Assembly: GCA_016927325.1 (NCBI GenBank)
Contig: JAFGMY010000079.1
Coordinates: forward strand, 1 to 54,921
DNA: 54,921 bases
Source of the DNA: Actinomycetota bacterium
GTDB lineage: Bacteria; Actinomycetota; Geothermincolia; Fen-727; Anoxymicrobiaceae
Direction of reading: 5' to 3'
The position numbers and the translations under genes were made by a program. The notes beneath the pieces were generated by a model. The model saw nothing but the letters and a program-made list of their open reading frames with translations. It was not told the origin of the DNA and ran no database searches. Below, piece by piece: positions 1 through 54,921 of the stretch. Within the stretch, counting starts at the first letter, position 1. Each line of letters begins with the position of its first letter.

Positions 1-968
1 AGCTCGTAGTTGCGCCTGGCTTTCAAGGCGCCGTCGGCGTGGATCCCCGATTCGTGGGCAAACGCATTCCGGCCGACTCCTACCTGGTTAACCGCGATCG
101 GCACTCCGAAAGCATAAGCAGCGTATTTGGCCAGACGCCAGGTTTGCGTCAGGTCGATTGAAGGATCCAGCTGGTACTGTCCTTCCATACCGCTTGATTT
201 CAGGATCGCGAGGAGGCAGGAAGTGAGGTCGGCATTGCCCGCCCTCTCGCCTATGCCGTTGACTGTTGTGTTGATATAAGCGTCAACGCCGCCGTCTATA
301 GCCGCCTTCGCCCCGGCGACAGAGCATGCAACAGCCATGCCGAGATCGTTATGGCAGTGCAGTTCGATATCAATGTCTACTTCCTCGGCCAGCATTTTTA
401 TCCTGTCGTAAATTGAGAATGGATCGTCGTAGCCGAGAGTGTCACAGTAGCGTATGCGTGAGGCCCCGGCTTCCTTCGCCGCGGTGGAAAACTTGATCAG
501 GTCTTCCAGGCTGGTTCTGGACGCGTCTTCGGCGTTCACGGCGACTGTCTTGAAGTCCAGGTCTGTAGCCGCGTCCAGCGCCTCCTTCATGATCGCGATT
601 ACATCGTCGAAGGTTCTCTTGCCGCTCCACTTCCCCATTATCATTTGTGGAGAAGTGGAGATCGAGATATTAACGTGTTCCAGCCCCGGGGTCATTTCCT
701 TGGCAAGTTCCACATCGTCTTTTATTGCACGCAACCATCCCGCTATTCTCAGCCTCTTGATCGCTCCGATCCTGGCAAGGTCTATGTTTCCTATCAGGTA
801 ATTGGTCTCATGGTTGGTGGTGGGAAAGCCTGCTTCGCTCTGGAATACTCCCATCTGGTCCAGGTACATGTTCAAGATCGTCTTCTCGATCTTCGCAAGA
901 CCCAACTGTGACGTCTGTACGCCGTCGCGGTTTGTGACATCTATTACGTATATCGTGTTCTTAGACAT
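1..968 (-). CDS. Homocitrate synthase / isopropylmalate synthase family (DRE-TIM metallolyase); runs off the left edge and is not in the ORF track
   Basis: Manual translation from ATG at 968 (GGAG SD upstream): MSKNTIYVIDVTNRDGVQ...RYCDTLG...IELHCHNDLGMAVA...TVNGIGERAGNA...FAHESGIHADG. RDGxQ, HCHNDLG, GERAGN and HESGIH motifs are present. Confidence 0.85.
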   Translation of the reverse strand, partial: MSKNTIYVIDVTNRDGVQTSQLGLAKIEKTILNMYLDQMGVFQSEAGFPTTNHETNYLIGNIDLARIGAIKRLRIAGWLRAIKDDVELAKEMTPGLEHVNISISTSPQMIMGKWSGKRTFDDVIAIMKEALDAATDLDFKTVAVNAEDASRTSLEDLIKFSTAAKEAGASRIRYCDTLGYDDPFSIYDRIKMLAEEVDIDIELHCHNDLGMAVACSVAGAKAAIDGGVDAYINTTVNGIGERAGNADLTSCLLAILKSSGMEGQYQLDPSIDLTQTWRLAKYAAYAFGVPIAVNQVGVGRNAFAHESGIHADGALKARRNYE

Positions 969-1032
969 TCTGGTCTCCTTTTTCAGTGCTTTAAATATGT
1001 AACTTTTTCAAAGGCTTATTGCTTAAAAACGT

Positions 1033-2349
1033 TCAACCGCGGTGTTTCATCTCCAGTGCGCAGGTGAACATTATATCAAAGAGGTCCGGTATATCGTCCA
1101 CGTCGAGACATGAGAACGCGATTCTGAGATCGTTGTTACCCGAGGCGATCACACCTACTCCGAAACGATCGAGCATGCTGCAGCGCAACTCCTCGGCGTT
1201 TATATTTTTTAGCTTCAAGCACATGAAGTATCCGGCGTTGAAAGGATAAGGTTCCCAGACCTCATCATATGCCGGGTTTGCCAGTGCCTCTTTTACCTTT
1301 AATGCCCTTCGTTCCAATACTCGGAACTTTTCGTCGCGCTGATCGGCAAAGCTTTCATTTTCCAGCGCCTTCAGGATTACCGTCTGAGACAGGCGGCTGC
1401 AGTTGGATATCCCGCCCCTTATCGCCCCGCCCGTCTTTTTCTCCAGCGCCTGGTAGAACTCCCCATCAGGGACACCGCCGGAAGCGCTGAAAGTGATAAA
1501 TCCCACCCGAAGCCCCCACGCGAAATGCTCCTTGGTTGCTCCATCCAGCTTTACCGGAATAATGTGTTCGTCCAGTGACGCCAGCCGGGCGAAAATGGAT
1601 TCCTCGTAAGCGTCTTCAGAGTAGAGAAGGCCGAAGTATGCGTCGTCGGATATCACGACGATATCCCTTCCCGGGCCGCTCGCGGATCTTATCGATTCAA
1701 CCACCGGCTCAACCTCGCTTTTTAGAAGAGAATACCCGGTGGGATTATTGGGGAAGTTGAGGACCAGCAGGACTTTTCCCCTGGCGTCGAGGCTTTCATT
1801 TAACCTGGCTGACAATCCTTCCACGTTGAAACCGCCGTTATTATCAAATAGTGGAAATGTGCGGATTTCGGCACCGATAATCGTCTCGTATGACAAGCGG
1901 TAGTTGCCCCAGAACTTGTCCGGTACGATAACGATATCACCGGGGTCGAGGAACAGTTGGCCGGCAAGTGTCAGTCCGTGCGTGATACCGCTGGTAACTA
2001 CGGGAAGGCTGATCGACTTATTTTTCAGGGAGGGATTTTTCCTGTATATCTCTGAGCGCCAAATCCGTCTTAGTGCGGGAACTCCTGTCGCCGGGGCATA
2101 GTCCAGTGCGTCGTCAGGGACGACGCCGGGGATATTGTCCATCAAAACGTCCAGATTCATCGCCTGGCCGTTTTCCCTGGCGATGCCGATCGTGGCGTTA
2201 TGTCTGTCCGCTTTTTCCTTTGCCTCGGCGGTCTGGGTAAGTATCCCGCGTGGAAAGAAGAGCCTCTTTCCAAGGCTGGAAAGCATGCCGTGCACGCAGG
2301 GTTCAGCTTTTTCGATAGCCTTATTCAGTTCAACTGCCAGTGGGTTCAT
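1033..2349 (-). CDS. PLP-dependent aminotransferase class I/II
   Basis: NFPNNPTG, SDDAY and ATKEHFAWGLRVG (PLP lysine) motifs. Confidence 0.9.
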   Translation of the reverse strand: MNPLAVELNKAIEKAEPCVHGMLSSLGKRLFFPRGILTQTAEAKEKADRHNATIGIARENGQAMNLDVLMDNIPGVVPDDALDYAPATGVPALRRIWRSEIYRKNPSLKNKSISLPVVTSGITHGLTLAGQLFLDPGDIVIVPDKFWGNYRLSYETIIGAEIRTFPLFDNNGGFNVEGLSARLNESLDARGKVLLVLNFPNNPTGYSLLKSEVEPVVESIRSASGPGRDIVVISDDAYFGLLYSEDAYEESIFARLASLDEHIIPVKLDGATKEHFAWGLRVGFITFSASGGVPDGEFYQALEKKTGGAIRGGISNCSRLSQTVILKALENESFADQRDEKFRVLERRALKVKEALANPAYDEVWEPYPFNAGYFMCLKLKNINAEELRCSMLDRFGVGVIASGNNDLRIAFSCLDVDDIPDLFDIMFTCALEMKHRG

Positions 2350-2495
2350 GGGTATTCTCCGTATAGTGAAAGCGGTGTCCCGATTAAGGAAAGATAATTT
2401 TACAGGATTTTTCCGGTGATTTCATCACTTCCAATGCTTTTTATTACCAGGCTGCGTGTCGAAAAGTGCTCCAGGGGGAAAGCGGTACCGTCAAT

Positions 2496-2885
2496 TCACT
2501 TTGAGATTCCGCTCATATGGGGGTTGGATTCGAGGTAAGCAACTAGTTTTCGAAGTGTTTCATCACTTATCACGTGCTCTATCTCACAGGCGTCCATATC
2601 GGCGGTCTCTTCGTTCACCCCTAATATTTCCGTGAAAAAACGCTTGATTGTCCCATGCTTCTTGTCCAGTCTCCGTGCTATTTTCGCACCCTTTTCGGTC
2701 AGTGAGACATGCCTGTATTTGCCATGTTCTATTAAGTTATCCCTGGCGAGCTTGCCCAGCATCTCCGATACACTTGGGTAGGTAATGTCAAGAGCGCGGG
2801 CGATATCCTTGACACGCACGACTTCGCTCGAAAGCTCCAGTTCGTAAATCGTCTCGAGGTATCTCTCGATTGCGCCTTTGGCCAT
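2496..2885 (-). CDS. DtxR/MntR family metal-dependent transcriptional repressor (no SH3 domain)
   Basis: ERYLETIYEL, HTH VKDIARALDITYPSVSEML, metal site DACEIEH. Confidence 0.92.
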   Translation of the reverse strand: MAKGAIERYLETIYELELSSEVVRVKDIARALDITYPSVSEMLGKLARDNLIEHGKYRHVSLTEKGAKIARRLDKKHGTIKRFFTEILGVNEETADMDACEIEHVISDETLRKLVAYLESNPHMSGISK

Positions 2886-2899
2886 ATTAGATCACCTTC

Positions 2900-3121
2900 C
2901 TACTTCTTCTTTCTAATGGTGCATCCCTGATGACAATCCTTGCAGTAACCAGGGGATACCGCCTCGCAAGTTCCGAAATCAAAAGTCAACCGGCCTTTCC
3001 TGTTTAGAAACTCGAGCATGCCCCTGAGTGCTTGCGCCTCGATATCCATCTCCCGCGACAGTTCTTTCAAGGTCACCGGTCCCCCGGCCGCTTCGAGTTT
3101 TTCGATTATCTTTTCAAGCAT
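2900..3121 (-). CDS. feoC: FeoC-like winged-helix protein
   Basis: 73 aa, wHTH plus Cys cluster C-x7-CxxCxxxC, directly after feoB. Confidence 0.75.
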   Translation of the reverse strand: MLEKIIEKLEAAGGPVTLKELSREMDIEAQALRGMLEFLNRKGRLTFDFGTCEAVSPGYCKDCHQGCTIRKKK

Positions 3122-3127
3122 TCAAAG

Positions 3128-5173
3128 TCACCCGCCGATCCCGAGAATCGATCCCAGCCGGTATATAGTGAAAGCCATCAGCCACGCCAGCGCAAAAGAG
3201 TATGACATGGAAAACGCGGCCCATTTCCATGATCCTGTTTCCTTTCTTATTACGGCGACTGTGGCAAGGCATGGGGTGTATATAAGCGTGAAAGCCATAA
3301 AACCGTATGCCGTGAGGGGGGTGAATATTTCCTGGAGCTTCGAAGAAATTGCCTGGCCTTCGCCCGCCCCGAGGAGGGTGCCGTAAGTGCTTACGACTAT
3401 TTCCTTTGCGATGATGCCGAACAGGAGAGCCACAGCGGCGCGCCAGTCGAAGCCAAGCGGTTTGAAAACCGGTTCGAGGATGCGCCCCAGCATTCCGGCA
3501 AGGCTGCCGGTTCCTCCATACTCGACTCCAGTCGGGAAATAAGAGAGGAACCAGATGACTATTGATCCAGCCAGGATAACGGTACCGGCTTTCCGGAGGA
3601 ACATGGACGCCCGGTCCCACATGTGAATAAACGTTCCTTTCGCGGTGGGCCAGCGGTAAGGGGGGAGTTCCATAACGAACGGCTCGCTTTCACCCGGAAA
3701 CAGGAACTTTCTGAAAAGTTTTGCTGAGACAACCGCCAGGATTATACCCATAAGGTAAATGGAAAAGGTTACCGTCCCCTGGTTGCCGGCAAAAAAAGCG
3801 GCAGTGAAAAGTGCGTATACGGGCAGGCGTGCGGTGCAGGACATGAAGGGGTTGATAAGGATAGTAATTATGCGGTCCTTTTCCGATTCAAGGGTCCTTG
3901 TGGCCATCACCGCCGGCACGTTGCATCCGAAACCCATTACCATCGGAATGAACGATTTACCATGAAGACCCAGCCAGTGCATTATGCGATCCATAATAAA
4001 AGCGGCCCGGGCCATGTAGCCCGTGTCCTCAAGGAGTGAAATACACAAGAACATTATGAATATCTGGGGCATAAAGACAAGTACCGCGCCTACCCCGCCG
4101 ATCACACCGTCCACGATAAATGACTGGAGCCAGGCCGGTGAAGTTATTACGTGTGAGGCGAGGTCGGCTAAGTTCGTCACCACCCAGTCGATCCAGGCCA
4201 TCGGGTACTTGCCCAGGAAGAAAGTAAGAAAGAACATCAACCACATAAAAAGCGCAAAGAACGGAAAACCAAAGATCCGATGAGTCAGTATGTTGTCTAT
4301 CCTGTCTGAGACGGTCTCGTACTCCTCGCGTTCACGGTGGACCGCTTCTCTCACTACACCCGACACGAAGCCGAACCGGTTATCCACGATAATGGTTTCG
4401 ATATCTTCACCGAATATCGTTGACAGGTGGTGACGGCTTGCTTCGACCGCGGATAGTATCGGGGAATCGTCGGCGGCATACGCAATGATGTCTTCCTCGA
4501 TTTTGGGGTCTTCCTCCAGGAGTTTGATCGCGAGCCATCTCGGTGAGTATTTGCCCAGGAACTTTTCAGTGATACCCTTGTCGGATCTTATTACTTTTTC
4601 GAGCTTCTCTATTTCCTCTTCAGGCTCGCGGCCATAGTTGACGTTTACGTCCCTGAATTTAACGTCTCCGGAAACCGCGGACACAATCGTTTCCTTTAAC
4701 TTGTCCGTGCCCTGGTTGCGCAGGCCGACCATCGGCACCACGGGTACGCCAAGGAGTTCAGAAAGGAGTTCAAGGTTGATATCGATGCCTCTTTTGCTGG
4801 CATTGTCCGTCATGTTGAGTCCGAGAATTACCGGTACCCCAAGTTCCATAAGCTGAGTTGTCAGATAGAGATTTCGTTCCAGGTTGCCCGCGTCGGCGAT
4901 GTCGACAACCACATCCGGCTTCTCGGCCGCGATAAAGTCTCTGACTACGACTTCCTCCAGGGAGTACGCGGTGAGGCTGTAGGTGCCGGGCAGATCCACT
5001 ATTGACAACTCGCGTCCGTCCTGCCGGCAGGTTCCTTCCTTCTTTTCCACGGTAACACCCGGCCAGTTTCCTACATGCTGTCTCGCCCCGGTCAAGTTAT
5101 TAAAGATCGTCGTCTTCCCGGCATTAGGGTTTCCGGCAAGTGCTACCGTTATAGGTCGTTTACTGTCGGTCAA
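3128..5173 (-). CDS. feoB: Ferrous iron transporter FeoB
   Basis: [30 protein letters not shown], gate motifs GFGCNVP and FMSCTARLP; TTG start. Confidence 0.97.
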
Positions 5174-5214
5174 TTGAACTTCCTTTGGTTTTCAGACTTT
5201 CCCGTAACCGGTGG

Positions 5215-5550
5215 CTAGGTCCGGCTTACCATTATCTTGCAGGCAAGCGCGCGATCGAGACAGAGCCTGGTGTCCTTTATCGCGACAATCACCGGTCCGG
5301 GGGCTGAGTTCTTGACTATCTGTATACTTTCCCCCGGGACGATTCCCATGCAGACCAGACGGTTTTCGAGCTTTTTGCCCCTGTTGGCATGTTGCGGGTG
5401 CATTCGCAGTTGTCCCCATCTGCTTATCCGGTGAGGGTGTTCGACTTCACATTCCATTGCGGGATGTCGCATTCCCCTTATTTCCTCTATTACACCAGAC
5501 TCGCCGGAGTTCATGAAACCAAGGGGCATTTTGATGTCAGCGCTCATCAT
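5215..5550 (-). CDS. feoA: FeoA family protein with His-rich insertion
   Basis: RLVCMGIVPG...GPVIVAIKDTRLCLDRALACKIMV FeoA pattern. Confidence 0.88.
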   Translation of the reverse strand: MMSADIKMPLGFMNSGESGVIEEIRGMRHPAMECEVEHPHRISRWGQLRMHPQHANRGKKLENRLVCMGIVPGESIQIVKNSAPGPVIVAIKDTRLCLDRALACKIMVSRT

Positions 5551-5860
5551 CCATGACCTCTACCCATATATCGCCCGCTTCTTCTCTTCTGAGAGAGATA
5601 TTGAAGTCTTTAAACTTGAGCTCTATCGGGTCTCCCAGTGGGGCGACCCGAGAAATTTCAAAAGGGGTCCCGCATACAACACCCATGTTCATAAGCCTGC
5701 GTTTCAGGTTTTTCTGGCACGATAAGCAGGCGATTCTTCCGGTACAGCCGGGATCGAGATCTCCAAGCCGGACGGTTTTACTGTATGTTCCGGCATGATG
5801 GTTCGGGCCGCGTCCTGAAGACCTGCGCCTGCCGCGTTTCGGCTTTCCGTAAGGTCTCAC
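5537..5860 (-). CDS. feoA: FeoA family protein with Arg-rich N-terminal extension
   Basis: RRLMNMGVVCG...APLGDPIEL...ISLRREEAGDIWVE. Confidence 0.9.
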   Translation of the reverse strand: MRPYGKPKRGRRRSSGRGPNHHAGTYSKTVRLGDLDPGCTGRIACLSCQKNLKRRLMNMGVVCGTPFEISRVAPLGDPIELKFKDFNISLRREEAGDIWVEVMDDER

Positions 5861-5920
5861 TTTTCCGCTCCATTCAACTCCATGAACTAGTCCCGGCGGT
5901 GTCGGGCCGGCAAATATAAA

Positions 5921-5934
5921 TTAGGTTAACCTAA
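5921..5934. promoter_or_regulatory. DtxR-family operator
   Basis: Perfect palindrome TTAGGTTAACCTAA resembling DtxR/IdeR/SirR boxes, between the predicted feo promoter and feoA. Confidence 0.85.
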
Positions 5935-5945
5935 CTATTGAATTT

Positions 5946-5974
5946 AATGTAGCACTTCGAATTTCCTTAGTCAA
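5946..5974 (-). promoter_or_regulatory. sigma70-type promoter of the feo operon
   Basis: Minus strand TTGACT-N17-TACATT, with TG extended -10. Confidence 0.7.
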
Positions 5975-6056
5975 TGATCGATGGCTTATACTTTCTATTG
6001 GCGCCTGATAAGGTATGAATGCCCGGAACGGTCCTGGAAGCGAAAGGTGGATCTTT

Positions 6057-7028
6057 ATGGCTTATGACGAGAGAACCGGCACGTTGTTGAACCTGGCGCT
6101 CGAATTCTCGGAGGAAATCAGAAAAGCGGTGGTTCCTTACCTGGGCAATCCGTCATCGAAAGACTTAAGAGGCCATGGAGCTTCGGGTGACGCCACATTC
6201 TCAATTGACGAAATAGCGGAGACGGTTGCGGCGTCCTTTCTTGAACAAGTCGGAGATGTTGCGTATTACACCGAGGACAGGGGGCTTGTCGTACGGGGGA
6301 AACCGGACTATATCCTGGTTGTCGATCCGATCGACGGGACCCGTCCCGCGGCCGCGGGACTGGAGGCCTGCTGTGTTTCAGTGGCTGTTGCGCCTTATGC
6401 CGCCGGAGCGGAGGAGTCGCTTACCGTCGGTGATGTCTACATCGGCGTGGTGAATGAAATAAAAAACAAGGCCAGATACCTTGCCGTAAAAGATGAAGGT
6501 TCCGTCATCGAGATAAACGATTTGCCCGTCAAGCCCGCCCTGTCCGAAAAGCATTCCCTCGATAACATTTTCTGGACGCTGGGTTTCAGGGGGAGGCCGG
6601 CCGAGCCTTTGGTGACTGTCTTGTCGGAGCTGATCGACATGTCTTCGGTAGGGGGCGGAGTTTTCGACCTCGGCAGCGCGACATTCTGCATAGCCAGGGT
6701 GCTCACCGGGGAGCTTGACCTTTACATCGACGTCGGTCAGAGGATAGCCGATGAAATTGAGGCAATAAGACGGGTATTCATTAGAATCGGACATGGATCG
6801 ATACTCAACAATTACCCCTACGACCTTGCCGCGGCGGCGCTGATCGCCCGGGAAAGCGGCGCAATAGTGACCGACGCCTATGGAAGGGAGCTTGATGAGT
6901 ATCCATTGATACCGCGTCATGGCGGAGGCCAGCTGTCTGCTGTCGTGTCACCGAATCCTGTATTGCACCACAAGGTAATGAGTGAAATTGAGGCGGGAAT
7001 GGACAGGCTCAAGGAGAGATACTGCTAG
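6057..7028 (+). CDS. Inositol monophosphatase / FBPase (FIG) family protein
   Basis: TEDRG, VDPIDGT, YDLAAA motifs; ATG 6057 follows an AAGGTGG SD. Confidence 0.88.
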   Translation: MAYDERTGTLLNLALEFSEEIRKAVVPYLGNPSSKDLRGHGASGDATFSIDEIAETVAASFLEQVGDVAYYTEDRGLVVRGKPDYILVVDPIDGTRPAAAGLEACCVSVAVAPYAAGAEESLTVGDVYIGVVNEIKNKARYLAVKDEGSVIEINDLPVKPALSEKHSLDNIFWTLGFRGRPAEPLVTVLSELIDMSSVGGGVFDLGSATFCIARVLTGELDLYIDVGQRIADEIEAIRRVFIRIGHGSILNNYPYDLAAAALIARESGAIVTDAYGRELDEYPLIPRHGGGQLSAVVSPNPVLHHKVMSEIEAGMDRLKERYC

Positions 7029-7047
7029 ACGGGGGAGATCGACCTAT

Positions 7048-7692
7048 TTGGGTGCGCTTTTCGGATTATTCTTTACATCAGCGGTGATTGCGCTTTCCGG
7101 TGCAATGATGCCCGGTCCACTTCTTTCGGTGGCTGTGTCCGAATCATATAAGAGGGGTTTCCGGGCGGGGCCTCTTCTTATAGCCGGACACCTTGTCCCA
7201 GAAATGTTGCTGGCGGTCCTTTTTTCGTTTGGGTTGAACAGGTTCCTGGACAACAAGAACGTAACCGGTGTGGTGGGAGTAGTAGGCGGTGTATTTCTAT
7301 TCTGGCTTTCCATAAAGATATTTCTTGAAGTGAGGCGCGGCATATTCATCGATCTTACCTCCAAAAAGGAAGTAATCTGGGGGCCGGTTGTCGCCGGGCT
7401 GTGGGGAAGCGTTTCCAATCCCGGGTGGGTCATCTGGTGGGCCACCATCGGGGCAAAATACATACTGCTTTCTCTGGAGCAGGGTATTGCCGGACTCATT
7501 TTTTTCTTCGCGGGGCATGCGACAGGGGACCTTGTCTGGTATTCGGTGGTGAGTTTCGTCGTATCCAGGGGGCGTGGACGGATAAACGAAAAGATTTATG
7601 TGGTCGTCCTTTATGTTTGTGCACTTCTTGTAGCCGCCTTCGCCGTATATTTCATTATCAGCGGATCGTTGACACTGTCCGCAGCGAGCTGA
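7048..7692 (+). CDS. LysE family transporter
   Basis: SGAMMPGPLL, GHLVPE, SNPGWVIWW, GHATGDLVWY; TTG start inferred after GGGGGAG. Confidence 0.85.
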   Translation: MGALFGLFFTSAVIALSGAMMPGPLLSVAVSESYKRGFRAGPLLIAGHLVPEMLLAVLFSFGLNRFLDNKNVTGVVGVVGGVFLFWLSIKIFLEVRRGIFIDLTSKKEVIWGPVVAGLWGSVSNPGWVIWWATIGAKYILLSLEQGIAGLIFFFAGHATGDLVWYSVVSFVVSRGRGRINEKIYVVVLYVCALLVAAFAVYFIISGSLTLSAAS

Positions 7693-7753
7693 TATTTGCC
7701 TTCGGTTCCGGCGTGCCGGGACTGAAGGATTTGCCGGTTTCGCGTTTAACTAC

Positions 7754-7762
7754 TGGTATAAT
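7754..7762 (+). promoter_or_regulatory. Extended -10 promoter for lemA-htpX
   Basis: TGGTATAAT about 40 nt upstream of the lemA ATG. Confidence 0.55.
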
Positions 7763-7800
7763 GACAGCTGAATGTGTTCGCTGACAGAAGGAGGATTTCA

Positions 7801-8358
7801 ATGTGGATTGGTATCGTAATTGCGGTTCTCGCGGTTCTGGTAATAGGTTTCATCGTCTATCTTTACAATAAGCTGGTGCGTTACCGCAACCGGGTTGACA
7901 ACGCGTGGCACCAGATCGATGTTCAACTGAACAGGCGGGCTGACCTTATACCCAACCTGGTAAATACGGTCAAGGGTTATGCGACGCACGAGCAGGAGAC
8001 TTTCGACAAGGTTACGCAGGCAAGGTCACAGCTAGTCAACGCCAAGACCGTGGGCGAAAACGCTCAGGCGGAAGGTATGCTGGGCCAGGCCCTGAAGTCC
8101 CTTTTCGCGGTAGCCGAAGCTTATCCGGAATTGAAAGCAAACCAGAATTTTCTCGCTCTTCAGGAGGAGCTCTCCGGGACCGAAAACAAGATAGCTTATG
8201 CCCGGCAGTTCTATAACGATTCCGTAATGAGCTATGATATCGCGCGCCAGAAGTTCCCGGCCAACATGATTGCGGGTATGTTCAACTTCAAAGAGGCGAG
8301 AGAGTACTTCGAGCCCGAGACACCGGAAGCAAGGGCCGTTCCGAAAGTTTCTTTCTAA
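7801..8358 (+). CDS. lemA: LemA family protein
   Basis: N-terminal [45 protein letters not shown]; AGGAGG SD. Confidence 0.95.
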
Positions 8359-8450
8359 TCGGAGAGCGGGTTCATCTCTTAAGGAGATTTTAAGAATCTT
8401 GCGGTTTGGTCTGCGGTTTTATTCCAGGATATTTCGGAGGTGTTCAGGAC

Positions 8451-9383
8451 TTGTACGAACAGATTAGCGCCAACAAATGGAAATCAGGATTCATGGTTTT
8501 CTTTTTCGTGGTGTTCGTTCTCGGTGTGGGTTTCGTGATCGGATTGGCGCTTGGCGGGACGGACGGCTGGTTTTACGGTCTTATCATTGCATTTGTGATC
8601 GCGCTGATTATGGGATTTTCCAGTTACTACAAGAGCGATTCCCTTGCTCTCAGGGTAAGTGGCGCGAGGCCGCTGATCGAAGGTGAATACATAAGGTACA
8701 GGACCGCAGTAGAGGGTCTGGCTATTGCCGCGGGTATTCCCACTCCCCGGATTTATGTTATCGACGATGCGTCGATGAACGCTTTTGCGACCGGGAGAAA
8801 TCCCGAGCATTCAGCGATCGCGGCGACGACCGGACTCCTCGACACGATGAACGACATGGAACTGCAGGGAGTTATCGCTCACGAGATGTCTCATATCAAG
8901 AACTATGACATCCTGATTCAAACCATAACGATAGTGCTCGCAGGAACCATCGTGCTTATTGCCGATATATTCCTCAGGTCTTTGTGGTTCAGTGACAGCG
9001 ACTCCGACAACGGAGGGTGGATACTGCTGGTAATCGGCATCGTCCTGGCGATACTGGCACCCATTATCGCTCAGGTCATAAAGCTTGCGATAAGCAGAAA
9101 AAGAGAGTTCCTGGCGGACGCGAACGGCGCGCTTCTTACGAGGTACCCCCCGGGGCTGGCGAGCGCGCTTGGTAAGCTTCGTGAAGATCCCCGGCCGCTC
9201 AGGCGTGGAAACGACGCCATGAACCATCTTTATATTTCGCAGCCTCTGAAGAAGGGGAGAAAAGGTTCGGCGGGGAGGCGGAGCCGATTGTTTGATACCC
9301 ATCCCCCGATTGAAGAGAGGATAAGAAGGTTGGAGCAGATGGCCTCCGGCTTCGTTCCGACAGACACGTCGCAGACAACCTGA
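8451..9383 (+). CDS. htpX: Zinc metalloprotease HtpX (M48)
   Basis: NAFATGRNP, AHEMSH, SRKREFLAD, THPPIEERI; TTG start after GGAGGT. Confidence 0.95.
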   Translation: MYEQISANKWKSGFMVFFFVVFVLGVGFVIGLALGGTDGWFYGLIIAFVIALIMGFSSYYKSDSLALRVSGARPLIEGEYIRYRTAVEGLAIAAGIPTPRIYVIDDASMNAFATGRNPEHSAIAATTGLLDTMNDMELQGVIAHEMSHIKNYDILIQTITIVLAGTIVLIADIFLRSLWFSDSDSDNGGWILLVIGIVLAILAPIIAQVIKLAISRKREFLADANGALLTRYPPGLASALGKLREDPRPLRRGNDAMNHLYISQPLKKGRKGSAGRRSRLFDTHPPIEERIRRLEQMASGFVPTDTSQTT

Positions 9384-9663
9384 TCGCCAGGTATTTACCT
9401 CTTCAAACCGGACTGTCATTATTTTCCTCTGTTTGGGGTGCGTTCGGGCCAAAGGCGCCGGTCCGGCATCCGGGCCGGAACCTATCGGTCAATCCATGCG
9501 TCCATTGTTTCAGTGTTCTTTTCCAGGGCGATTTTGAGGACTGCTTTGCTTGAAGGACGTTGCAACAATACATACGCAACAGGATTAAATCCTGATGACC
9601 CGAAATACTCTTCAGATAACGGGTTACGTATTGACGAACAGGTGTTTGGACGGAGTCTTGATA

Positions 9664-10791
9664 ATGGGTTTATACGAGAGGCGTTACAGAAAAGGACTGA
9701 TTGCCGGCATAAGCGTACTTCTCTTTCTGATGACGGCGGCAGTTTCCGGCTGCTCATGGTTTGGAAGTTCAGAAAGTAAGAATAAAGGGACCGCAAAACA
9801 GCCGAAGGCCATTACATGCCCTCTCTGCGGCATGAAGGTTGCCGACGGTTCCCTTATTAACCGGAGACCGCTCGCGGTAAAGGTGGAAAACGATCCGGCG
9901 GCCAGGCCGCAGTCGGGCCTGGATAAGGCCTGTGTAATATATGAAGAGATAACCGAGGGTGGTATAACGAGGTTCATGGCGATCTATTTGTGTCACGATG
10001 CCGAAGTCGCAGGGCCCGTGCGCAGTGCCCGCCCGGTCGATATCGATCTTGCTTCCCCTTTTCAGGCTCTCCTTTGCCACTGTGGCGGGGCCCCGCCGAC
10101 AATAAGCGCGATAAAGAGTTCCGGTATCGCCGATCTGGACGAGCAGGCGGGAACCGGCGCTTACTGGAGATCCAGAGACCGCAGGGCGCCTCATAATCTC
10201 TATGCCGGCACCGAGAGACTGCGCTCCGACGGAAACGTGAAATATCCTTTTGAAGGCGAAGTCGGTGAAGCTTTCCGTTTCCTGGACGATGCCGGCATTG
10301 AAGAGCTGGCCCGTATTCGTGCCGAAGAAGCTGAACGGCTGGCACAGCATCAGGCGGACCCGCAGGGAGAGTATCAGCCGAAGGTAAACCTCGCAAACGG
10401 AATTGAAATACCTTACACGAAAGTCTGCGCGGTCAGTTACAATTATGATACTGCAACCGGCAGGTATCTCCGCTTTGTCAGGGGCGTTCCTCACACTGAT
10501 TTGACGACCGGCGGGCAGTTGACAGCCGATACCGTTATTGTTCAGTACGTTGTTGAGTCCGTTTCAGGCATAAAGGATGTGATGGGCGCCGATACCCCCG
10601 ACCTCGGTGTGGTTGGATCCGGAAGGGCGCAGATATTCATAATGGGCCAGTGCATCGATGCGGAATGGAACAAGTCGTCCAGACAGGAGTATACCCGGTA
10701 TTACGACTACGACGGAAATGAGATTCAAATGAAGCCCGGCCTTGTATGGGTCCAGCTTGTGCCGCTCGGCAAAGAAGTAACTTACCAATGA
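9664..10791 (+). CDS. DUF3048 (YerB-like) lipoprotein
   Basis: Lipobox AVSGC; RPLAVKVEN, ARPQSGL, EGGITRF, GPVRSAR, RRAPHNLY. Confidence 0.85.
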   Translation: MGLYERRYRKGLIAGISVLLFLMTAAVSGCSWFGSSESKNKGTAKQPKAITCPLCGMKVADGSLINRRPLAVKVENDPAARPQSGLDKACVIYEEITEGGITRFMAIYLCHDAEVAGPVRSARPVDIDLASPFQALLCHCGGAPPTISAIKSSGIADLDEQAGTGAYWRSRDRRAPHNLYAGTERLRSDGNVKYPFEGEVGEAFRFLDDAGIEELARIRAEEAERLAQHQADPQGEYQPKVNLANGIEIPYTKVCAVSYNYDTATGRYLRFVRGVPHTDLTTGGQLTADTVIVQYVVESVSGIKDVMGADTPDLGVVGSGRAQIFIMGQCIDAEWNKSSRQEYTRYYDYDGNEIQMKPGLVWVQLVPLGKEVTYQ

Positions 10792-10909
10792 TGAATGATG
10801 AATGACGAGATGTGAGAATTTCCGGTTGCGGCATTGATGAGTGCTTTAATTATGTCGGATTGTTGTTTTTCCTACCGCCATTCCGCGTTCATCTTTCATT
10901 CATTCCCGG

Positions 10910-12907
10910 TTACCGGCTTCTTAGCAGCATGTAAATTCTGGGCAGTCCGGAAGGAAGGTCCTGTATGCTCTTTACCACCATGTAATTTCGAGGTGGGGTA
11001 ATGCTTCGCATATAGTCGTGGGCGGTGTCGACCGAGATGCAGAACGGCAGTATTCCATGTGTTTCAGCCTCGAGAAGGGCTTTGGCCGTGTCCCTCAGAC
11101 CGTACTCCCTGTCAAAACGGTTCTCTCCGTAATCGATATCCTGTGGAAACCCGTCACTTAAGATAATCAGGAGCTTTAATGAGGTGGGTTCCGCCGCCAA
11201 TATGTGGTAGGCGTGGCGCACCGCGGCTCCCATCCTGGTGCTTCTCTGCGGCTGAATTGTACCCATACTCTCAAGGGTCCTGTTGTCGAGAGGCTTGTCG
11301 AAATGTTTGATTTCCAGGAACTCGACTTTTTCCCTTCCGAAACCGGAAAAGCCGTATACCGAGTAGCGGTCCCCCAACTGCTCCAGCGCTTTTCCCATAA
11401 TGGCCGAACCTGAAAGCAGAATCTGGAGAACAGTGTCACCCTTATGTTTTCCTTCTTCGATCTCATAGGAGGTCGAGGCACTCATATCCAGAAGCAGCAG
11501 CGCGCTGACCTCCCGCCCGCTGATGCGTTTTTCCATATAGATCTTCTCGGAGGGGCTGCCGCCGCTTCTTCGGTCGACCCTGTTTCTAATAACCTGGTCC
11601 AGGTCTATTTCCTGTCCGTCTTTAAGCCTTTTACGCCAGGCGAACTCTTCATGCCGGAGCATGCGGAACTGCTTCGATACTTCCTTGACGACCTCTTCCC
11701 ATCCGTCTAAAGGGTTTCCGGGAGCGCCCTTTTTACCAGGGAGACGGCTCATTGTGTAAACGGTTACCCAGTTGCGCCGGTATCCGTTTCCCAGGTAGTC
11801 CCATTCAGGGTAGAGAATGGGTCTTCCGATCAGATCTTCATCTTCAACGTGCTGTCCCCGCATCCTTACCGGTTTTCTGTTGTCGAGGTCGGGGTCGTAC
11901 CTTGCGTCACGGCTCTCAATTTTTCCCGGCACTACGTTGGATTTGTCGCTGTCCGCATTTTCATCGAGTTTCAGTTCGCGGAAGTTGAGTTGCTTCATCG
12001 ATTCGGCCAGCTTGTCATCTCTGCGCCCACTGCCGGCCTCCAGGTTGCTCAGGAAAAAATCCCGTGCTCTTCTAGGCCTCGCCGAGTCCAGGTCGTCGTC
12101 GCCCCTGGATCTTGTTCGATACATTGAGTCATCCGGATCGCAGTTTCCGATGAGCATGGGTTCAAGCACCGGGTAGATACTCGCGGTAATGTGGAGGATG
12201 TCCTGAAAACTGGTATCGGGTTCGGTACACGGTCCGGCCATTTCAATAATAGACACCAGGAACTCGTCGAGCATTATGTTCGAGGGCAGATCGAGGAGTT
12301 CCATCACCGCGTCCCAGAGTACACCGCTCGGCTCGTCAGGTTGCACCGACATTAAGGCTATTTGCGGCAGGAACCAGGACAGCTCTTCTTTAAGGCCCCT
12401 GTAATTCCGTGTGACATTTGCGGTAATCCTGGTTGTTTCAAGCGCTGTTAATATGTCACAGGCAAGTCCCGGTATGGGAAACTGCTTGACAAAGAAACGG
12501 ATCCAGGTCATCGGATCGTTCTCACTTTTACTCCAGGTCCTGCCAAGCAGGGATTTGACCTGCCCGGGGTCCGGACGGTCGAAAGTGCCGTACTCCCACT
12601 GGGCGGCTTGAATAGCCGCGTACAGGCGGGCTATCCGCCAGTTTCCCTCATAAGTCGGCAGAACGTTCAGGGTTCTCGGCAGGAAAACCTCTCTTCCGCT
12701 GCTGAACGGAAATATCCTGAACATGCTTGCCAGAACCGGTGGAGCTTCATCCAGCGGTACAGGCTCGAGGTATTTTCCGGAGATTTCCTTTGAGAACAGG
12801 GAGAGAACCGGCCCCGCGTCCTCGAGGTATACCGCGTTATCGAGAGGCTCTTCCCCGTCTTCGGACGCCGCGGGCTGGTAAATAATAATATTCAAGGGAG
12901 AAGTCAT
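10910..12907 (-). CDS. NorD/CbbO-like VWA-domain protein
   Basis: YPEWDY, DGQEIDLD, MIDAS DMSAS, TRMGAAVRH, LSDGFPQD. Confidence 0.88.
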   Translation of the reverse strand: MTSPLNIIIYQPAASEDGEEPLDNAVYLEDAGPVLSLFSKEISGKYLEPVPLDEAPPVLASMFRIFPFSSGREVFLPRTLNVLPTYEGNWRIARLYAAIQAAQWEYGTFDRPDPGQVKSLLGRTWSKSENDPMTWIRFFVKQFPIPGLACDILTALETTRITANVTRNYRGLKEELSWFLPQIALMSVQPDEPSGVLWDAVMELLDLPSNIMLDEFLVSIIEMAGPCTEPDTSFQDILHITASIYPVLEPMLIGNCDPDDSMYRTRSRGDDDLDSARPRRARDFFLSNLEAGSGRRDDKLAESMKQLNFRELKLDENADSDKSNVVPGKIESRDARYDPDLDNRKPVRMRGQHVEDEDLIGRPILYPEWDYLGNGYRRNWVTVYTMSRLPGKKGAPGNPLDGWEEVVKEVSKQFRMLRHEEFAWRKRLKDGQEIDLDQVIRNRVDRRSGGSPSEKIYMEKRISGREVSALLLLDMSASTSYEIEEGKHKGDTVLQILLSGSAIMGKALEQLGDRYSVYGFSGFGREKVEFLEIKHFDKPLDNRTLESMGTIQPQRSTRMGAAVRHAYHILAAEPTSLKLLIILSDGFPQDIDYGENRFDREYGLRDTAKALLEAETHGILPFCISVDTAHDYMRSITPPRNYMVVKSIQDLPSGLPRIYMLLRSR

Positions 12908-12922
12908 TTTTGCGCTCCGGGC

Positions 12923-13804
12923 TTATGCGGGGAATACCGCTGAAACGAGGTCGCGGATTGCCTGGCGGGCGACAGGGTCGTCACTGACCGACGATACGAG
13001 AGCGGTCTCGCAGGCCCGCCTTGGTTTAACTCCTTCACCGATCAACCTTCCGGTATAGATCAGCAGCCTTGTTGAGGGTCCTTCATCCATTCCGCTCGAG
13101 TCAAGCAGCCTTGACCTCTTTCCGATCTGGGCAAGTTCCAGCGCCGTGTTATCGTCTATCTCAGCTTCAGCAGCGATTATCCTGGCTTCGGTCGCGAGTT
13201 CGGGATACTGGAAATCTATTGCCGCGAACCTGTGCCGGGTGCTGACCTTCAGATCTTTCAGCAGGCTCTGGTAACCAGGATTATAAGAAACCACCAGGAG
13301 GAAGTCGGGATGGGCCTGGATTACGGTGCCCTTCTTTTCCACCGGCAGCAACCTCCGGTGGTCGGCAAGGGGATGAATAAGGACCAGGGTGTCTTTCCTT
13401 GCTTCCACCACCTCGTCCAGGTAACAAATGGCGCCTGACTTGACCGCGGCGGTCAGAGGTCCGTCCACCCACACGGTTTCGTCGGCCTTCAGGATATAGC
13501 GTCCTACCAGGTCGCCGGCGGTCAGGTCCTCATGACAGGCGACAGTTATCAGTGGGAGGGGCGCTCCTTCTTTTTTACTGAGTTTCCACGCCATGAACTC
13601 CAGAAACCGCGTTTTTCCGCAGCCGGTCGGGCCTTTCAGGATAATCGGTATTCGTGCGTTATATGCCGAGGTGAATATCTCAATCTCGTCCCGGACGGGC
13701 TCGTAGAACGGCTCTTCCTCGAGAATGCTTTCACCGTAAGCGATTTCTACAGCTTGGTTTGTTATCTCTTTCGCACTCAATTTTTCACGTCCTTCTGTGT
13801 TCAA
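12923..13804 (-). CDS. CbbQ/NirQ/NorQ family MoxR AAA+ ATPase
   Basis: GPTGCGKT, CHEDLTAGDLVGRY, YLDEVVEARKDT, SYNPGYQ, STRLLIY. Confidence 0.93.
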   Translation of the reverse strand: MNTEGREKLSAKEITNQAVEIAYGESILEEEPFYEPVRDEIEIFTSAYNARIPIILKGPTGCGKTRFLEFMAWKLSKKEGAPLPLITVACHEDLTAGDLVGRYILKADETVWVDGPLTAAVKSGAICYLDEVVEARKDTLVLIHPLADHRRLLPVEKKGTVIQAHPDFLLVVSYNPGYQSLLKDLKVSTRHRFAAIDFQYPELATEARIIAAEAEIDDNTALELAQIGKRSRLLDSSGMDEGPSTRLLIYTGRLIGEGVKPRRACETALVSSVSDDPVARQAIRDLVSAVFPA

Positions 13805-14025
13805 TATTTAGATTGATTATATCCGATTGCGGGCATCGTTTTACTAAAAGCCGGACATTCGGCAGACTGGAGTCGACCCGCATGCCCGAAAAAGGCGACT
13901 GAAATTCTGATTGTTCTGAATGTCGTCGGGGAAACTGCTAGCGATATTCGGAAACTGGTGCCCGCCGCGTTGCAGCGTGGTCCCTCAAGCGGTATTATGA
14001 GAGTCATCAGACGGGATGGTGAAAA

Positions 14026-14919
14026 TTGGAAGAAAAAACAAAAAAAGGAACTGATTCTGTAAAAAGAGGCCTCGCTGAGATGCTCAAAGGCGGGGTGATA
14101 ATGGATGTCACGACCGCGGATCAGGCCAGGATCGCCGAGGATGCGGGCGCGGTCGCGGTTATGGCACTGGAAAGGGTTCCGGCGGACATTAGGGCCGAGG
14201 GTGGAGTGGCGCGGATGGCGGACCCCGCTGTCATTGAAGAGATAATGAAGGTGGTAACGATTCCGGTAATGGCGAAATGCCGGATCGGCCATTTCGCGGA
14301 GGCCCGCTCACTTGAAGCTATCGGCGTGGATTACATCGACGAGAGCGAAGTTCTTACGCCGGCCGACGAGAGTAATCATGTCGACAAGCACCAGTTCAAA
14401 GTGCCGTTTGTCTGTGGAGCCATCAACCTCGGGGAAGCGTTGCGCCGCATCAGTGAAGGTGCCGCAATGATTAGAACCAAAGGCGAAGCGGGGACAGGAA
14501 ATGTTGTTGAAGCGGTGCGCCACATGAGGGCGATTACATCTGAAATCAGGCGCCTCGGCACGCTGCGCGATGATGAACTGATGGCAGCCGCCAAGGAGTT
14601 GCGCTCGCCTTATGAGCTTGTTGTGGAAGTGTCCCGCAACAGTGAGCTGCCGGTTGTGAATTTCTCGGCCGGTGGGATCGCTACACCGGCGGACGCAGCG
14701 CTGATGATGCATCTTGGGGCGGACGGTGTTTTTGTGGGGTCGGGCATATTCAAGTCCGGGGAGCCGGGCAGGATGGCGGATGCGATCGTTCAAGCTACAA
14801 CCCATTACGAGGACGCCGGACTTATCGCCCGGGTTTCAAAGGGGCTGGGTGAACCGATGAAGGGTCTCGAGATAGGGGAGATCGATAAGGAGAACTTGAT
14901 TCAATTCCGTGGCTGGTAG
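14026..14919 (+). CDS. pdxS: Pyridoxal 5'-phosphate synthase lyase subunit
   Basis: [38 protein letters not shown]. Confidence 0.98.
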
Positions 14920-14923
14920 AGAA

Positions 14924-15517
14924 ATGAGAATCGGTGTTCTGGCTCTTCAGGGAGCGGTCCGGGAACACCTTGAAATGATAGAAAACTGTGGAGCCCGGGG
15001 GGAAGCGGTAAAACTCCCATCCGGGCTTAACGGCATTAACGGCCTAGTTATTCCCGGAGGAGAAAGCACTACAATCGGAAAACTTATTGAAAAGTACGGT
15101 TTTTCTGATTCCCTGATAAAATTGGGTACAAGCGGGGTTCCTGTGTTCGGTACCTGTGCGGGCCTGATACTGCTGGCCGGAAGAGTGCTGGAGCGTCGAG
15201 CCCCGACACTGGAGCTTGCTGACGTAACGGTCAAGCGGAACGCTTTCGGGCGGCAGGTGGACTCTTTCGAGCAGGATATCAGGGTCTCCGGTATTGAGGA
15301 TGAGGACAGGCCTTTCCGGGCCGTTTTTATAAGGGCGCCGGTAATAACTGAAGTGGGTCCCGGGGTGGAGGTCATGGCCGGTCTGGAGCATGGGATTGTT
15401 ATGGCGCGCGACAGGCATTACCTGATGGGGGCCTTTCACCCCGAATTGACTGGCGACAAGAGGATTCACCAGTATTTCATCAATATGGTTTCAAGGGCGT
15501 GTCCGGGAGCTGCTTAG
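14924..15517 (+). CDS. pdxT: PLP synthase glutaminase subunit
   Basis: GVLALQG, PGGESTT, GTCAGLI, FHPEL. Confidence 0.97.
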   Translation: MRIGVLALQGAVREHLEMIENCGARGEAVKLPSGLNGINGLVIPGGESTTIGKLIEKYGFSDSLIKLGTSGVPVFGTCAGLILLAGRVLERRAPTLELADVTVKRNAFGRQVDSFEQDIRVSGIEDEDRPFRAVFIRAPVITEVGPGVEVMAGLEHGIVMARDRHYLMGAFHPELTGDKRIHQYFINMVSRACPGAA

Positions 15518-15668
15518 CGCTTGAACTGAAGGTGTTTCTGGTCTGAAAGCCTATTTGCGATGATTGAGGGTCCAGGTGGATGCAAACCGGGCGCCAAGGG
15601 CCGGAGTGAAGAGAACGGCGTGGGTTTCAAAGTCGGAAGCGGAACAAAATTTCAGATGGAGGTTAAAG

Positions 15669-16433
15669 ATGTCAGGGCATTCCAAGTGGCATTCCATAAA
15701 GCATAAAAAGTCCAAGGAAGATGCCAGGAGGGGAAAGCTTTTCGGCAAGCTTGCGCATAAGATAATGATCGCAGCCCGGGAGGGAGGCGGCAACCCGGAC
15801 ATGAATGCGTCTCTGGCGCTTGCCATAGAAACGGCGAAGAGCAACAGCATGCCCATGGAGAATATTAAAAGAGCTATCGCCAGAGGGACGGGTGAGGCTG
15901 GAGCGGGCCAGCAGCTTGAAGAGATGAGTTTTGAAGGGTACGGTGACGCCGGAGTGGCCATCATTGCGGAGGTGCTGACCGACAACAGAAACCGGGCCGC
16001 CGCTGACGTGCGAAAGGTTTTCAACCGGGCGGGGGCAAAGCTTGGTGAAACCGGGTCGGTTGCCTGGATGTTTGAGAAGAAGGGCGTCTTTCTCATCGAA
16101 AAGGAGTGCGGGTGTGATGAGGATGACCTGCTTGCCGTTGCGCTTGAAGCGGGGGCGGACGATCTAAGAAGCGAGGGTGACCTCTGGGAGATAGTGACCG
16201 ACGTAGAGCATTTTCACAGTGTCAGGAAATCACTGGATGAATCCGGGATAAGACCGGAAACCTCCGAGTTGACGCTGATTCCGAAGAATACGATAAAAAT
16301 CGAGAAAGATTCGGCGAAAAAGGTCCTGAGGCTCATAGAGTCGTTAGAGGATCTTGACGACGTTCACGATGTATACGCCAATTTCGATATCCCCGATGAA
16401 TGGATGGAAGAAGAAGCGGCCTCAATGGATTAG
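15669..16433 (+). CDS. yebC: YebC/PmpR (TACO1) family protein
   Basis: MSGHSKWHSIKHKK, LTDNRNR, DDVHDVYAN. Confidence 0.96.
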   Translation: MSGHSKWHSIKHKKSKEDARRGKLFGKLAHKIMIAAREGGGNPDMNASLALAIETAKSNSMPMENIKRAIARGTGEAGAGQQLEEMSFEGYGDAGVAIIAEVLTDNRNRAAADVRKVFNRAGAKLGETGSVAWMFEKKGVFLIEKECGCDEDDLLAVALEAGADDLRSEGDLWEIVTDVEHFHSVRKSLDESGIRPETSELTLIPKNTIKIEKDSAKKVLRLIESLEDLDDVHDVYANFDIPDEWMEEEAASMD

Positions 16434-16456
16434 GGATTCAAGGATGGAGGACACTG

Positions 16457-16948
16457 TTGAGGGTCCTGGGAATCGATCCGGGAATAACCAATACCGGTTA
16501 TGGACTGGTGGTTGAAGAGGCCGGCCGAATGAGTGCGGTGCACCACGGGTCGATAAAAACACGCTCCAGCGATAATATGTCACGCCGCCTTGATATTCTC
16601 TACAGGCGGCTGATTGAGGTCATCGGGGACCTCGCCCCCGACACGGTGGTGATTGAAGACTTGTTTTTCAACACCAACCTGAAAACGGCTGTCGCGGTAG
16701 GGCAGGCCAGGGGTGTAATACTGCTGGCTTGCGAACACTCGAATGTCGTTTGGGCGCAGTATACTCCCCTGCAGGTGAAACAGGCGGTGGCGGGCAATGG
16801 GAACGCCACTAAAGACCAGGTCCAGTTTATGGTGGAAGCACTTCTTTGCATGAAGGATGCGACAATGAGTTCTCACGCGGCTGATGCTCTGGCGATGGCG
16901 ATTTGCCACCTCCAGTCCAGGAGGTTTCGCGAGATGACGGGAAGTTGA
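16457..16948 (+). CDS. ruvC: Holliday junction resolvase RuvC
   Basis: LGIDPG, EDLFF, GQARG, ADALAMAICH; TTG start after GGAGG. Confidence 0.96.
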   Translation: MRVLGIDPGITNTGYGLVVEEAGRMSAVHHGSIKTRSSDNMSRRLDILYRRLIEVIGDLAPDTVVIEDLFFNTNLKTAVAVGQARGVILLACEHSNVVWAQYTPLQVKQAVAGNGNATKDQVQFMVEALLCMKDATMSSHAADALAMAICHLQSRRFREMTGS

Positions 16949-16955
16949 TCGAGCG

Positions 16956-17549
16956 GTGATATCGTACCTGGAAGGGAAAATAATTGAGAAGGGTCCGGAC
17001 CATCTGGTCGTATTGACGGGTGGCATCGGCTATGAGGTCCGCGTGCCGGCATGCACGGTTGAAAAAGCCCCGCCGGTTGGAGATAAAGCCGTTCTCCACA
17101 CTTACCTGCAGGTGAGACAGGATGCGATACAGTTATATGGGTTCGACTCCGCGCGATCGAGGGATCTGTTTGTGAAACTGACTTCGGTGTCGGGGTTCGG
17201 ATCGGCAAAAGCGCTCTCGGTCCTTTCCATATTCTCGCCCGAAGGTTTTGAAAAAGTCGTAAGCAGTGGTGACGCGGAGGCGCTTACGGTAATACCCGGC
17301 GTCGGCAAGAAAAGCGCCCAGCGCCTGGTTCTGGAGATGAAGGACAAGGTCGAGTCGGTTTACGATGATATACCCGGCCTCGATGAGCCTGAACGCGTGG
17401 TGTTCGTGGAAGCCCTTGAAGCCCTGGTCCAACTCGGGTATTCCCGACCCGAAGCCCGGACCGCGATCGGCAAATACCCGTTCAACGAGAGGGAAGCGTG
17501 TGTTGAAGAGATCCTGCACTTTGTATTAAGGCGGATGGACCAAACCTGA
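16956..17549 (+). CDS. ruvA: Holliday junction branch migration protein RuvA
   Basis: MISYLEG, GGIGYEV, LYGF, IPGVGKKSAQRLVLEMKDK. Confidence 0.96.
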   Translation: MISYLEGKIIEKGPDHLVVLTGGIGYEVRVPACTVEKAPPVGDKAVLHTYLQVRQDAIQLYGFDSARSRDLFVKLTSVSGFGSAKALSVLSIFSPEGFEKVVSSGDAEALTVIPGVGKKSAQRLVLEMKDKVESVYDDIPGLDEPERVVFVEALEALVQLGYSRPEARTAIGKYPFNEREACVEEILHFVLRRMDQT

Positions 17550-17562
17550 AAGGTGATAAACG

Positions 17563-18588
17563 GTGGATGAAAGGGAAAGCGGTGTGACGGCGGGATTGCT
17601 GTCCGAAGAGGAAAGGGCTCTGGATCTAACCCTGAGGCCCCGTTCCCTGGGTGAGTTCATCGGGCAGAACGCCAATAAGGAACAGCTTCAGATTTTCATC
17701 AAGGCCGCTCTGCAGCGCAGGGACGTTCTGGACCATGTTCTTCTTTCCGGTCCGCCCGGCCTGGGAAAGACAACCCTCGCGTATATTATTGCCAGTGAAA
17801 TGGGAGTAAGCCTGAGGGTGACCAGCGGCCCCGCGATCGAAAGGCAGGGAGACCTTGCCGCGATACTTACTAATCTCCAGCCGGGTGATGTCCTTTTCAT
17901 AGACGAGATACACCGCCTTCCGAGAACCGTAGAGGAAATTCTCTACCCCGCAATGGAAGATTTCCAGATTGACATTGTGATAGGGAAAGGTCCTGGAGCG
18001 CGCTCGGTAAGGCTTGAGCTCCCAAGGTTCACGTTGATCGGGGCAACTACCCGGGCAGGCCTGATTACCGGCCCACTCCTTACCCGGTTCGGGGTGTCAT
18101 GCCGACTCAACTACTACCCTGTGGAGGAGATGGAGTCGATAATAGTCCGGGCCGCCGGCATCCTGAATGTCGAGGTGGACGAGGAGGGTTCACATGAGGT
18201 TGCGAGGAGATCGAGGGGAACGCCGAGGGTGGGCAACCGGCTGCTGAGAAGAGTGAGAGATTTTGCGGAGGTGGAAGCGGACCGGGTTATCACCGGTAGC
18301 GTAGCAAAACAAGCTATGTCGCTCCTGCGGATCGATGATATGGGTCTCGATGTCCTGGACAAGGCAATCCTCGAGACCGTTATCGATAAGTTTTCCGGTG
18401 GGCCGGTGGGCTTGAAGACGCTGGCCGCGTCGGTGGGTGAGGAGCCCGACACCCTGGAGGATGTGTATGAGCCATACCTGATGCAGATCGGCTTCCTCAA
18501 GAGAACTCCCAGGGGAAGGGTGGTAACCCCGAGGGCTTCCGAGCACATGGGAAGAGATATTACCGGCGAGGGGGAAAGCCTCTTCTAG
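17563..18588 (+). CDS. ruvB: Holliday junction helicase RuvB
   Basis: [28 protein letters not shown]. Confidence 0.98.
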
Positions 18589-18612
18589 GCCGTTATTCAT
18601 GAGGCGAATACC

Positions 18613-19200
18613 ATGAAGATACTACTGCATACATGCTGCGCGCCATGTTTGATACATCCCCTGAGGGTGTTGTCGGAACGAGGCTATGAAGTTGTTCCGT
18701 ATTTTTATAACCCTAATATACAGCCGTTCAGAGAGTACCGCCAAAGGTATTTTACGGTTCTGGATTACTGCCGTGCGAAAGGGCTCGAGCTTCGTACCGG
18801 CCCTTACGAAATGGAAAGGTTCCTTTTGGAGTTGTCCGGCGCAGCGGCAAGGGTTGCGCTGAACGGCACCGTTGCCGGCCCGGGCGGGGCCACGGACCGG
18901 TGCGCCGGGTGCTACCGTATCAGACTGGGACGTACCGCGGCGGTCGCGCGCACTCTCGGCATCGGGGATTTCACGTCAACCCTTCTGGTGAGCCCATACC
19001 AGGACCAGTCAACAATAAGAAAAGTCGGGGAGGATGTTTCAATAGAGAACGGCGTAATGTTTCTTTTTGAAGATATGAGCGATGGCTTCAGGGAAGCTTC
19101 CCGTCAGTCCCGGGACATGGGGATGTACCGGCAATCATACTGCGGATGCGTTTACAGCGAAAAAGAAAGATACCAGAAAAACGACCCACCTTTGAAATGA
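18613..19200 (+). CDS. queH: Epoxyqueuosine reductase QueH (DUF208)
   Basis: LLHTCCAPC, YNPNIQP, RCAGCY, YRQSYCGCVYS. Confidence 0.92.
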   Translation: MKILLHTCCAPCLIHPLRVLSERGYEVVPYFYNPNIQPFREYRQRYFTVLDYCRAKGLELRTGPYEMERFLLELSGAAARVALNGTVAGPGGATDRCAGCYRIRLGRTAAVARTLGIGDFTSTLLVSPYQDQSTIRKVGEDVSIENGVMFLFEDMSDGFREASRQSRDMGMYRQSYCGCVYSEKERYQKNDPPLK

Positions 19201-20219
19201 AGACCGATCTTTTTGACTACCCTTTTTCCAGGGATCTCATAGCACAGGAGCCCCTCCAATACCGTGACGACAGCAGGCTTATGCTGGTTGAGCGGGATAC
19301 CGGCGGGATAAGCCATCATGGGTTCAAAGACCTTCCCGGACTTCTAAAAAAAGGCGATTGCCTTGTTTTTAACAACTCCAGGGTCATGCCCTCACGGCTT
19401 GACGCCGTAAAGGAACCGACAGGGGGTTCGGTGGAACTCCTGCTTCTTATGGAACTTTCTCAAGGCAGATGGAGCGTCCTTTCCAGGGGTGCCTCGATCA
19501 GGCGGGGGGTGGCGTTGTCTTTTCCGGGAAGTGAGGTCACCGCGCTTGTAACAGACGGCCCTGTTGAAGGAAAATCAACTGTACGTTTTAGAATGCCTGG
19601 CGACAGTCAAGCCGACCTGAAGGCGGAGTTGTTCAAGATAGGAAAAGTCCCGCTCCCTCCTTATATTGACAATAATGGGATAAACGGCGAGCGATACCAG
19701 ACGGTCTTCAGCAACAGAGAGATTTCCGCGGCGGCTCCAACAGCGGGCCTTCATTTTACGGACAACCTGATCTCCGAGATCAGGAGAAAGAAAGTAAGCG
19801 TCGCGGATCTTGAGCTCGCTGTCGGAGTTGATACCTTTATACCCATCAGAGAAGAGGACATCGAAGACCACGAGATTCACCGCGAGTGGTTCTCGGTGGG
19901 AGACGATTGCGCACGAGCGATTAACAGTGCGGAACGGGTGGTGGCTGTGGGCACAACTTCGATGAGAGCGCTCGAATCGGCCAGATATGAAAATGGAGAG
20001 CTGTTTTCGACCACCGGGTTTACGGACCTCTATATAACGCCCGGTTACACCTTCCACGTCGTCCGGGCGATGATAACCAATTTTCATTTTCCCCGTTCGA
20101 CGCTGATGGTGCTTGTAAGCGCGTTCGCCGGCAGGGAGCTTGTGCAAAAGGCTTATAATGAGGCAATTCGTGAAGGTTACAGGTTTTTTTCATTCGGAGA
20201 CGCGATGTTGGTGATATAG
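19197..20219 (+). CDS. queA: S-adenosylmethionine:tRNA ribosyltransferase-isomerase
   Basis: PLPPYI, RYQTVF, AAPTAGLHFT, TNFHFPRSTL, YRFFSFGDAM. Confidence 0.97.
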   Translation: MKTDLFDYPFSRDLIAQEPLQYRDDSRLMLVERDTGGISHHGFKDLPGLLKKGDCLVFNNSRVMPSRLDAVKEPTGGSVELLLLMELSQGRWSVLSRGASIRRGVALSFPGSEVTALVTDGPVEGKSTVRFRMPGDSQADLKAELFKIGKVPLPPYIDNNGINGERYQTVFSNREISAAAPTAGLHFTDNLISEIRRKKVSVADLELAVGVDTFIPIREEDIEDHEIHREWFSVGDDCARAINSAERVVAVGTTSMRALESARYENGELFSTTGFTDLYITPGYTFHVVRAMITNFHFPRSTLMVLVSAFAGRELVQKAYNEAIREGYRFFSFGDAMLVI

Positions 20220-21365
<1,146 letters not shown>

Positions 21366-21442
21366 CAAAAGGTGACCGGTTCTATTATGATAGGTGGGTT
21401 AAAAAAGTGGATTCTCGACATCGATCGAAAGGACGATAGGAA

Positions 21443-21889
21443 ATGATCGGATATCTTATGGGTTTACTGGCGTCCAGCCCGGCGGTTCTGGTGGCGCAGA
21501 AAAGTTCGTCAAGCGAACAGACCTCCGCTTTCGGCAGTCAGTGGATGATGCTCGTTATTATTGCTGTAATGGTGGGAGTGTTTTACTTCCTGATTATGAG
21601 GCCCCAGCGGAAAAAAGCTCAGCAGCAGGAGGATATGCTCAAGAAGCTGGAGAAGGGCGACGAGGTCGTTTCGATAGGGGGCATTCACGGTGTAATAAAG
21701 AAAATCAACGACGACACCGCGGTGATTGAAGTCGACAAGGGTGTAACTATGACCCTCAACCGCTCAGCGATATCCAGAAGCCTGACGGTTCGCGAAGAGG
21801 AAGAAGAAGTTGAGGAAGAAGAAGTTGAGGAAGAAGAAGTTGAGGAAGAAGAGATAGAAGAGGATATCGATGAGGAAGAAGAGGAGTAA
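21443..21889 (+). CDS. yajC: Preprotein translocase subunit YajC with poly-Glu tail
   Basis: FYFLIMRPQRKK, GDEVVSIGGIHG; lies between tgt and secD. Confidence 0.95.
   Translation: MIGYLMGLLASSPAVLVAQKSSSSEQTSAFGSQWMMLVIIAVMVGVFYFLIMRPQRKKAQQQEDMLKKLEKGDEVVSIGGIHGVIKKINDDTAVIEVDKGVTMTLNRSAISRSLTVREEEEEVEEEEVEEEEVEEEEIEEDIDEEEEE
21797..21852 (+). repeat. 15-bp tandem repeat in yajC (EEEEV)
   Basis: GAGGAAGAAGAAGTT three times perfectly, plus a partial copy. Confidence 0.9.
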
Positions 21890-22025
21890 CTATTACTTGC
21901 GGTGTCTTTCAAGCTTGTAGTTGCTGTCGGCCGGATTTGATGGTTTTGAAAACAAAAAGCGCGTAAAGCCGTTTTGAAGGAGGCGGGGCGGCCGGGTTTA
22001 AACCGGTTGCAATAATTGATCAGCT

Positions 22026-23414
22026 ATGAAAAGAAGAACTAAAAACCTGGTGTTCATCGGTATAGTTGTGGCGACGCTTCTTGCCCTTTACATCCCTAAA
22101 TTCGCATTAAATCTGTCCCCGAGGCTGGGACTTGATTTAAGCGGCGGGATAAGTCTTGTCTATGAAGCCCAGGGCAAGACGCTGGACCCCGGCGTGCTCG
22201 AGAAAACTGTTGAGAAGATAAGGGAAAGGGTAGATAAGCTGGGTGTCGCGGAGCCTGAAATTACAATGCAGGGGGAGAGGAATGTTATCGTGCAGATCCC
22301 CGGAATCCAGGACTCGGAGCGGGCCAAGGATATCGTAGGCAAGACCGCCCAGTTGCAGTTCCGGATCGTTGCCGAGAGCAAGCCGTACTCCGAGGTGAAA
22401 GACGACCCCGGCTGGGCGGTTACAGAGGGTGAAGAGAACCTCAGGCCCGACAAAGAGATAATCCTGAGTTATGAGACAGAGACTGAAGGCAAGAAGGAAA
22501 AACTGCTTTACAAGCTGGGCCCGACCCTCATGAGCGGTGATCTCTTGAAGGAGGCGGCGGTGGGCTATGACGAGGGGGGCGTTCCGCTGGTGAACTTCAC
22601 GCTGACCGGTGAAGGAAAGACCAAGTTCGGTGAAATTACCACTGCGAACAGCCAGAAGCAACTGGCCATAGTTCTTGACTACGAGGTGGAGTCCGCACCG
22701 AATATCAACGAGCCTATCACCGAGGGGAAGGGTGAGATAACAGGGACCTTCACGGAAAAAGAGGCCAAGGACCTTTCTATTGTGCTTAACACCGGCGCCC
22801 TTCCGGTCAACTTGAAGCTCATTACCGAGCAAAGCGTCACTGCTACACTGGGACGGGATTCGCTGAGGCAGGGACTAATCGCCGGCGTGATCGGCCTCTT
22901 GATCGTGGCCTTGTATATGATTCTTTTTTATCGCGCTCTGGGTCTGGTGACCTGTTTTGGCCTGCTCGTGTTCGGTGGTTTGATGTATGGATTCATTTGC
23001 GTTCTCGGCGAGTTCTGGAGCCTTACTCTGGCCGGAATCGCCGGCGTGATCGTATCGATAGGTATCGCCGCCGATTCGAGCGTCGTCTACTTCGAGCGGG
23101 TAAAGGAGGAGGTACGGGCGGGAAGGACCCTCAGGTCGTCGGCGGACCGCGCTTATAAGAACGCCTTCAGGACAATTATCGCGGCCGATACCGTGACATT
23201 TTCGGCGGCTGCCATACTCTACATATTCGCGGTAGGCTCGGTCAGGGGTTTTGCTTTCACCCTGGGCATGGCGACCATATTCGATGTTTTCATATCATAT
23301 CTGTTTATTCATCCGCTTACCTCCCTGCTGGCCGGACTGGAGTGGTTCGGCAGGCCCTGGATGGTTGGGGTAAGACATATTGCGGGAAGCAGGAGTGGGG
23401 GTGATGCCAAATGA
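22026..23414 (+). CDS. secD: Protein translocase subunit SecD
   Basis: LGLDLSGG, RVDKLGVAEP, GALPV, TLAGIAG, VYFERVKEE. Confidence 0.97.
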   Translation: MKRRTKNLVFIGIVVATLLALYIPKFALNLSPRLGLDLSGGISLVYEAQGKTLDPGVLEKTVEKIRERVDKLGVAEPEITMQGERNVIVQIPGIQDSERAKDIVGKTAQLQFRIVAESKPYSEVKDDPGWAVTEGEENLRPDKEIILSYETETEGKKEKLLYKLGPTLMSGDLLKEAAVGYDEGGVPLVNFTLTGEGKTKFGEITTANSQKQLAIVLDYEVESAPNINEPITEGKGEITGTFTEKEAKDLSIVLNTGALPVNLKLITEQSVTATLGRDSLRQGLIAGVIGLLIVALYMILFYRALGLVTCFGLLVFGGLMYGFICVLGEFWSLTLAGIAGVIVSIGIAADSSVVYFERVKEEVRAGRTLRSSADRAYKNAFRTIIAADTVTFSAAAILYIFAVGSVRGFAFTLGMATIFDVFISYLFIHPLTSLLAGLEWFGRPWMVGVRHIAGSRSGGDAK

Positions 23415-24583
23415 AAAACATTTTCAGCCGGCACTATTTCCAGGTTATAAAGTACAGGTACATGTGGTTAGGGTTCTCCGCGGTCATAGTCGGATTATCG
23501 ATTCTGGGTCTGCTGCTTTTCGGCCTCAATTTCGGAATCGACTTTACGGGGGGCACATCACTTGATATCCAGTGTAAAAAAGGGACGACGATTTCACAGG
23601 TCCGTGACGCCATGGGTAACGTAGGTTACGGTGACGCCAAGATACAGGCTGCACAGGACAACACTTTCATAATAAAGACTCCCAAGCTCGACGCGGAGCA
23701 GAGAAAAGAAGTGACCGAATCTCTTGAGAAAAACGCAGGGATGGTGGAGCTGCTCGGGCTCGACGATATCGGACCGGGATGGGGCGCCCAGGTAAGCAGG
23801 CAGGCGGCCATCGCCCTTGCGATATTCCTTGTCGCCATACTTATATATATAAGCGTAAGGTTTGAATTCAAGATGGCGGTTTGTGCCATAATCGCCCTTG
23901 TTCATGATGTAATAATTACTGTGGGTGTGTATGCTTTTCTGGGAAGGGAAGTCACCCCGGCTACCGTTATCGCCGTGCTGACTATCCTCGGATATTCTCT
24001 TTACGACACGATCGTTATTTTCGATCGGGTAAAGGAAGATGTGGACCAGCTGACCCGCCAGAGCAAGAAGACCTATTCCTCGAGTGTTAACGATTCAATT
24101 AATGAGACTCTCACGAGATCTCTCAATACCTCCATTACAACCTTGATCCCGATCGTATCGATTCTGTTGTTTGGAGGGGAGACCTTGAAAGCTTTCGCCT
24201 TTGCGCTTTTTGTCGGGGTCATCGCCGGTACTTATTCGAGCATTTTTATCGCGAGCCCGCTCCTGGCCATCTGGAAGGAGAGGGAGCCCAAGTATCAGGC
24301 GTACCGTGAAAGAATGCAGAAGCAGGAAGCGCGCAGGGCCAGGCTTGCCTCGGAGACGGCCGGTGGAAAATCCGAACCGGTAATAACTGAAAAAAAGAAG
24401 TTGGAGAAGACGCCCGCGGTTGTGAAAAAAGCCGTGCCCTCCGCATCGGCGGAGAAGAAGCAGGCGGCTCCCAAACCTTCGGCCGGTGCCGGGCGGAAGA
24501 AGGCGTCCGCCGGCAGGAAGACCACGGCCAAGGCGCGGACCAAGGGACCGGGAAGTGGAAAGAAGAAAAAGAAAAAGCGATGA
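23411..24583 (+). CDS. secF: Protein translocase subunit SecF with long basic C-terminal tail
   Basis: GIDFTGG, HDVII, GYSLYDTIVIFDRVKE, GTYSSIFIA. Confidence 0.97.
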   Translation: MKNIFSRHYFQVIKYRYMWLGFSAVIVGLSILGLLLFGLNFGIDFTGGTSLDIQCKKGTTISQVRDAMGNVGYGDAKIQAAQDNTFIIKTPKLDAEQRKEVTESLEKNAGMVELLGLDDIGPGWGAQVSRQAAIALAIFLVAILIYISVRFEFKMAVCAIIALVHDVIITVGVYAFLGREVTPATVIAVLTILGYSLYDTIVIFDRVKEDVDQLTRQSKKTYSSSVNDSINETLTRSLNTSITTLIPIVSILLFGGETLKAFAFALFVGVIAGTYSSIFIASPLLAIWKEREPKYQAYRERMQKQEARRARLASETAGGKSEPVITEKKKLEKTPAVVKKAVPSASAEKKQAAPKPSAGAGRKKASAGRKTTAKARTKGPGSGKKKKKKR

Positions 24584-26772
24584 CATCGAGGCCGGAGAAA
24601 GCTGAAGAGCTCTTTATAAAGACAAGGCGTTTTTTATCAAGGGGCGATCAGAGACTCATTGAGAAGGCCTATGAATTCGCCGCTCTCCATCACGGGAATC
24701 AAATGAGAAAGTCCGGGGAGCCTTATATAGAACACCCGGTATCCGTCGCCCTCGTTCTTGCGGAATTCGAACTCGATTCCGACACTCTTGCCGCCGCCTT
24801 GCTTCATGATGTCGTGGAAGACACCGATTTAACGCTGGCTGATATCCGCACTGAGTTTGGTGAGCAGATTGCCGAGATAATTGACGGCGTCACCAAGCTC
24901 GACCGGTTAAAGTACGCTTCCCGCGAAGAGCAGCAGGCGGAGAACATGCGCAAGATGCTGATTGCGGTTGCGAACGATGTCCGCGTAATCCTGATCAAGT
25001 TAGCCGACCGCCTGCACAACATGCAGACCATCGCCGCTCTGTCACCGGACAGGGCGCACGATATTTCCGAGGAAACGCTTGAGATTTACGCACCTCTGGC
25101 CCACCGTTTCGGGTTGTCGCGAATAAAGTGGCAACTCGAGGATCTCTCCTTTGAAGTGCTGTACCCAAAGCGGTATTTGCAGATAAAGAAGATGGTCGCG
25201 GAGCGAAGGGCCGAGAGGGAAAAGTACATGAACCAGGTCACCGCACTGATATCCGGGCAGTTAAAGAAAGACAAGATCAAGGCCGAGATATCCGGCCGTG
25301 TAAAGCACTTCTACAGCATATACGAAAAAATGGTAAACAGGGGTGTTGAGTTTGACGAGATAATGGACCTCTCCGCAGTGAGGATAATTGTGGACAATGT
25401 ACGCGACTGTTACGCGACGCTGGGCGTGATCCACTCGATGTGGAAGCCGGTGCCCGGCCGGTTCAAGGACTACATCGCGATGCCCAAGATGAACATGTAC
25501 CAGAGTCTCCATACCGTCGTAATCAGTCTCGAGGGAAGACCTCTCGAGATCCAGATCAGGACCCGCGAGATGCATCAGACTGCCGAGTACGGTATCGCGT
25601 CACACTGGTTATACAAGGAAGTGAGCCGCAGGGAAGGCAGCGGAAAAACCTGGCTGAAGCAAATGATGGAATGGCAGAAAGAGATGAAGGACCCCGGCGA
25701 GTTCTTAAAAACCCTGAAGGTCGATCTTTTCCGCGACGAGGTCTTTATATTTACGCCAAAAGGCGACCTGATATCCCTGCCGAGAGGGTCTACACCGATA
25801 GACTTTGCTTACCACATCCATACCGAAGTGGGCCACAGGTGTGTAGGCGCGAAAATAAACACCAAGATGGTTCCCCTTTCATACCAGCTGGAAAACGGCG
25901 ACATCGTTGAAATTATGACATCAAAGACGGCTACGGGGCCGAGCAGGGACTGGATCAATATTGTTGAGACTTCGAGGGCGAAGAACAAGATAAGGCAATG
26001 GTTCAGCAAGGAGAGGCGTGAGGACGAGAAGCAGGAGGGTAAAGAGGCACTCGATCGCGCCATGAGAAAGCAGGGACTGCCGCTCCAGCGAAAAGAGGTG
26101 GGAAGAATTCTCGCGCAGGTAGCTGAAGACTACAACTTTGACAAAGTGGAAGACCTTCACCGGAACATCGGCGCGGGACACTATTCCGCTACCCAGGTCG
26201 CAAACAAGGTCGCCCAGTATCTGGGGAAGCAGAAGCAGGAGATCGTTCCCGAGATTGAAGCTGAAGCCTTTAGAAGGGAACCCGCTCTTCCTGCGGAACA
26301 GATCCGGCAGAGAATAAGGGTCCACGGGATTGAAAACGCCCTGGTGACATTGGCAAGATGCTGCTCTCCGGCTCCGGGCGATCCGATCGTGGGGTTTGTC
26401 ACCCGGGGGCGGGGGGTGTCGGTCCACCGGGAGGGCTGTACGAACGTTAAGGACTTTTCGAGAGAAGTCGACCGGATGATTGATGTTTCATGGGAGGAGC
26501 CCAGGCGGGCTCTGCGTACGGTTGAAATCTGTGTCAAGGCGATTGATCGTCCAAAGCTGGTGCGTGATATAACAACCGTTTTGGGCGATATGCATGTAAA
26601 TATCCTGTCCGCGTCTCTGCGAATTGATGATAAGCATATCGCGACCAGTAATTACGTTTTCGAGATTGGAAGCGATATGCATCTCGAGGAAATCGAAAAG
26701 AATATCAAGAAAGTGGAATTGGTGTACGACGTGGAAGAAGTCGTCACCGGTGCCGACGCGAAATCCAGTTAG
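24580..26772 (+). CDS. rel: Bifunctional (p)ppGpp synthetase/hydrolase Rel
   Basis: Intact HD motif (LLHDVVED), synthetase RFKDYI and YQSLHT, TGS, CC zinc finger, ACT. Confidence 0.97.
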   Translation: MTSRPEKAEELFIKTRRFLSRGDQRLIEKAYEFAALHHGNQMRKSGEPYIEHPVSVALVLAEFELDSDTLAAALLHDVVEDTDLTLADIRTEFGEQIAEIIDGVTKLDRLKYASREEQQAENMRKMLIAVANDVRVILIKLADRLHNMQTIAALSPDRAHDISEETLEIYAPLAHRFGLSRIKWQLEDLSFEVLYPKRYLQIKKMVAERRAEREKYMNQVTALISGQLKKDKIKAEISGRVKHFYSIYEKMVNRGVEFDEIMDLSAVRIIVDNVRDCYATLGVIHSMWKPVPGRFKDYIAMPKMNMYQSLHTVVISLEGRPLEIQIRTREMHQTAEYGIASHWLYKEVSRREGSGKTWLKQMMEWQKEMKDPGEFLKTLKVDLFRDEVFIFTPKGDLISLPRGSTPIDFAYHIHTEVGHRCVGAKINTKMVPLSYQLENGDIVEIMTSKTATGPSRDWINIVETSRAKNKIRQWFSKERREDEKQEGKEALDRAMRKQGLPLQRKEVGRILAQVAEDYNFDKVEDLHRNIGAGHYSATQVANKVAQYLGKQKQEIVPEIEAEAFRREPALPAEQIRQRIRVHGIENALVTLARCCSPAPGDPIVGFVTRGRGVSVHREGCTNVKDFSREVDRMIDVSWEEPRRALRTVEICVKAIDRPKLVRDITTVLGDMHVNILSASLRIDDKHIATSNYVFEIGSDMHLEEIEKNIKKVELVYDVEEVVTGADAKSS

Positions 26773-26785
26773 GGGGAGCACAAGC

Positions 26786-27223
26786 ATCCGCGCTGTCGTC
26801 CAAAGAGTAAAACGGTGTTCGGTTCTCATAGACGGGTCTGAATACTCCTGCATCACCGAAGGTCTCCTGGTGCTTATTGGTGTCGCAAAAGGGGATACCG
26901 AAAAAGAAGCGGAGTACATCGCCGAAAAAATAGTCAACCTGAGAGTATTCCCTGACGACCGGGACAAGATGAACCTGTCTGTTTGTGAAACGGGCGGGAG
27001 CGTGATGGTTGTCAGCCAGTTTACATTACTGGGGGAGTGCCGCAAGGGCAGGCGCCCTTCTTACGCGTATGCGGAGGAGCCCGGCCGGGCGCGTGAGCTT
27101 TATGAGCGGGTGGTGGAGATGCTCAAGACCGGTGGAGCGAGAGTCGAAACCGGTATTTTCGGTGAAATGATGGACATCATGCTTGTCAACCGGGGACCGG
27201 TTACTCTTGTTATCGATACTTGA
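26786..27223 (+). CDS. dtd: D-aminoacyl-tRNA deacylase (apparent ATC start)
   Basis: (I)RAVVQRV, VSQFTL, KGRRPS, NRGPVT; GGGGGAG SD precedes ATC at 26786. Confidence 0.9.
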   Translation: MRAVVQRVKRCSVLIDGSEYSCITEGLLVLIGVAKGDTEKEAEYIAEKIVNLRVFPDDRDKMNLSVCETGGSVMVVSQFTLLGECRKGRRPSYAYAEEPGRARELYERVVEMLKTGGARVETGIFGEMMDIMLVNRGPVTLVIDT

Positions 27224-27435
27224 GGTTCAGGTTGCTGGAAGACGGTCAAGGCTGGAAGAGCTTACGATCTCCAGCTTGATCGCGTGCCGTTTCCGGTGAT
27301 CTTGCGTGAACCGGCGGCGCGTTCCTTGTCCAATAAAATCCTGTCAAATGTTATTATCTTCTGAATGGAGATTTAGATTGTGTAAGGTTGCCTGAGATCA
27401 GGTCGGGAGCCGAGTACAAAGCGAAAGGTTGGAGT

Positions 27436-28074
27436 TTGGGAAATTTAACAGTCGAACAGATATCTGTTGGCCTGCTCGATACGAACTGCTACATATTGAT
27501 GGATGAAGATGTGACGGAAGGTTATATCATCGATCCGGGCGGCCAGGCGGGAAGAATAGTCCAGCATGCGGAATCTCTAAAACTCAAGTGCCTGGGCATA
27601 CTGTGCACCCACGGGCACTTCGATCACATTGGCGCGGTGGGCAAGGTGGCTGAACTGCTGGAAGCGCCGGTAATGATTTCGAAAAACGATGCCGGGTATC
27701 TGGACGGATCAATGAAAAGGATAGGCATCAAGATGAGCTCTTTCATCGCCCGGAACCCGTCGAGCATTGACAGGGTAGGCGGCGGGGATGAAGTCGCGTT
27801 CGGGGATTACAGGGCTAGAGTGTTGGATACACCGGGGCACACACCGGGTTCGATCAGTTTTCTTTGCGAAAACAATCTCTTCTGTGGAGACCTGATATTC
27901 AAGGGGTCTGTGGGCCGCACCGATTTGAAAGGAAGCTCCACCGAAGATCTCCTCGAATCAATCAGGCGGGAAGTGTTGTCCCTGCCGGACGATTATAGAA
28001 TCTGGCCCGGCCACGGGCCGGCCACGACCGTTGGAAAGGAGAGAAGGTCTAATCCCTATCTCGAAAATCTATAA
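27436..28074 (+). CDS. MBL-fold metallo-hydrolase (glyoxalase II-like)
   Basis: THGHFDH, TPGHTPG, GDLIF, PGHG; usual neighbour of hisS; start uncertain (27388 or 27436). Confidence 0.9.
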   Translation: MGNLTVEQISVGLLDTNCYILMDEDVTEGYIIDPGGQAGRIVQHAESLKLKCLGILCTHGHFDHIGAVGKVAELLEAPVMISKNDAGYLDGSMKRIGIKMSSFIARNPSSIDRVGGGDEVAFGDYRARVLDTPGHTPGSISFLCENNLFCGDLIFKGSVGRTDLKGSSTEDLLESIRREVLSLPDDYRIWPGHGPATTVGKERRSNPYLENL

Positions 28075-28089
28075 ACATGGAGTTGACAG

Positions 28090-29364
28090 TTGGATCCTAA
28101 ATACAGCGCCCCGAGAGGCACCGCAGATTTAACTTATCCGGAGTCTGAGAAGACCAGGCAGTTGTTATCGTATGCACGGGAAGTTTTTGAGCAATACGGT
28201 TATCAACTGATCAGCACTCCGGTTCTCGAGAGCACCGATCTCTTCGTGAGAAGCATCGGTGAGAACACTGATATTGTCAATAAGGAGATGTACACTTTCG
28301 AGGACCAGGGCGGACAAATGCTTACCTTGCGTCCGGAGGGCACGGCGCCGGTAATCAGGGCGTATCTCGAGCGTGGCCTTCAGTCACGCGGGCTTCCCCA
28401 GAAACTCTATTACTACGGACCCATGTTCAGAAGGGAGAGGCCGCAAGCCGGAAGGTACAGGCAGTTCAGCCAGGCGGGCGCGGAGTTAATCGGCAGCATG
28501 GATCCCATGGCGGACACTGAAATTATCTCCATGTCGGCGGATCTCTTCCGCAAGTTGAAGCTGAAGAACTATGTTTTAAGAATCAACAGTGTGGGGTGCC
28601 GGGAGTGCAGGAAAGAGTATATTGCCGATTTAAAGGCGAAGCTTGACGGGATGGTCCCGGATTTGTGTGAACAGTGCAGAAAAAGGTCAAGCGGCAACCC
28701 CATGCGTGTCTTTGACTGCAAGAACGAGAACTGCGTGACAGTCCTTGAAGACGCGCCGGTGATAAGCGCTTACCTGTGCGAGCATTGCATTGAACATTAC
28801 CATACCGTACTTCTGGGTCTCGAAATACTCGGAATTGATTACTTCAAGGACGACCGGCTTGTAAGGGGGCTTGATTATTACACCAGGACCGCCTTCGAGT
28901 TTCAGTTTGAGGGTCTTGGTGCGCAGAACACCGTTTCCGCAGGCGGCCGCTACGATCACCTGGTGGAAGAACTGGGTGGAACACCGACCGGCGGCGTCGG
29001 CTTCAGCCTGGGGGTGGAAAGAGTGCTGCTTGCGGTCGAAGCCGAGGAAGCAGAGCCGTTTGAGCTGCGAGGGGTGGAAGTTTTTGTGGCCGGTATCGAT
29101 ATCCCGGGAGTTGAGATATTAAAAGCGCTTCAGGTAATCAGGGACGCGGGTATCTCCGCCGATACCGATCTCATGGACAGGAGCCTGAAGGCCCAGATGA
29201 AACACGCGAACCGTGTCGGCGCGAGGTTTGTGGTAATTGCCGGCGGAGAAGAGCACCAGAGAGGCGAGGTTACCCTGAGAGACCTCGAAGAGTCCGAGCA
29301 GTGGACTCTTGAAATCAAAGAAGCCCTGTCGCTTATCAAGGAGAAGAAGGAGCGCGGTCTGTGA
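28090..29364 (+). CDS. hisS: Histidine--tRNA ligase
   Basis: LRPEGTA, RERPQAGRYRQF, LVRGLDYY, GGRYD. Confidence 0.98.
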   Translation: MDPKYSAPRGTADLTYPESEKTRQLLSYAREVFEQYGYQLISTPVLESTDLFVRSIGENTDIVNKEMYTFEDQGGQMLTLRPEGTAPVIRAYLERGLQSRGLPQKLYYYGPMFRRERPQAGRYRQFSQAGAELIGSMDPMADTEIISMSADLFRKLKLKNYVLRINSVGCRECRKEYIADLKAKLDGMVPDLCEQCRKRSSGNPMRVFDCKNENCVTVLEDAPVISAYLCEHCIEHYHTVLLGLEILGIDYFKDDRLVRGLDYYTRTAFEFQFEGLGAQNTVSAGGRYDHLVEELGGTPTGGVGFSLGVERVLLAVEAEEAEPFELRGVEVFVAGIDIPGVEILKALQVIRDAGISADTDLMDRSLKAQMKHANRVGARFVVIAGGEEHQRGEVTLRDLEESEQWTLEIKEALSLIKEKKERGL

Positions 29365-31166
29365 GCAATAACAATAATGGCGAAAAGCCGGTTCTTGGAT
29401 TCAGGTTGAAGAGGTCGGCCGGTTGCGGGAGCCCCGAGGCTTCATTCGACGGTAAAGAGATCACCGTGAACGGGTGGGTCGCGAGGCGGCGCGATCACGG
29501 TGGTTTGATATTTATCGATCTCCGTGACGACTCAGGAACAGTCCAGGCGGTTTTCGATCCCCGGGAGTCCGAACAGTCCCATTCCCTTGCCGAGGGAGTA
29601 AGGCCGGAGTTCGTGCTTGCGGTAAAGGGAAAAGTGAGGATGCGTCCCGACGGGACGGTTAATCCCTCGATGAAGACCGGCGAAGTTGAAATACTGGTAG
29701 TGGAAGCGGAGGTGCTCAACAGCTCTCTTACACCGCCTTTCGAGATCAAGCCGGACATCAATGTTGATGAAAAGCTCAGGCTGCAGTACAGGTATCTCGA
29801 TTTGAGAAGGGACGATTTGCATGAATGCGTCCGGTTGAGGCACAGGATTTCTTCCTCCGCCAGAAGATATCTCGAAGACCGTGGGTTTATTGAAATAGAA
29901 ACACCGCAGTTGACGAAGAGCACTCCGGAGGGCGCGAGGGATTATCTCGTGCCGAGCCGTGTTCAACCGGGTTGCTTTTATGCGCTTCCTCAGTCGCCGC
30001 AGCTTTTCAAGCAGACGCTTATGATCTCGGGGTTTGACCGATACTACCAGATCGCCAGGTGTTTCCGGGACGAGGACTTGAGGGCTGACAGGCAGCCCGA
30101 GTTCACCCAGATCGACCTGGAGATGGCTTTTGTGGACGAGAGCGATGTCATGGCTGTAACGGACGGCATCGTCGCTTCGGCTTTTCAGGCGGCCGGAAAA
30201 GTCATGAAGACACCTGTGCCCCGGATGTCTTACCGTGAGGCAATGGAGCTCTACGGGACAGACAGGCCGGATCTTCGATTCGGACTCAGGATGTCCACCC
30301 TCGATGATGTTTTCAGGGAAACCGGTTTTAAAGTGTTTGCGGGGACACTCAAAAAAGGGGGCAGTATCAGGGGAATGAAAATTGAACAGGGAGCCGGCAT
30401 GTCCCGCTCAGACCTTGATTCGTGGACTAAAAGGGCACAGGAACTTGGTGCTTCCGGCCTCGTCTGGTTTGTGCTTGGCGACGAGGGTTTCCGTTCTCCG
30501 GTGACCAAGTTCCTGTCTGAAGATGAGTTAGCGGACATGAAGTCCGCGCTGGGCCTTGAAAAAGGAGACGCCGCGTTCATTGTGGCCGGCGACCGGGCCG
30601 GGTGCGATGACGTCCTCCATACACTCAGAGGTGAGGTCGCCCGCAAGCTGGGCGCTGTGGATGAGGGTGATTTCCGCTTCGTGTGGATTGTCGGGTTTCC
30701 CCTGTTGGAGTTCGACAGGCTGGAGGGACGTTACAAGTCGCTTCACCACCCGTTCACGAGTCCCACCGAGGAATCGTTTGAGATGCTCGAACACGCACCC
30801 CTTGAAGCTGAAGCGAGGGCTTACGATATCGTTATCAATGGAATTGAGATGGGTGGCGGGTCGATCAGAATACACCGCCGTGAGGTCCAGGAAAGAATGT
30901 TCAAGATGCTGGGCATGTCACCCGATGAGTATGAAGCGAAGTTCGGTTTTCTCCTGGAGGCCCTCGAATACGGCGCACCGCCGCACGGCGGCCTGGCCCT
31001 CGGGCTGGACAGGCTTGTCATGCTGCTGGCTGGCCGTGACTCGATCAGGGACACCATAGCTTTCCCCAAGACACAGTCGGCGAGCTGCCTTCTGACCGGC
31101 GCCCCCGATTCGGTGAGCGGTGCACAGCTGAAGGATCTTGGCCTCAAGACATCGTTTGACAGCTAG
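29361..31166 (+). CDS. aspS: Aspartate--tRNA ligase, probably non-discriminating (Asp/Asn)
   Basis: RRRDHGG, PEGARD, PQSPQLFKQ, FRDEDLRADRQPEF, HHPFT, GAPPHGG. Confidence 0.97.
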   Translation: MSNNNNGEKPVLGFRLKRSAGCGSPEASFDGKEITVNGWVARRRDHGGLIFIDLRDDSGTVQAVFDPRESEQSHSLAEGVRPEFVLAVKGKVRMRPDGTVNPSMKTGEVEILVVEAEVLNSSLTPPFEIKPDINVDEKLRLQYRYLDLRRDDLHECVRLRHRISSSARRYLEDRGFIEIETPQLTKSTPEGARDYLVPSRVQPGCFYALPQSPQLFKQTLMISGFDRYYQIARCFRDEDLRADRQPEFTQIDLEMAFVDESDVMAVTDGIVASAFQAAGKVMKTPVPRMSYREAMELYGTDRPDLRFGLRMSTLDDVFRETGFKVFAGTLKKGGSIRGMKIEQGAGMSRSDLDSWTKRAQELGASGLVWFVLGDEGFRSPVTKFLSEDELADMKSALGLEKGDAAFIVAGDRAGCDDVLHTLRGEVARKLGAVDEGDFRFVWIVGFPLLEFDRLEGRYKSLHHPFTSPTEESFEMLEHAPLEAEARAYDIVINGIEMGGGSIRIHRREVQERMFKMLGMSPDEYEAKFGFLLEALEYGAPPHGGLALGLDRLVMLLAGRDSIRDTIAFPKTQSASCLLTGAPDSVSGAQLKDLGLKTSFDS

Positions 31167-31308
31167 AAGCAATCCACTATCGCTGTTTTGCCCGGCTCTC
31201 TCAGGGCCGGGATTGCCGAACAACGCGATTCGTCGCAAACCGCGGGGCTTGAAAGATCCCTCCTCAAGATGCTTGGTTCTTCTTCCGGGTCCGGGAATAA
31301 CACGTCAT

Positions 31309-31342
31309 AAAAAAAGAAGGCCCGGTTTGGAACCGGGCCTTC
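31309..31342 (-). terminator. Rho-independent terminator of acs-satP
   Basis: 12-bp stem GAAGGCCCGGTT/AACCGGGCCTTC followed on the minus strand by T7. Confidence 0.88.
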
Positions 31343-31365
31343 GTACAACTCTCAGGTTTGTTTTC

Positions 31366-31983
31366 CTACAGGTCCTCGGGATGCTTGTATTCCACAGCCA
31401 TCGGGCCGATAGGAAGTATGACTTTGCCGTACATTTCATTCAGCAGTTCGGCGATGGCTAGATAGATCGCCGTGAACGCGGTGATAATTCCCACGACACC
31501 GGCTGCCGTCTGCAACGCAGATGAATCGAGCCAGAAATGAAACGCCAGAATGAAAAACAGTATTGTCAAGCACAGGAATACCGCCTGAAGAGCTCTGTTC
31601 ACCTTAAGTGTTCCAATGAACATCAGCCCGGTGAACAAGCCCCAGACAGCCATATACCAACCGAGTCCGGTGGTGCTTGTCGCTATGCCGGGCGCACCTT
31701 CACTGAGATACGGACCGACGACCAGCACGAATACAAGAGTGAGCCAGAACGCTCCGTAAGCGGTGAATGCCGTCGTTCCGAAAGTATTGCCTTTCTTGTA
31801 CTCGAGCACACCCGCGATAATCTGAGCTGACCCACCGAAAAACAGACCCATTGCCAGTATGGTGTTATCCATGCCGAAAAGTCCTACGTTGTGAAGGTTT
31901 AACAGCAGTGTGGTTAGACCAAAAGCCATTAAACCCAGCACAGCCGGGTTTGCCAGCTTGCCGTTTGTACTGTCCTCCGCCAT
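31366..31983 (-). CDS. satP: Acetate uptake transporter (GPR1/FUN34/SatP family)
   Basis: LANPAVLGLMAFGLTT, GGSAQ, NTFGTTAFTAYGAFW. Confidence 0.93.
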   Translation of the reverse strand: MAEDSTNGKLANPAVLGLMAFGLTTLLLNLHNVGLFGMDNTILAMGLFFGGSAQIIAGVLEYKKGNTFGTTAFTAYGAFWLTLVFVLVVGPYLSEGAPGIATSTTGLGWYMAVWGLFTGLMFIGTLKVNRALQAVFLCLTILFFILAFHFWLDSSALQTAAGVVGIITAFTAIYLAIAELLNEMYGKVILPIGPMAVEYKHPEDL

Positions 31984-32049
31984 TAGTAATTTGTCTCCTT
32001 TCTATTGGTTAATTAAAATATGACAGAACACTGAATAAAAATGCTTCTA

Positions 32050-34035
32050 TCAGTTTTGTCCCATTATCTTCTTGTTTCCGTCGATCAGTTCATCGACTAC
32101 GTGCGGGTCCGCGAGCGTACTTGTGTCGCCGAGTGAATCCGCGGTGCCTTCTGCGATTTTCCTGAGGATGCGCCTCATGATCTTGCCGCTTCTGGTCTTG
32201 GGCATCGCCGGAGTGAACTGAATTACGTCAGGAGTCGCTATGGGGCCGATCTCTTTTCTGACGTGTACAACAAGCTCTTTTCTGAGCTCATCCGGGTCCC
32301 TGTCTTCGTATTCTTTTTTCAGGGTAACGTAGCTGTAGATTCCCTGCCCCTTGATATCGTGGGGCATTCCTACTACCGCAGCTTCGGATACGAACTCGTG
32401 GCTGACCAGAGCGCTTTCGACCTCGGCGGTTCCGATGCGATGACCGGATACATTGATTACGTCGTCGATACGTCCCTGCAGCCAGTAGAAGCCGTCTTCG
32501 TCTACACGGCAACCGTCACCGGTAAGATAAACACCGGGGAACATGGACCAGTATGTCTTCTCGAACAGATCGTGGTTGCCATAGATGGTCCTCATCATTC
32601 CAGGCCAGGGCTTGGTTATGCAGAGGAATCCACTCTCATTGGTTTCCGCTTCAGTACCGTCCTGCCTCAGCACTACCGGCTTTACACCGAAGAAAGGCAT
32701 GGACGCTGAGCCTGGTTTCATCGGAATCGCGCCGGCCAGCGGAGCGATTAGAATTCCGCCGGTCTCTGTCTGCCACCAGGTGTCCAGCACGGGACAGCGG
32801 CTTCCGCCGATATGCTCGTAGTACCACATCCATACTTCCGGGTTGATGGGTTCTCCGACGCTTCCCAGAATTCTCAGGCTGGAAAGATCGCGGGTCTTGG
32901 TCCATTTCTCACCAAGCCTCATGAGAGAACGGATTACAGTCGGCGCGGTGTAGAACGCGGTTACCTTGTCTTTCTCACAGATTTCCCAGAACCGGTCGGG
33001 CTCGGGATAGGTGGGCACTCCCTCGAACATCACACTTGTCGCCGCGTTTGAAAGCGGGCCGTACACAATATAGCTGTGGCCGGTTATCCAGCCTATATCC
33101 GCCGTGCACCACCAGATATCATCATCGTGAATATCGAAGATGTATTTGTGGGTCAGGGTAGTGTGAAGAAGGTAACCTGCGGTTGTGTGCATTACGCCTT
33201 TCGGCTTGCCGGTGCTGCCGCTGGTGTAGAGAATAAAGAGCGGGTCTTCCGCGTCCATTTCTTCAGCGGGGCAATCCGCCGTTATATCCGAAGCGGCCAT
33301 CTCTTCATGCCACCAGTAATCGCGTCCCTCAACCATCTCGATCTCGTTTGAGGTGCGCTCCACGACAAATACGTCTTTTACCACCGGGCACTCCTCGAGG
33401 GCCCTGTCTGCGTTCTTCTTAAGAGGAACGACCTTGCTGCCCCTGTAGCTTCCATCGGAGGCTATAAGCGCTTTGCAGTCGCTGTCCAGGATTCGGTCCC
33501 TCAGCGCGTCCGAGCTGAAGCCCCCGAACACTATGCTGTGGATAGCTCCTATTCTGGTGCAGGCGAGCATGGCGATCGCCAGTTCGGGGATCATCGGGAG
33601 ATATATACAAACCCTGTCACCCTTCTGGATACCGTGCTTTTTCATTACGTTCGCGAACTTGCAGACCTCGTCAAGCAGTTGTTTGTAAGTGTAGGTCTTG
33701 TTTTGTCCAGGCTCGTCCGGTTCCCAGATTAACGCCACCTTATCACCCTTGTCGCCTTTGACGTGCCTGTCCAGGCAGTTGTAGGAGACATTGAGCTTTC
33801 CACCTTCATACCATTTCAGTTCGTGCTTGTCTTCGTTCCACGAATAGACGTTGTCCCACTTCTTGAACCAGTCCAGGCCCTCTGCCATCTCGCTCCAAAA
33901 AGCGTCCGTGTCATTGATTGACCTGTCGTACATTTTCTTGTACTCATCGAAGCTCTTGATGTGAGCGTTTTTGCTCAGTTCTTCGGGGGGGTAGATTTTC
34001 TCCACCTTTTGACCCGCGGTTTCGTTGTCCGCCAT
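32050..34035 (-). CDS. acs: AMP-forming acetyl-CoA synthetase
   Basis: [38 protein letters not shown]; ATG 34035 follows AAAGGAG. Confidence 0.97.
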
Positions 34036-34640
34036 TTTTTCTCCTTTCTTGCTTACCATTCAAAATGAATCCGGGCAGGCATGACCAATCTTCATGCGGG
34101 CATGCACACTTGACTGATTTTTACTGCTCGGGTTTTGATACTTGAACAGTGTTAGCTCAGGTAAGATCTGCCCTGAGCTTATTCTGGATTAGTATTCATT
34201 GACACTGTTTAGCTATCTTGCAACCACGTTTATTTCGATCAGCTCAATATTATGCTGTCTTTCAGTCAGGCCGGTCATTCTGTTTAAAAAGTACTAAACT
34301 ATTATAAACGATTTATCAGACTATGTGTTCTGGTTACCTGACCTTTAAGATCCATCACCCACCGTTTTCAAATGCCAGAGTATACAGTAATCTCCATTTT
34401 GATGCAATTGGATCAGGCTACCCTTGCCATTTCGCCGTCTCATTTCAGCACAAAATCATATTAAATAACATGAGAGTGCGGTTGAGTCAGGTTTATAAAG
34501 CGTTTTATCCCTTGTCCGTTAACCGGTTACACTGCAGCCACATATTTTATCGGCGGGTTTCCGGTTTTCTAAAGATCGGTGATTACGTTCACGGAACTGA
34601 GGGTGTTTCTGTTGGATGTTGCCGGTTGCTGTGATATATT

Positions 34641-34751
34641 ATCATGCGATATTCGCCGGGCATATGGGCGGATCCGCGCAGGAACACCGTTGTGCCGGGG
34701 GCGGGTCTGCGGCAATTGACGGTAGAGGCGCCGGCGGGTCATGGTTTTTTT
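34641..34751 (+). ncRNA. Candidate structured small RNA or leader (rod-shaped, central bubble)
   Basis: Extended -10 TGATATATT at 34632-34640; pairings 34651-59/34731-39 and 34668-77/34701-10 with G-U wobbles; ends in T7. Confidence 0.35.
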
Positions 34752-34817
34752 GATATGAACTGGACAGGGTGCGGTTCCTTGCCGGGCCGGTTCAATTTTG
34801 GGTGAAAGGAGAAAGCA

Positions 34818-35171
34818 ATGAGCGTTGGGGAGGTTTCAGGGCTTATAGCCGCAATCTCGTTCGCACTGATGTCGGCTTTTACCGCCTGGATGCTGTTTCA
34901 ATTCGTTAAGACCATTAGCATTTTGAACCAGTTTCTGGATGATGTAAGAGTCGAGTCGGTGCCACTTATGTCGAGGCTTCAGACTACGATGGACCATGTT
35001 AACACCCAACTGGACCGGGTGGATGGTATCATGACCGCCGCCGAATCGATATCCAATAAAGCCAACAACGCCACGAAAGTTGTCCAGGAGGTAATCACTT
35101 CGCCGCTGGTAAAAGCGATGGGGATAACAGCCGGGGCCACCAAGGCGTTTGGAAAATGGAAAAAAGATTAA
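34818..35171 (+). CDS. DUF948 (YoxC-like) membrane-anchored coiled-coil protein
   Basis: N-terminal TM (GLIAAISFAL), VPLM..LQTTMDHVNTQLDRVDGI, PLVK; typical position upstream of alaS in Actinobacteria. Confidence 0.75.
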   Translation: MSVGEVSGLIAAISFALMSAFTAWMLFQFVKTISILNQFLDDVRVESVPLMSRLQTTMDHVNTQLDRVDGIMTAAESISNKANNATKVVQEVITSPLVKAMGITAGATKAFGKWKKD

Positions 35172-35322
35172 CCCTGTAAAATACAGATAACACATAGGCC
35201 GAGTTGATTTTCAATTGGTGCCAGGCTCTGAATTCAGCAGTTCAATGCCTGGCACCAAACTGTATAATGATAAAGAATCACGTGAGTGAAGTTTATCTAA
35301 AAAGTCATATGGAGGATAGAAC

Positions 35323-37968
35323 TTGAAGGGAAGCGAAATAAGGGACTTGTTTATAGGGTTTTTCGCCGAGCGCGACCATCGCGTTGTGCCGAGTTCTTCT
35401 CTTGTTCCCGAGGACCCGACACTGCTTCTGACCACCGCGGGCATGGTCCAGTTCAAACCTTATTTCCTGGGGGCCGAGGAGCCGCCTTATTCACGTGCCA
35501 CTTCAGTGCAGAAATGCGCGCGCACGACCGACATCGAATCGGTCGGGCTTACCGCGCGTCACATGACCTTTTTTGAGATGCTTGGTGATTTTTCGTTCGG
35601 CGACTATTACAAGAAAGAGATTATACCCTGGGCATGGGAACTGGTAACCGGAGTTTTGTCAATCGACCCTGGATCGCTATGGATATCGATATTCGAGGAA
35701 GACGACGAGGCTGGGGACATATGGAAAAGTGTGCCCGGGGTTATACCGGAGAGGGTAATCAAGCTCGGGGCCGATGACAATTTCTGGGCTATGGGACCCA
35801 CCGGTCCCTGCGGCCCCTGCTCCGAAATTCTATATGACAGGGGGAAAGAGTTCGCCTGCGGTCCTGATTGCGCCGCCGGATGCGATTGCGACCGTTTCCT
35901 CGAGATATGGAACCTGGTATTTATGCAGTATGACAGGGCGCAGGACGGCTCACGCATTCCTCTCCCGAAGAAGAACATAGACACCGGAATGGGCCTCGAG
36001 AGGGTGGCGGCCATAAAGCAGGGAGTGGCCACGGTATTCGAAACCGATCTCATGATGCCTCTTCTCGAAGCGATTAAATCAATCTGTGGAGTGGGGCTCG
36101 GCGATTCGGGCGGGACGGATGTTTCACTCAAGATAATATCCGACCATGTCCGCGCGGCGACGTTTCTAATATCTGACGGATTGATACCGTCGAATGAAGC
36201 CGGTGGCTATATCCTGAGGAGGCTTCTCCGCAGGGCCGTCCGTCATGGCAAGCTGCTGGGGATAGAGGAGCCTTTCCTTTATCGAATTGCTGATGTAGTG
36301 GTAGAGCTTTTCGGGGCTGTCTACCATGGGTTGAAAGACCACCATCCGCTTATCAGGGGAGTAATCAAGGGGGAGGAAGAGAGGTTCGGGCAGACACTTC
36401 AGCAGGGAATAGATTTGCTTGAAAAGGTTCTGGTGGAACATGGGATAAGCGGCAAGAATATTGTTGATGGAGATACCGTGTTCTATCTTCACGATACTCT
36501 CGGGTTTCCTCTGGAGCTTACGCGGGAGATAGCGTTGGACCGGGGTGTGGAGATCGATATCGACGGTTTTGACTGCCTGATGGAAGAGCAGCGCGTAAGG
36601 GCCAGGCTCTCCAGGGAAGAAGAGACGCAGTGTGTCCCGGGGGACCTATACCGGGAGATATCAACCGCAAAGGGAAAGACCGATTTCCATGGCTATGGAT
36701 GTGATTCGATGACTTCAAGAGTCATAGCGCTCGTGTCCGGCCGGGGCAGTGTTCAGGAAGTGAAGGACAGGGAAGAAGTGGAAGTGGTGCTCGAGTCCAC
36801 CCCGTTTTACGCTGAAGCGGGCGGGCAGGTGGGCGACACCGGGACTCTCGAAGGGCCGGACGGCTCGGTTGAAGTTGTGGACACCTGTTCCACCGGGTCT
36901 GGCCTGATCCTGCACAAGGGGGTAGTCTCAGGCAGCATAACCTTAGGTGATGAAATCAAGGCGGTGGTTGACGCGGAGCGGAGAGCGGATATATCCAGGA
37001 ATCACAGCGCAACCCATATCCTCCACTGGGCGCTTCGAAAGGTGCTGGGTGAACATGCCAGGCAGTCCGGCTCGCTGGTAACGCCTGAGAGGCTGCGCTT
37101 CGACTTCACACATTTCCAGCCGGTATCCCATGGAGAACTTGCCGAAATCGAGAGGCTGGCGAACGTAAAGGTGCTGGAAGACGAGCCGGTGAGTTTCTCA
37201 AACGCGACCAGGGAGGAAGCGATGGCCGGCGGTGCGATGGCGCTTTTCGGAGAGAAGTACGGCGACGAGGTGCGTATTGTTGAGATGGGTAATTTCTCAA
37301 GTGAGCTGTGCGGCGGAATCCATGTAGACCGTACGGGACGCGTCGGCCCGATTAGAATAATGTCTGAATCGGGGATAGGCGCGGGCTTGCGGAGAATAGA
37401 AGCGACAACAGGTATGACTACGATAGGTTATTACCGGCACCTGCAGGAAATCCTGGGTGAAGTTTCCAGGATCCTGAGGGCGGAAAATGATGAACTGCCC
37501 GGGAGGGTTTCGGAGATGGTCGCTCAGCAGAAAGCGATACAGAAAGAACAGGCCAGGAAGAAATCGTGCGACATAGCCACGGCGGCGGGAGATATCATAA
37601 GAACAGGGCTGCACGGTGTCTCGGTACGCGATGAAAAAGAGAAAGTCTTTGTTGCCAGGGTGGACGGCGAAAAGCAGAAGACCCTGCGGGACTTGATTGA
37701 TATTATAGCCTCCCGGGGAGGTTTCGGAGTCACCGCTCTGGCGGGCGACGCCGGCGGCAGCGCGCAGATCGTTGTCAAAATAAAGAAGGAACTGGTTGCG
37801 AAAGGTCCCAACGCGAAGGAACTTGCGGGTGAAGCCGGACGTCTTATCGGCGGAGGCGGCGGGGGAAGGGAAGACATGGCCGCCGCCGGAGGCGGTTTGA
37901 TATCAGGAATCGACGAAGCCCTGAAATATATCGCGGATACCGAGATTGTGCCGGAGAGTGGTTCTTGA
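35323..37968 (+). CDS. alaS: Alanine--tRNA ligase
   Basis: TTAGMVQFKP, HMTFFEMLG, DTGMGLER, editing NHSATH and CGGIH, DHHA1 GGGG. Confidence 0.98.
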   Translation: MKGSEIRDLFIGFFAERDHRVVPSSSLVPEDPTLLLTTAGMVQFKPYFLGAEEPPYSRATSVQKCARTTDIESVGLTARHMTFFEMLGDFSFGDYYKKEIIPWAWELVTGVLSIDPGSLWISIFEEDDEAGDIWKSVPGVIPERVIKLGADDNFWAMGPTGPCGPCSEILYDRGKEFACGPDCAAGCDCDRFLEIWNLVFMQYDRAQDGSRIPLPKKNIDTGMGLERVAAIKQGVATVFETDLMMPLLEAIKSICGVGLGDSGGTDVSLKIISDHVRAATFLISDGLIPSNEAGGYILRRLLRRAVRHGKLLGIEEPFLYRIADVVVELFGAVYHGLKDHHPLIRGVIKGEEERFGQTLQQGIDLLEKVLVEHGISGKNIVDGDTVFYLHDTLGFPLELTREIALDRGVEIDIDGFDCLMEEQRVRARLSREEETQCVPGDLYREISTAKGKTDFHGYGCDSMTSRVIALVSGRGSVQEVKDREEVEVVLESTPFYAEAGGQVGDTGTLEGPDGSVEVVDTCSTGSGLILHKGVVSGSITLGDEIKAVVDAERRADISRNHSATHILHWALRKVLGEHARQSGSLVTPERLRFDFTHFQPVSHGELAEIERLANVKVLEDEPVSFSNATREEAMAGGAMALFGEKYGDEVRIVEMGNFSSELCGGIHVDRTGRVGPIRIMSESGIGAGLRRIEATTGMTTIGYYRHLQEILGEVSRILRAENDELPGRVSEMVAQQKAIQKEQARKKSCDIATAAGDIIRTGLHGVSVRDEKEKVFVARVDGEKQKTLRDLIDIIASRGGFGVTALAGDAGGSAQIVVKIKKELVAKGPNAKELAGEAGRLIGGGGGGREDMAAAGGGLISGIDEALKYIADTEIVPESGS

Positions 37969-38387
37969 GGATACTGGGTCTTGATGTTGGAGATGCGCGA
38001 ATTGGAGTCGCGGTAACCGATCCACTGGGGAAGATAGCCCAGCCTCTCGAAACGATCAAAAGAGACGGTGCTGAATTTCAAAGGCTTGCATGGCTCGCAA
38101 GCAGCTACGACTTGAGATTGATCGTTCTTGGTCTGCCGCTCCTTATGAGCGGAAGCGAAGGCGCACAGGCAGCCGCCGTACGCGATTTCGCCGGTGAACT
38201 CCACGACAGGCTTGGCATTGAAATAACGTTTGTCGACGAGAGGCTTACCACTAAGCAGGCTGACGCCGTCATCCGGAGTGCGGAAAAGAAGAGTGGTTCG
38301 AGAGGGGACTCCGACCGCGTCGCCGCCGCTTTGATATTGAGTGCGTACTTGAATCAAAATCCACAGAAAGGTCTCTTGAAGGAATAG
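37965..38387 (+). CDS. ruvX: RuvX/YqgF pre-16S rRNA nuclease family
   Basis: LGLDVGDARIGVA, GLPL, VDERLTT, DRVAAALIL. Confidence 0.95.
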   Translation: MRILGLDVGDARIGVAVTDPLGKIAQPLETIKRDGAEFQRLAWLASSYDLRLIVLGLPLLMSGSEGAQAAAVRDFAGELHDRLGIEITFVDERLTTKQADAVIRSAEKKSGSRGDSDRVAAALILSAYLNQNPQKGLLKE

Positions 38388-38402
38388 AGCACAGGAGTCG
38401 GT

Positions 38403-39272
38403 TTGCCCGTTTATAAAGATCAACAGAACAGGTCTGGGCGATTGCGTGAACAGAGGATCATGCGCGCAAAAAAAAGAAGGAATGCGACGTTGATCGCGGT
38501 TGCGGTTATAACGGTATTTCTGGTGACCGGGACCGCCGCTTATGTACTTACCAAGAGTGGAAACGGTCCTGAGCCTGCGGTTCCCGAACCGTACAGGGTT
38601 ACCATTCCTGAGGGTTATACAAATAAACAGACGGCCGAAAAGGTTAACAGCGCGACTGAAGGATTGATAACTGCGGGTGAGTTTGAGAGCGCGGTAGACA
38701 ACGGGGTATATGATTTCGGTTTCCTCACAGAGGCCGGCGGAAATCTGGAGGGTTTTCTATTTCCCAAGACTTACGATGTCGCGGAGGATCAATCAGCGAA
38801 TGACCTGGTGCAAATGATGCTCGAACAGTATGAGGAGGAGACGGAGGATCTGGACTGGTCAAGCGCCGCGGTCAACGGTGTATCCGGATACCAGGTACTG
38901 ATTATCGCCTCAATGGTTGAAAAGGAAGCCAAAGCGCCCGAAGAGCGCCCTGTTATCGCGTCGGTAATCTACAACCGTTTGAAAGCGGGCATGAAACTTC
39001 AAATATGCGCAACTGTTCAATACGCGCTTGGTGAATGGAAACCTGAACTCAGCTACTCTGATCTCGAGGTTGATTCGCCTTATAACACTTACAAGATCAA
39101 CGGGCTGCCGCCGGGGCCGATATGCAATCCGGGGTTCGAGTCGATCAGCGCGGCTCTTTCTCCCGCTTCGACTGACTATATTTATTATATACTCACAACA
39201 AATGACGGCCGCCACAGTTTCACGTCAGATTACAATCAGTTTCTCAGGTGGAAGGAACAGCAGGGTAACTGA
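38403..39272 (+). CDS. mltG: Endolytic transglycosylase MltG (short form)
   Basis: TIPEG, LEGFLFPKTY, ASMVEKEA, SPYNTY, GLPPGPICNPG. Confidence 0.95.
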   Translation: MPVYKDQQNRSGRLREQRIMRAKKRRNATLIAVAVITVFLVTGTAAYVLTKSGNGPEPAVPEPYRVTIPEGYTNKQTAEKVNSATEGLITAGEFESAVDNGVYDFGFLTEAGGNLEGFLFPKTYDVAEDQSANDLVQMMLEQYEEETEDLDWSSAAVNGVSGYQVLIIASMVEKEAKAPEERPVIASVIYNRLKAGMKLQICATVQYALGEWKPELSYSDLEVDSPYNTYKINGLPPGPICNPGFESISAALSPASTDYIYYILTTNDGRHSFTSDYNQFLRWKEQQGN

Positions 39273-39404
39273 GCCGCGAATTTCCTTGTGAATTCCTGCC
39301 ATATGGGTAATTTTCCATTATTAACTAATAATAATGTCATATTATATACATTATTATTGATAGTAGTGTTTATTGGGGATTAAGGGAAAAGGCCTGATTT
39401 CCGA

Positions 39405-39433
39405 CTCATTAAATATCGGCAAGATACCGATAA
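39405..39433 (+). promoter_or_regulatory. Putative sigma-28-type promoter (weak -35)
   Basis: CTCATT-N15-ACCGATAA, same spacing as three sites in the pil locus. Confidence 0.4.
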
Positions 39434-39439
39434 CAAGTA

Positions 39440-39619
39440 ATGGGAAGAGCAACCTTTCGTGCTTTTGGAGGTAGTATAGCTGATTTCCGTGAAGATAGTA
39501 TGCGAGGCATGTTTAGAGTGCTAAATGATGATAACACGGAGGGGGTTGCGATCGCTGGAAACAACGGTGGCGCGGTTTCATCTTTGGATTTGCAGACCTT
39601 ATTAAGGAGGGGCTGTTAA
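39440..39619 (+). CDS. Possible leaderless 59-aa small ORF
   Basis: ATG 6 nt after the putative -10; MGRATFRAFGGSIADFREDSMRGMFRVLNDDNTEGVAIAGNNGGAVSSLDLQTLLRRGC; no recognisable family. Confidence 0.25.
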   Translation: MGRATFRAFGGSIADFREDSMRGMFRVLNDDNTEGVAIAGNNGGAVSSLDLQTLLRRGC

Positions 39620-39864
39620 AGGCCGCGGTTTCCCCGCACTGTGCCGGGAAAAGGGGCCTCGAAAGAACTTTGTATGGGTGAGACGGCGCGGAGACCGGCT
39701 AATGGAATGGCCGGTTATTCAACAGTAGCCAGTGAAAATGCAGCTTGAATCAGGGCTGCTCCATAGACAAAAAAGCAAGGATGGACAGGGCAATGGTAGA
39801 AGTAAGAAAATGCGCCGGGTAACTTTCGAGGGCGGAACAGAAGGGGGAATTATTGACCCGGCCC

Positions 39865-39875
39865 TGTGATAAAAT
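39865..39875 (+). promoter_or_regulatory. Extended -10 promoter upstream of the roadblock gene
   Basis: TGTGATAAAAT (TRTGnTAAAAT) about 110 nt before the start codon. Confidence 0.5.
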
Positions 39876-39985
39876 TGAATTGAAGAAGCGTCGCATTACT
39901 TGACGGAAAAGTAAAATAGCAATATTTGACAATTTCCTGATTCAATATAAGAGAATGGTTGCGGAGGATCACTTAGGAGGCGCAC

Positions 39986-40384
39986 TTGGACGGTGCGAAG
40001 AGGAACGAACTTCAGGAGGCTTTGGAGCAGCTCCTGGAAACATCCAAGGATATTGAAGCTGCGGCCGTGGTAAGCATGGACGGATTTCCAATGGCTTCAA
40101 TAATTCCTGAGGGATATGAAAGTGAAAGGCTGGGCGCAATGTCCGCGGCTCTATTGAGCCTTGGTGAAAGAACGGCGAATGAGTTAAAGCGCGGTGAGTT
40201 GGCCCAGGTCTTCGTTGAAGGTTCCCAGGGGTATGTCTTTGTTCTTGCCGCGGGTGAAGATACGGTATTGACGGCTGTGGTGAAACGCGGCGGAAAGCTG
40301 GGAATGGTCCTCTACGATATTCGCAAAACGGCGAAACGGGTAGCTGGGATTGCAGGGTCTCATCTACAGGCCGAAGTCGAGTAA
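39986..40384 (+). CDS. Roadblock/LC7 (MglB-like) protein
   Basis: IEAAAVVSMDGFPMAS, RLGAMSAALLSLGER, GELAQVFVEG..GYV; AGGAGG SD. Confidence 0.92.
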   Translation: MDGAKRNELQEALEQLLETSKDIEAAAVVSMDGFPMASIIPEGYESERLGAMSAALLSLGERTANELKRGELAQVFVEGSQGYVFVLAAGEDTVLTAVVKRGGKLGMVLYDIRKTAKRVAGIAGSHLQAEVE

Positions 40385-40399
40385 ATTAACGGGGTACAA

Positions 40400-43300
40400 A
40401 TGCCGCTAAAGGGAAACCTAAAAGATTTCAGCCTTCCCGATTTATTTCAATTGATTCATTTCGGGAAGAAAAGTGGCAAGCTTACCATCTCGAGAGGTGA
40501 CATAGAAGGATATGTGTGCTTCCGGGATGGTGATGTGACTTACGCCACCCATAATACGAATAAAGTATTGATAGGTCAGCTGCTCGTGCGCGCACGGGTT
40601 GTAACCGACAAGCAGGTCGCGGAAGCTCTTGAGCTGCAGAAGACGGTACACAAGGACAAGCTGATAGGCAGCATCCTGGTGGAGCTCAAATACATTACGG
40701 ATGAAACGCTCGAGCTCTTCATCAAGGAGCAGATAAAGGAATCGGTATTTAATCTGCTGATGTGGAATGACGGAGCTTTCGATTTCGATCCCGACGATAA
40801 GCTCGAAGAGGACATCGGCGTTTCAATGGGTGCGGAAGAGCTCATCCGGGAAAGCAGGAAGCGTCTCGGCGAATGGATGGATATCGAAAGCAGGATCCCG
40901 ACGCTTGATGCGATTTTCTCCAAGACTTCCGCTGGAAAGAAAAATCCGGAAAGGCTGAAAATACCGGAAGAGGAGGTATTGACCCTTGAATACATTGACG
41001 GTACGAATACCGTCAGGGATATCGCCAGGCAGAAGGGTGAGCCGGCTCTCGAGACATGCAAATCCATCAGCAACCTCGCTGGCGCAAAACTCATCAAGCT
41101 GGTAGGTGAGAAGGGTGGCGAATCAGGTGGATCGGCGGAAACTCTTCAAGAAGAAATCGATTTTTATGAGGAAGAGTCCGCTACGCTGACTGAGACAAAG
41201 CCGCCTGATGAGGGAACACTTGAGTATTATAAATGGCTCGCGCTCCAGGAAGCCATGAACTGTGAAAGAGTAGGTATTTTCAAGGCGGCGGCCCGCGAAA
41301 AGGTAAGCGAGGAAGGACCCTTAGTCGTAAAAGAAGCACCGGAAGACAACTCGTCAAAGGCTGAAGCTGAAGAAGTTGAAGAGGAAGAAGAAGTTGGGGT
41401 AATAAAGAAACTGGTCATTGACGGGTTGGAGAAACCGGAAGATTTCGCTGTCGACTGGTCCGACGACCTTATCGGGATGCTGGACAAAGAAAAAGCTGAT
41501 GATGAGATAAGTGAAAGCATAAGAGCGAACCATGTCGATCTGGATGAAAAAGATGACTTAATCGGAATTTCGCTGGAAGGCTTCGAAGATATGGTGCCGG
41601 AAAAAGACCTGGCCGATGAGGGACTCAGAGGGCCCCTGACCGGTGAGACTCTTGATGACGGGGGCTCTTCTCTTCTCTCCGAAGAGGACATCGAAAAGCT
41701 TATGGGTTTGAAATCAAAGCCAAGAGAAGAAATGAGCCGTGAGGAGTTGCTCACTTTTGACCAGCCAACTTACCCGATTATTGAACCGATGCCGGGCGAG
41801 CGTGATGAACTCTCAGTTGAGGAAGAAGTTGCGCGCGAAGAAGCTGACTCCATGGAGGAAAGGGCCAGGAAAGTGCTGGCCGAGATAATGGAGGGCAGGG
41901 AAGGAAGGGAAGACTACACTTTCGATTCACAGAAGGAACAGGAAGAGGAAGATAAAGCGGAGACCTATTCTCTGGAGGAACTATCAGACATTTTCGAGGA
42001 TGGATCGGAAGCCGGGGAAGAAGAGGTTGTCAAAACCGAGGTTGAAGAAGTAGTCGTTGAAGCTGCGGAAGAAGAGTATTTGGATTCAGGTCGGGAGGAA
42101 TACGCGGTAGCGGAAACGGCGGCGGAAGTTGCAGAAGAAGAGCCGGTTGAGGTTGAAGAAGAGGTCCCGGTGATAGAGGTTGACAAGGAAGTCACCGGAG
42201 TTGAGCTTGAGGCGGAAACCGAAGAAGATTCTCTTGAATATTACAAGAAGCTTGCTCTGGAGAACGATACGGAGATACTAGACGCGGAGTTCGTGGCTGA
42301 CGGAGAAACCGCTGAAGAGATAATAGCTCCGGAAAAGATCATTAGAGAGGTTGAAGCTGAGGTTGAGGAAGAGGCAGCTGAAGAGGAGACAGTTGAAGAA
42401 GTAGCTGAAGCAGCGGATGAAGAAGTCGCCGAAGGTGAGCCCGAGGAAGAAGTCGCCGAGGTTGAGGAGGAAGTCGCCGAAGCTGAGCCCGGGAAAGAGA
42501 CAGCTGAAGAGGAAGCGGCCGAAGAAATAGCCGAAGCTGAGGAGGAAGTTGTTGAAGCTGAAGCAGCGGAGGAAGTCGCCGAAGCTGAACCCGGGAAGGA
42601 GACAGCTGAAGAGGAAGCGTCCGAAGAAATAGCCGAAGCTGAGGAAGAAGTCGCCGAAGCTGAGCCCGAAGAAGGAGTCGCCGAAGCTGAGCCCGGGAAA
42701 GAGACAGCTGAAGAGGAAGCGGCCGAAGAAATTGCCGGGATTGAGGAAGAAGTTGTTGAAGCTGAAGCAGCGGAGGAAGTCGCCGAAGCGGAAGCCGCCG
42801 GGACTGAGGAAGAAGCTGCTGAAACAGCAGGAGAAGTCGCCGAGGTCGAGGTTGAGGCTGAGGCAGTTGAAGAAATAGCTGAAGCAGCGGAGGAAGTTGC
42901 CGAAGCTGAACCCGGGAAAGAGACAGCTGAAGAGGAAGCAGCTGAAGAAATTGTCGGGACTGAGGAAGAAGTTGTTGAGGCAGCGGAGGAAGTTGTTGAA
43001 GAGGACACCGCCGAGGAAGTTGAAGAAATAGCTGAAGCAGTGGAAGAAGAAGTTGTTAAAGCTGAAGTAGCGGAAGAAGTCGCCGAGGTTGAGGTTGAGG
43101 AAGATGCGGCCGAAGAGGAAGCAGTTGAAGAAATAGCCGAACCCGGGGAAGAAGTCTCCGAGGTGGCGGAGGAAGTTGCCGATATGCTTGATGAGCTGGA
43201 GAGCCTTGAAGCGGAAGAGTCGGCTGAAGAGAATGAAATCCAGGGCCGTGTTATTCAGTTCGATAAAGCATCCACAAAACAAGATCAGGACGAAGATGTG

Positions 43301-44662
43301 CTTATTATCGTCCAGGAGGAAAGCGAACCACGCGTCAGGTTGGATGAGATGCCCGAGGCGGCCGCTCTTGAGCTGGAGATCGATTCAGAGGAGGAGTCGC
43401 CGGAAGAGGCTCTGGATGATATAGGAAGCGCTCTGGAGATGAGCGAAGAGCTCATGGATGAAACGGAAATACCGCTTGTTTTTGATGAGAGTGGTTCGTC
43501 TGTTGAGATGGAAGATGCTGAAGCGGAAAAGGCTGCCTCGGAAGATGAGGAAGAGGAGCTTGTGATAGAGGGATTGGAGGAGTCGCCGGGGGATTTGATT
43601 CCGGAACACAGTGAATCATCACCCGATCTTGCCGAAGTCATAGATATTACGGGTACAGACAAGACAAAAGTCCCGGAGGATGAAGTGGCGGAAGTCCTGA
43701 CCGGGATTTCCCCTGCAGAAACCGAGATCGCCGCCGCCGAAGAGGAAAGCGATACAGCACAAGCCGACGTTGAAGCTTCAACTCATGAGGCCGAAGCACA
43801 GGTTATTCCGGAAGAGGAGACCGCCGAAGAAGTAAGTGAAGTTTTTACTGAGGCGCTCGAGCCCGAAACCGCTTATCCGGAAGAGGAGTTGGCCACAGAA
43901 GCGGTGGAAGAGGAAGAAGGGGCCGGTGCGCGGTATATCAAGACGGAAGAACCGGCAGCGGAAACCGTTGAGCAGCCGGAAGCCGGAGAGCCGGCCGCAG
44001 CTTTGGAGGAAATGGCGGCCGACATGGTTCCGGAGCCGACTGCATATGAAGAAGATGAAATGCCGGCACAGGCGCCGGTTGAGGATATAACTGATGAACT
44101 GCAGGCAGGGGGTGTGGTTGTGGCGGTGGAAGAGCCGGGCATCGGCACCGACGAACTTGCTGAAATCACTGGTGGGTACTCCCTTCCCCAGGGCGAGACA
44201 GGCAGTGCCGAGATGGAAGCCGTCGTGTCGGACGGTGCGGAAACCGGAGAGGATGAAGAAGAGGAGTGGGAAGAGGAGTACGAAGAAGAAGAGTATGAGT
44301 ATGAGGATGAAGAGGAAGAGATCGGGGAAGAGGTCGAGCAAGAGATTGAGGAAGTGGAAGAGGAGTACGAGGAAGAAGCTGAAGAGCCTGGACTATTTGA
44401 TTCAATGCGGGTGAGGGGCAAGAGGGACGCGGGAACGAGTTTACTGGATCTGGAGACCCTTGAACTCGAACAGGAGTTAAAAGACCTGGTAGGTATACCA
44501 CAGACACAGAAGAAGAGAAGGCCTGTTGATGCGGATGAAGCAGGTGATAAAGGTAAGAAAAAGGAAAAGAAGAGCAGAGGATTCATGTCCCGCGGCAGAG
44601 GCCGCAAGGAGGTCAACAAGGGATCAGGTGAGAAGACTGTAAATGACCTGGATGAGTTCTAG
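40400..44662 (+). CDS. DUF4388-domain protein with about 1150-aa acidic low-complexity region
   Basis: MPLKGNLKDFSLPDLFQLI..GKKSGKL...VFNLLMWNDGAFDF is DUF4388-like; followed by a small wHTH-like segment, then Glu/Ala/Val-rich repeats and a basic C-terminus. Confidence 0.85.
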   Translation: MPLKGNLKDFSLPDLFQLIHFGKKSGKLTISRGDIEGYVCFRDGDVTYATHNTNKVLIGQLLVRARVVTDKQVAEALELQKTVHKDKLIGSILVELKYITDETLELFIKEQIKESVFNLLMWNDGAFDFDPDDKLEEDIGVSMGAEELIRESRKRLGEWMDIESRIPTLDAIFSKTSAGKKNPERLKIPEEEVLTLEYIDGTNTVRDIARQKGEPALETCKSISNLAGAKLIKLVGEKGGESGGSAETLQEEIDFYEEESATLTETKPPDEGTLEYYKWLALQEAMNCERVGIFKAAAREKVSEEGPLVVKEAPEDNSSKAEAEEVEEEEEVGVIKKLVIDGLEKPEDFAVDWSDDLIGMLDKEKADDEISESIRANHVDLDEKDDLIGISLEGFEDMVPEKDLADEGLRGPLTGETLDDGGSSLLSEEDIEKLMGLKSKPREEMSREELLTFDQPTYPIIEPMPGERDELSVEEEVAREEADSMEERARKVLAEIMEGREGREDYTFDSQKEQEEEDKAETYSLEELSDIFEDGSEAGEEEVVKTEVEEVVVEAAEEEYLDSGREEYAVAETAAEVAEEEPVEVEEEVPVIEVDKEVTGVELEAETEEDSLEYYKKLALENDTEILDAEFVADGETAEEIIAPEKIIREVEAEVEEEAAEEETVEEVAEAADEEVAEGEPEEEVAEVEEEVAEAEPGKETAEEEAAEEIAEAEEEVVEAEAAEEVAEAEPGKETAEEEASEEIAEAEEEVAEAEPEEGVAEAEPGKETAEEEAAEEIAGIEEEVVEAEAAEEVAEAEAAGTEEEAAETAGEVAEVEVEAEAVEEIAEAAEEVAEAEPGKETAEEEAAEEIVGTEEEVVEAAEEVVEEDTAEEVEEIAEAVEEEVVKAEVAEEVAEVEVEEDAAEEEAVEEIAEPGEEVSEVAEEVADMLDELESLEAEESAEENEIQGRVIQFDKASTKQDQDEDVLIIVQEESEPRVRLDEMPEAAALELEIDSEEESPEEALDDIGSALEMSEELMDETEIPLVFDESGSSVEMEDAEAEKAASEDEEEELVIEGLEESPGDLIPEHSESSPDLAEVIDITGTDKTKVPEDEVAEVLTGISPAETEIAAAEEESDTAQADVEASTHEAEAQVIPEEETAEEVSEVFTEALEPETAYPEEELATEAVEEEEGAGARYIKTEEPAAETVEQPEAGEPAAALEEMAADMVPEPTAYEEDEMPAQAPVEDITDELQAGGVVVAVEEPGIGTDELAEITGGYSLPQGETGSAEMEAVVSDGAETGEDEEEEWEEEYEEEEYEYEDEEEEIGEEVEQEIEEVEEEYEEEAEEPGLFDSMRVRGKRDAGTSLLDLETLELEQELKDLVGIPQTQKKRRPVDADEAGDKGKKKEKKSRGFMSRGRGRKEVNKGSGEKTVNDLDEF
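42470..42951 (+). repeat. About 102-bp (34-aa) coding tandem repeat
   Basis: Unit starting GAAGTCGCCGAAGCTGAGCCCGGGAAAGAGACAGCTGAAGAGGAAGC (EVAEAEPGKETAEEEA) recurs at 42470, 42572, 42674, degenerate at 42776, and at 42893. Confidence 0.85.
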
Positions 44663-44677
44663 AAACTTGGAGGTTGT

Positions 44678-45217
44678 TTGGATCGTATCTACAAGATCCT
44701 CGTTGCCGGTCCCTTCAATTCCGGAAAGACGACGTTTATCAGTTCCATAAGCGATATAGATGTCGTGTCCACTGAGCGCGATACCGGGGTTGGTAAGAAA
44801 AAGTGCGGGACGACCGTAGCCATGGATTTCGGCCGTATCGCACTCAAGGGTGGGAATGTCATGCATCTGTACGGCACTCCCGGCCTCAAGCGTTTCGATT
44901 TCATGTGGGAAGTGCTCTCCGGAGGCATTCTGGGGTATGTGCTCCTGATTGATGGAACGAGGCCTTCTACCCATGAGAAAGCCCGGTCGGTTCTGGAGTC
45001 TTTTGAGGGCAAGCTGGAAGTCCCGGTAGTGGTCGGGATTACGAGATCCGACCGCCGGAACTGCATGGGCCCCGCGAAAGCAAGAGAAAAATTGGGCCGG
45101 AGCGACCTCGAGATTATCCCCTGCGATGCACGGAGAGTGCAGGACGTAAAAGCTGTTCTTGTCGCGTTGCTGGACAAAGTAAAGGAACAAGAGGGGACGG
45201 TCCGAAGGGTCGTTTGA
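44678..45217 (+). CDS. MglA/CvnD-like small Ras-superfamily GTPase (ATP_bind_1 type)
   Basis: G1 GPFNSGKTT, G2 TTVAMDFG, G3 LYGTPGL, RFDFMW, G5 CDAR. Confidence 0.9.
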   Translation: MDRIYKILVAGPFNSGKTTFISSISDIDVVSTERDTGVGKKKCGTTVAMDFGRIALKGGNVMHLYGTPGLKRFDFMWEVLSGGILGYVLLIDGTRPSTHEKARSVLESFEGKLEVPVVVGITRSDRRNCMGPAKAREKLGRSDLEIIPCDARRVQDVKAVLVALLDKVKEQEGTVRRVV

Positions 45218-45235
45218 GTTTGGACGAGGCTTAAA

Positions 45236-46102
45236 ATGCACATAGATGGTGATACACGGCTTGCGGGTATTATTGGGAACCCCCTCCATCACACGATGTC
45301 GCCCGCCTTGCATAACGCCGCATTTGATTATCTTGGCTTGAATTGGTGTTATATTCCATTTCCGGTTGAGAGGTCATCGGTAAAAGAAGCTGTTGAGGGA
45401 ATGAAGGCGCTGGGTTTAGTCGGCTTGAATGTAACGATGCCGTTCAAAACCGAAGTTATACCGCTGCTGGATGAAGTGGCGGTTTTCGCCGAGACGGTAG
45501 GCGCGGTAAATACAATTCTGCTGGATAAGGGAAAGCTGATCGGCTATAACACCGACGGAAGGGGTTTCTACACCGCACTCGCCAAAGACCTCGGATACGA
45601 GGTTAAAGGCCGGAAAGTGCTGGTAATGGGTGCCGGTGGAGCCGCGAGGAGCGTTACCGTTTCACTTGCTCTGGCGGGGTGCGCCTCGATTACAATTCTT
45701 AACAGGTCGCTTGAAAAGAGTGAGCGGCTGGTGGGGATCATATCAAAGAGCGCGCCCGGTGTCCGGGTTGCATGTCTGAGGCCTGACGAGGATTACGATA
45801 TGGTGGTTGCGGAGTCGGACATTATTATTAATGCTACTCCCATTACCAATTTCAACGGTTCCGTTCTGAGGGTGCCGGTGTCAATGTTGAACAGGAATCA
45901 ACTGGTATGTGATCTGAATTATACAGTTTATCAACCACCGTTTCTTCAGGAAGCCTCCGCGAGAGGGGCGCGCGTGATAGACGGCAAGGGCATGCTGCTC
46001 TATCAGGCCGCGGCGGCGTTTGAGATATGGACGGGTCTGGAAGCGCCGGTCGAAGTGATGCGGATGGCACTGCTCAGGGCACTGGAGGAGGCCCGCATTT
46101 GA
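45236..46102 (+). CDS. aroE: Shikimate dehydrogenase
   Basis: HTMSPALHN, NVTMPFK, GAVNT, NTDG, GAGGAA, MLLYQAA. Confidence 0.96.
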   Translation: MHIDGDTRLAGIIGNPLHHTMSPALHNAAFDYLGLNWCYIPFPVERSSVKEAVEGMKALGLVGLNVTMPFKTEVIPLLDEVAVFAETVGAVNTILLDKGKLIGYNTDGRGFYTALAKDLGYEVKGRKVLVMGAGGAARSVTVSLALAGCASITILNRSLEKSERLVGIISKSAPGVRVACLRPDEDYDMVVAESDIIINATPITNFNGSVLRVPVSMLNRNQLVCDLNYTVYQPPFLQEASARGARVIDGKGMLLYQAAAAFEIWTGLEAPVEVMRMALLRALEEARI

Positions 46103-46149
46103 TGACCCGCAGGCCTTTTCAGTAAAGTAAGGAAAGGGTTTGTTCCAAT

Positions 46150-47850
46150 ATGGAAAAACCGAAACAGGACCGCCTGGGCCAGCTACTTCTGGAAAACAAC
46201 ATATTGACAGTGGAGCAACTGGAAGCCGCCCTTCAGGAACACCAGAAGACAGGCAAGTCACTCGGTCGTGTTCTGGTGGATTTAGGGATGTTATCGGAGG
46301 GAAAGCTTACTGCGGTCCTGGCGGCTCAGATAGGGATCCGTTTTATCGATATCGGCACATACAAAGTAGATCCCGCCGCCGCCACACTGATAGACGATTC
46401 ACTTGCCAGGAGGCATTTCGCATGTCCTATTGATTTTGACAACGGCAGGCTTGTGGTCGCAATGGTAGACCCTACCAACGTTTATGCTCTCGACGACCTG
46501 CGGATAACCACCGGCATGGAGATTCTCCCCGTTATCAGCACCAAGAATGATATAGAGGCGGCCATAGGCAGGTATCTGCACAGTAGCTCCGATATGGACG
46601 AGGCGTTCGATGAAATTCCTTCTCTGGAGGGTGAGGGTGATGAGGGGGAAGAAAATTCAGAGGCGGAACTCCGTGAAGCGGGCGAAGACGCACCCATTGT
46701 AAAGTATGTGAATCTCATAATTACCGAGGCTGCAAATGAAAAAGCCAGCGACATCCACATTGAACCAGGTGAAAAAGACGTCCGGATACGCTATAGAATT
46801 GACGGCGTACTCCACGAAATTCGAAGGTCGCCCAAGAGAATCCACCCGGGGCTGGTGTCCAGGCTGAAGATTATGGCGAGCATGAATATCGCGGAGAGGA
46901 GGGTCCCCCAGGACGGAAGGTGCGCGGTAATGGCGGGAGACAAGGAAATCGACCTTAGAATCGCTTCACTGCCGACCGTGCACGGAGAGAAGGTGGTTTT
47001 GAGACTCCTGGACCGTTCATCGATATTGATATCCCTGAGCGACCTCGGTATCCTTCCGGAACCCCTGAAGCTGTTCAGCGATTCTTTCCATAAACCTTAC
47101 GGAACGGTCGTCGTAACCGGACCTACCGGTTCCGGAAAGACTACCACGATGTATGCCGCCCTTTCCGAGCTCAACAAGCGGGAGGTCAACGTCATCACCG
47201 TTGAAGACCCCGTTGAGTACCAGATGTCCGGGATAAACCAGGTACAGGTGAACACCAGGGTAGGGTTGACGTTCGCCGCGACGTTGAGGTCCATATTGAG
47301 ATGTGACCCCGACATTGTCATGATAGGTGAGATCCGTGATGGCGAAAGCGCGAAGATGGCGATCGAATCCGCCCTTACGGGTCACCTCGTTTTGTGCACC
47401 CTCCACACCAACGACGCTCCGTCGGCGATGACCCGTTTGACTGAAATGGGCGTTGAACCTTTCCTGATCGCGTCCGCTGTTGACAGCATTGTCAGCCAGA
47501 GACTCGCCAGGCGTCTCTGCAGAAGGTGTAAACAGCCGGCTGAATACGAAAAGGAGTACCTTCAGAAAATAGATTTTTATTCCGAAGATGAAGAGGAAAT
47601 TGAAATATTCAGGGCGAATCCTAACGGGTGTCCTTTCTGCAACGGTGCGGGATATCGCGGGCGGGTTGGCGTGTACGAAGTCCTTGTGGTCGATGAAGAA
47701 ATTGAGAAGATGGTAGTCGACATGGCTACGGCGCGCGAGATCGGGCAGGAGGCAAGGAGAAGAGGAATGTCCACTCTGCGGGAGGATGGTTTTCACAAAG
47801 TCAAGCAGGGAATTACATCAATTGAAGAAGTATTAAGAGTGGTAATGTAA
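46150..47850 (+). CDS. pilB: Type IV pilus assembly ATPase PilB with MshEN domain
   Basis: ASDIHIEP, RYRIDGVL, GPTGSGKTT, EDPVE, GEIRD, TGHLV..TLHTN, tetracysteine CRRC/CPFC. Confidence 0.96.
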   Translation: MEKPKQDRLGQLLLENNILTVEQLEAALQEHQKTGKSLGRVLVDLGMLSEGKLTAVLAAQIGIRFIDIGTYKVDPAAATLIDDSLARRHFACPIDFDNGRLVVAMVDPTNVYALDDLRITTGMEILPVISTKNDIEAAIGRYLHSSSDMDEAFDEIPSLEGEGDEGEENSEAELREAGEDAPIVKYVNLIITEAANEKASDIHIEPGEKDVRIRYRIDGVLHEIRRSPKRIHPGLVSRLKIMASMNIAERRVPQDGRCAVMAGDKEIDLRIASLPTVHGEKVVLRLLDRSSILISLSDLGILPEPLKLFSDSFHKPYGTVVVTGPTGSGKTTTMYAALSELNKREVNVITVEDPVEYQMSGINQVQVNTRVGLTFAATLRSILRCDPDIVMIGEIRDGESAKMAIESALTGHLVLCTLHTNDAPSAMTRLTEMGVEPFLIASAVDSIVSQRLARRLCRRCKQPAEYEKEYLQKIDFYSEDEEEIEIFRANPNGCPFCNGAGYRGRVGVYEVLVVDEEIEKMVVDMATAREIGQEARRRGMSTLREDGFHKVKQGITSIEEVLRVVM

Positions 47851-47882
47851 AGAATTCAACGGTCAATATTCGGGGGTGCATA

Positions 47883-48959
47883 GTGGAAAGCAAGGCTTTA
47901 AGACTTGATATCAACGAGTTGCTCAAGGAGGTTTTGGAAAGAGGGGCATCCGACCTTCATCTAACCGTTGGCGTTCCACCCGTTCTGCGCATAAACGGTG
48001 TTCTACAGAGAATGGACCTCCCAAAAATGACCAGCAACGATACTCGCGATCTGGTTTACAGTATTCTCACAGCCAGGCAGAGGGAAGCCCTTGAAAGCAA
48101 TCTCGAGTTTGACCTCTCCTACTCGGTTCCCGGCAGCGCAAGGTTCAGGGTAAACGCGTTTTTCCAGCGCAACAGCGTGGGCGCGGCGTTCAGGATAATC
48201 CCGTACCGCATCAAGACGGTGGAGGAGCTCAGGCTGCCTCTTATTATCAAGGAATTCGCGCGCCTTCCCAGAGGTTTTGTGCTGGTTACCGGGCCGACCG
48301 GCCAGGGTAAATCCACCACGCTCGCGACTATAGTGGATCTCGTGAACTCGACAAGGGAAGAGCATATCATTACCGTCGAGGACCCGATAGAGTTTCTTCA
48401 TGTACACAAGAAATGCATTGTGAACCAGAGGGAAGTGGGTTCGGACACCCACTCTTTCGCAAACGCCTTGAAGTTTGTGTTGAGACAGGACCCCGACGTC
48501 ATACTGATCGGCGAAATGCGTGATCTGGAGACGATATCGACCGCTCTTACCGCGGCTGAAACCGGACACCTGGTATTCGCTACACTTCACACACAGGACG
48601 CCCCGCAGTCTATTGATAGAATTATTGACGTATTCCCGACTTACCAGCAGCAGCAGGTGAGGCTGCAGCTCTCCACCACGCTCCAGGCGATCGTGACACA
48701 GCAGTTGGTACCCACCAAAGACCGCAGGAGCAGGGTTGCGGCTTGTGAGATCATGATAGCCACTGCAGCGATTAGAAATATGATACGCGACGGGAAAGTC
48801 CATCAGATCTATTCCGCGATGCAGGCTGGAGGTCAGCTCAGGATGCAGACCATGGATGCGTCGCTCGCCTCGCTGTTCCGTGCCGGGCAGATTACCTTTG
48901 AGACGGGGCTGGCCAGGTCGCACAACAAGGATGACTTCAGAAGGCTTGTCGGCCAGTAA
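47883..48959 (+). CDS. pilT: Type IV pilus retraction ATPase PilT
   Basis: ASDLHL, GPTGQGKSTT, EDPIEF, NQREVG, AAETGHLV, AIRNMIRD. Confidence 0.96.
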   Translation: MESKALRLDINELLKEVLERGASDLHLTVGVPPVLRINGVLQRMDLPKMTSNDTRDLVYSILTARQREALESNLEFDLSYSVPGSARFRVNAFFQRNSVGAAFRIIPYRIKTVEELRLPLIIKEFARLPRGFVLVTGPTGQGKSTTLATIVDLVNSTREEHIITVEDPIEFLHVHKKCIVNQREVGSDTHSFANALKFVLRQDPDVILIGEMRDLETISTALTAAETGHLVFATLHTQDAPQSIDRIIDVFPTYQQQQVRLQLSTTLQAIVTQQLVPTKDRRSRVAACEIMIATAAIRNMIRDGKVHQIYSAMQAGGQLRMQTMDASLASLFRAGQITFETGLARSHNKDDFRRLVGQ

Positions 48960-49004
48960 GTGGTGATCGATGGAGGAATTTTTCAATATAATTAGAACGT
49001 AGTA

Positions 49005-49033
49005 TTTAAGTGTACCTATTATTAGTTCGATAA
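49005..49033 (+). promoter_or_regulatory. Putative sigma-28-type promoter upstream of pilC
   Basis: TTTAAG-N15-TTCGATAA in the AT-rich pilT-pilC gap. Confidence 0.5.
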
Positions 49034-49070
49034 GTTTAATGACAGGCAAACTCGCGTCGGGAGGTCAATC

Positions 49071-50291
49071 TTGACTACAGAATTTTCATATACGGTCAGG
49101 GACAAAGCCGGCAAGGAAATAACCGGCACCCTGGAAGCTGACAACGCGGACGTTCTCGCAGGCAAACTGAGCCAGATGGGGTATACGGTTGTCGCCATCG
49201 ATGAAATCAAGCAGTCGCTTGGAAAAAAGGAAATCAGAATCTTCGGGGCAAAGAAGGTGGAGAGCCATGAAATAGTTATTTTCACCCGGCAGTTCGCCAC
49301 CATGATCAACGCCGGCCTTCCTCTGATCAAGTGCCTGAGCATTCTCGCCCAGCAGACGGAGTCCACTTCTCTTTCCGATATAATCGCCGAGTGCCAGAAA
49401 GATGTCGAAGCGGGGCACTCGCTTTCGGATGCCCTGGCGAAGCACCCCAAGGTCTTCCAGAGGTTGTACGTCGCGATGGTACGTGCCGGAGAACTCGGCG
49501 GTATGCTGGATGACGTGCTGCTCAGGATAGCGAACCAGCTGGAGCGCGAGGAGGAGATAAGGCACAAGATCAAGTCCGCGCTTACTTATCCAATCGCCAT
49601 TGGTGCTATAACACTGATGCTGATGGGATTGATGATTTTTTTCGTCGTTCCGAAGTTCGCGGCCATGTTCGCGCAGATGGGGGGCTCACTTCCGGCTTTC
49701 ACCCAGTTTCTTGTCAATATCAGCCATTTCGCGACTGGCATCGGGGGGCTGATTCTGGTGATAGTAATTATAGGCCTGGTCATCGCTTTCAGACGCTTCA
49801 AGGCCACCGATACGGGGCGTTACACGATTGACAGGATTAAGCTGAAGATGCCTATTGTCGGTGTACTCTTTCACAAGAACGCCCTGTCAAAGTTTTCGAG
49901 GACCCTCGGAACACTGCTTTCATCAGGTGTTCCAATACTCGGGGCTCTTGAGATCACCGGTGAAACAACCGGGAATATGGTTGTCACCAAGACCCTGGAG
50001 GACGTCAGAGAGAGCGTCAAAGAGGGTGAGACTATCGCCAAGCCGCTTTCACAGTCGAAGGTGTTTCCACCGATGGTTACCCAGATGATAGCGATAGGTG
50101 AAGAGACCGGAGCGCTTGATGTCATGCTTTCAAAAGTGAGCGATTTCTACGACTCGGAGGTCAACTCGGCGGTTGACAGCTTGACCTCAATGCTGGAGCC
50201 GGTCATGATGGTTGTCCTTGGCGGGGGCGTCGGGACCATCGTGGTCGGTCTGTATCTGCCTATATTCCGTGTCATAACAATGATCAAATAA
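49071..50291 (+). CDS. pilC: Type IV pilus platform protein PilC (T2SS-F family)
   Basis: FTRQFATMINAGLPL, AGELGGML, ALTYP, IGEETGALD, LEPVM, LYLPIF. Confidence 0.96.
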   Translation: MTTEFSYTVRDKAGKEITGTLEADNADVLAGKLSQMGYTVVAIDEIKQSLGKKEIRIFGAKKVESHEIVIFTRQFATMINAGLPLIKCLSILAQQTESTSLSDIIAECQKDVEAGHSLSDALAKHPKVFQRLYVAMVRAGELGGMLDDVLLRIANQLEREEEIRHKIKSALTYPIAIGAITLMLMGLMIFFVVPKFAAMFAQMGGSLPAFTQFLVNISHFATGIGGLILVIVIIGLVIAFRRFKATDTGRYTIDRIKLKMPIVGVLFHKNALSKFSRTLGTLLSSGVPILGALEITGETTGNMVVTKTLEDVRESVKEGETIAKPLSQSKVFPPMVTQMIAIGEETGALDVMLSKVSDFYDSEVNSAVDSLTSMLEPVMMVVLGGGVGTIVVGLYLPIFRVITMIK

Positions 50292-50313
50292 GAACTCGGA
50301 TTTGGAAAAGTGT

Positions 50314-50342
50314 CTAAAGAAACCTTACTCGAATGCCGAATA
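50314..50342 (+). promoter_or_regulatory. sigma-28 (WhiG/FliA)-type promoter of the major pilin
   Basis: CTAAAG-N15-GCCGAATA, equivalent to TAAA-N16-GCCGAA. Confidence 0.7.
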
Positions 50343-50404
50343 ATAAACTTGAAGGGATGTATATCCTGTAAGAATGAGTATTAAAGCGAAGGAGGTGAAG
50401 TATT

Positions 50405-50761
50405 ATGAGAAAACTACTTAGCAGGTCAGAGGGATTCACCCTGATTGAGCTCATGATTGTAATCCTGATTATCGCAATCCTAGTAGCTATCGCGGTTCCT
50501 GTTTTCCTGAACGCAAGGGCAAACGCCCAGAAAAGGACATGTCAGGCGAACCAGAGGACTATCGACAGTTCAATCCAGAGCTATGAGTCGACTCTGACCG
50601 ATCCGGCGTATCCAGCTTCGTTGGCTGATATGACGATGCCTGGAACGAAGACGCTGAAGAATATTCCGAAGTGTCCGGCACACGATACAAACCAGTACAC
50701 ATATGTTAACAGTATTCCGCCTTATGTAGTGTGTCCTAATGATTCTGGACACACAATATAG
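50405..50761 (+). CDS. pilA: Type IV pilin (probable major pilin)
   Basis: Class III signal MRKLLSRSEG/FTLIELMIV with Glu5; perfect AAGGAGGTG SD; own promoter and a downstream hairpin. Confidence 0.92.
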   Translation: MRKLLSRSEGFTLIELMIVILIIAILVAIAVPVFLNARANAQKRTCQANQRTIDSSIQSYESTLTDPAYPASLADMTMPGTKTLKNIPKCPAHDTNQYTYVNSIPPYVVCPNDSGHTI

Positions 50762-50793
50762 CATCGGAGTAATGTCAGGGTTTTGAAAATTGA

Positions 50794-50822
50794 AGAGCCG
50801 GCGTGAAGTAAGCGCCGGCTCT
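50794..50822 (+). terminator. Hairpin after pilA (terminator or mRNA stabiliser, no U-tract)
   Basis: AGAGCCGGCG-N9-CGCCGGCTCT. Confidence 0.6.
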
Positions 50823-50933
50823 ACGATATTGGGAACAGTTTTCTGGCACGCACCGTATCTGGACGAATCCTGCTGACGTGAAAAACAGTTCATGGTGGGT
50901 TCGCTTCACATGCGTCGGGGGTGTGAGTTGATA

Positions 50934-51287
50934 ATGAATAAAATGGCTTTCAGGGTGGAGGGTTTTACATTAATCGAGCTTATGATCGTCATACTGATAA
51001 TAGCAATCCTGGTAGCTATCGCGGTTCCTGTTTTTCTGAGTGCAAGGGCCAACGCCCAGAAAAGGACTTGCCAGGCGAACTTAAGGACGGTCGACGGATG
51101 CGTCCAGAGCTACTCTGCCAGCTTCGGAGCAACTGTGTATCCAGCACGTCTTTCAGATATGATCGAGCCTGGAACCAGGCTGATGAAATCCGATCCCATG
51201 TGTCCGGCAGGGGAGATGGACTACCTGTGGATAAGCTCAGAGCCGCCTCATATCTCGTGTCCAAACGAAACCGAACACACAATTTGA
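50934..51287 (+). CDS. Second type IV pilin, paralog of pilA
   Basis: MNKMAFRVEG/FTLIELMIVILIIAILVAIAVPVF; N-terminal helix nearly identical to the first pilin. Confidence 0.9.
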   Translation: MNKMAFRVEGFTLIELMIVILIIAILVAIAVPVFLSARANAQKRTCQANLRTVDGCVQSYSASFGATVYPARLSDMIEPGTRLMKSDPMCPAGEMDYLWISSEPPHISCPNETEHTI

Positions 51288-51348
51288 ATAATGTATTAAT
51301 GGACCCAGGCGTGTCGACGGATTAAGTAACAAAGGACCGGGTGTCCGG

Positions 51349-53643
51349 TTATTCGTCAGTTGTTGAAGAACCGTTGTCTTCCAGTTTTTGACGGGCCGAA
51401 GGTCCGTAAGCTCCGGTTTTATCCAGTTCTATAACCTTCACGTATTTTGTTTGTGCTTCTCTTGGCCGTCCCAGACCAGTGAGAGTATCACCATACACGA
51501 GGTAAGCTTTCGCGTTCCCCGGGTCCATTTCGACCGCCTTTTCAATCTCGCGGAGAGCCGCGGGGAAGTTGCCTGCCATATTCAAGACTTCCGCGAGATC
51601 GATGTAATAACTTACCGTGTCCGGCTTAAAAGCTATTAGCTTGTCGAGTTCCGCTATCGCCTGCGGATACCGGCCGGTTGCCGTGTATGCCATGGCAAGG
51701 CTCGGGGAAAGGAAGTCGGGGTCGATCTTACGGGCACCGGGGAGTATCCGGACCGTTTCTTCATAGTTTTCTTCCTTGTTGAGAGACAGGCCGAGAAGCT
51801 CAAAAGCGTTTGAGAATGTGTTGCAGCTGTACAGGGTGGGAACGTAGATGTTTTTCATGAACTTTTCAATGGTGTCTTCATAAACCGAGGTTGCCTCCGG
51901 GAGCATTTTCTTCGACAGAAGAACATTGGCTTTGAACAGCATCGGAAGAAGCACCGATTCGCGGGCGTCGGTGTCCACGTTTTCACTGAAACTGCCTTTA
52001 TTGGAGTATTTCGCGGCTGTGTTGTTGTTCAAATCCGGCTCAACGCCCGGAGGTAAGATGCGGACGAGGTACCCAGACCAGGAAACGTTCCAGTTGAACT
52101 CCACAAAATTGCTTACAGCAGAAAACATATTAAGGAATCCCAGGTTCCTTTGCACGATATTAATGTAATCGAGGGCCGCCGGGTCGGGCTTGTGCCCGGT
52201 ACGCGTTCTTAAAAGGAGATCCGAACCTCGAAAACCCGGGACTGTTGTCGCTTCGGGTATCACAAGCCGGGCCTCCGGATTTACTCCCTCGACCGTCTGC
52301 ATGTACATGCAGGGAAAGAAAATGTTGTCGTCCTCGAAGAATACGATTGATTCGGGGCCCGCAGTATCCAGTATATCCCGGGCCATATCCTCTGCGTAAG
52401 TGTAGCGGCTCTTGTCGATCTTGCCGTAGTGGATCAAACATGAAACCACCGGGCAAAGGGCAAGGATAAAAATGACCGATACGAGTGAGGCCTTTCCCGC
52501 GGCTTTCCATGCCGTGTGCTTGAAAGATCCGGCCATTTTCACGGCCCCGGCTGCGGCGAAGCCGATCCACAGCGAAAATATCATGTAGCTGGGATAGTAG
52601 AAATGGGCCCTCAACACCGGCTCCAGCTGGCTGTAGGTCATTACCGGCAAAAGGGCGAGAATGAACAGAAACAGGAAGAACAACGGGTACTTCCTGCGCT
52701 TGTCGAACACAGAGTAGATAAATCCGGCGCCCCCCAGCCAGGCGAAGTACGGGAACTCGGTGTTGAGTGTTCCGAAGTATCGCCAGAAACGTGATGGCAG
52801 GTAAAGATAGGGGTATTTAAAGAGACCGCTTCTCTGGTGGCGGAATGTGACATGCTCAAACCATCGGGCGGGGGTGGAAGGGTCTCCGTAGTTATAGGCG
52901 GGGCCGCGGAAAGCGGCTGCTGGTTCGTAAATGTAAGGTAGAAGGCCGAGTGCAAGAAACGCCGCCATTCTAAGCAGGTTGCGGGGCGCGAGTGCGTCTT
53001 TCCAGCTTGTGTCAATGAAGAAGAAGACGAACGCGGGCAGCAGAAACAGGGTCGTTATGTGATTGGATATGGCCAGCCCGAAACTGAAAGCGAAGAGACA
53101 GAGAATATTGTCGGCTTTTTTCCTGTTTTCATCCTTGATGGAGCTTTCCCACTTGAGTGCAAGGAGAATGAGAAGTGCCATGAAGAATGTATTCAGGCTG
53201 TAAGTCTCGGGGATCACGGTCTGGTACCAGTAGGAGTAGCTGAATGAGAAGGCCAGCGCTCCAACGATTCCACCCGTGCGGCTCCGGTAAATCCTGAAGA
53301 TTATGAGGTACATCAGGCATGCGGTAAGCGAAGCGAAAAGGCCGGAGTACAAGCTTACCCTGAACGCCAGGGGGCCTACGGGGAAGAGCAGGGTGAAAAG
53401 CCTGGCGGTAATCATATACAACGGAGAGCCGGGGCCGTGGATGTTGCCGGTGGTGGCAATACCGAGAAGGAAGTCTCCCGAATCGGAAAACGTGACGGTC
53501 CGTGCCGCAGGCAGAATATGAAGGATAATGGTTAGAATGAACAAAAAGATTAGTATAAGACGGTTGTCTATGTTCCCGCCGGGGAAAGCAGCCGCCTTGA
53601 TTTTCTTGAAGTCTGAAATGGAGGCACTCTTTATTTTCAGCAT
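51349..53643 (-). CDS. DUF2723 / TMEM260-like GT-C membrane glycosyltransferase with C-terminal TPRs
   Basis: DSGDF acidic motif after TM1, IHGPGSPLY, WYQTVIPETYSL, AISNH, YNYGDP, DNIFFP..YMQ; many TM helices; TPR-like C-terminus. Confidence 0.8.
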   Translation of the reverse strand: MLKIKSASISDFKKIKAAAFPGGNIDNRLILIFLFILTIILHILPAARTVTFSDSGDFLLGIATTGNIHGPGSPLYMITARLFTLLFPVGPLAFRVSLYSGLFASLTACLMYLIIFRIYRSRTGGIVGALAFSFSYSYWYQTVIPETYSLNTFFMALLILLALKWESSIKDENRKKADNILCLFAFSFGLAISNHITTLFLLPAFVFFFIDTSWKDALAPRNLLRMAAFLALGLLPYIYEPAAAFRGPAYNYGDPSTPARWFEHVTFRHQRSGLFKYPYLYLPSRFWRYFGTLNTEFPYFAWLGGAGFIYSVFDKRRKYPLFFLFLFILALLPVMTYSQLEPVLRAHFYYPSYMIFSLWIGFAAAGAVKMAGSFKHTAWKAAGKASLVSVIFILALCPVVSCLIHYGKIDKSRYTYAEDMARDILDTAGPESIVFFEDDNIFFPCMYMQTVEGVNPEARLVIPEATTVPGFRGSDLLLRTRTGHKPDPAALDYINIVQRNLGFLNMFSAVSNFVEFNWNVSWSGYLVRILPPGVEPDLNNNTAAKYSNKGSFSENVDTDARESVLLPMLFKANVLLSKKMLPEATSVYEDTIEKFMKNIYVPTLYSCNTFSNAFELLGLSLNKEENYEETVRILPGARKIDPDFLSPSLAMAYTATGRYPQAIAELDKLIAFKPDTVSYYIDLAEVLNMAGNFPAALREIEKAVEMDPGNAKAYLVYGDTLTGLGRPREAQTKYVKVIELDKTGAYGPSARQKLEDNGSSTTDE

Positions 53644-53799
53644 GAAAAGATTATAGACCGGGACAATGCGATTTAAAAAGCCCGGTGGTTACTTTCAGGC
53701 AAACGTGAGGTTGTATTTTTTAAACGCAACTCCGGGAACTATGCTTTATCAGACTTGTAACGGCGGGGAAAGATCAGTGGAAACTGAAGGAGACATCAA

Positions 53800-54723
53800 T
53801 TGACCTGGTTTTATTATCTGGTTGCGGCGGGCTTCGGCCTTATACTCGGCAGCTTCTTCAATGTTTGTATCTACAGGATACCGATCGGGATGACCCTGGG
53901 TGACAGGTCTATTTGCCCCCACTGCGGCGCCGGTGTCAAATGGTATGATAACGTGCCGCTTGCAAGTTTTGTCGCCCTCCGGGGCAAATGTCGTAGCTGT
54001 AAAGGCCGGATCTCGTGGCGCTACCCGCTGGTAGAGGCCTTGAGCGGCGCCTTGTTTGCCTCCACTTACTGGTGGAGCATTAATGTCGTCCCGGATTACC
54101 TGGGGGTAGAAGGCGGTCCGTTCGTGCCCGAGCTTCTGATCGGCCTGCTTTTTATCTCAATATTGCTGATAGTCGCGTTTATTGACTATGACCACGGCAT
54201 TATCCCGAATGTGGTGATTATTCCAGGCGCGGCCGCCATGTTTTTTCTTGTGGTCGGAGTATCCATATATAGAGAAGATCCGATCAGGATCGCACAGGCT
54301 GCGGCTACCGGTATACTGTTCGCCGTGTTTCTATTCTTAATCGGCTTGATTGTCGGAACCGCGGTATTGAAGGGTGCCGAGCAAGAAGAGGCAGACAGTA
54401 AAGAAGATGTGGGCCCCTTCAGGTACAGTGAAAAGCATTGTAAAGATGATGACAACGGGGAAGAGGAGGAAGACGAACTGCCGCTGGCACTCGGTTTCGG
54501 CGACCTTAAACTTGCGTTGTTCATGGGTCTTGCCCTCGGGTATTTCAACTGGTTTTTTATCCTTGTCGCTGTCATCACCGGTTGTGTTTTGTCATTAATA
54601 ATTGCCATAATTTACCAGATTCCAGGAAGAAAAAAAATTACTTTTGGACCGTTCCTTGCTGTTGGATCCATTGTGGCCCTTTACTGGGGGCCATACTTCT
54701 ATCAGTTGCTCTTTCACTATTAA
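53800..54723 (+). CDS. pilD: Prepilin peptidase/N-methyltransferase (A24)
   Basis: GSFFNVCIYRIP, SICPHC, GKCRSC, catalytic FIDYD and GFGDLKL, FGPFL. Confidence 0.95.
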   Translation: MTWFYYLVAAGFGLILGSFFNVCIYRIPIGMTLGDRSICPHCGAGVKWYDNVPLASFVALRGKCRSCKGRISWRYPLVEALSGALFASTYWWSINVVPDYLGVEGGPFVPELLIGLLFISILLIVAFIDYDHGIIPNVVIIPGAAAMFFLVVGVSIYREDPIRIAQAAATGILFAVFLFLIGLIVGTAVLKGAEQEEADSKEDVGPFRYSEKHCKDDDNGEEEEDELPLALGFGDLKLALFMGLALGYFNWFFILVAVITGCVLSLIIAIIYQIPGRKKITFGPFLAVGSIVALYWGPYFYQLLFHY

Positions 54724-54841
54724 GTTGAAGATGTAGTGTTATTCACAACCCTAAAGTACAAGGTTTAGTGTTCTTCAATCAGCACCCAAATCCACCGGTT
54801 TTGTAAAGCATGAGTTTTTTTTAAAAAGATGAGCTTATTTA

Positions 54842-54870
54842 CTAAAGTTTGCTACTAAAGTTGACGAAAG
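54842..54870 (+). promoter_or_regulatory. Putative sigma-28-type promoter for the next gene (outside the window)
   Basis: CTAAAG-N15-GACGAAAG, with the -35 reading TAAAGTTT. Confidence 0.5.
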
Positions 54871-54876
54871 AGAAGA

Positions 54877-54906
54877 TTGACAAATAGGGTAGCAGTGATT
54901 GATAAT
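54877..54906 (+). promoter_or_regulatory. Putative sigma70 promoter for the next gene
   Basis: TTGACA-N18-GATAAT. Confidence 0.5.
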
Positions 54907-54921
54907 TTTATCCTACAGTTA

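What the first reader, a model, noticed from the sequence alone, without database searches (positions are those of the whole stretch)
39986..54723. Roadblock - giant acidic DUF4388 scaffold - small GTPase cassette joined to a type IVa pilus operon: candidate pilus polarity/positioning system
Seen: three co-oriented genes with 15-nt gaps (roadblock, DUF4388 protein, GTPase) run with short gaps into aroE-pilB-pilT-pilC-pilA. Established: in Myxococcus the MglA GTPase and its roadblock GAP MglB set the pole where T4P act, and long acidic proteins (FimV/HubP) are polar landmarks in Proteobacteria. Actinobacterial roadblock/GTPase 'conservon' modules normally come with a sensor kinase and DUF742, and neither is present here. 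Inference: this is a kinase-less MglAB-like switch with its own landmark or scaffold protein that controls pilus localisation or direction in a probable actinobacterium. I do not know of a described system with this layout.
Basis: partly seen in the sequence, partly recalled or inferred. Interest (0 to 1): 0.85.

Follow-up and report, generated by a model that had tools for sequence, protein, structure and literature searches.

The report
GTPase–roadblock–PATAN module in pilus operon
Three genes for a small GTPase, a roadblock protein and a giant acidic PATAN-domain protein sit inside a type IV pilus operon, an arrangement conserved across Actinomycetota that probably regulates the pilus motor, although this genome carries an unusually altered copy.

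Summary
Roadblock (39986-40384), a 1420-aa DUF4388 protein (40400-44662) and a small GTPase (44678-45217) run with 15-nt gaps into aroE-pilB-pilT-pilC-pilins-pilD.

DUF4388 is the PATAN domain. In cyanobacteria it binds PilB and PilC, and its gene association with MglA/MglB homologues is already in print.

New here:
- The trio lies beside pilB in 20 of 20 fetched relatives.
- PATAN lies on pilB's contig, within about 6 kb, in at least 58 of 89 PATAN-bearing Actinomycetota genomes.
- In other classes the trio abuts pilB directly.

The GTPase is MglA-family (groups 2-5 type). It lies outside the conservon clade and is not Myxococcus-type. PATAN-protein relatives share a PATAN core, a MshE-like four-helix insert, a winged helix and a cationic C-terminal helix. 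The giant acidic stretch is a class-specific linker, not a FimV-like landmark.

The window's copy is derived:
- The catalytic Gln is replaced (GTPGL).
- A second roadblock gene survives only as a relic.
- The PATAN domain evolved fast.
- The C-terminal helix is degenerate.

Control of the pilus motor is inferred, not shown.

The parts
39467..39828 (+). Probable decayed relic of a second roadblock gene (Robl2): an N-terminal piece at 39467-39583 and a C-terminal piece at 39757-39828 in another frame, with an internal stop
   Evidence: tblastn of 7 Robl2 proteins of same-family relatives: 6 of 7 hit 39757-39828 (E 3e-4 to 6e-4 in this small database) and 1 hits 39467-39583 (E 0.007). The 174-nt spacing equals the 58 residues missing between the pieces. 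0 of 100 shuffles reach the best score, but the margin is small (25.4 vs max 25.0 bits).
39986..40384 (+). Roadblock/LC7 protein (MglB/CvnB-like), 132 aa, TTG start with AGGAGG 7 nt upstream
   Evidence: Pfam Robl_LC7 2.3e-17. Best solved relatives are Robl_LC7 proteins 7f8m_A (2.4e-20) and CvnB5 3leq_A (2.8e-11). RBS seen.
40400..44662 (+). 1420-aa PATAN (DUF4388) protein, whole gene
   Evidence: ORF; PF14332 98.7 bits (cut-off 25); only one PF14332 match in the genome.
40571..40732 (+). Alpha-clip insert in the PATAN domain (res 58-111): a MshE-N-like four-helix, c-di-GMP-type motif, degenerate at the key Arg and Gly positions
   Evidence: NCBIfam NF053729 40.9 bits (cut-off 38). The model aligns to MshE with c-di-GMP, 5htl_B, Z 9.4, rmsd 2.0, 59 residues. 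The family profile hits PilF at 1.5e-15 and MshE at 1.4e-8. The relaxed 24-residue motif of Wang 2016 is matched 0 times in the window.
40880..41110 (+). Winged-helix domain (res 161-237) after the PATAN core
   Evidence: AF2 model pLDDT 85.7. VIA matches to winged helices of the SEA complex and GATOR1 (Z 10.0 and 9.9) and to MarR-type regulators (Z about 6).
41150..44494 (+). Polyacidic low-complexity linker (res 251-1365; 38.3% D+E, net -369) with 102-bp tandem repeats at 42412-42978
   Evidence: The part after residue 250 is 540-1220 aa in 17 of the 19 in-class loci listed (2 of these 17 run into N-masked stretches; the other 2 are broken frames), 71-187 aa in other Actinomycetota, and 0-61 aa in the Anaerolineae, Aquificales, Caldisericum and cyanobacterial rows.
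44495..44659 (+). Basic C-terminal segment ending in a degenerate copy of the family's cationic amphipathic helix
   Evidence: Alignment A3 consensus DKxVxKSxxxRIIDGxKxL. The last 14 residues have net charge +1 to +4 in 27 of 27 relatives and -2 in the window; the window has the lowest hydrophobic moment (0.37).
44678..45217 (+). MglA-family small GTPase (179 aa) of the group 2-5 type; the catalytic Gln is replaced by Leu (codon CTC at 44885-44887)
   Evidence: Pfam ATP_bind_1, MMR_HSR1, Ras. Profile top PDB hit is T. thermophilus MglA 3t12, 1.8e-8. G3 is GTPGL in the window and GTPGQ in 49 of 49 rows from 37 other genomes.
45236..46102 (+). aroE (shikimate dehydrogenase), lying between the cassette and pilB in this class only
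   Evidence: TIGR00507 263 bits (cut-off 200). In other Actinomycetota classes aroE lies upstream of the roadblock gene.
46150..47850 (+). pilB extension ATPase with an N-terminal MshE-type motif
   Evidence: T2SSE 2e-138 and MshEN. TIGR02538 653 bits (cut-off 675.65); NF053729 60.5 bits at res 8-60.
47883..48959 (+). pilT retraction ATPase
   Evidence: TIGR01420 485 bits (cut-off 319).
49071..50291 (+). pilC platform protein
   Evidence: T2SSF 7.9e-66, two repeats.
50405..51287 (+). Two prepilin genes (50405-50761, 50892-51287)
   Evidence: N_methyl motif; TIGR02532 above cut-off.
51349..53643 (-). TMEM260-like glycosyltransferase with TPR repeats, kept at this place in some relatives
   Evidence: Pfam. 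Homologue at the same place in L032, L037, L038 and L039: 4 of the 20 loci examined.
53800..54723 (+). pilD prepilin peptidase
   Evidence: A24_N_bact 4.6e-31 and Peptidase_A24.

Best explanation
This is the local version of a conserved actinobacterial accessory module of the type IV pilus (T4P) operon. It has three parts:
- an MglA-family small GTPase of the GTPGQ (group 2-5) type;
- one or two roadblock proteins, the likely GTPase regulators;
- a PATAN-domain adaptor.

The adaptor is built from a PATAN core, a MshE-N-like four-helix 'alpha-clip', a winged helix, a linker of very variable length, and a short cationic amphipathic C-terminal helix.

Most likely mechanism (inferred): the adaptor is the output. 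As in cyanobacterial PatA-type regulators, its PATAN domain would contact the N-terminal part of PilB and the cytoplasmic domain of PilC, and so decide when or where pili are extended. The GTPase, set by the roadblock protein(s), would be the input that the receiver domain provides in PatA-type proteins. The alpha-clip, a homologue of PilB's own N-terminal c-di-GMP-type domain, could add c-di-GMP sensing or mimic PilB.

The giant polyacidic stretch is a class-specific expansion of the linker. Its role is open; a spacer or tether is plausible.

In this genome the module is a derived, probably still functional variant:
- the GTPase lacks the catalytic glutamine, so it is predicted to be hydrolysis-dead, that is locked or constitutive;
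- the second roadblock gene has decayed;
- the PATAN domain and the C-terminal helix have diverged strongly.

Shown: gene content, domain identities, conserved linkage, the substitutions. Inferred: every protein contact and the effect on pili.
For: Identity of the parts.

Linkage to pil genes:
- GTPase homologue in 48 of 61 genomes of the relatives sample, G000 included.
- Roadblock, PATAN and GTPase beside pilB-pilT-pilC in 20 of 20 fetched 15-20 kb loci.
- In a different class (L051) the order is aroE, roadblock, PATAN, GTPase, pilB, with overlapping stops and starts. The same order is seen in L080, L083 and L085; L084 is alike but shows no aroE match.
- In a 301-genome sample of the phylum, PF14332 occurs in 90. 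By my comparison of listed coordinates with PilB hits, it lies on pilB's contig within about 5 kb in 41 of 68 out-of-class genomes (35 of 61 without the unpublished ones) and within about 6 kb in 17 of 21 in-class genomes.
- No terminator-like site falls in the short gaps on the + strand.

Mechanism precedents:
- The PATAN domain of PixE alone binds the PilB1 N-terminal part and the PilC N-terminal domain, and switches phototaxis (passages).
- MglA/MglB genes lie near PATAN genes (passages).

Other support:
- GTPase tree: the window sits in a starred clade of 9 pilus-linked rows, apart from the Streptomyces/Actinomadura clade (99*) and the proteobacterial clade (100*).
- C-terminal helix conserved across 4 phyla.
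- Derived state.
- Q-to-A or Q-to-L at the G3 glutamine abolishes intrinsic and MglB-stimulated hydrolysis in MglA (passages).
- The three ORFs, including 1420 codons, stay open while the neighbouring Robl2 relic is decayed almost beyond recognition. That argues for continued selection.
Against: - No interaction or expression datum exists for these proteins.
- In Chloroflexota (Anaerolineae) the PATAN-GTPase pair is conserved, but no pilB, pilT or pilC match was found within the fetched flanks. 27 of the 28 rows labelled 'P--' are Chloroflexota (25) or Aquificales and cyanobacterial (2); the 28th, Caldisericum L099, has pilC and pilT about 8 kb away. The pair is therefore not tied to pil genes everywhere.
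- In 11 of 68 out-of-class Actinomycetota genomes PATAN and PilB are on different contigs or far apart, and 4 have no PilB match.
- In this class aroE separates the cassette from pilB.
- The block alaS-ruvX-mltG-aroE-pil may be an old syntenic region, so some of the adjacency is inheritance rather than selection.
- The window's alpha-clip fails the published relaxed c-di-GMP motif in both halves.
- The precedent for PATAN binding PilB is yeast two-hybrid in a distant phylum, with PatA-type proteins.
- The catalytic role of the G3 glutamine is shown for group 1 MglA only.
Confidence: 0.55

Rival explanations
1. The GTPase, roadblock and PATAN proteins form a general cell-polarity or envelope-organising switch with targets other than the pilus. 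Its position beside pil genes in Actinomycetota is inherited synteny, not a functional coupling.
For: The PATAN-GTPase pair is conserved in Anaerolineae with no pil gene found in the fetched flanks (27 of 28 'P--' rows). In one Anaerolineales chromosome (L066) its neighbours are a GAF-GGDEF cyclase, a hydrolase and a REC-GGDEF protein. The cassette sits in the housekeeping block alaS-ruvX-mltG-aroE. 11 of 68 out-of-class genomes have PATAN away from PilB.
Against: The cassette sits on either side of aroE in different classes yet stays next to the pil genes. Stop and start codons overlap with pilB in L051. The PATAN domain has a demonstrated PilB/PilC contact in cyanobacteria. The alpha-clip is homologous to PilB's own N-terminal domain.
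Confidence: 0.2
2. In this particular genome the cassette is a decaying, non-functional remnant of the module that relatives still use.
For: - Robl2 relic.
- Loss of the catalytic Gln, unique among 38 genomes.
- PATAN N-domain 52% identical to same-family relatives, which share 88% with each other.
- Loss of Arg and Gly in both halves of the MshE-like motif.
- C-terminal helix turned from cationic to anionic.
- Long terminal branch, 0.63 against a median of 0.13.
Against: All three reading frames are intact, including a 4.3-kb ORF. The Robl2 relic shows that enough time has passed to destroy an unselected gene. The roadblock protein is still 73% identical to relatives. The AF2 model of the N-domain is confident (pLDDT 85.7). 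The P-loop, G2 and G5 motifs are intact.
Confidence: 0.12
3. The giant acidic protein is a FimV/HubP-like polar landmark that anchors the pilus machinery.
For: Extreme length and acidity. An acidic tail of 540-1220 aa is retained in 17 of the 19 in-class loci listed.
Against: No LysM, FimV C-terminal motif or transmembrane segment was found. The acidic part has no conserved sequence and is short or absent in most homologues: 71-187 aa in other Actinomycetota, and 0-61 aa in the Anaerolineae, Aquificales, Caldisericum and cyanobacterial rows. The conserved parts are the PATAN end and the C-terminal helix, so the acidic part behaves as a linker.
Confidence: 0.08
4. It is a reduced actinobacterial conservon (CvnB/CvnD) that signals to some unrelated output.
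For: The ATP_bind_1 hit. Sequence features shared with MglA groups 2 and 3: G4 without Lys, G5 DAR. The roadblock protein's close solved relatives include CvnB5.
Against: No kinase or DUF742 in the locus and no DUF742 match in the genome, which is 82% complete. The Streptomyces/Actinomadura GTPases form a separate starred clade on a long branch. A PATAN partner is not part of conservons.
Confidence: 0.05

Closest known systems
PatA-type (PATAN-REC) response regulators of cyanobacteria (PixE, PixG, LsiR, PilG)
   Same: Same N-terminal PATAN domain (PF14332) with an alpha-clip insert. That domain alone binds the PilB1 N-terminal part and the PilC N-terminal domain and redirects pilus activity (passages).
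   Different: No receiver domain here (no Response_reg hit). A separate small GTPase and a roadblock protein are encoded alongside. There is a winged helix, a long acidic linker and a C-terminal helix instead. The phylum is different.
MglA/MglB polarity switch of Myxococcus xanthus and Thermus thermophilus (MglA group 1)
   Same: A Ras-superfamily GTPase paired with a roadblock protein. T. thermophilus MglA is the best solved sequence match of the GTPase profile (1.8e-8). MglA controls T4P polarity in Myxococcus.
   Different: No intrinsic arginine finger: TT instead of RT in G2. G3 is GTPG(Q/L), not TVPGQ. G4 lacks Lys. MglB does not appear among the roadblock protein's solved matches at E<0.01. 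The genes are embedded in the pil operon, unlike mglBA.
MglA group 5 / group 1 genes 'occasionally' next to PATAN genes (Wuichet & Sogaard-Andersen 2014; Makarova et al. 2006 as cited there)
   Same: The same three-family gene association, noted computationally (passages).
   Different: Those reports describe an occasional neighbourhood with no pilus linkage and no architecture. Here the trio is part of the T4P operon across Actinomycetota. Supplementary tables of that paper could not be seen.
Streptomyces/Mycobacterium conservon (CvnA-D, MfpB)
   Same: Actinobacterial roadblock plus a GTPGQ-type GTPase with an atypical G4 and a DAR G5.
   Different: No CvnA kinase and no DUF742. Separate clade. 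A PATAN partner and pil neighbours instead.
MshE-N / GSPII c-di-GMP-binding domain of MshE, PilF and PilB
   Same: The alpha-clip matches by sequence profile (PilF 1.5e-15, MshE 1.4e-8) and by fold (5htl_B Z 9.4; 8pdk_A Z 7.8). NF053729 is above its cut-off.
   Different: It is inserted in a PATAN domain, not at the head of an ATPase. In the window the first-position Arg and the turn Gly of both 24-residue halves are replaced, so binding is doubtful.
FimV / HubP polar landmarks
   Same: Long and highly acidic.
   Different: No LysM, membrane segment or FimV motif was found. The acidic part is a lineage-specific insert.

Membership tests
MglA family, groups 2-5 (Wuichet & Sogaard-Andersen 2014) | P-loop GxxxxGK[ST] | tested here: met
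   GPFNSGKT.
MglA family, groups 2-5 (Wuichet & Sogaard-Andersen 2014) | Thr in place of the group 1 arginine finger next to the G2 Thr | tested here: met
   TTVAMD is invariant in alignment A1; criterion.
MglA family, groups 2-5 (Wuichet & Sogaard-Andersen 2014) | G3 motif GTPGQ | tested here: not met
   The window has GTPGL (codon CTC). All 49 rows from 37 other genomes have GTPGQ. The family fits; the window's copy has lost the Gln.
MglA family, groups 2-5 (Wuichet & Sogaard-Andersen 2014) | Coupled roadblock (MglB-family) gene | tested here: met
   Robl_LC7 gene 4.3 kb upstream in the same run of genes. It carries the conserved Asp-Gly pair.
MglA group 1 (Myxococcus/Thermus type) | Intrinsic Arg finger and a TVPGQ G3 | tested here: not met
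Actinobacterial conservon (Cvn) | CvnA histidine kinase and CvnC (DUF742) in the locus | tested here: not met
   Neither is among the Pfam hits of the locus. PF05331 has no match in the 82%-complete genome.
Actinobacterial conservon (Cvn) | GTPase within the CvnD clade | tested here: not met
   The Streptomyces/Actinomadura rows form a separate clade (99*) in a quick tree, unrooted and with long branches.
PATAN domain (PF14332) | Match to the family model above its cut-off, with an alpha-clip insert | tested here: met
   98.7 bits against 25. Insert at res 58-111.
PatA-type response regulator | C-terminal receiver (REC) domain | tested here: not met
   No Response_reg hit in 1420 residues.
MshE-N c-di-GMP receptor domain | [quoted passage not shown] | tested here: not met
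   The relaxed pattern of Wang 2016 matches 0 halves in the window, both halves in 3 and one half in 7 of the 25 family members. The HMM NF053729 is nevertheless above its cut-off in the window and in 14 of 25.
MshE-N c-di-GMP receptor domain | Four-helix fold of MshE-N | tested here: met
   5htl_B Z 9.4, rmsd 2.0, 59 aligned.
MshE-N c-di-GMP receptor domain | Binds c-di-GMP | not testable with these tools
   Needs a binding assay.
FimV/HubP | LysM domain, membrane segment, C-terminal FimV motif | tested here: not met
   No such Pfam or NCBIfam hit. Best 19-residue hydropathy 0.84.
Type IVa pilus system | PilB, PilT, PilC, prepilins with an N-methylation motif, PilD, PilM | tested here: met
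   PilB scores 653 bits, just under the TIGR02538 cut-off of 675.65. PilM_2 is at the start of another contig of the genome.

The most novel reading that the evidence does not exclude
Actinomycetota, and by extension the PATAN-GTPase pairs of Chloroflexota, Aquificota and Caldisericota, use a so far undescribed way to steer a type IV pilus motor. A PATAN adaptor is switched by a dedicated GTPGQ-type small GTPase and roadblock protein(s) instead of by phosphorylation. The GTPase or the membrane reads the adaptor's conserved cationic C-terminal helix. The MshE-like clip adds c-di-GMP sensing or competes with PilB's own N-domain. One class has stretched the linker into a polyanionic tether of about 1000 residues. 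The window's lineage has turned the switch into a constitutive, hydrolysis-dead form after losing its second roadblock protein.
Probability: 0.3. Interest if true: 0.75.

Novelty: new variant of a known kind. Interest (0 to 1): 0.6.

Why it matters
Han et al. end their PATAN study with the open question of whether PATAN domains have a conserved role in the spatial and temporal control of type IV pili outside cyanobacteria. A roadblock-PATAN-GTPase trio written into the pilus operon of many Actinomycetota families is the strongest comparative argument for 'yes' that I could find. Some of the carrier genomes in the sample are single-contig assemblies (for example G113, G122, G203, G255), which suggests that culturable carriers may exist for experiments.

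It also links three lines of work that are usually treated apart: MglA-type GTPases, PATAN adaptors and MshE-type c-di-GMP domains. It offers natural variants as ready-made controls: GTPGQ against GTPGL, one against two roadblock genes, and linkers of roughly 20 to 1200 residues.

T4P regulation in monoderm Actinomycetota appears to be little described: my four searches found no paper on this arrangement.

Tried and rejected
- Rfam at gathering thresholds on 38000-54921: no match.
- Complex prediction (PATAN 1-250, C-terminal 60 residues, and the GTPase as partner, each with its alignment): 'no answer', score 0.00. This is not evidence either way.
- Sequencing runs: one DNA holder, a sediment metagenome that is probably the source sample. 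No RNA holder is listed, and the two RNA runs of the same study laid nothing, so co-transcription could not be tested. The Logan contigs that lay on the stretch showed no differing letters where they covered it. One low-support joint (side 25) fell inside the repeats, and I disregard it.
- Foldseek of the N-domain model against the PDB: nothing at E<=0.001. Weak rows to GATOR1 and SEA subunits proved to be winged-helix matches only.
- PATAN core alone (model of Caldisericum L099 res 1-129, pLDDT 81.2): best Z 5.9, below the tool's stated noise level, with no roadblock or longin row listed. Whether the core is a GTPase platform stays open.
- Profile of the N-domain against PDB sequences: hits only through the alpha-clip and weak winged-helix rows; no solved PATAN core.
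- A GGDEF cyclase upstream of PATAN-GTPase in L066 looked like support for a c-di-GMP link, but no match flanking the PATAN-GTPase pair was found in the other Anaerolineae loci; the only other Anaerolineae hits (L058, L064, L071, L075) lie 7-10 kb away and cover only part of the query.
- Hydrogenase remnants in the 714-bp stretch: only E>0.5.
- Promoter and terminator scans: terminator-like sites are no more frequent than in shuffles, and none lies in the gaps.
- Literature for this layout in Actinobacteria: 'DUF4388' (5 papers, none on it), PATAN + Actinobacteria + type IV pil, type IV pili + Actinoplanes missouriensis + pilB, roadblock + pilB + pilT + Actinobacteria (only Wuichet 2014). Subscription papers and supplements were not searchable. 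Makarova 2006 was seen only as cited by others.

Full report
**1. What is there**

On the + strand the window reads as follows:
- alaS, ruvX, mltG;
- 714 bp without an ORF;
- a roadblock/LC7 gene (39986-40384);
- a 1420-codon DUF4388 gene (40400-44662);
- a 179-codon small GTPase gene (44678-45217);
- aroE, pilB, pilT, pilC and two prepilin genes;
- a minus-strand TMEM260-like glycosyltransferase/TPR gene;
- pilD.

The gaps inside the trio are 15 nt each, then 18 nt to aroE and 47 nt to pilB. No terminator-like site lies in these gaps, and such sites are no more frequent than in shuffles. PilT reaches the type IVa PilT/PilU model. PilB scores just under its equivalog cut-off. A PilM gene starts another contig of the same genome. 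The genome is a 2.47-Mb, 178-contig, 82%-complete assembly with one PATAN match, one roadblock match and one such GTPase.

**2. What the three proteins are**

DUF4388 (PF14332) is the PATAN domain.

An AF2 model of residues 1-250 (pLDDT 85.7) shows three units:
- A beta-rich PATAN core.
- A four-helix insert at about residues 55-115. It superposes on MshE-N bound to c-di-GMP (5htl_B, Z 9.4, rmsd 2.0, 59 residues) and on the PilF GSPII-B domain (8pdk_A, Z 7.8).
- A winged helix at residues 161-237.

The family profile finds solved proteins only through the insert: PilF 1.5e-15, MshE 1.4e-8, PilB 2.3e-7. NCBIfam's MshE-related c-di-GMP motif is above its cut-off there (40.9 against 38 bits). It is also above cut-off at the N-terminus of the window's own PilB (60.5 bits).

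The rest of the protein is residues 251-1365, with 38.3% D+E, net charge -369, no hydrophobic segment, and 102-bp tandem repeats. A basic 55-residue end follows.

The GTPase has an intact P-loop, TT in G2, GTPG-L in G3, TRSD in G4 and DAR in G5. By the criteria of Wuichet & Sogaard-Andersen (section 15 read in full) this is the group 2-5 signature, not Myxococcus-type group 1. T. thermophilus MglA is still the best solved sequence match.

The roadblock protein's solved relatives are Robl_LC7 proteins and CvnB5. MglB is not among them at E<0.01.

**3. Conservation of the arrangement**

- The GTPase has a homologue in 48 of the 61 genomes of the relatives sample, the window's own included. This tally includes the unpublished G051.
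- I fetched 20 regions of 15-20 kb around these hits, chosen for long contigs, and laid the window's proteins on them. All 20 have roadblock and GTPase beside pilB-pilT-pilC. PATAN was matched by tblastn in 19 and confirmed by Pfam in the twentieth, L051.
- Nineteen have the window's order with aroE between GTPase and pilB; 18 of these show a second roadblock paralogue upstream (not found in L039).
- The twentieth (L051, another class, high G+C) reads alaS, ruvX, mltG, aroE, roadblock, PATAN, GTPase, pilB, with overlapping stop and start codons.
- A scan of one genome per species with the GTPase alignment (597 hits, best 80 kept) added Actinomycetota loci. L080, L083 and L085 have that second order; L084 is alike but shows no aroE match. 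L106 is alike but has no detectable PATAN match. L077 is a short contig with the trio only.
- The same scan showed other contexts: PATAN-GTPase pairs without pil genes in Anaerolineae; roadblock-PATAN-GTPase in an Aquifex-labelled genome; PATAN-GTPase with pilC/pilT 8 kb away in Caldisericum; roadblock-GTPase-PATAN in a cyanobacterium; GTPase-roadblock without PATAN in beta- and gamma-proteobacteria; and conservon-type loci in Streptomyces and Actinomadura.
- Context labels over the 100 GTPase rows (one of the 101 sources, L106, was dropped for a short match; L052 and L041 are the same contig) were: PATAN+roadblock+pilB 26, PATAN only 28, roadblock only 29, PATAN+roadblock 5, none 12.

In a 301-genome sample of the phylum, PF14332 occurs in 90 genomes and PilB in 221. 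I compared the listed coordinates by hand.
- Of the 68 out-of-class genomes with PATAN: 41 have it on a contig with a PilB hit within about 5 kb; 11 have it on another contig or far away; 4 have no PilB hit; 12 could not be judged because their PilB rows were among the 209 not listed.
- Of the 21 in-class genomes: 17 have both on one contig within about 6 kb. In the other 4 PATAN and the syntenic pilB are not on one contig: in 3 PATAN sits on a different contig from the GTPase and pilB (plausibly a break in the repetitive gene); in G031 no GTPase and only a 54%-identical PilB were found.
- Six of the 41 and one of the 11 are unpublished genomes. Without these seven the figure is 35 of 61.

**4. 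Where the GTPase belongs**

In a quick maximum-likelihood tree (unrooted, SH-aLRT only) the groupings are as follows:
- The proteobacterial rows split off (100*).
- The Streptomyces/Actinomadura rows form their own long-branched clade (99*).
- The window sits in a starred clade of nine pilus-linked rows of its own family and order.

The other pilus-linked Actinomycetota, the Anaerolineae and the Aquificales rows lie in the same large group without resolved order. With no kinase or DUF742, the module is not a conservon.

**5. Architecture shared by the adaptor's relatives**

Full-length PATAN proteins next to these GTPases end, in four phyla, in the same 15-residue or so amphipathic motif, consensus DKxVxKSxxxRIIDGxKxL. 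The last 14 residues carry net charge +1 to +4 in 27 of 27 relatives.

Between the folded N-terminal part and this helix the length varies (residues after position 250):
- 0-61 in the Anaerolineae, Aquificales, Caldisericum and cyanobacterial rows (18-61 in the four Anaerolineae; in the very short proteins the helix itself lies before residue 250);
- 71-187 in other Actinomycetota classes;
- 540-1220 in 17 of the 19 in-class loci listed (two of these run into N-masked stretches); the other two are broken or shifted frames;
- 1170 in the window, where the tail is 37% D+E against 23-30% in the class.

The giant acidic region is therefore a class-specific expansion of a linker. This, with the lack of LysM, a FimV motif or a membrane segment, speaks against the FimV/HubP analogy.

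The helix is not in PatA-type proteins, which carry a receiver domain at that end. I therefore infer that it belongs to the GTPase-coupled input side, binding the GTPase, the roadblock protein or the membrane. This is untested. The one complex prediction gave no answer.

**6. The window's copy is unusual**

- *G3 motif.* It is GTPGL (CTC, two changes away from either Gln codon), while all 49 rows from 37 other genomes have GTPGQ. In MglA, Q82A or Q82L abolishes both intrinsic and MglB-stimulated hydrolysis (passages). By analogy, this GTPase should bind but not hydrolyse GTP.
- *Second roadblock gene.* The sampled relatives carry a NiFe-hydrogenase gene pair (Pfam-checked in L038 and L040) and a second roadblock gene between mltG and the roadblock gene. 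The window has 714 bp instead. These contain two collinear, frame-shifted pieces resembling the N- and C-terminal parts of Robl2, with exactly the expected 174-nt spacing and an internal stop. The shuffle control is only marginal (25.4 bits against a maximum of 25.0 in 100 shuffles), so I call it a probable relic.
- *PATAN N-domain.* It is 52% (50-53) identical to seven same-family relatives, which share 88% (78-100) with each other. For comparison: GTPase 57 against 69; roadblock 73 against 88; aroE 75 against 85; PilB 73 against 78; PilT 87 against 94; PilC 74 against 81.
- *MshE-like motif.* In both halves the leading Arg-type position and the turn Gly are replaced. The published relaxed pattern matches 0 halves here, both halves in 3 and one half in 7 of 25 family members.
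- *C-terminal helix.* It has turned anionic (-2) with the lowest hydrophobic moment.
- *Tree branch.* The GTPase's terminal branch is 0.63 against a median of 0.13.

All three frames are open, including 1420 codons, next to a relic that is almost erased. I therefore read this as a rewired but selected variant rather than a dying one, and I keep the latter as a rival.

**7. Mechanism**

The only experimental handle on PATAN is cyanobacterial. The PATAN domain of PixE alone binds the PilB1 N-terminal part and the PilC N-terminal domain in yeast two-hybrid, localises to the membrane, and is enough to reverse phototaxis. The authors note that the alpha-clip resembles the start of PilB and may share or compete for a partner (passages).

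Put together with operon membership in Actinomycetota and the MglA/MglB precedent for GTPase-set pilus polarity, the best-supported model is a GTPase-gated PATAN adaptor acting on PilB/PilC. The main counter-evidence is the Anaerolineae pair without pil neighbours, and the fact that part of the actinobacterial adjacency may be inherited synteny.

**8. Novelty**

The gene association MglA/MglB-PATAN and the PATAN-PilB contact are in print. The following did not turn up in four literature searches (supplements and subscription journals not searchable):
- embedding of the trio in the T4P operon across Actinomycetota;
- the shared winged-helix, linker and C-terminal-helix architecture;
- the polyacidic expansion;
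- the natural Gln-less variant.

I rate it a new variant of a known kind, of moderate to high interest.

Noticed in passing
window 39467-39828: Probable frame-shifted relic of a second roadblock gene that most sampled relatives keep intact upstream of the roadblock gene. The window's genome has only one Robl_LC7 match.
   Followed up: yes
window 44885-44887: The G3 catalytic Gln of the GTPase is replaced by Leu (CTC). This is unique among 38 genomes compared. The equivalent change abolishes hydrolysis in MglA.
   Followed up: yes
L038 813-3144; L040 270-2531: Relatives carry a NiFe-hydrogenase small and large subunit pair between mltG and the second roadblock gene. The window lacks it, with no remnant found.
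   Followed up: partly
window 51349-53643 (-): A TMEM260-like O-mannosyltransferase-type protein with C-terminal TPRs lies between the pilin genes and pilD. It is kept at that place in L032, L037, L038 and L039, so it may glycosylate pilins.
   Followed up: no
window 46171-46329 (PilB res 8-60): PilB's N-terminus matches the MshE-related c-di-GMP motif model strongly (60.5 bits, cut-off 38), yet neither half fits the published relaxed pattern exactly.
   Followed up: partly
L066 6640-9003: In one Anaerolineales chromosome a GAF-GAF-GGDEF cyclase lies directly upstream of PATAN-GTPase, and a REC-GGDEF protein lies 2.5 kb downstream. No match flanking the pair was found in the other Anaerolineae loci.
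   Followed up: yes
window 42412-42978: Tandem 102-bp repeats (3.5-4.9 copies, 75-78% matches) inside the acidic region. One Logan contig shows a low-support joint skipping 41393-42925, which may reflect repeat-length variation or misassembly.
   Followed up: no
G000 contig C130:446-1471 (L133): PilM lies at the very start of another contig, so the pil cluster may continue beyond the window's end after pilD.
   Followed up: no
L051 13394-14413 (-): In a high-G+C relative the roadblock protein carries a C-terminal extension of about 230 residues, rich in Pro and Ala with short repeats. In that genome the long low-complexity tail sits on the roadblock protein rather than on the PATAN protein.
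   Followed up: no
window 1-35000: Housekeeping context: aminotransferase, feoB, an inositol-monophosphatase-family gene, a DUF3048 gene, secD, relA/spoT, hisS, aspS, an acetyl-CoA-synthetase-like gene. A 665-aa ORF (10910-12907, -) has no Pfam hit at 1e-5.
   Followed up: no

Follow-up and report, generated by a model that had tools for sequence, protein, structure and literature searches.

Can a small GTPase of the MglA family still act as a switch when the glutamine of its GTPGQ motif reads leucine, and is such a leucine real? The question is raised by a gene of an uncultured sediment actinobacterium, and it is followed here through the window, by which we mean the whole stretch of DNA that was analyzed, 54,921 nucleotides in length. 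The original prediction, made from the letters of this DNA alone, held that the protein is constitutively on, is a pseudo-GTPase scaffold, or needs a catalytic residue supplied in trans by its roadblock or DUF4388 partner, and that its nucleotide specificity may be altered.

The GTPase gene, its family, and its fold

The gene lies at 44678 to 45217 on the plus strand, stop codon included, and encodes an MglA-family small GTPase of 179 amino acids. Its TTG start codon is 4 nt past a GGAGG sequence (44669–44673) and 15 nt past the stop codon of the gene for a 1420 amino acid PATAN protein, and 18 nt separate its end from aroE. In Pfam the protein matches PF03029 (E 5.7e-13, 49.7 bits with a cut-off of 27), with weaker matches to Ras, Arf, and MMR_HSR1, and in NCBIfam it matches the general small_GTP domain alone, under its cut-off. 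The best relative of solved structure, found with a GTPase profile built from 60 homologues (alignment A1), is MglA of Thermus (3t12_A, E 2.4e-13); in this profile alignment the family sequence GtPGq lies over TVPGQ of MglA, the Thr-Thr pair over R53-T54, and D50 over the Mg ligand D58, and Leu70 of the window protein stands at the site of the catalytic Gln. AlphaFold2 predicts the structure with confidence (pLDDT 85.3, pTM 0.82), and Foldseek ranks highest a complex of M. xanthus MglA with GTP-gamma-S and MglB (6izw_A, E 1.4e-11, TMq 0.71), a Ras-like fold closest to MglA being found by the structure search and the profile search alike. An MglB-like roadblock gene is on the same strand and one gene away, the PATAN gene lying between the two. 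By its motifs the protein is an MglA-family Ras-like switch of the GTPGQ/Thr-Thr type, which is that of Groups 2 to 5.

The gene is single-copy in its genome, which is 82% complete (1 match among 7 scored candidates), and with the GTPase as query no Gln-bearing paralogue was found in this 82% complete assembly. The genome of one relative, G006, has three GTPase matches on separate contigs (C117, C148, and C278), and the copy L003 has Gln.

Nucleotide-binding motifs

The P-loop (G1) reads GPFNSGKT (residues 11–18, 44708–44731, plus strand), which agrees with GxxxxGK[ST], and A1 shows no variation at its G11, G16, or K17. In G2 (T45-T46, 44810–44815, plus strand) T46 is the G2 threonine, and T45 stands before it at the site of the Group 1 MglA Arg finger, with no such Arg finger present; this Thr-Thr pair is found in 120 of 120 proteins (the best 120 of 3525 homologues). 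PMC4316618 describes GTPGQ as common to MglA Groups 2 to 5, with Thr replacing the Arg finger. The GTPG core of G3 (residues 66–69, 44873–44884, plus strand) is there in the window protein, position 66 being Gly in 144 of 151 family representatives (the query and 150 others, clustered at 50% and aligned), and the Gln of GTPGQ is replaced. Rereading of the open reading frame confirmed GTPG-L-KRF, the codon at the G3 Gln site being CTC (Leu70, 44885–44887, plus strand) and the protein reading LYGTPG-L-KRFD. G4 is TRSD (ACG AGA TCC GAC, residues 122–125, 45041–45052, plus strand), and G5 is CDAR (residues 149–152, 45122–45133, plus strand).

The G4 had been put forward as a second peculiarity of this protein, and while TRSD was read correctly, it is not special to it. 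Among the nearest 66 homologues (within the best 120 of 3525), TRxD is found in 61 and CDAR in 60, and among the next 54, NKxD is found in 53, generally without a DAR-type G5. Across the 151 family representatives G4 is highly variable, with NKQD in 26 and many instances of TKxD, THxD, TRxD, and NRxx. According to PMC4316618, the G4 of MglA Groups 2 and 3 deviates from [NT]KxD and is accompanied by an unusual DAR G5, the Arg of which may take over from the Lys of G4, and CvnD9, a Group 2 protein, is a proven GTPase. The window protein likewise combines a deviating G4, in which Thr and Asp are retained and Arg stands in for Lys, with a DAR-type G5. Because the specificity Asp is kept (Asp125, present in at least 90% of A1), the Lys is conservatively replaced by Arg, and TRxD occurs throughout the clade, the suggestion of an altered base specificity is unsupported and we reject it, so that the G4 half of the finding is ordinary. 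Orthologues of family f6 in the same class (L020–L030) read TRIG, TRIP, TRVP, or TRMP at G4, the fourth residue being neither Asp nor Glu.

Rarity and reality of Leu70

The norm that had been assumed for the family, GTPG-Q-xRF, is borne out wherever position 70 was counted. Gln is found in 114 of the best 120 of 3525 homologues (the window protein counted), which include all 58 proteins of the sister group and all 54 Chloroflexi-type homologues, and Leu is found in six: the window protein, P0002, P0003, P0004, P0011, and the 112 amino acid fragment P0060. Gln is also found in 29 of 29 relatives' loci (29 of 37 matches having been read), in 80 of 80 metagenome loci of the Chloroflexi type with 45 to 51% identity, and in 133 of the 151 family representatives, the others having His or Glu (three each), Leu (two, one being the query), Met, Gly, or Ala (two each), or Ser, Tyr, Asp, or Asn (one each). 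The GTPase is matched in 45 of 51 species genomes of the same class, none of them with more than 60% identity to the window protein. No Leu-clade locus was among the 80 metagenome loci returned, and the other Leu-clade proteins sit on contigs of 694 to 1780 nt. Literature searches turned up no account of a natural Leu variant among MglA-family proteins, and nothing on Gln mutants was found in PMC13621833.

An assembly or sequencing error in the metagenome-assembled genome was considered as the source of such a codon. Of the contig pieces from one DNA run, possibly the source run, four were placed on the window, leaving 44872–45091 uncovered, and two RNA runs from that study contained next to none of the window's sequence words. 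The Gln codon of the relatives is CAG in 27 of 29 cases and CAA in two, and CTC is two positions away from each; on the route from CAG through CTG to CTC the first step replaces the amino acid and the second is silent. The same Leu is found in five further metagenome proteins, which differ in sequence and belong to different records, and the Leu proteins, being 62 to 82% identical to one another, come from different organisms. Given the two-nucleotide difference and these five proteins, an error is very unlikely, and the earlier judgment that a single misread base is unlikely to account for the codon holds.

The origin of Leu70 was examined in a quick tree of 71 proteins, which comprised 65 of the first 66 homologues (the fragment P0060 was dropped) and, as outgroup, six of the 54 distant ones. 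The five full-length Leu proteins are separated from the rest by a branch whose SH-aLRT is 99, their stem measures 0.48 changes per site and a terminal branch 0.42, and the nearest outgroup of the GTPase is an Anaerolineae "ATP/GTP-binding protein" with NKQD. As judged from this tree and the alignments, Leu70 is a natural replacement that is fixed in a small clade, with one origin and subsequent retention, and the 62 to 82% identity among its members means that Leu has been kept over a long divergence. An alignment of orthologues had been proposed as a check on whether Leu70 and TRSD are conserved in the clade; the first is fixed in the small Leu clade, whereas TRxD is distributed more widely.

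Three residues that are conserved in the 58 Gln sisters are changed in the Leu clade (E26D, D58G, and Q70L), and others are changed in part: W77 to Leu or Phe in four of six, M84 to Val or Ile in five of six, S113L in five of six, and A172E in four of five. More clade-specific residues are found at positions 57, 95, 128, 134–148, and 166–172, and the changes cluster in the β2-β3 turn (K57, G58), in switch II (W77, M84), in 134–148, and in the C-terminal helix (166–172). Compensation in cis for the lost Gln was considered and rejected, as the scan of residues found only in the Leu clade gave no obvious catalytic substitute; in particular, comparison of the Leu clade with its Gln sisters revealed no clade-specific polar residue gained near the site. 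In P0011, a member of the Leu clade, the switch I stretch RKISQEAERIKSQTT is closer to the Chloroflexi-type homologues than to its own clade, a likeness that could come from recombination or convergence.

The same comparison bears on the proposal of a pseudo-GTPase or decaying gene, in which nucleotide would not be used and the protein would be a scaffold at most. The long stem and terminal branches fit this proposal, as does the loss of neighboring regulatory genes that is described below, but the reading frame is open and full length, and the AlphaFold2 model predicts a confidently folded protein. Moreover, all five full-length Leu proteins, divergent as they are, preserve G1, G2, GTPG, G4 (TRxD), and G5 (CDAR), so that none of the five has lost a G1, G2, or G4 residue, which is the loss that defines a pseudo-GTPase. 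We therefore regard a pseudo-GTPase scaffold as very improbable.

A roadblock-PATAN-GTPase module beside pilus genes

The gene order in the window is alaS, ruvX, mltG, a gap of 714 nt, roadblock, PATAN/DUF4388, GTPase, aroE, pilB, pilT, pilC, two pilin genes, and pilD. The roadblock/LC7 gene (rb1, 39986–40384, plus strand; PF03259, E 2.3e-17) encodes an MglB-like protein that keeps the MDG motif and is 69 to 75% identical to rb1 of the relatives; it is the sole roadblock gene found, with one match in the whole 82% complete assembly. It is followed by the gene for the 1420 amino acid PATAN protein (40400–44662, plus strand), which matches PF14332 (DUF4388, which is the PATAN domain) over residues 4–159 with E 3.1e-28. 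This protein consists of the N-terminal domain, an acidic repeat linker of about 1100 amino acids that is rich in Glu, Ala, and Val and includes 102-nt tandem repeats at 42412–42978, and a conserved basic C terminus that is 44 to 56% identical to that of the relatives, whose PATAN proteins have about 1130 to 1220 amino acids, so that the giant acidic linker is a class-wide feature. Downstream of the GTPase gene are aroE (45236–46102, plus strand), pilB (46150–47850, plus strand), pilT (47883–48959, plus strand), pilC (49071–50291), two pilin genes with the prepilin N terminus FTLIELMIV (50405–50761 and 50892–51287), a gene on the minus strand for a membrane/TPR protein of 764 amino acids (51349–53643), and the prepilin peptidase gene pilD (53800–54723). 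A search of Rfam over the whole window gave no matches.

Gaps of 15 nt separate the roadblock gene from the PATAN gene and the PATAN gene from the GTPase gene, and the three are probably co-translated. This arrangement would suit a mechanism in which the roadblock dimer or the PATAN protein supplies the missing catalytic residue in trans and normal cycling occurs only within the complex. There is precedent of a kind, in that the Gln-less Group 1 Rup GTPases have been proposed to obtain a Gln in trans (PMC4316618) and RapGAP gives an Asn thumb to Rap (PMC2265111). However, the MglB partners of Groups 2 to 5 have no conserved candidate beyond an Asp-Gly pair, according to PMC4316618, Arg mutants of the roadblock GAP MfpD keep their GAP activity (PMC9769811), and rb1 of the window shows no new clade-specific polar residue tied to the site. 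The roadblock of the window keeps the published Asp-Gly pair, and no candidate for the residue that had been envisaged was found, which leaves supply in trans with a small chance.

The complex of the GTPase with the PATAN N-terminal domain (window 40400–41119), predicted with GTP and Mg, had a score of 0.01 (mark 0.32; controls not folded), which speaks neither for binding nor against it. Residues 58–131 of the PATAN protein (window 40571–40792; 2614–2814 in the relative locus L039) resemble the N-terminal region of PilB, with 35% identity over 74 residues in L039. In Synechocystis, PATAN regulators bind the pilus ATPase PilB1, according to a preprint (10.1101/2021.06.11.447907), and the resemblance fits the association of PATAN with GspE_N presented there.

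Loss of an upstream block in the window

The order rb1-PATAN-GTPase-aroE-pilB-pilT is the same in all 10 of the relatives' loci that were fetched. In the eight of these that reach upstream, a second roadblock gene (rb2) and a ferredoxin gene precede rb1 without exception, and most of them also carry NiFe hydrogenase subunits and a V4R-like ORF before rb1. The block lies between mltG and rb1 (L031–L036, L038, and L040) in the order V4R-like, NiFe hydrogenase small and large subunits, 4Fe-4S ferredoxin, and roadblock2; the hydrogenase of L033 matches PF00374 (E 6e-17) and PF01058 (E 3.2e-21), and the V4R-like ORF matches PF02830 with E 0.052, under the cut-off. This class-wide module, V4R-like-NiFe hydrogenase-ferredoxin-roadblock2-roadblock1-PATAN-GTPase followed by aroE-pilB-pilT, is new here. 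The family f6 loci L035 and L036 have three roadblock paralogues each.

Beside the upstream-reaching relatives, the window is the only locus without the stretch that runs from the V4R-like gene to roadblock2; the non-coding gap of 714 nt (39273–39985) stands there instead. The gap contains no ORF of at least 60 amino acids, no remnant of the relatives' block that tblastn could detect, and no promoter or terminator signal above that of shuffled sequences. Hydrogenase and rb2 queries had no match in the window genome (82% complete); rb2 is certainly absent from its usual place, and a copy could lie elsewhere, in the unassembled part of this genome.

The genes that remain next to the gap have diverged as well. 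The N-terminal domain of the PATAN protein is 48 to 52% identical to that of six relatives' loci of the same family (f1), as against 76 to 95% within those loci. A comparison is provided by locus L040, which is as distant from them as the window in aroE and pilB: identity to the family f1 loci is 69 to 75% for rb1 of the window and 77 to 86% for that of L040, and for the PATAN N-terminal domain it is 48 to 52% and 68 to 77%, respectively, whereas for the GTPase the difference is slight (54 to 59% and 57 to 62%). In the window, rb1 and the PATAN N-terminal domain have thus diverged beyond what is expected from aroE, pilB, and pilT, and on these identities the whole module is best described as remodeled in the window's lineage. 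That Leu70 goes along with a missing rb2 and missing hydrogenase genes is seen in one genome.

Possible consequences of Leu70 for the GTPase cycle

That the protein is hydrolysis-dead and locked in the GTP state had been extrapolated from Ras and from Group 1 MglA. In the case of Group 1 MglA, Q82A loses both intrinsic and GAP-stimulated hydrolysis and keeps MglB binding, as for Q82L of M. xanthus (PMC3199381 and PMC6785124). The extrapolation is nevertheless unsafe, as two other precedents are contrary to it. Among proteins of the GTPGQ/Thr-Thr groups, MfpB is the only one that was found in the literature to have been tested, and its Q89A mutation leaves intrinsic and MfpD-stimulated hydrolysis both unchanged (PMC9769811). 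The other is kappaB-Ras1, which with its natural Leu65 still hydrolyzes GTP, L65Q being without effect (PMC12314375).

The explanation that we tentatively favor, at a strength somewhat short of probable, is that the protein binds nucleotide and acts as a switch within a rewired module, its cycle being slowed or less responsive to a GAP. The protein would be a real switch GTPase, by its gene apparently expressed, that forms a module with the roadblock and the giant PATAN protein upstream of aroE-pilB-pilT. The G3 Gln would have become Leu once in the lineage, from CAG through CTG to CTC, and would then have been kept while the nucleotide-contacting motifs stayed intact. Because these motifs are intact, binding of guanine nucleotide and Mg2+ is most likely retained, and because Gln is so strongly constrained elsewhere, its replacement should matter; the GTPase cycle of the protein would then most likely be altered, most probably in that hydrolysis is slower, less readily stimulated by the roadblock, or both, giving a long-lived GTP (ON) state. 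The lineage also appears to have lost rb2 and the hydrogenase, V4R-like, and ferredoxin genes and to have strongly remodeled the PATAN N-terminal domain, suggesting the possibility that the switch has been rewired and has lost part of the coupling to its normal input, with an output that may be pilus-related. Points that could tell against this explanation are the MfpB Q89A and kappaB-Ras1 precedents, the GTPase itself being hardly more diverged than that of the comparably distant L040, and the association being that of one genome.

We favor a changed cycle over near-neutrality, in which Gln would not be catalytic in the GTPGQ/Thr-Thr groups and Leu70 would tune switch II or the contacts with a partner or effector. 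Near-neutrality is a possibility of the more doubtful sort. It accords with the MfpB mutant, with the lack of the MglA Arg finger in Groups 2 to 5, for which a distinct hydrolysis mechanism has been predicted (PMC4316618), with the 18 of 151 family representatives that have a residue other than Gln at position 70, and with the additional changes of the switch II neighbors W77 and M84 in the Leu clade. On the other hand, the retention of Gln in 114 of the best 120 of 3525 homologues and in 29 of 29 loci suggests that its role is important, a degraded P-loop or G2 is found in several of the representatives without Gln, which may be inactive forms, and a single Ala mutant of a single distant paralogue is a thin precedent for Leu, which is bulkier than Ala. 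A further and unlikely version of the history is that an MglA-type switch has been locked ON throughout the clade, the sensor block and the second roadblock having been lost and the Gln given up, so that a timer driven by signals would have turned into a nucleotide-bound, constitutively acting factor in type IV pilus assembly.

Significance of the Leu clade

Many GTPase families are known in which the catalytic Gln has been lost naturally, so the protein described here is a useful variant and no surprise in kind. Judged from its sequence and neighborhood, it is a rare, lineage-specific Gln-to-Leu variant of a known family within a pilus-associated switch module. Its use lies in the unsettled mechanism of hydrolysis in the GTPGQ/Thr-Thr branch (conservon CvnD/MfpB and the PATAN-linked Group 5), which has no Arg finger and for which the one published Gln mutant, MfpB Q89A, had no effect (PMC9769811). 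A long-lived Leu clade beside its Gln relatives provides a natural pair of proteins that may help to distinguish whether the Gln acts in catalysis, in contact with a GAP, or in the structure. Having been lost concurrently, roadblock2 and the hydrogenase block would stand out as genes with a functional tie to the GTPase cycle, and if the switch were locked ON, the window would represent a natural experiment on which parts of an undescribed hydrogenase-roadblock-PATAN-GTPase pathway belong together.

Comparison with known systems

The HAS or K+-activated TEES GTPases (MnmE, FeoB, EngA, Era, and YqeH) resemble the window protein in having a hydrophobic residue at the Gln site and an Asn in the P-loop. 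They are recognized by two conserved Asn residues, one in GxxNxGK[ST] and one five residues past the P-loop Lys (PMC3466195). The second is Ser22 in the window protein, the first, Asn14, is found in 46 of the 151 family representatives and is not conserved in the family, and the HAS proteins belong to a different branch of the superfamily; membership of this group and its K+-dependent mechanism is rejected.

A closer likeness at the site itself is that of kappaB-Ras1 and kappaB-Ras2, which have a natural Leu65 at the Gln61 site with the remaining G motifs present, and which are described in PMC12314375 as constantly loaded with GTP and yet able to hydrolyze it slowly. They differ in lineage and in partners, and the comparison is one of analogy only.

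Group 1 MglA of M. xanthus and T. thermophilus, together with MglB, shares with the window protein the Ras-like fold, the roadblock partner, and the link with type IV pilus motor genes, and its laboratory mutants Q82A and Q82L, which are hydrolysis-dead and retain MglB binding (PMC3199381), are at the position of Leu70. It differs in having the Arg finger R53 and TVPGQ where the window protein has Thr and GTPGL, and in its G4 and G5.

With MglA Groups 2 to 5 (PMC4316618; CvnD9 and MfpB, of the Group 2 conservon, being the tested members), the window protein has in common the Thr-Thr G2, the GTPG core, and an adjoining MglB-like roadblock. The actinobacterial conservon of Group 2 (CvnA-D, Mfp) was considered for the locus and rejected, as there is no CvnA-type kinase, no CvnC/DUF742 gene, and no extra ORF between the neighbors, and the G4 of Group 2 is NxFD, unlike TRxD in the window protein. 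The deviating G4 combined with a DAR-type G5 is a likeness to Groups 2 and 3, and what sets the window protein apart from the published description of Groups 2 to 5 is the Leu that it carries in place of the Gln of GTPGQ.
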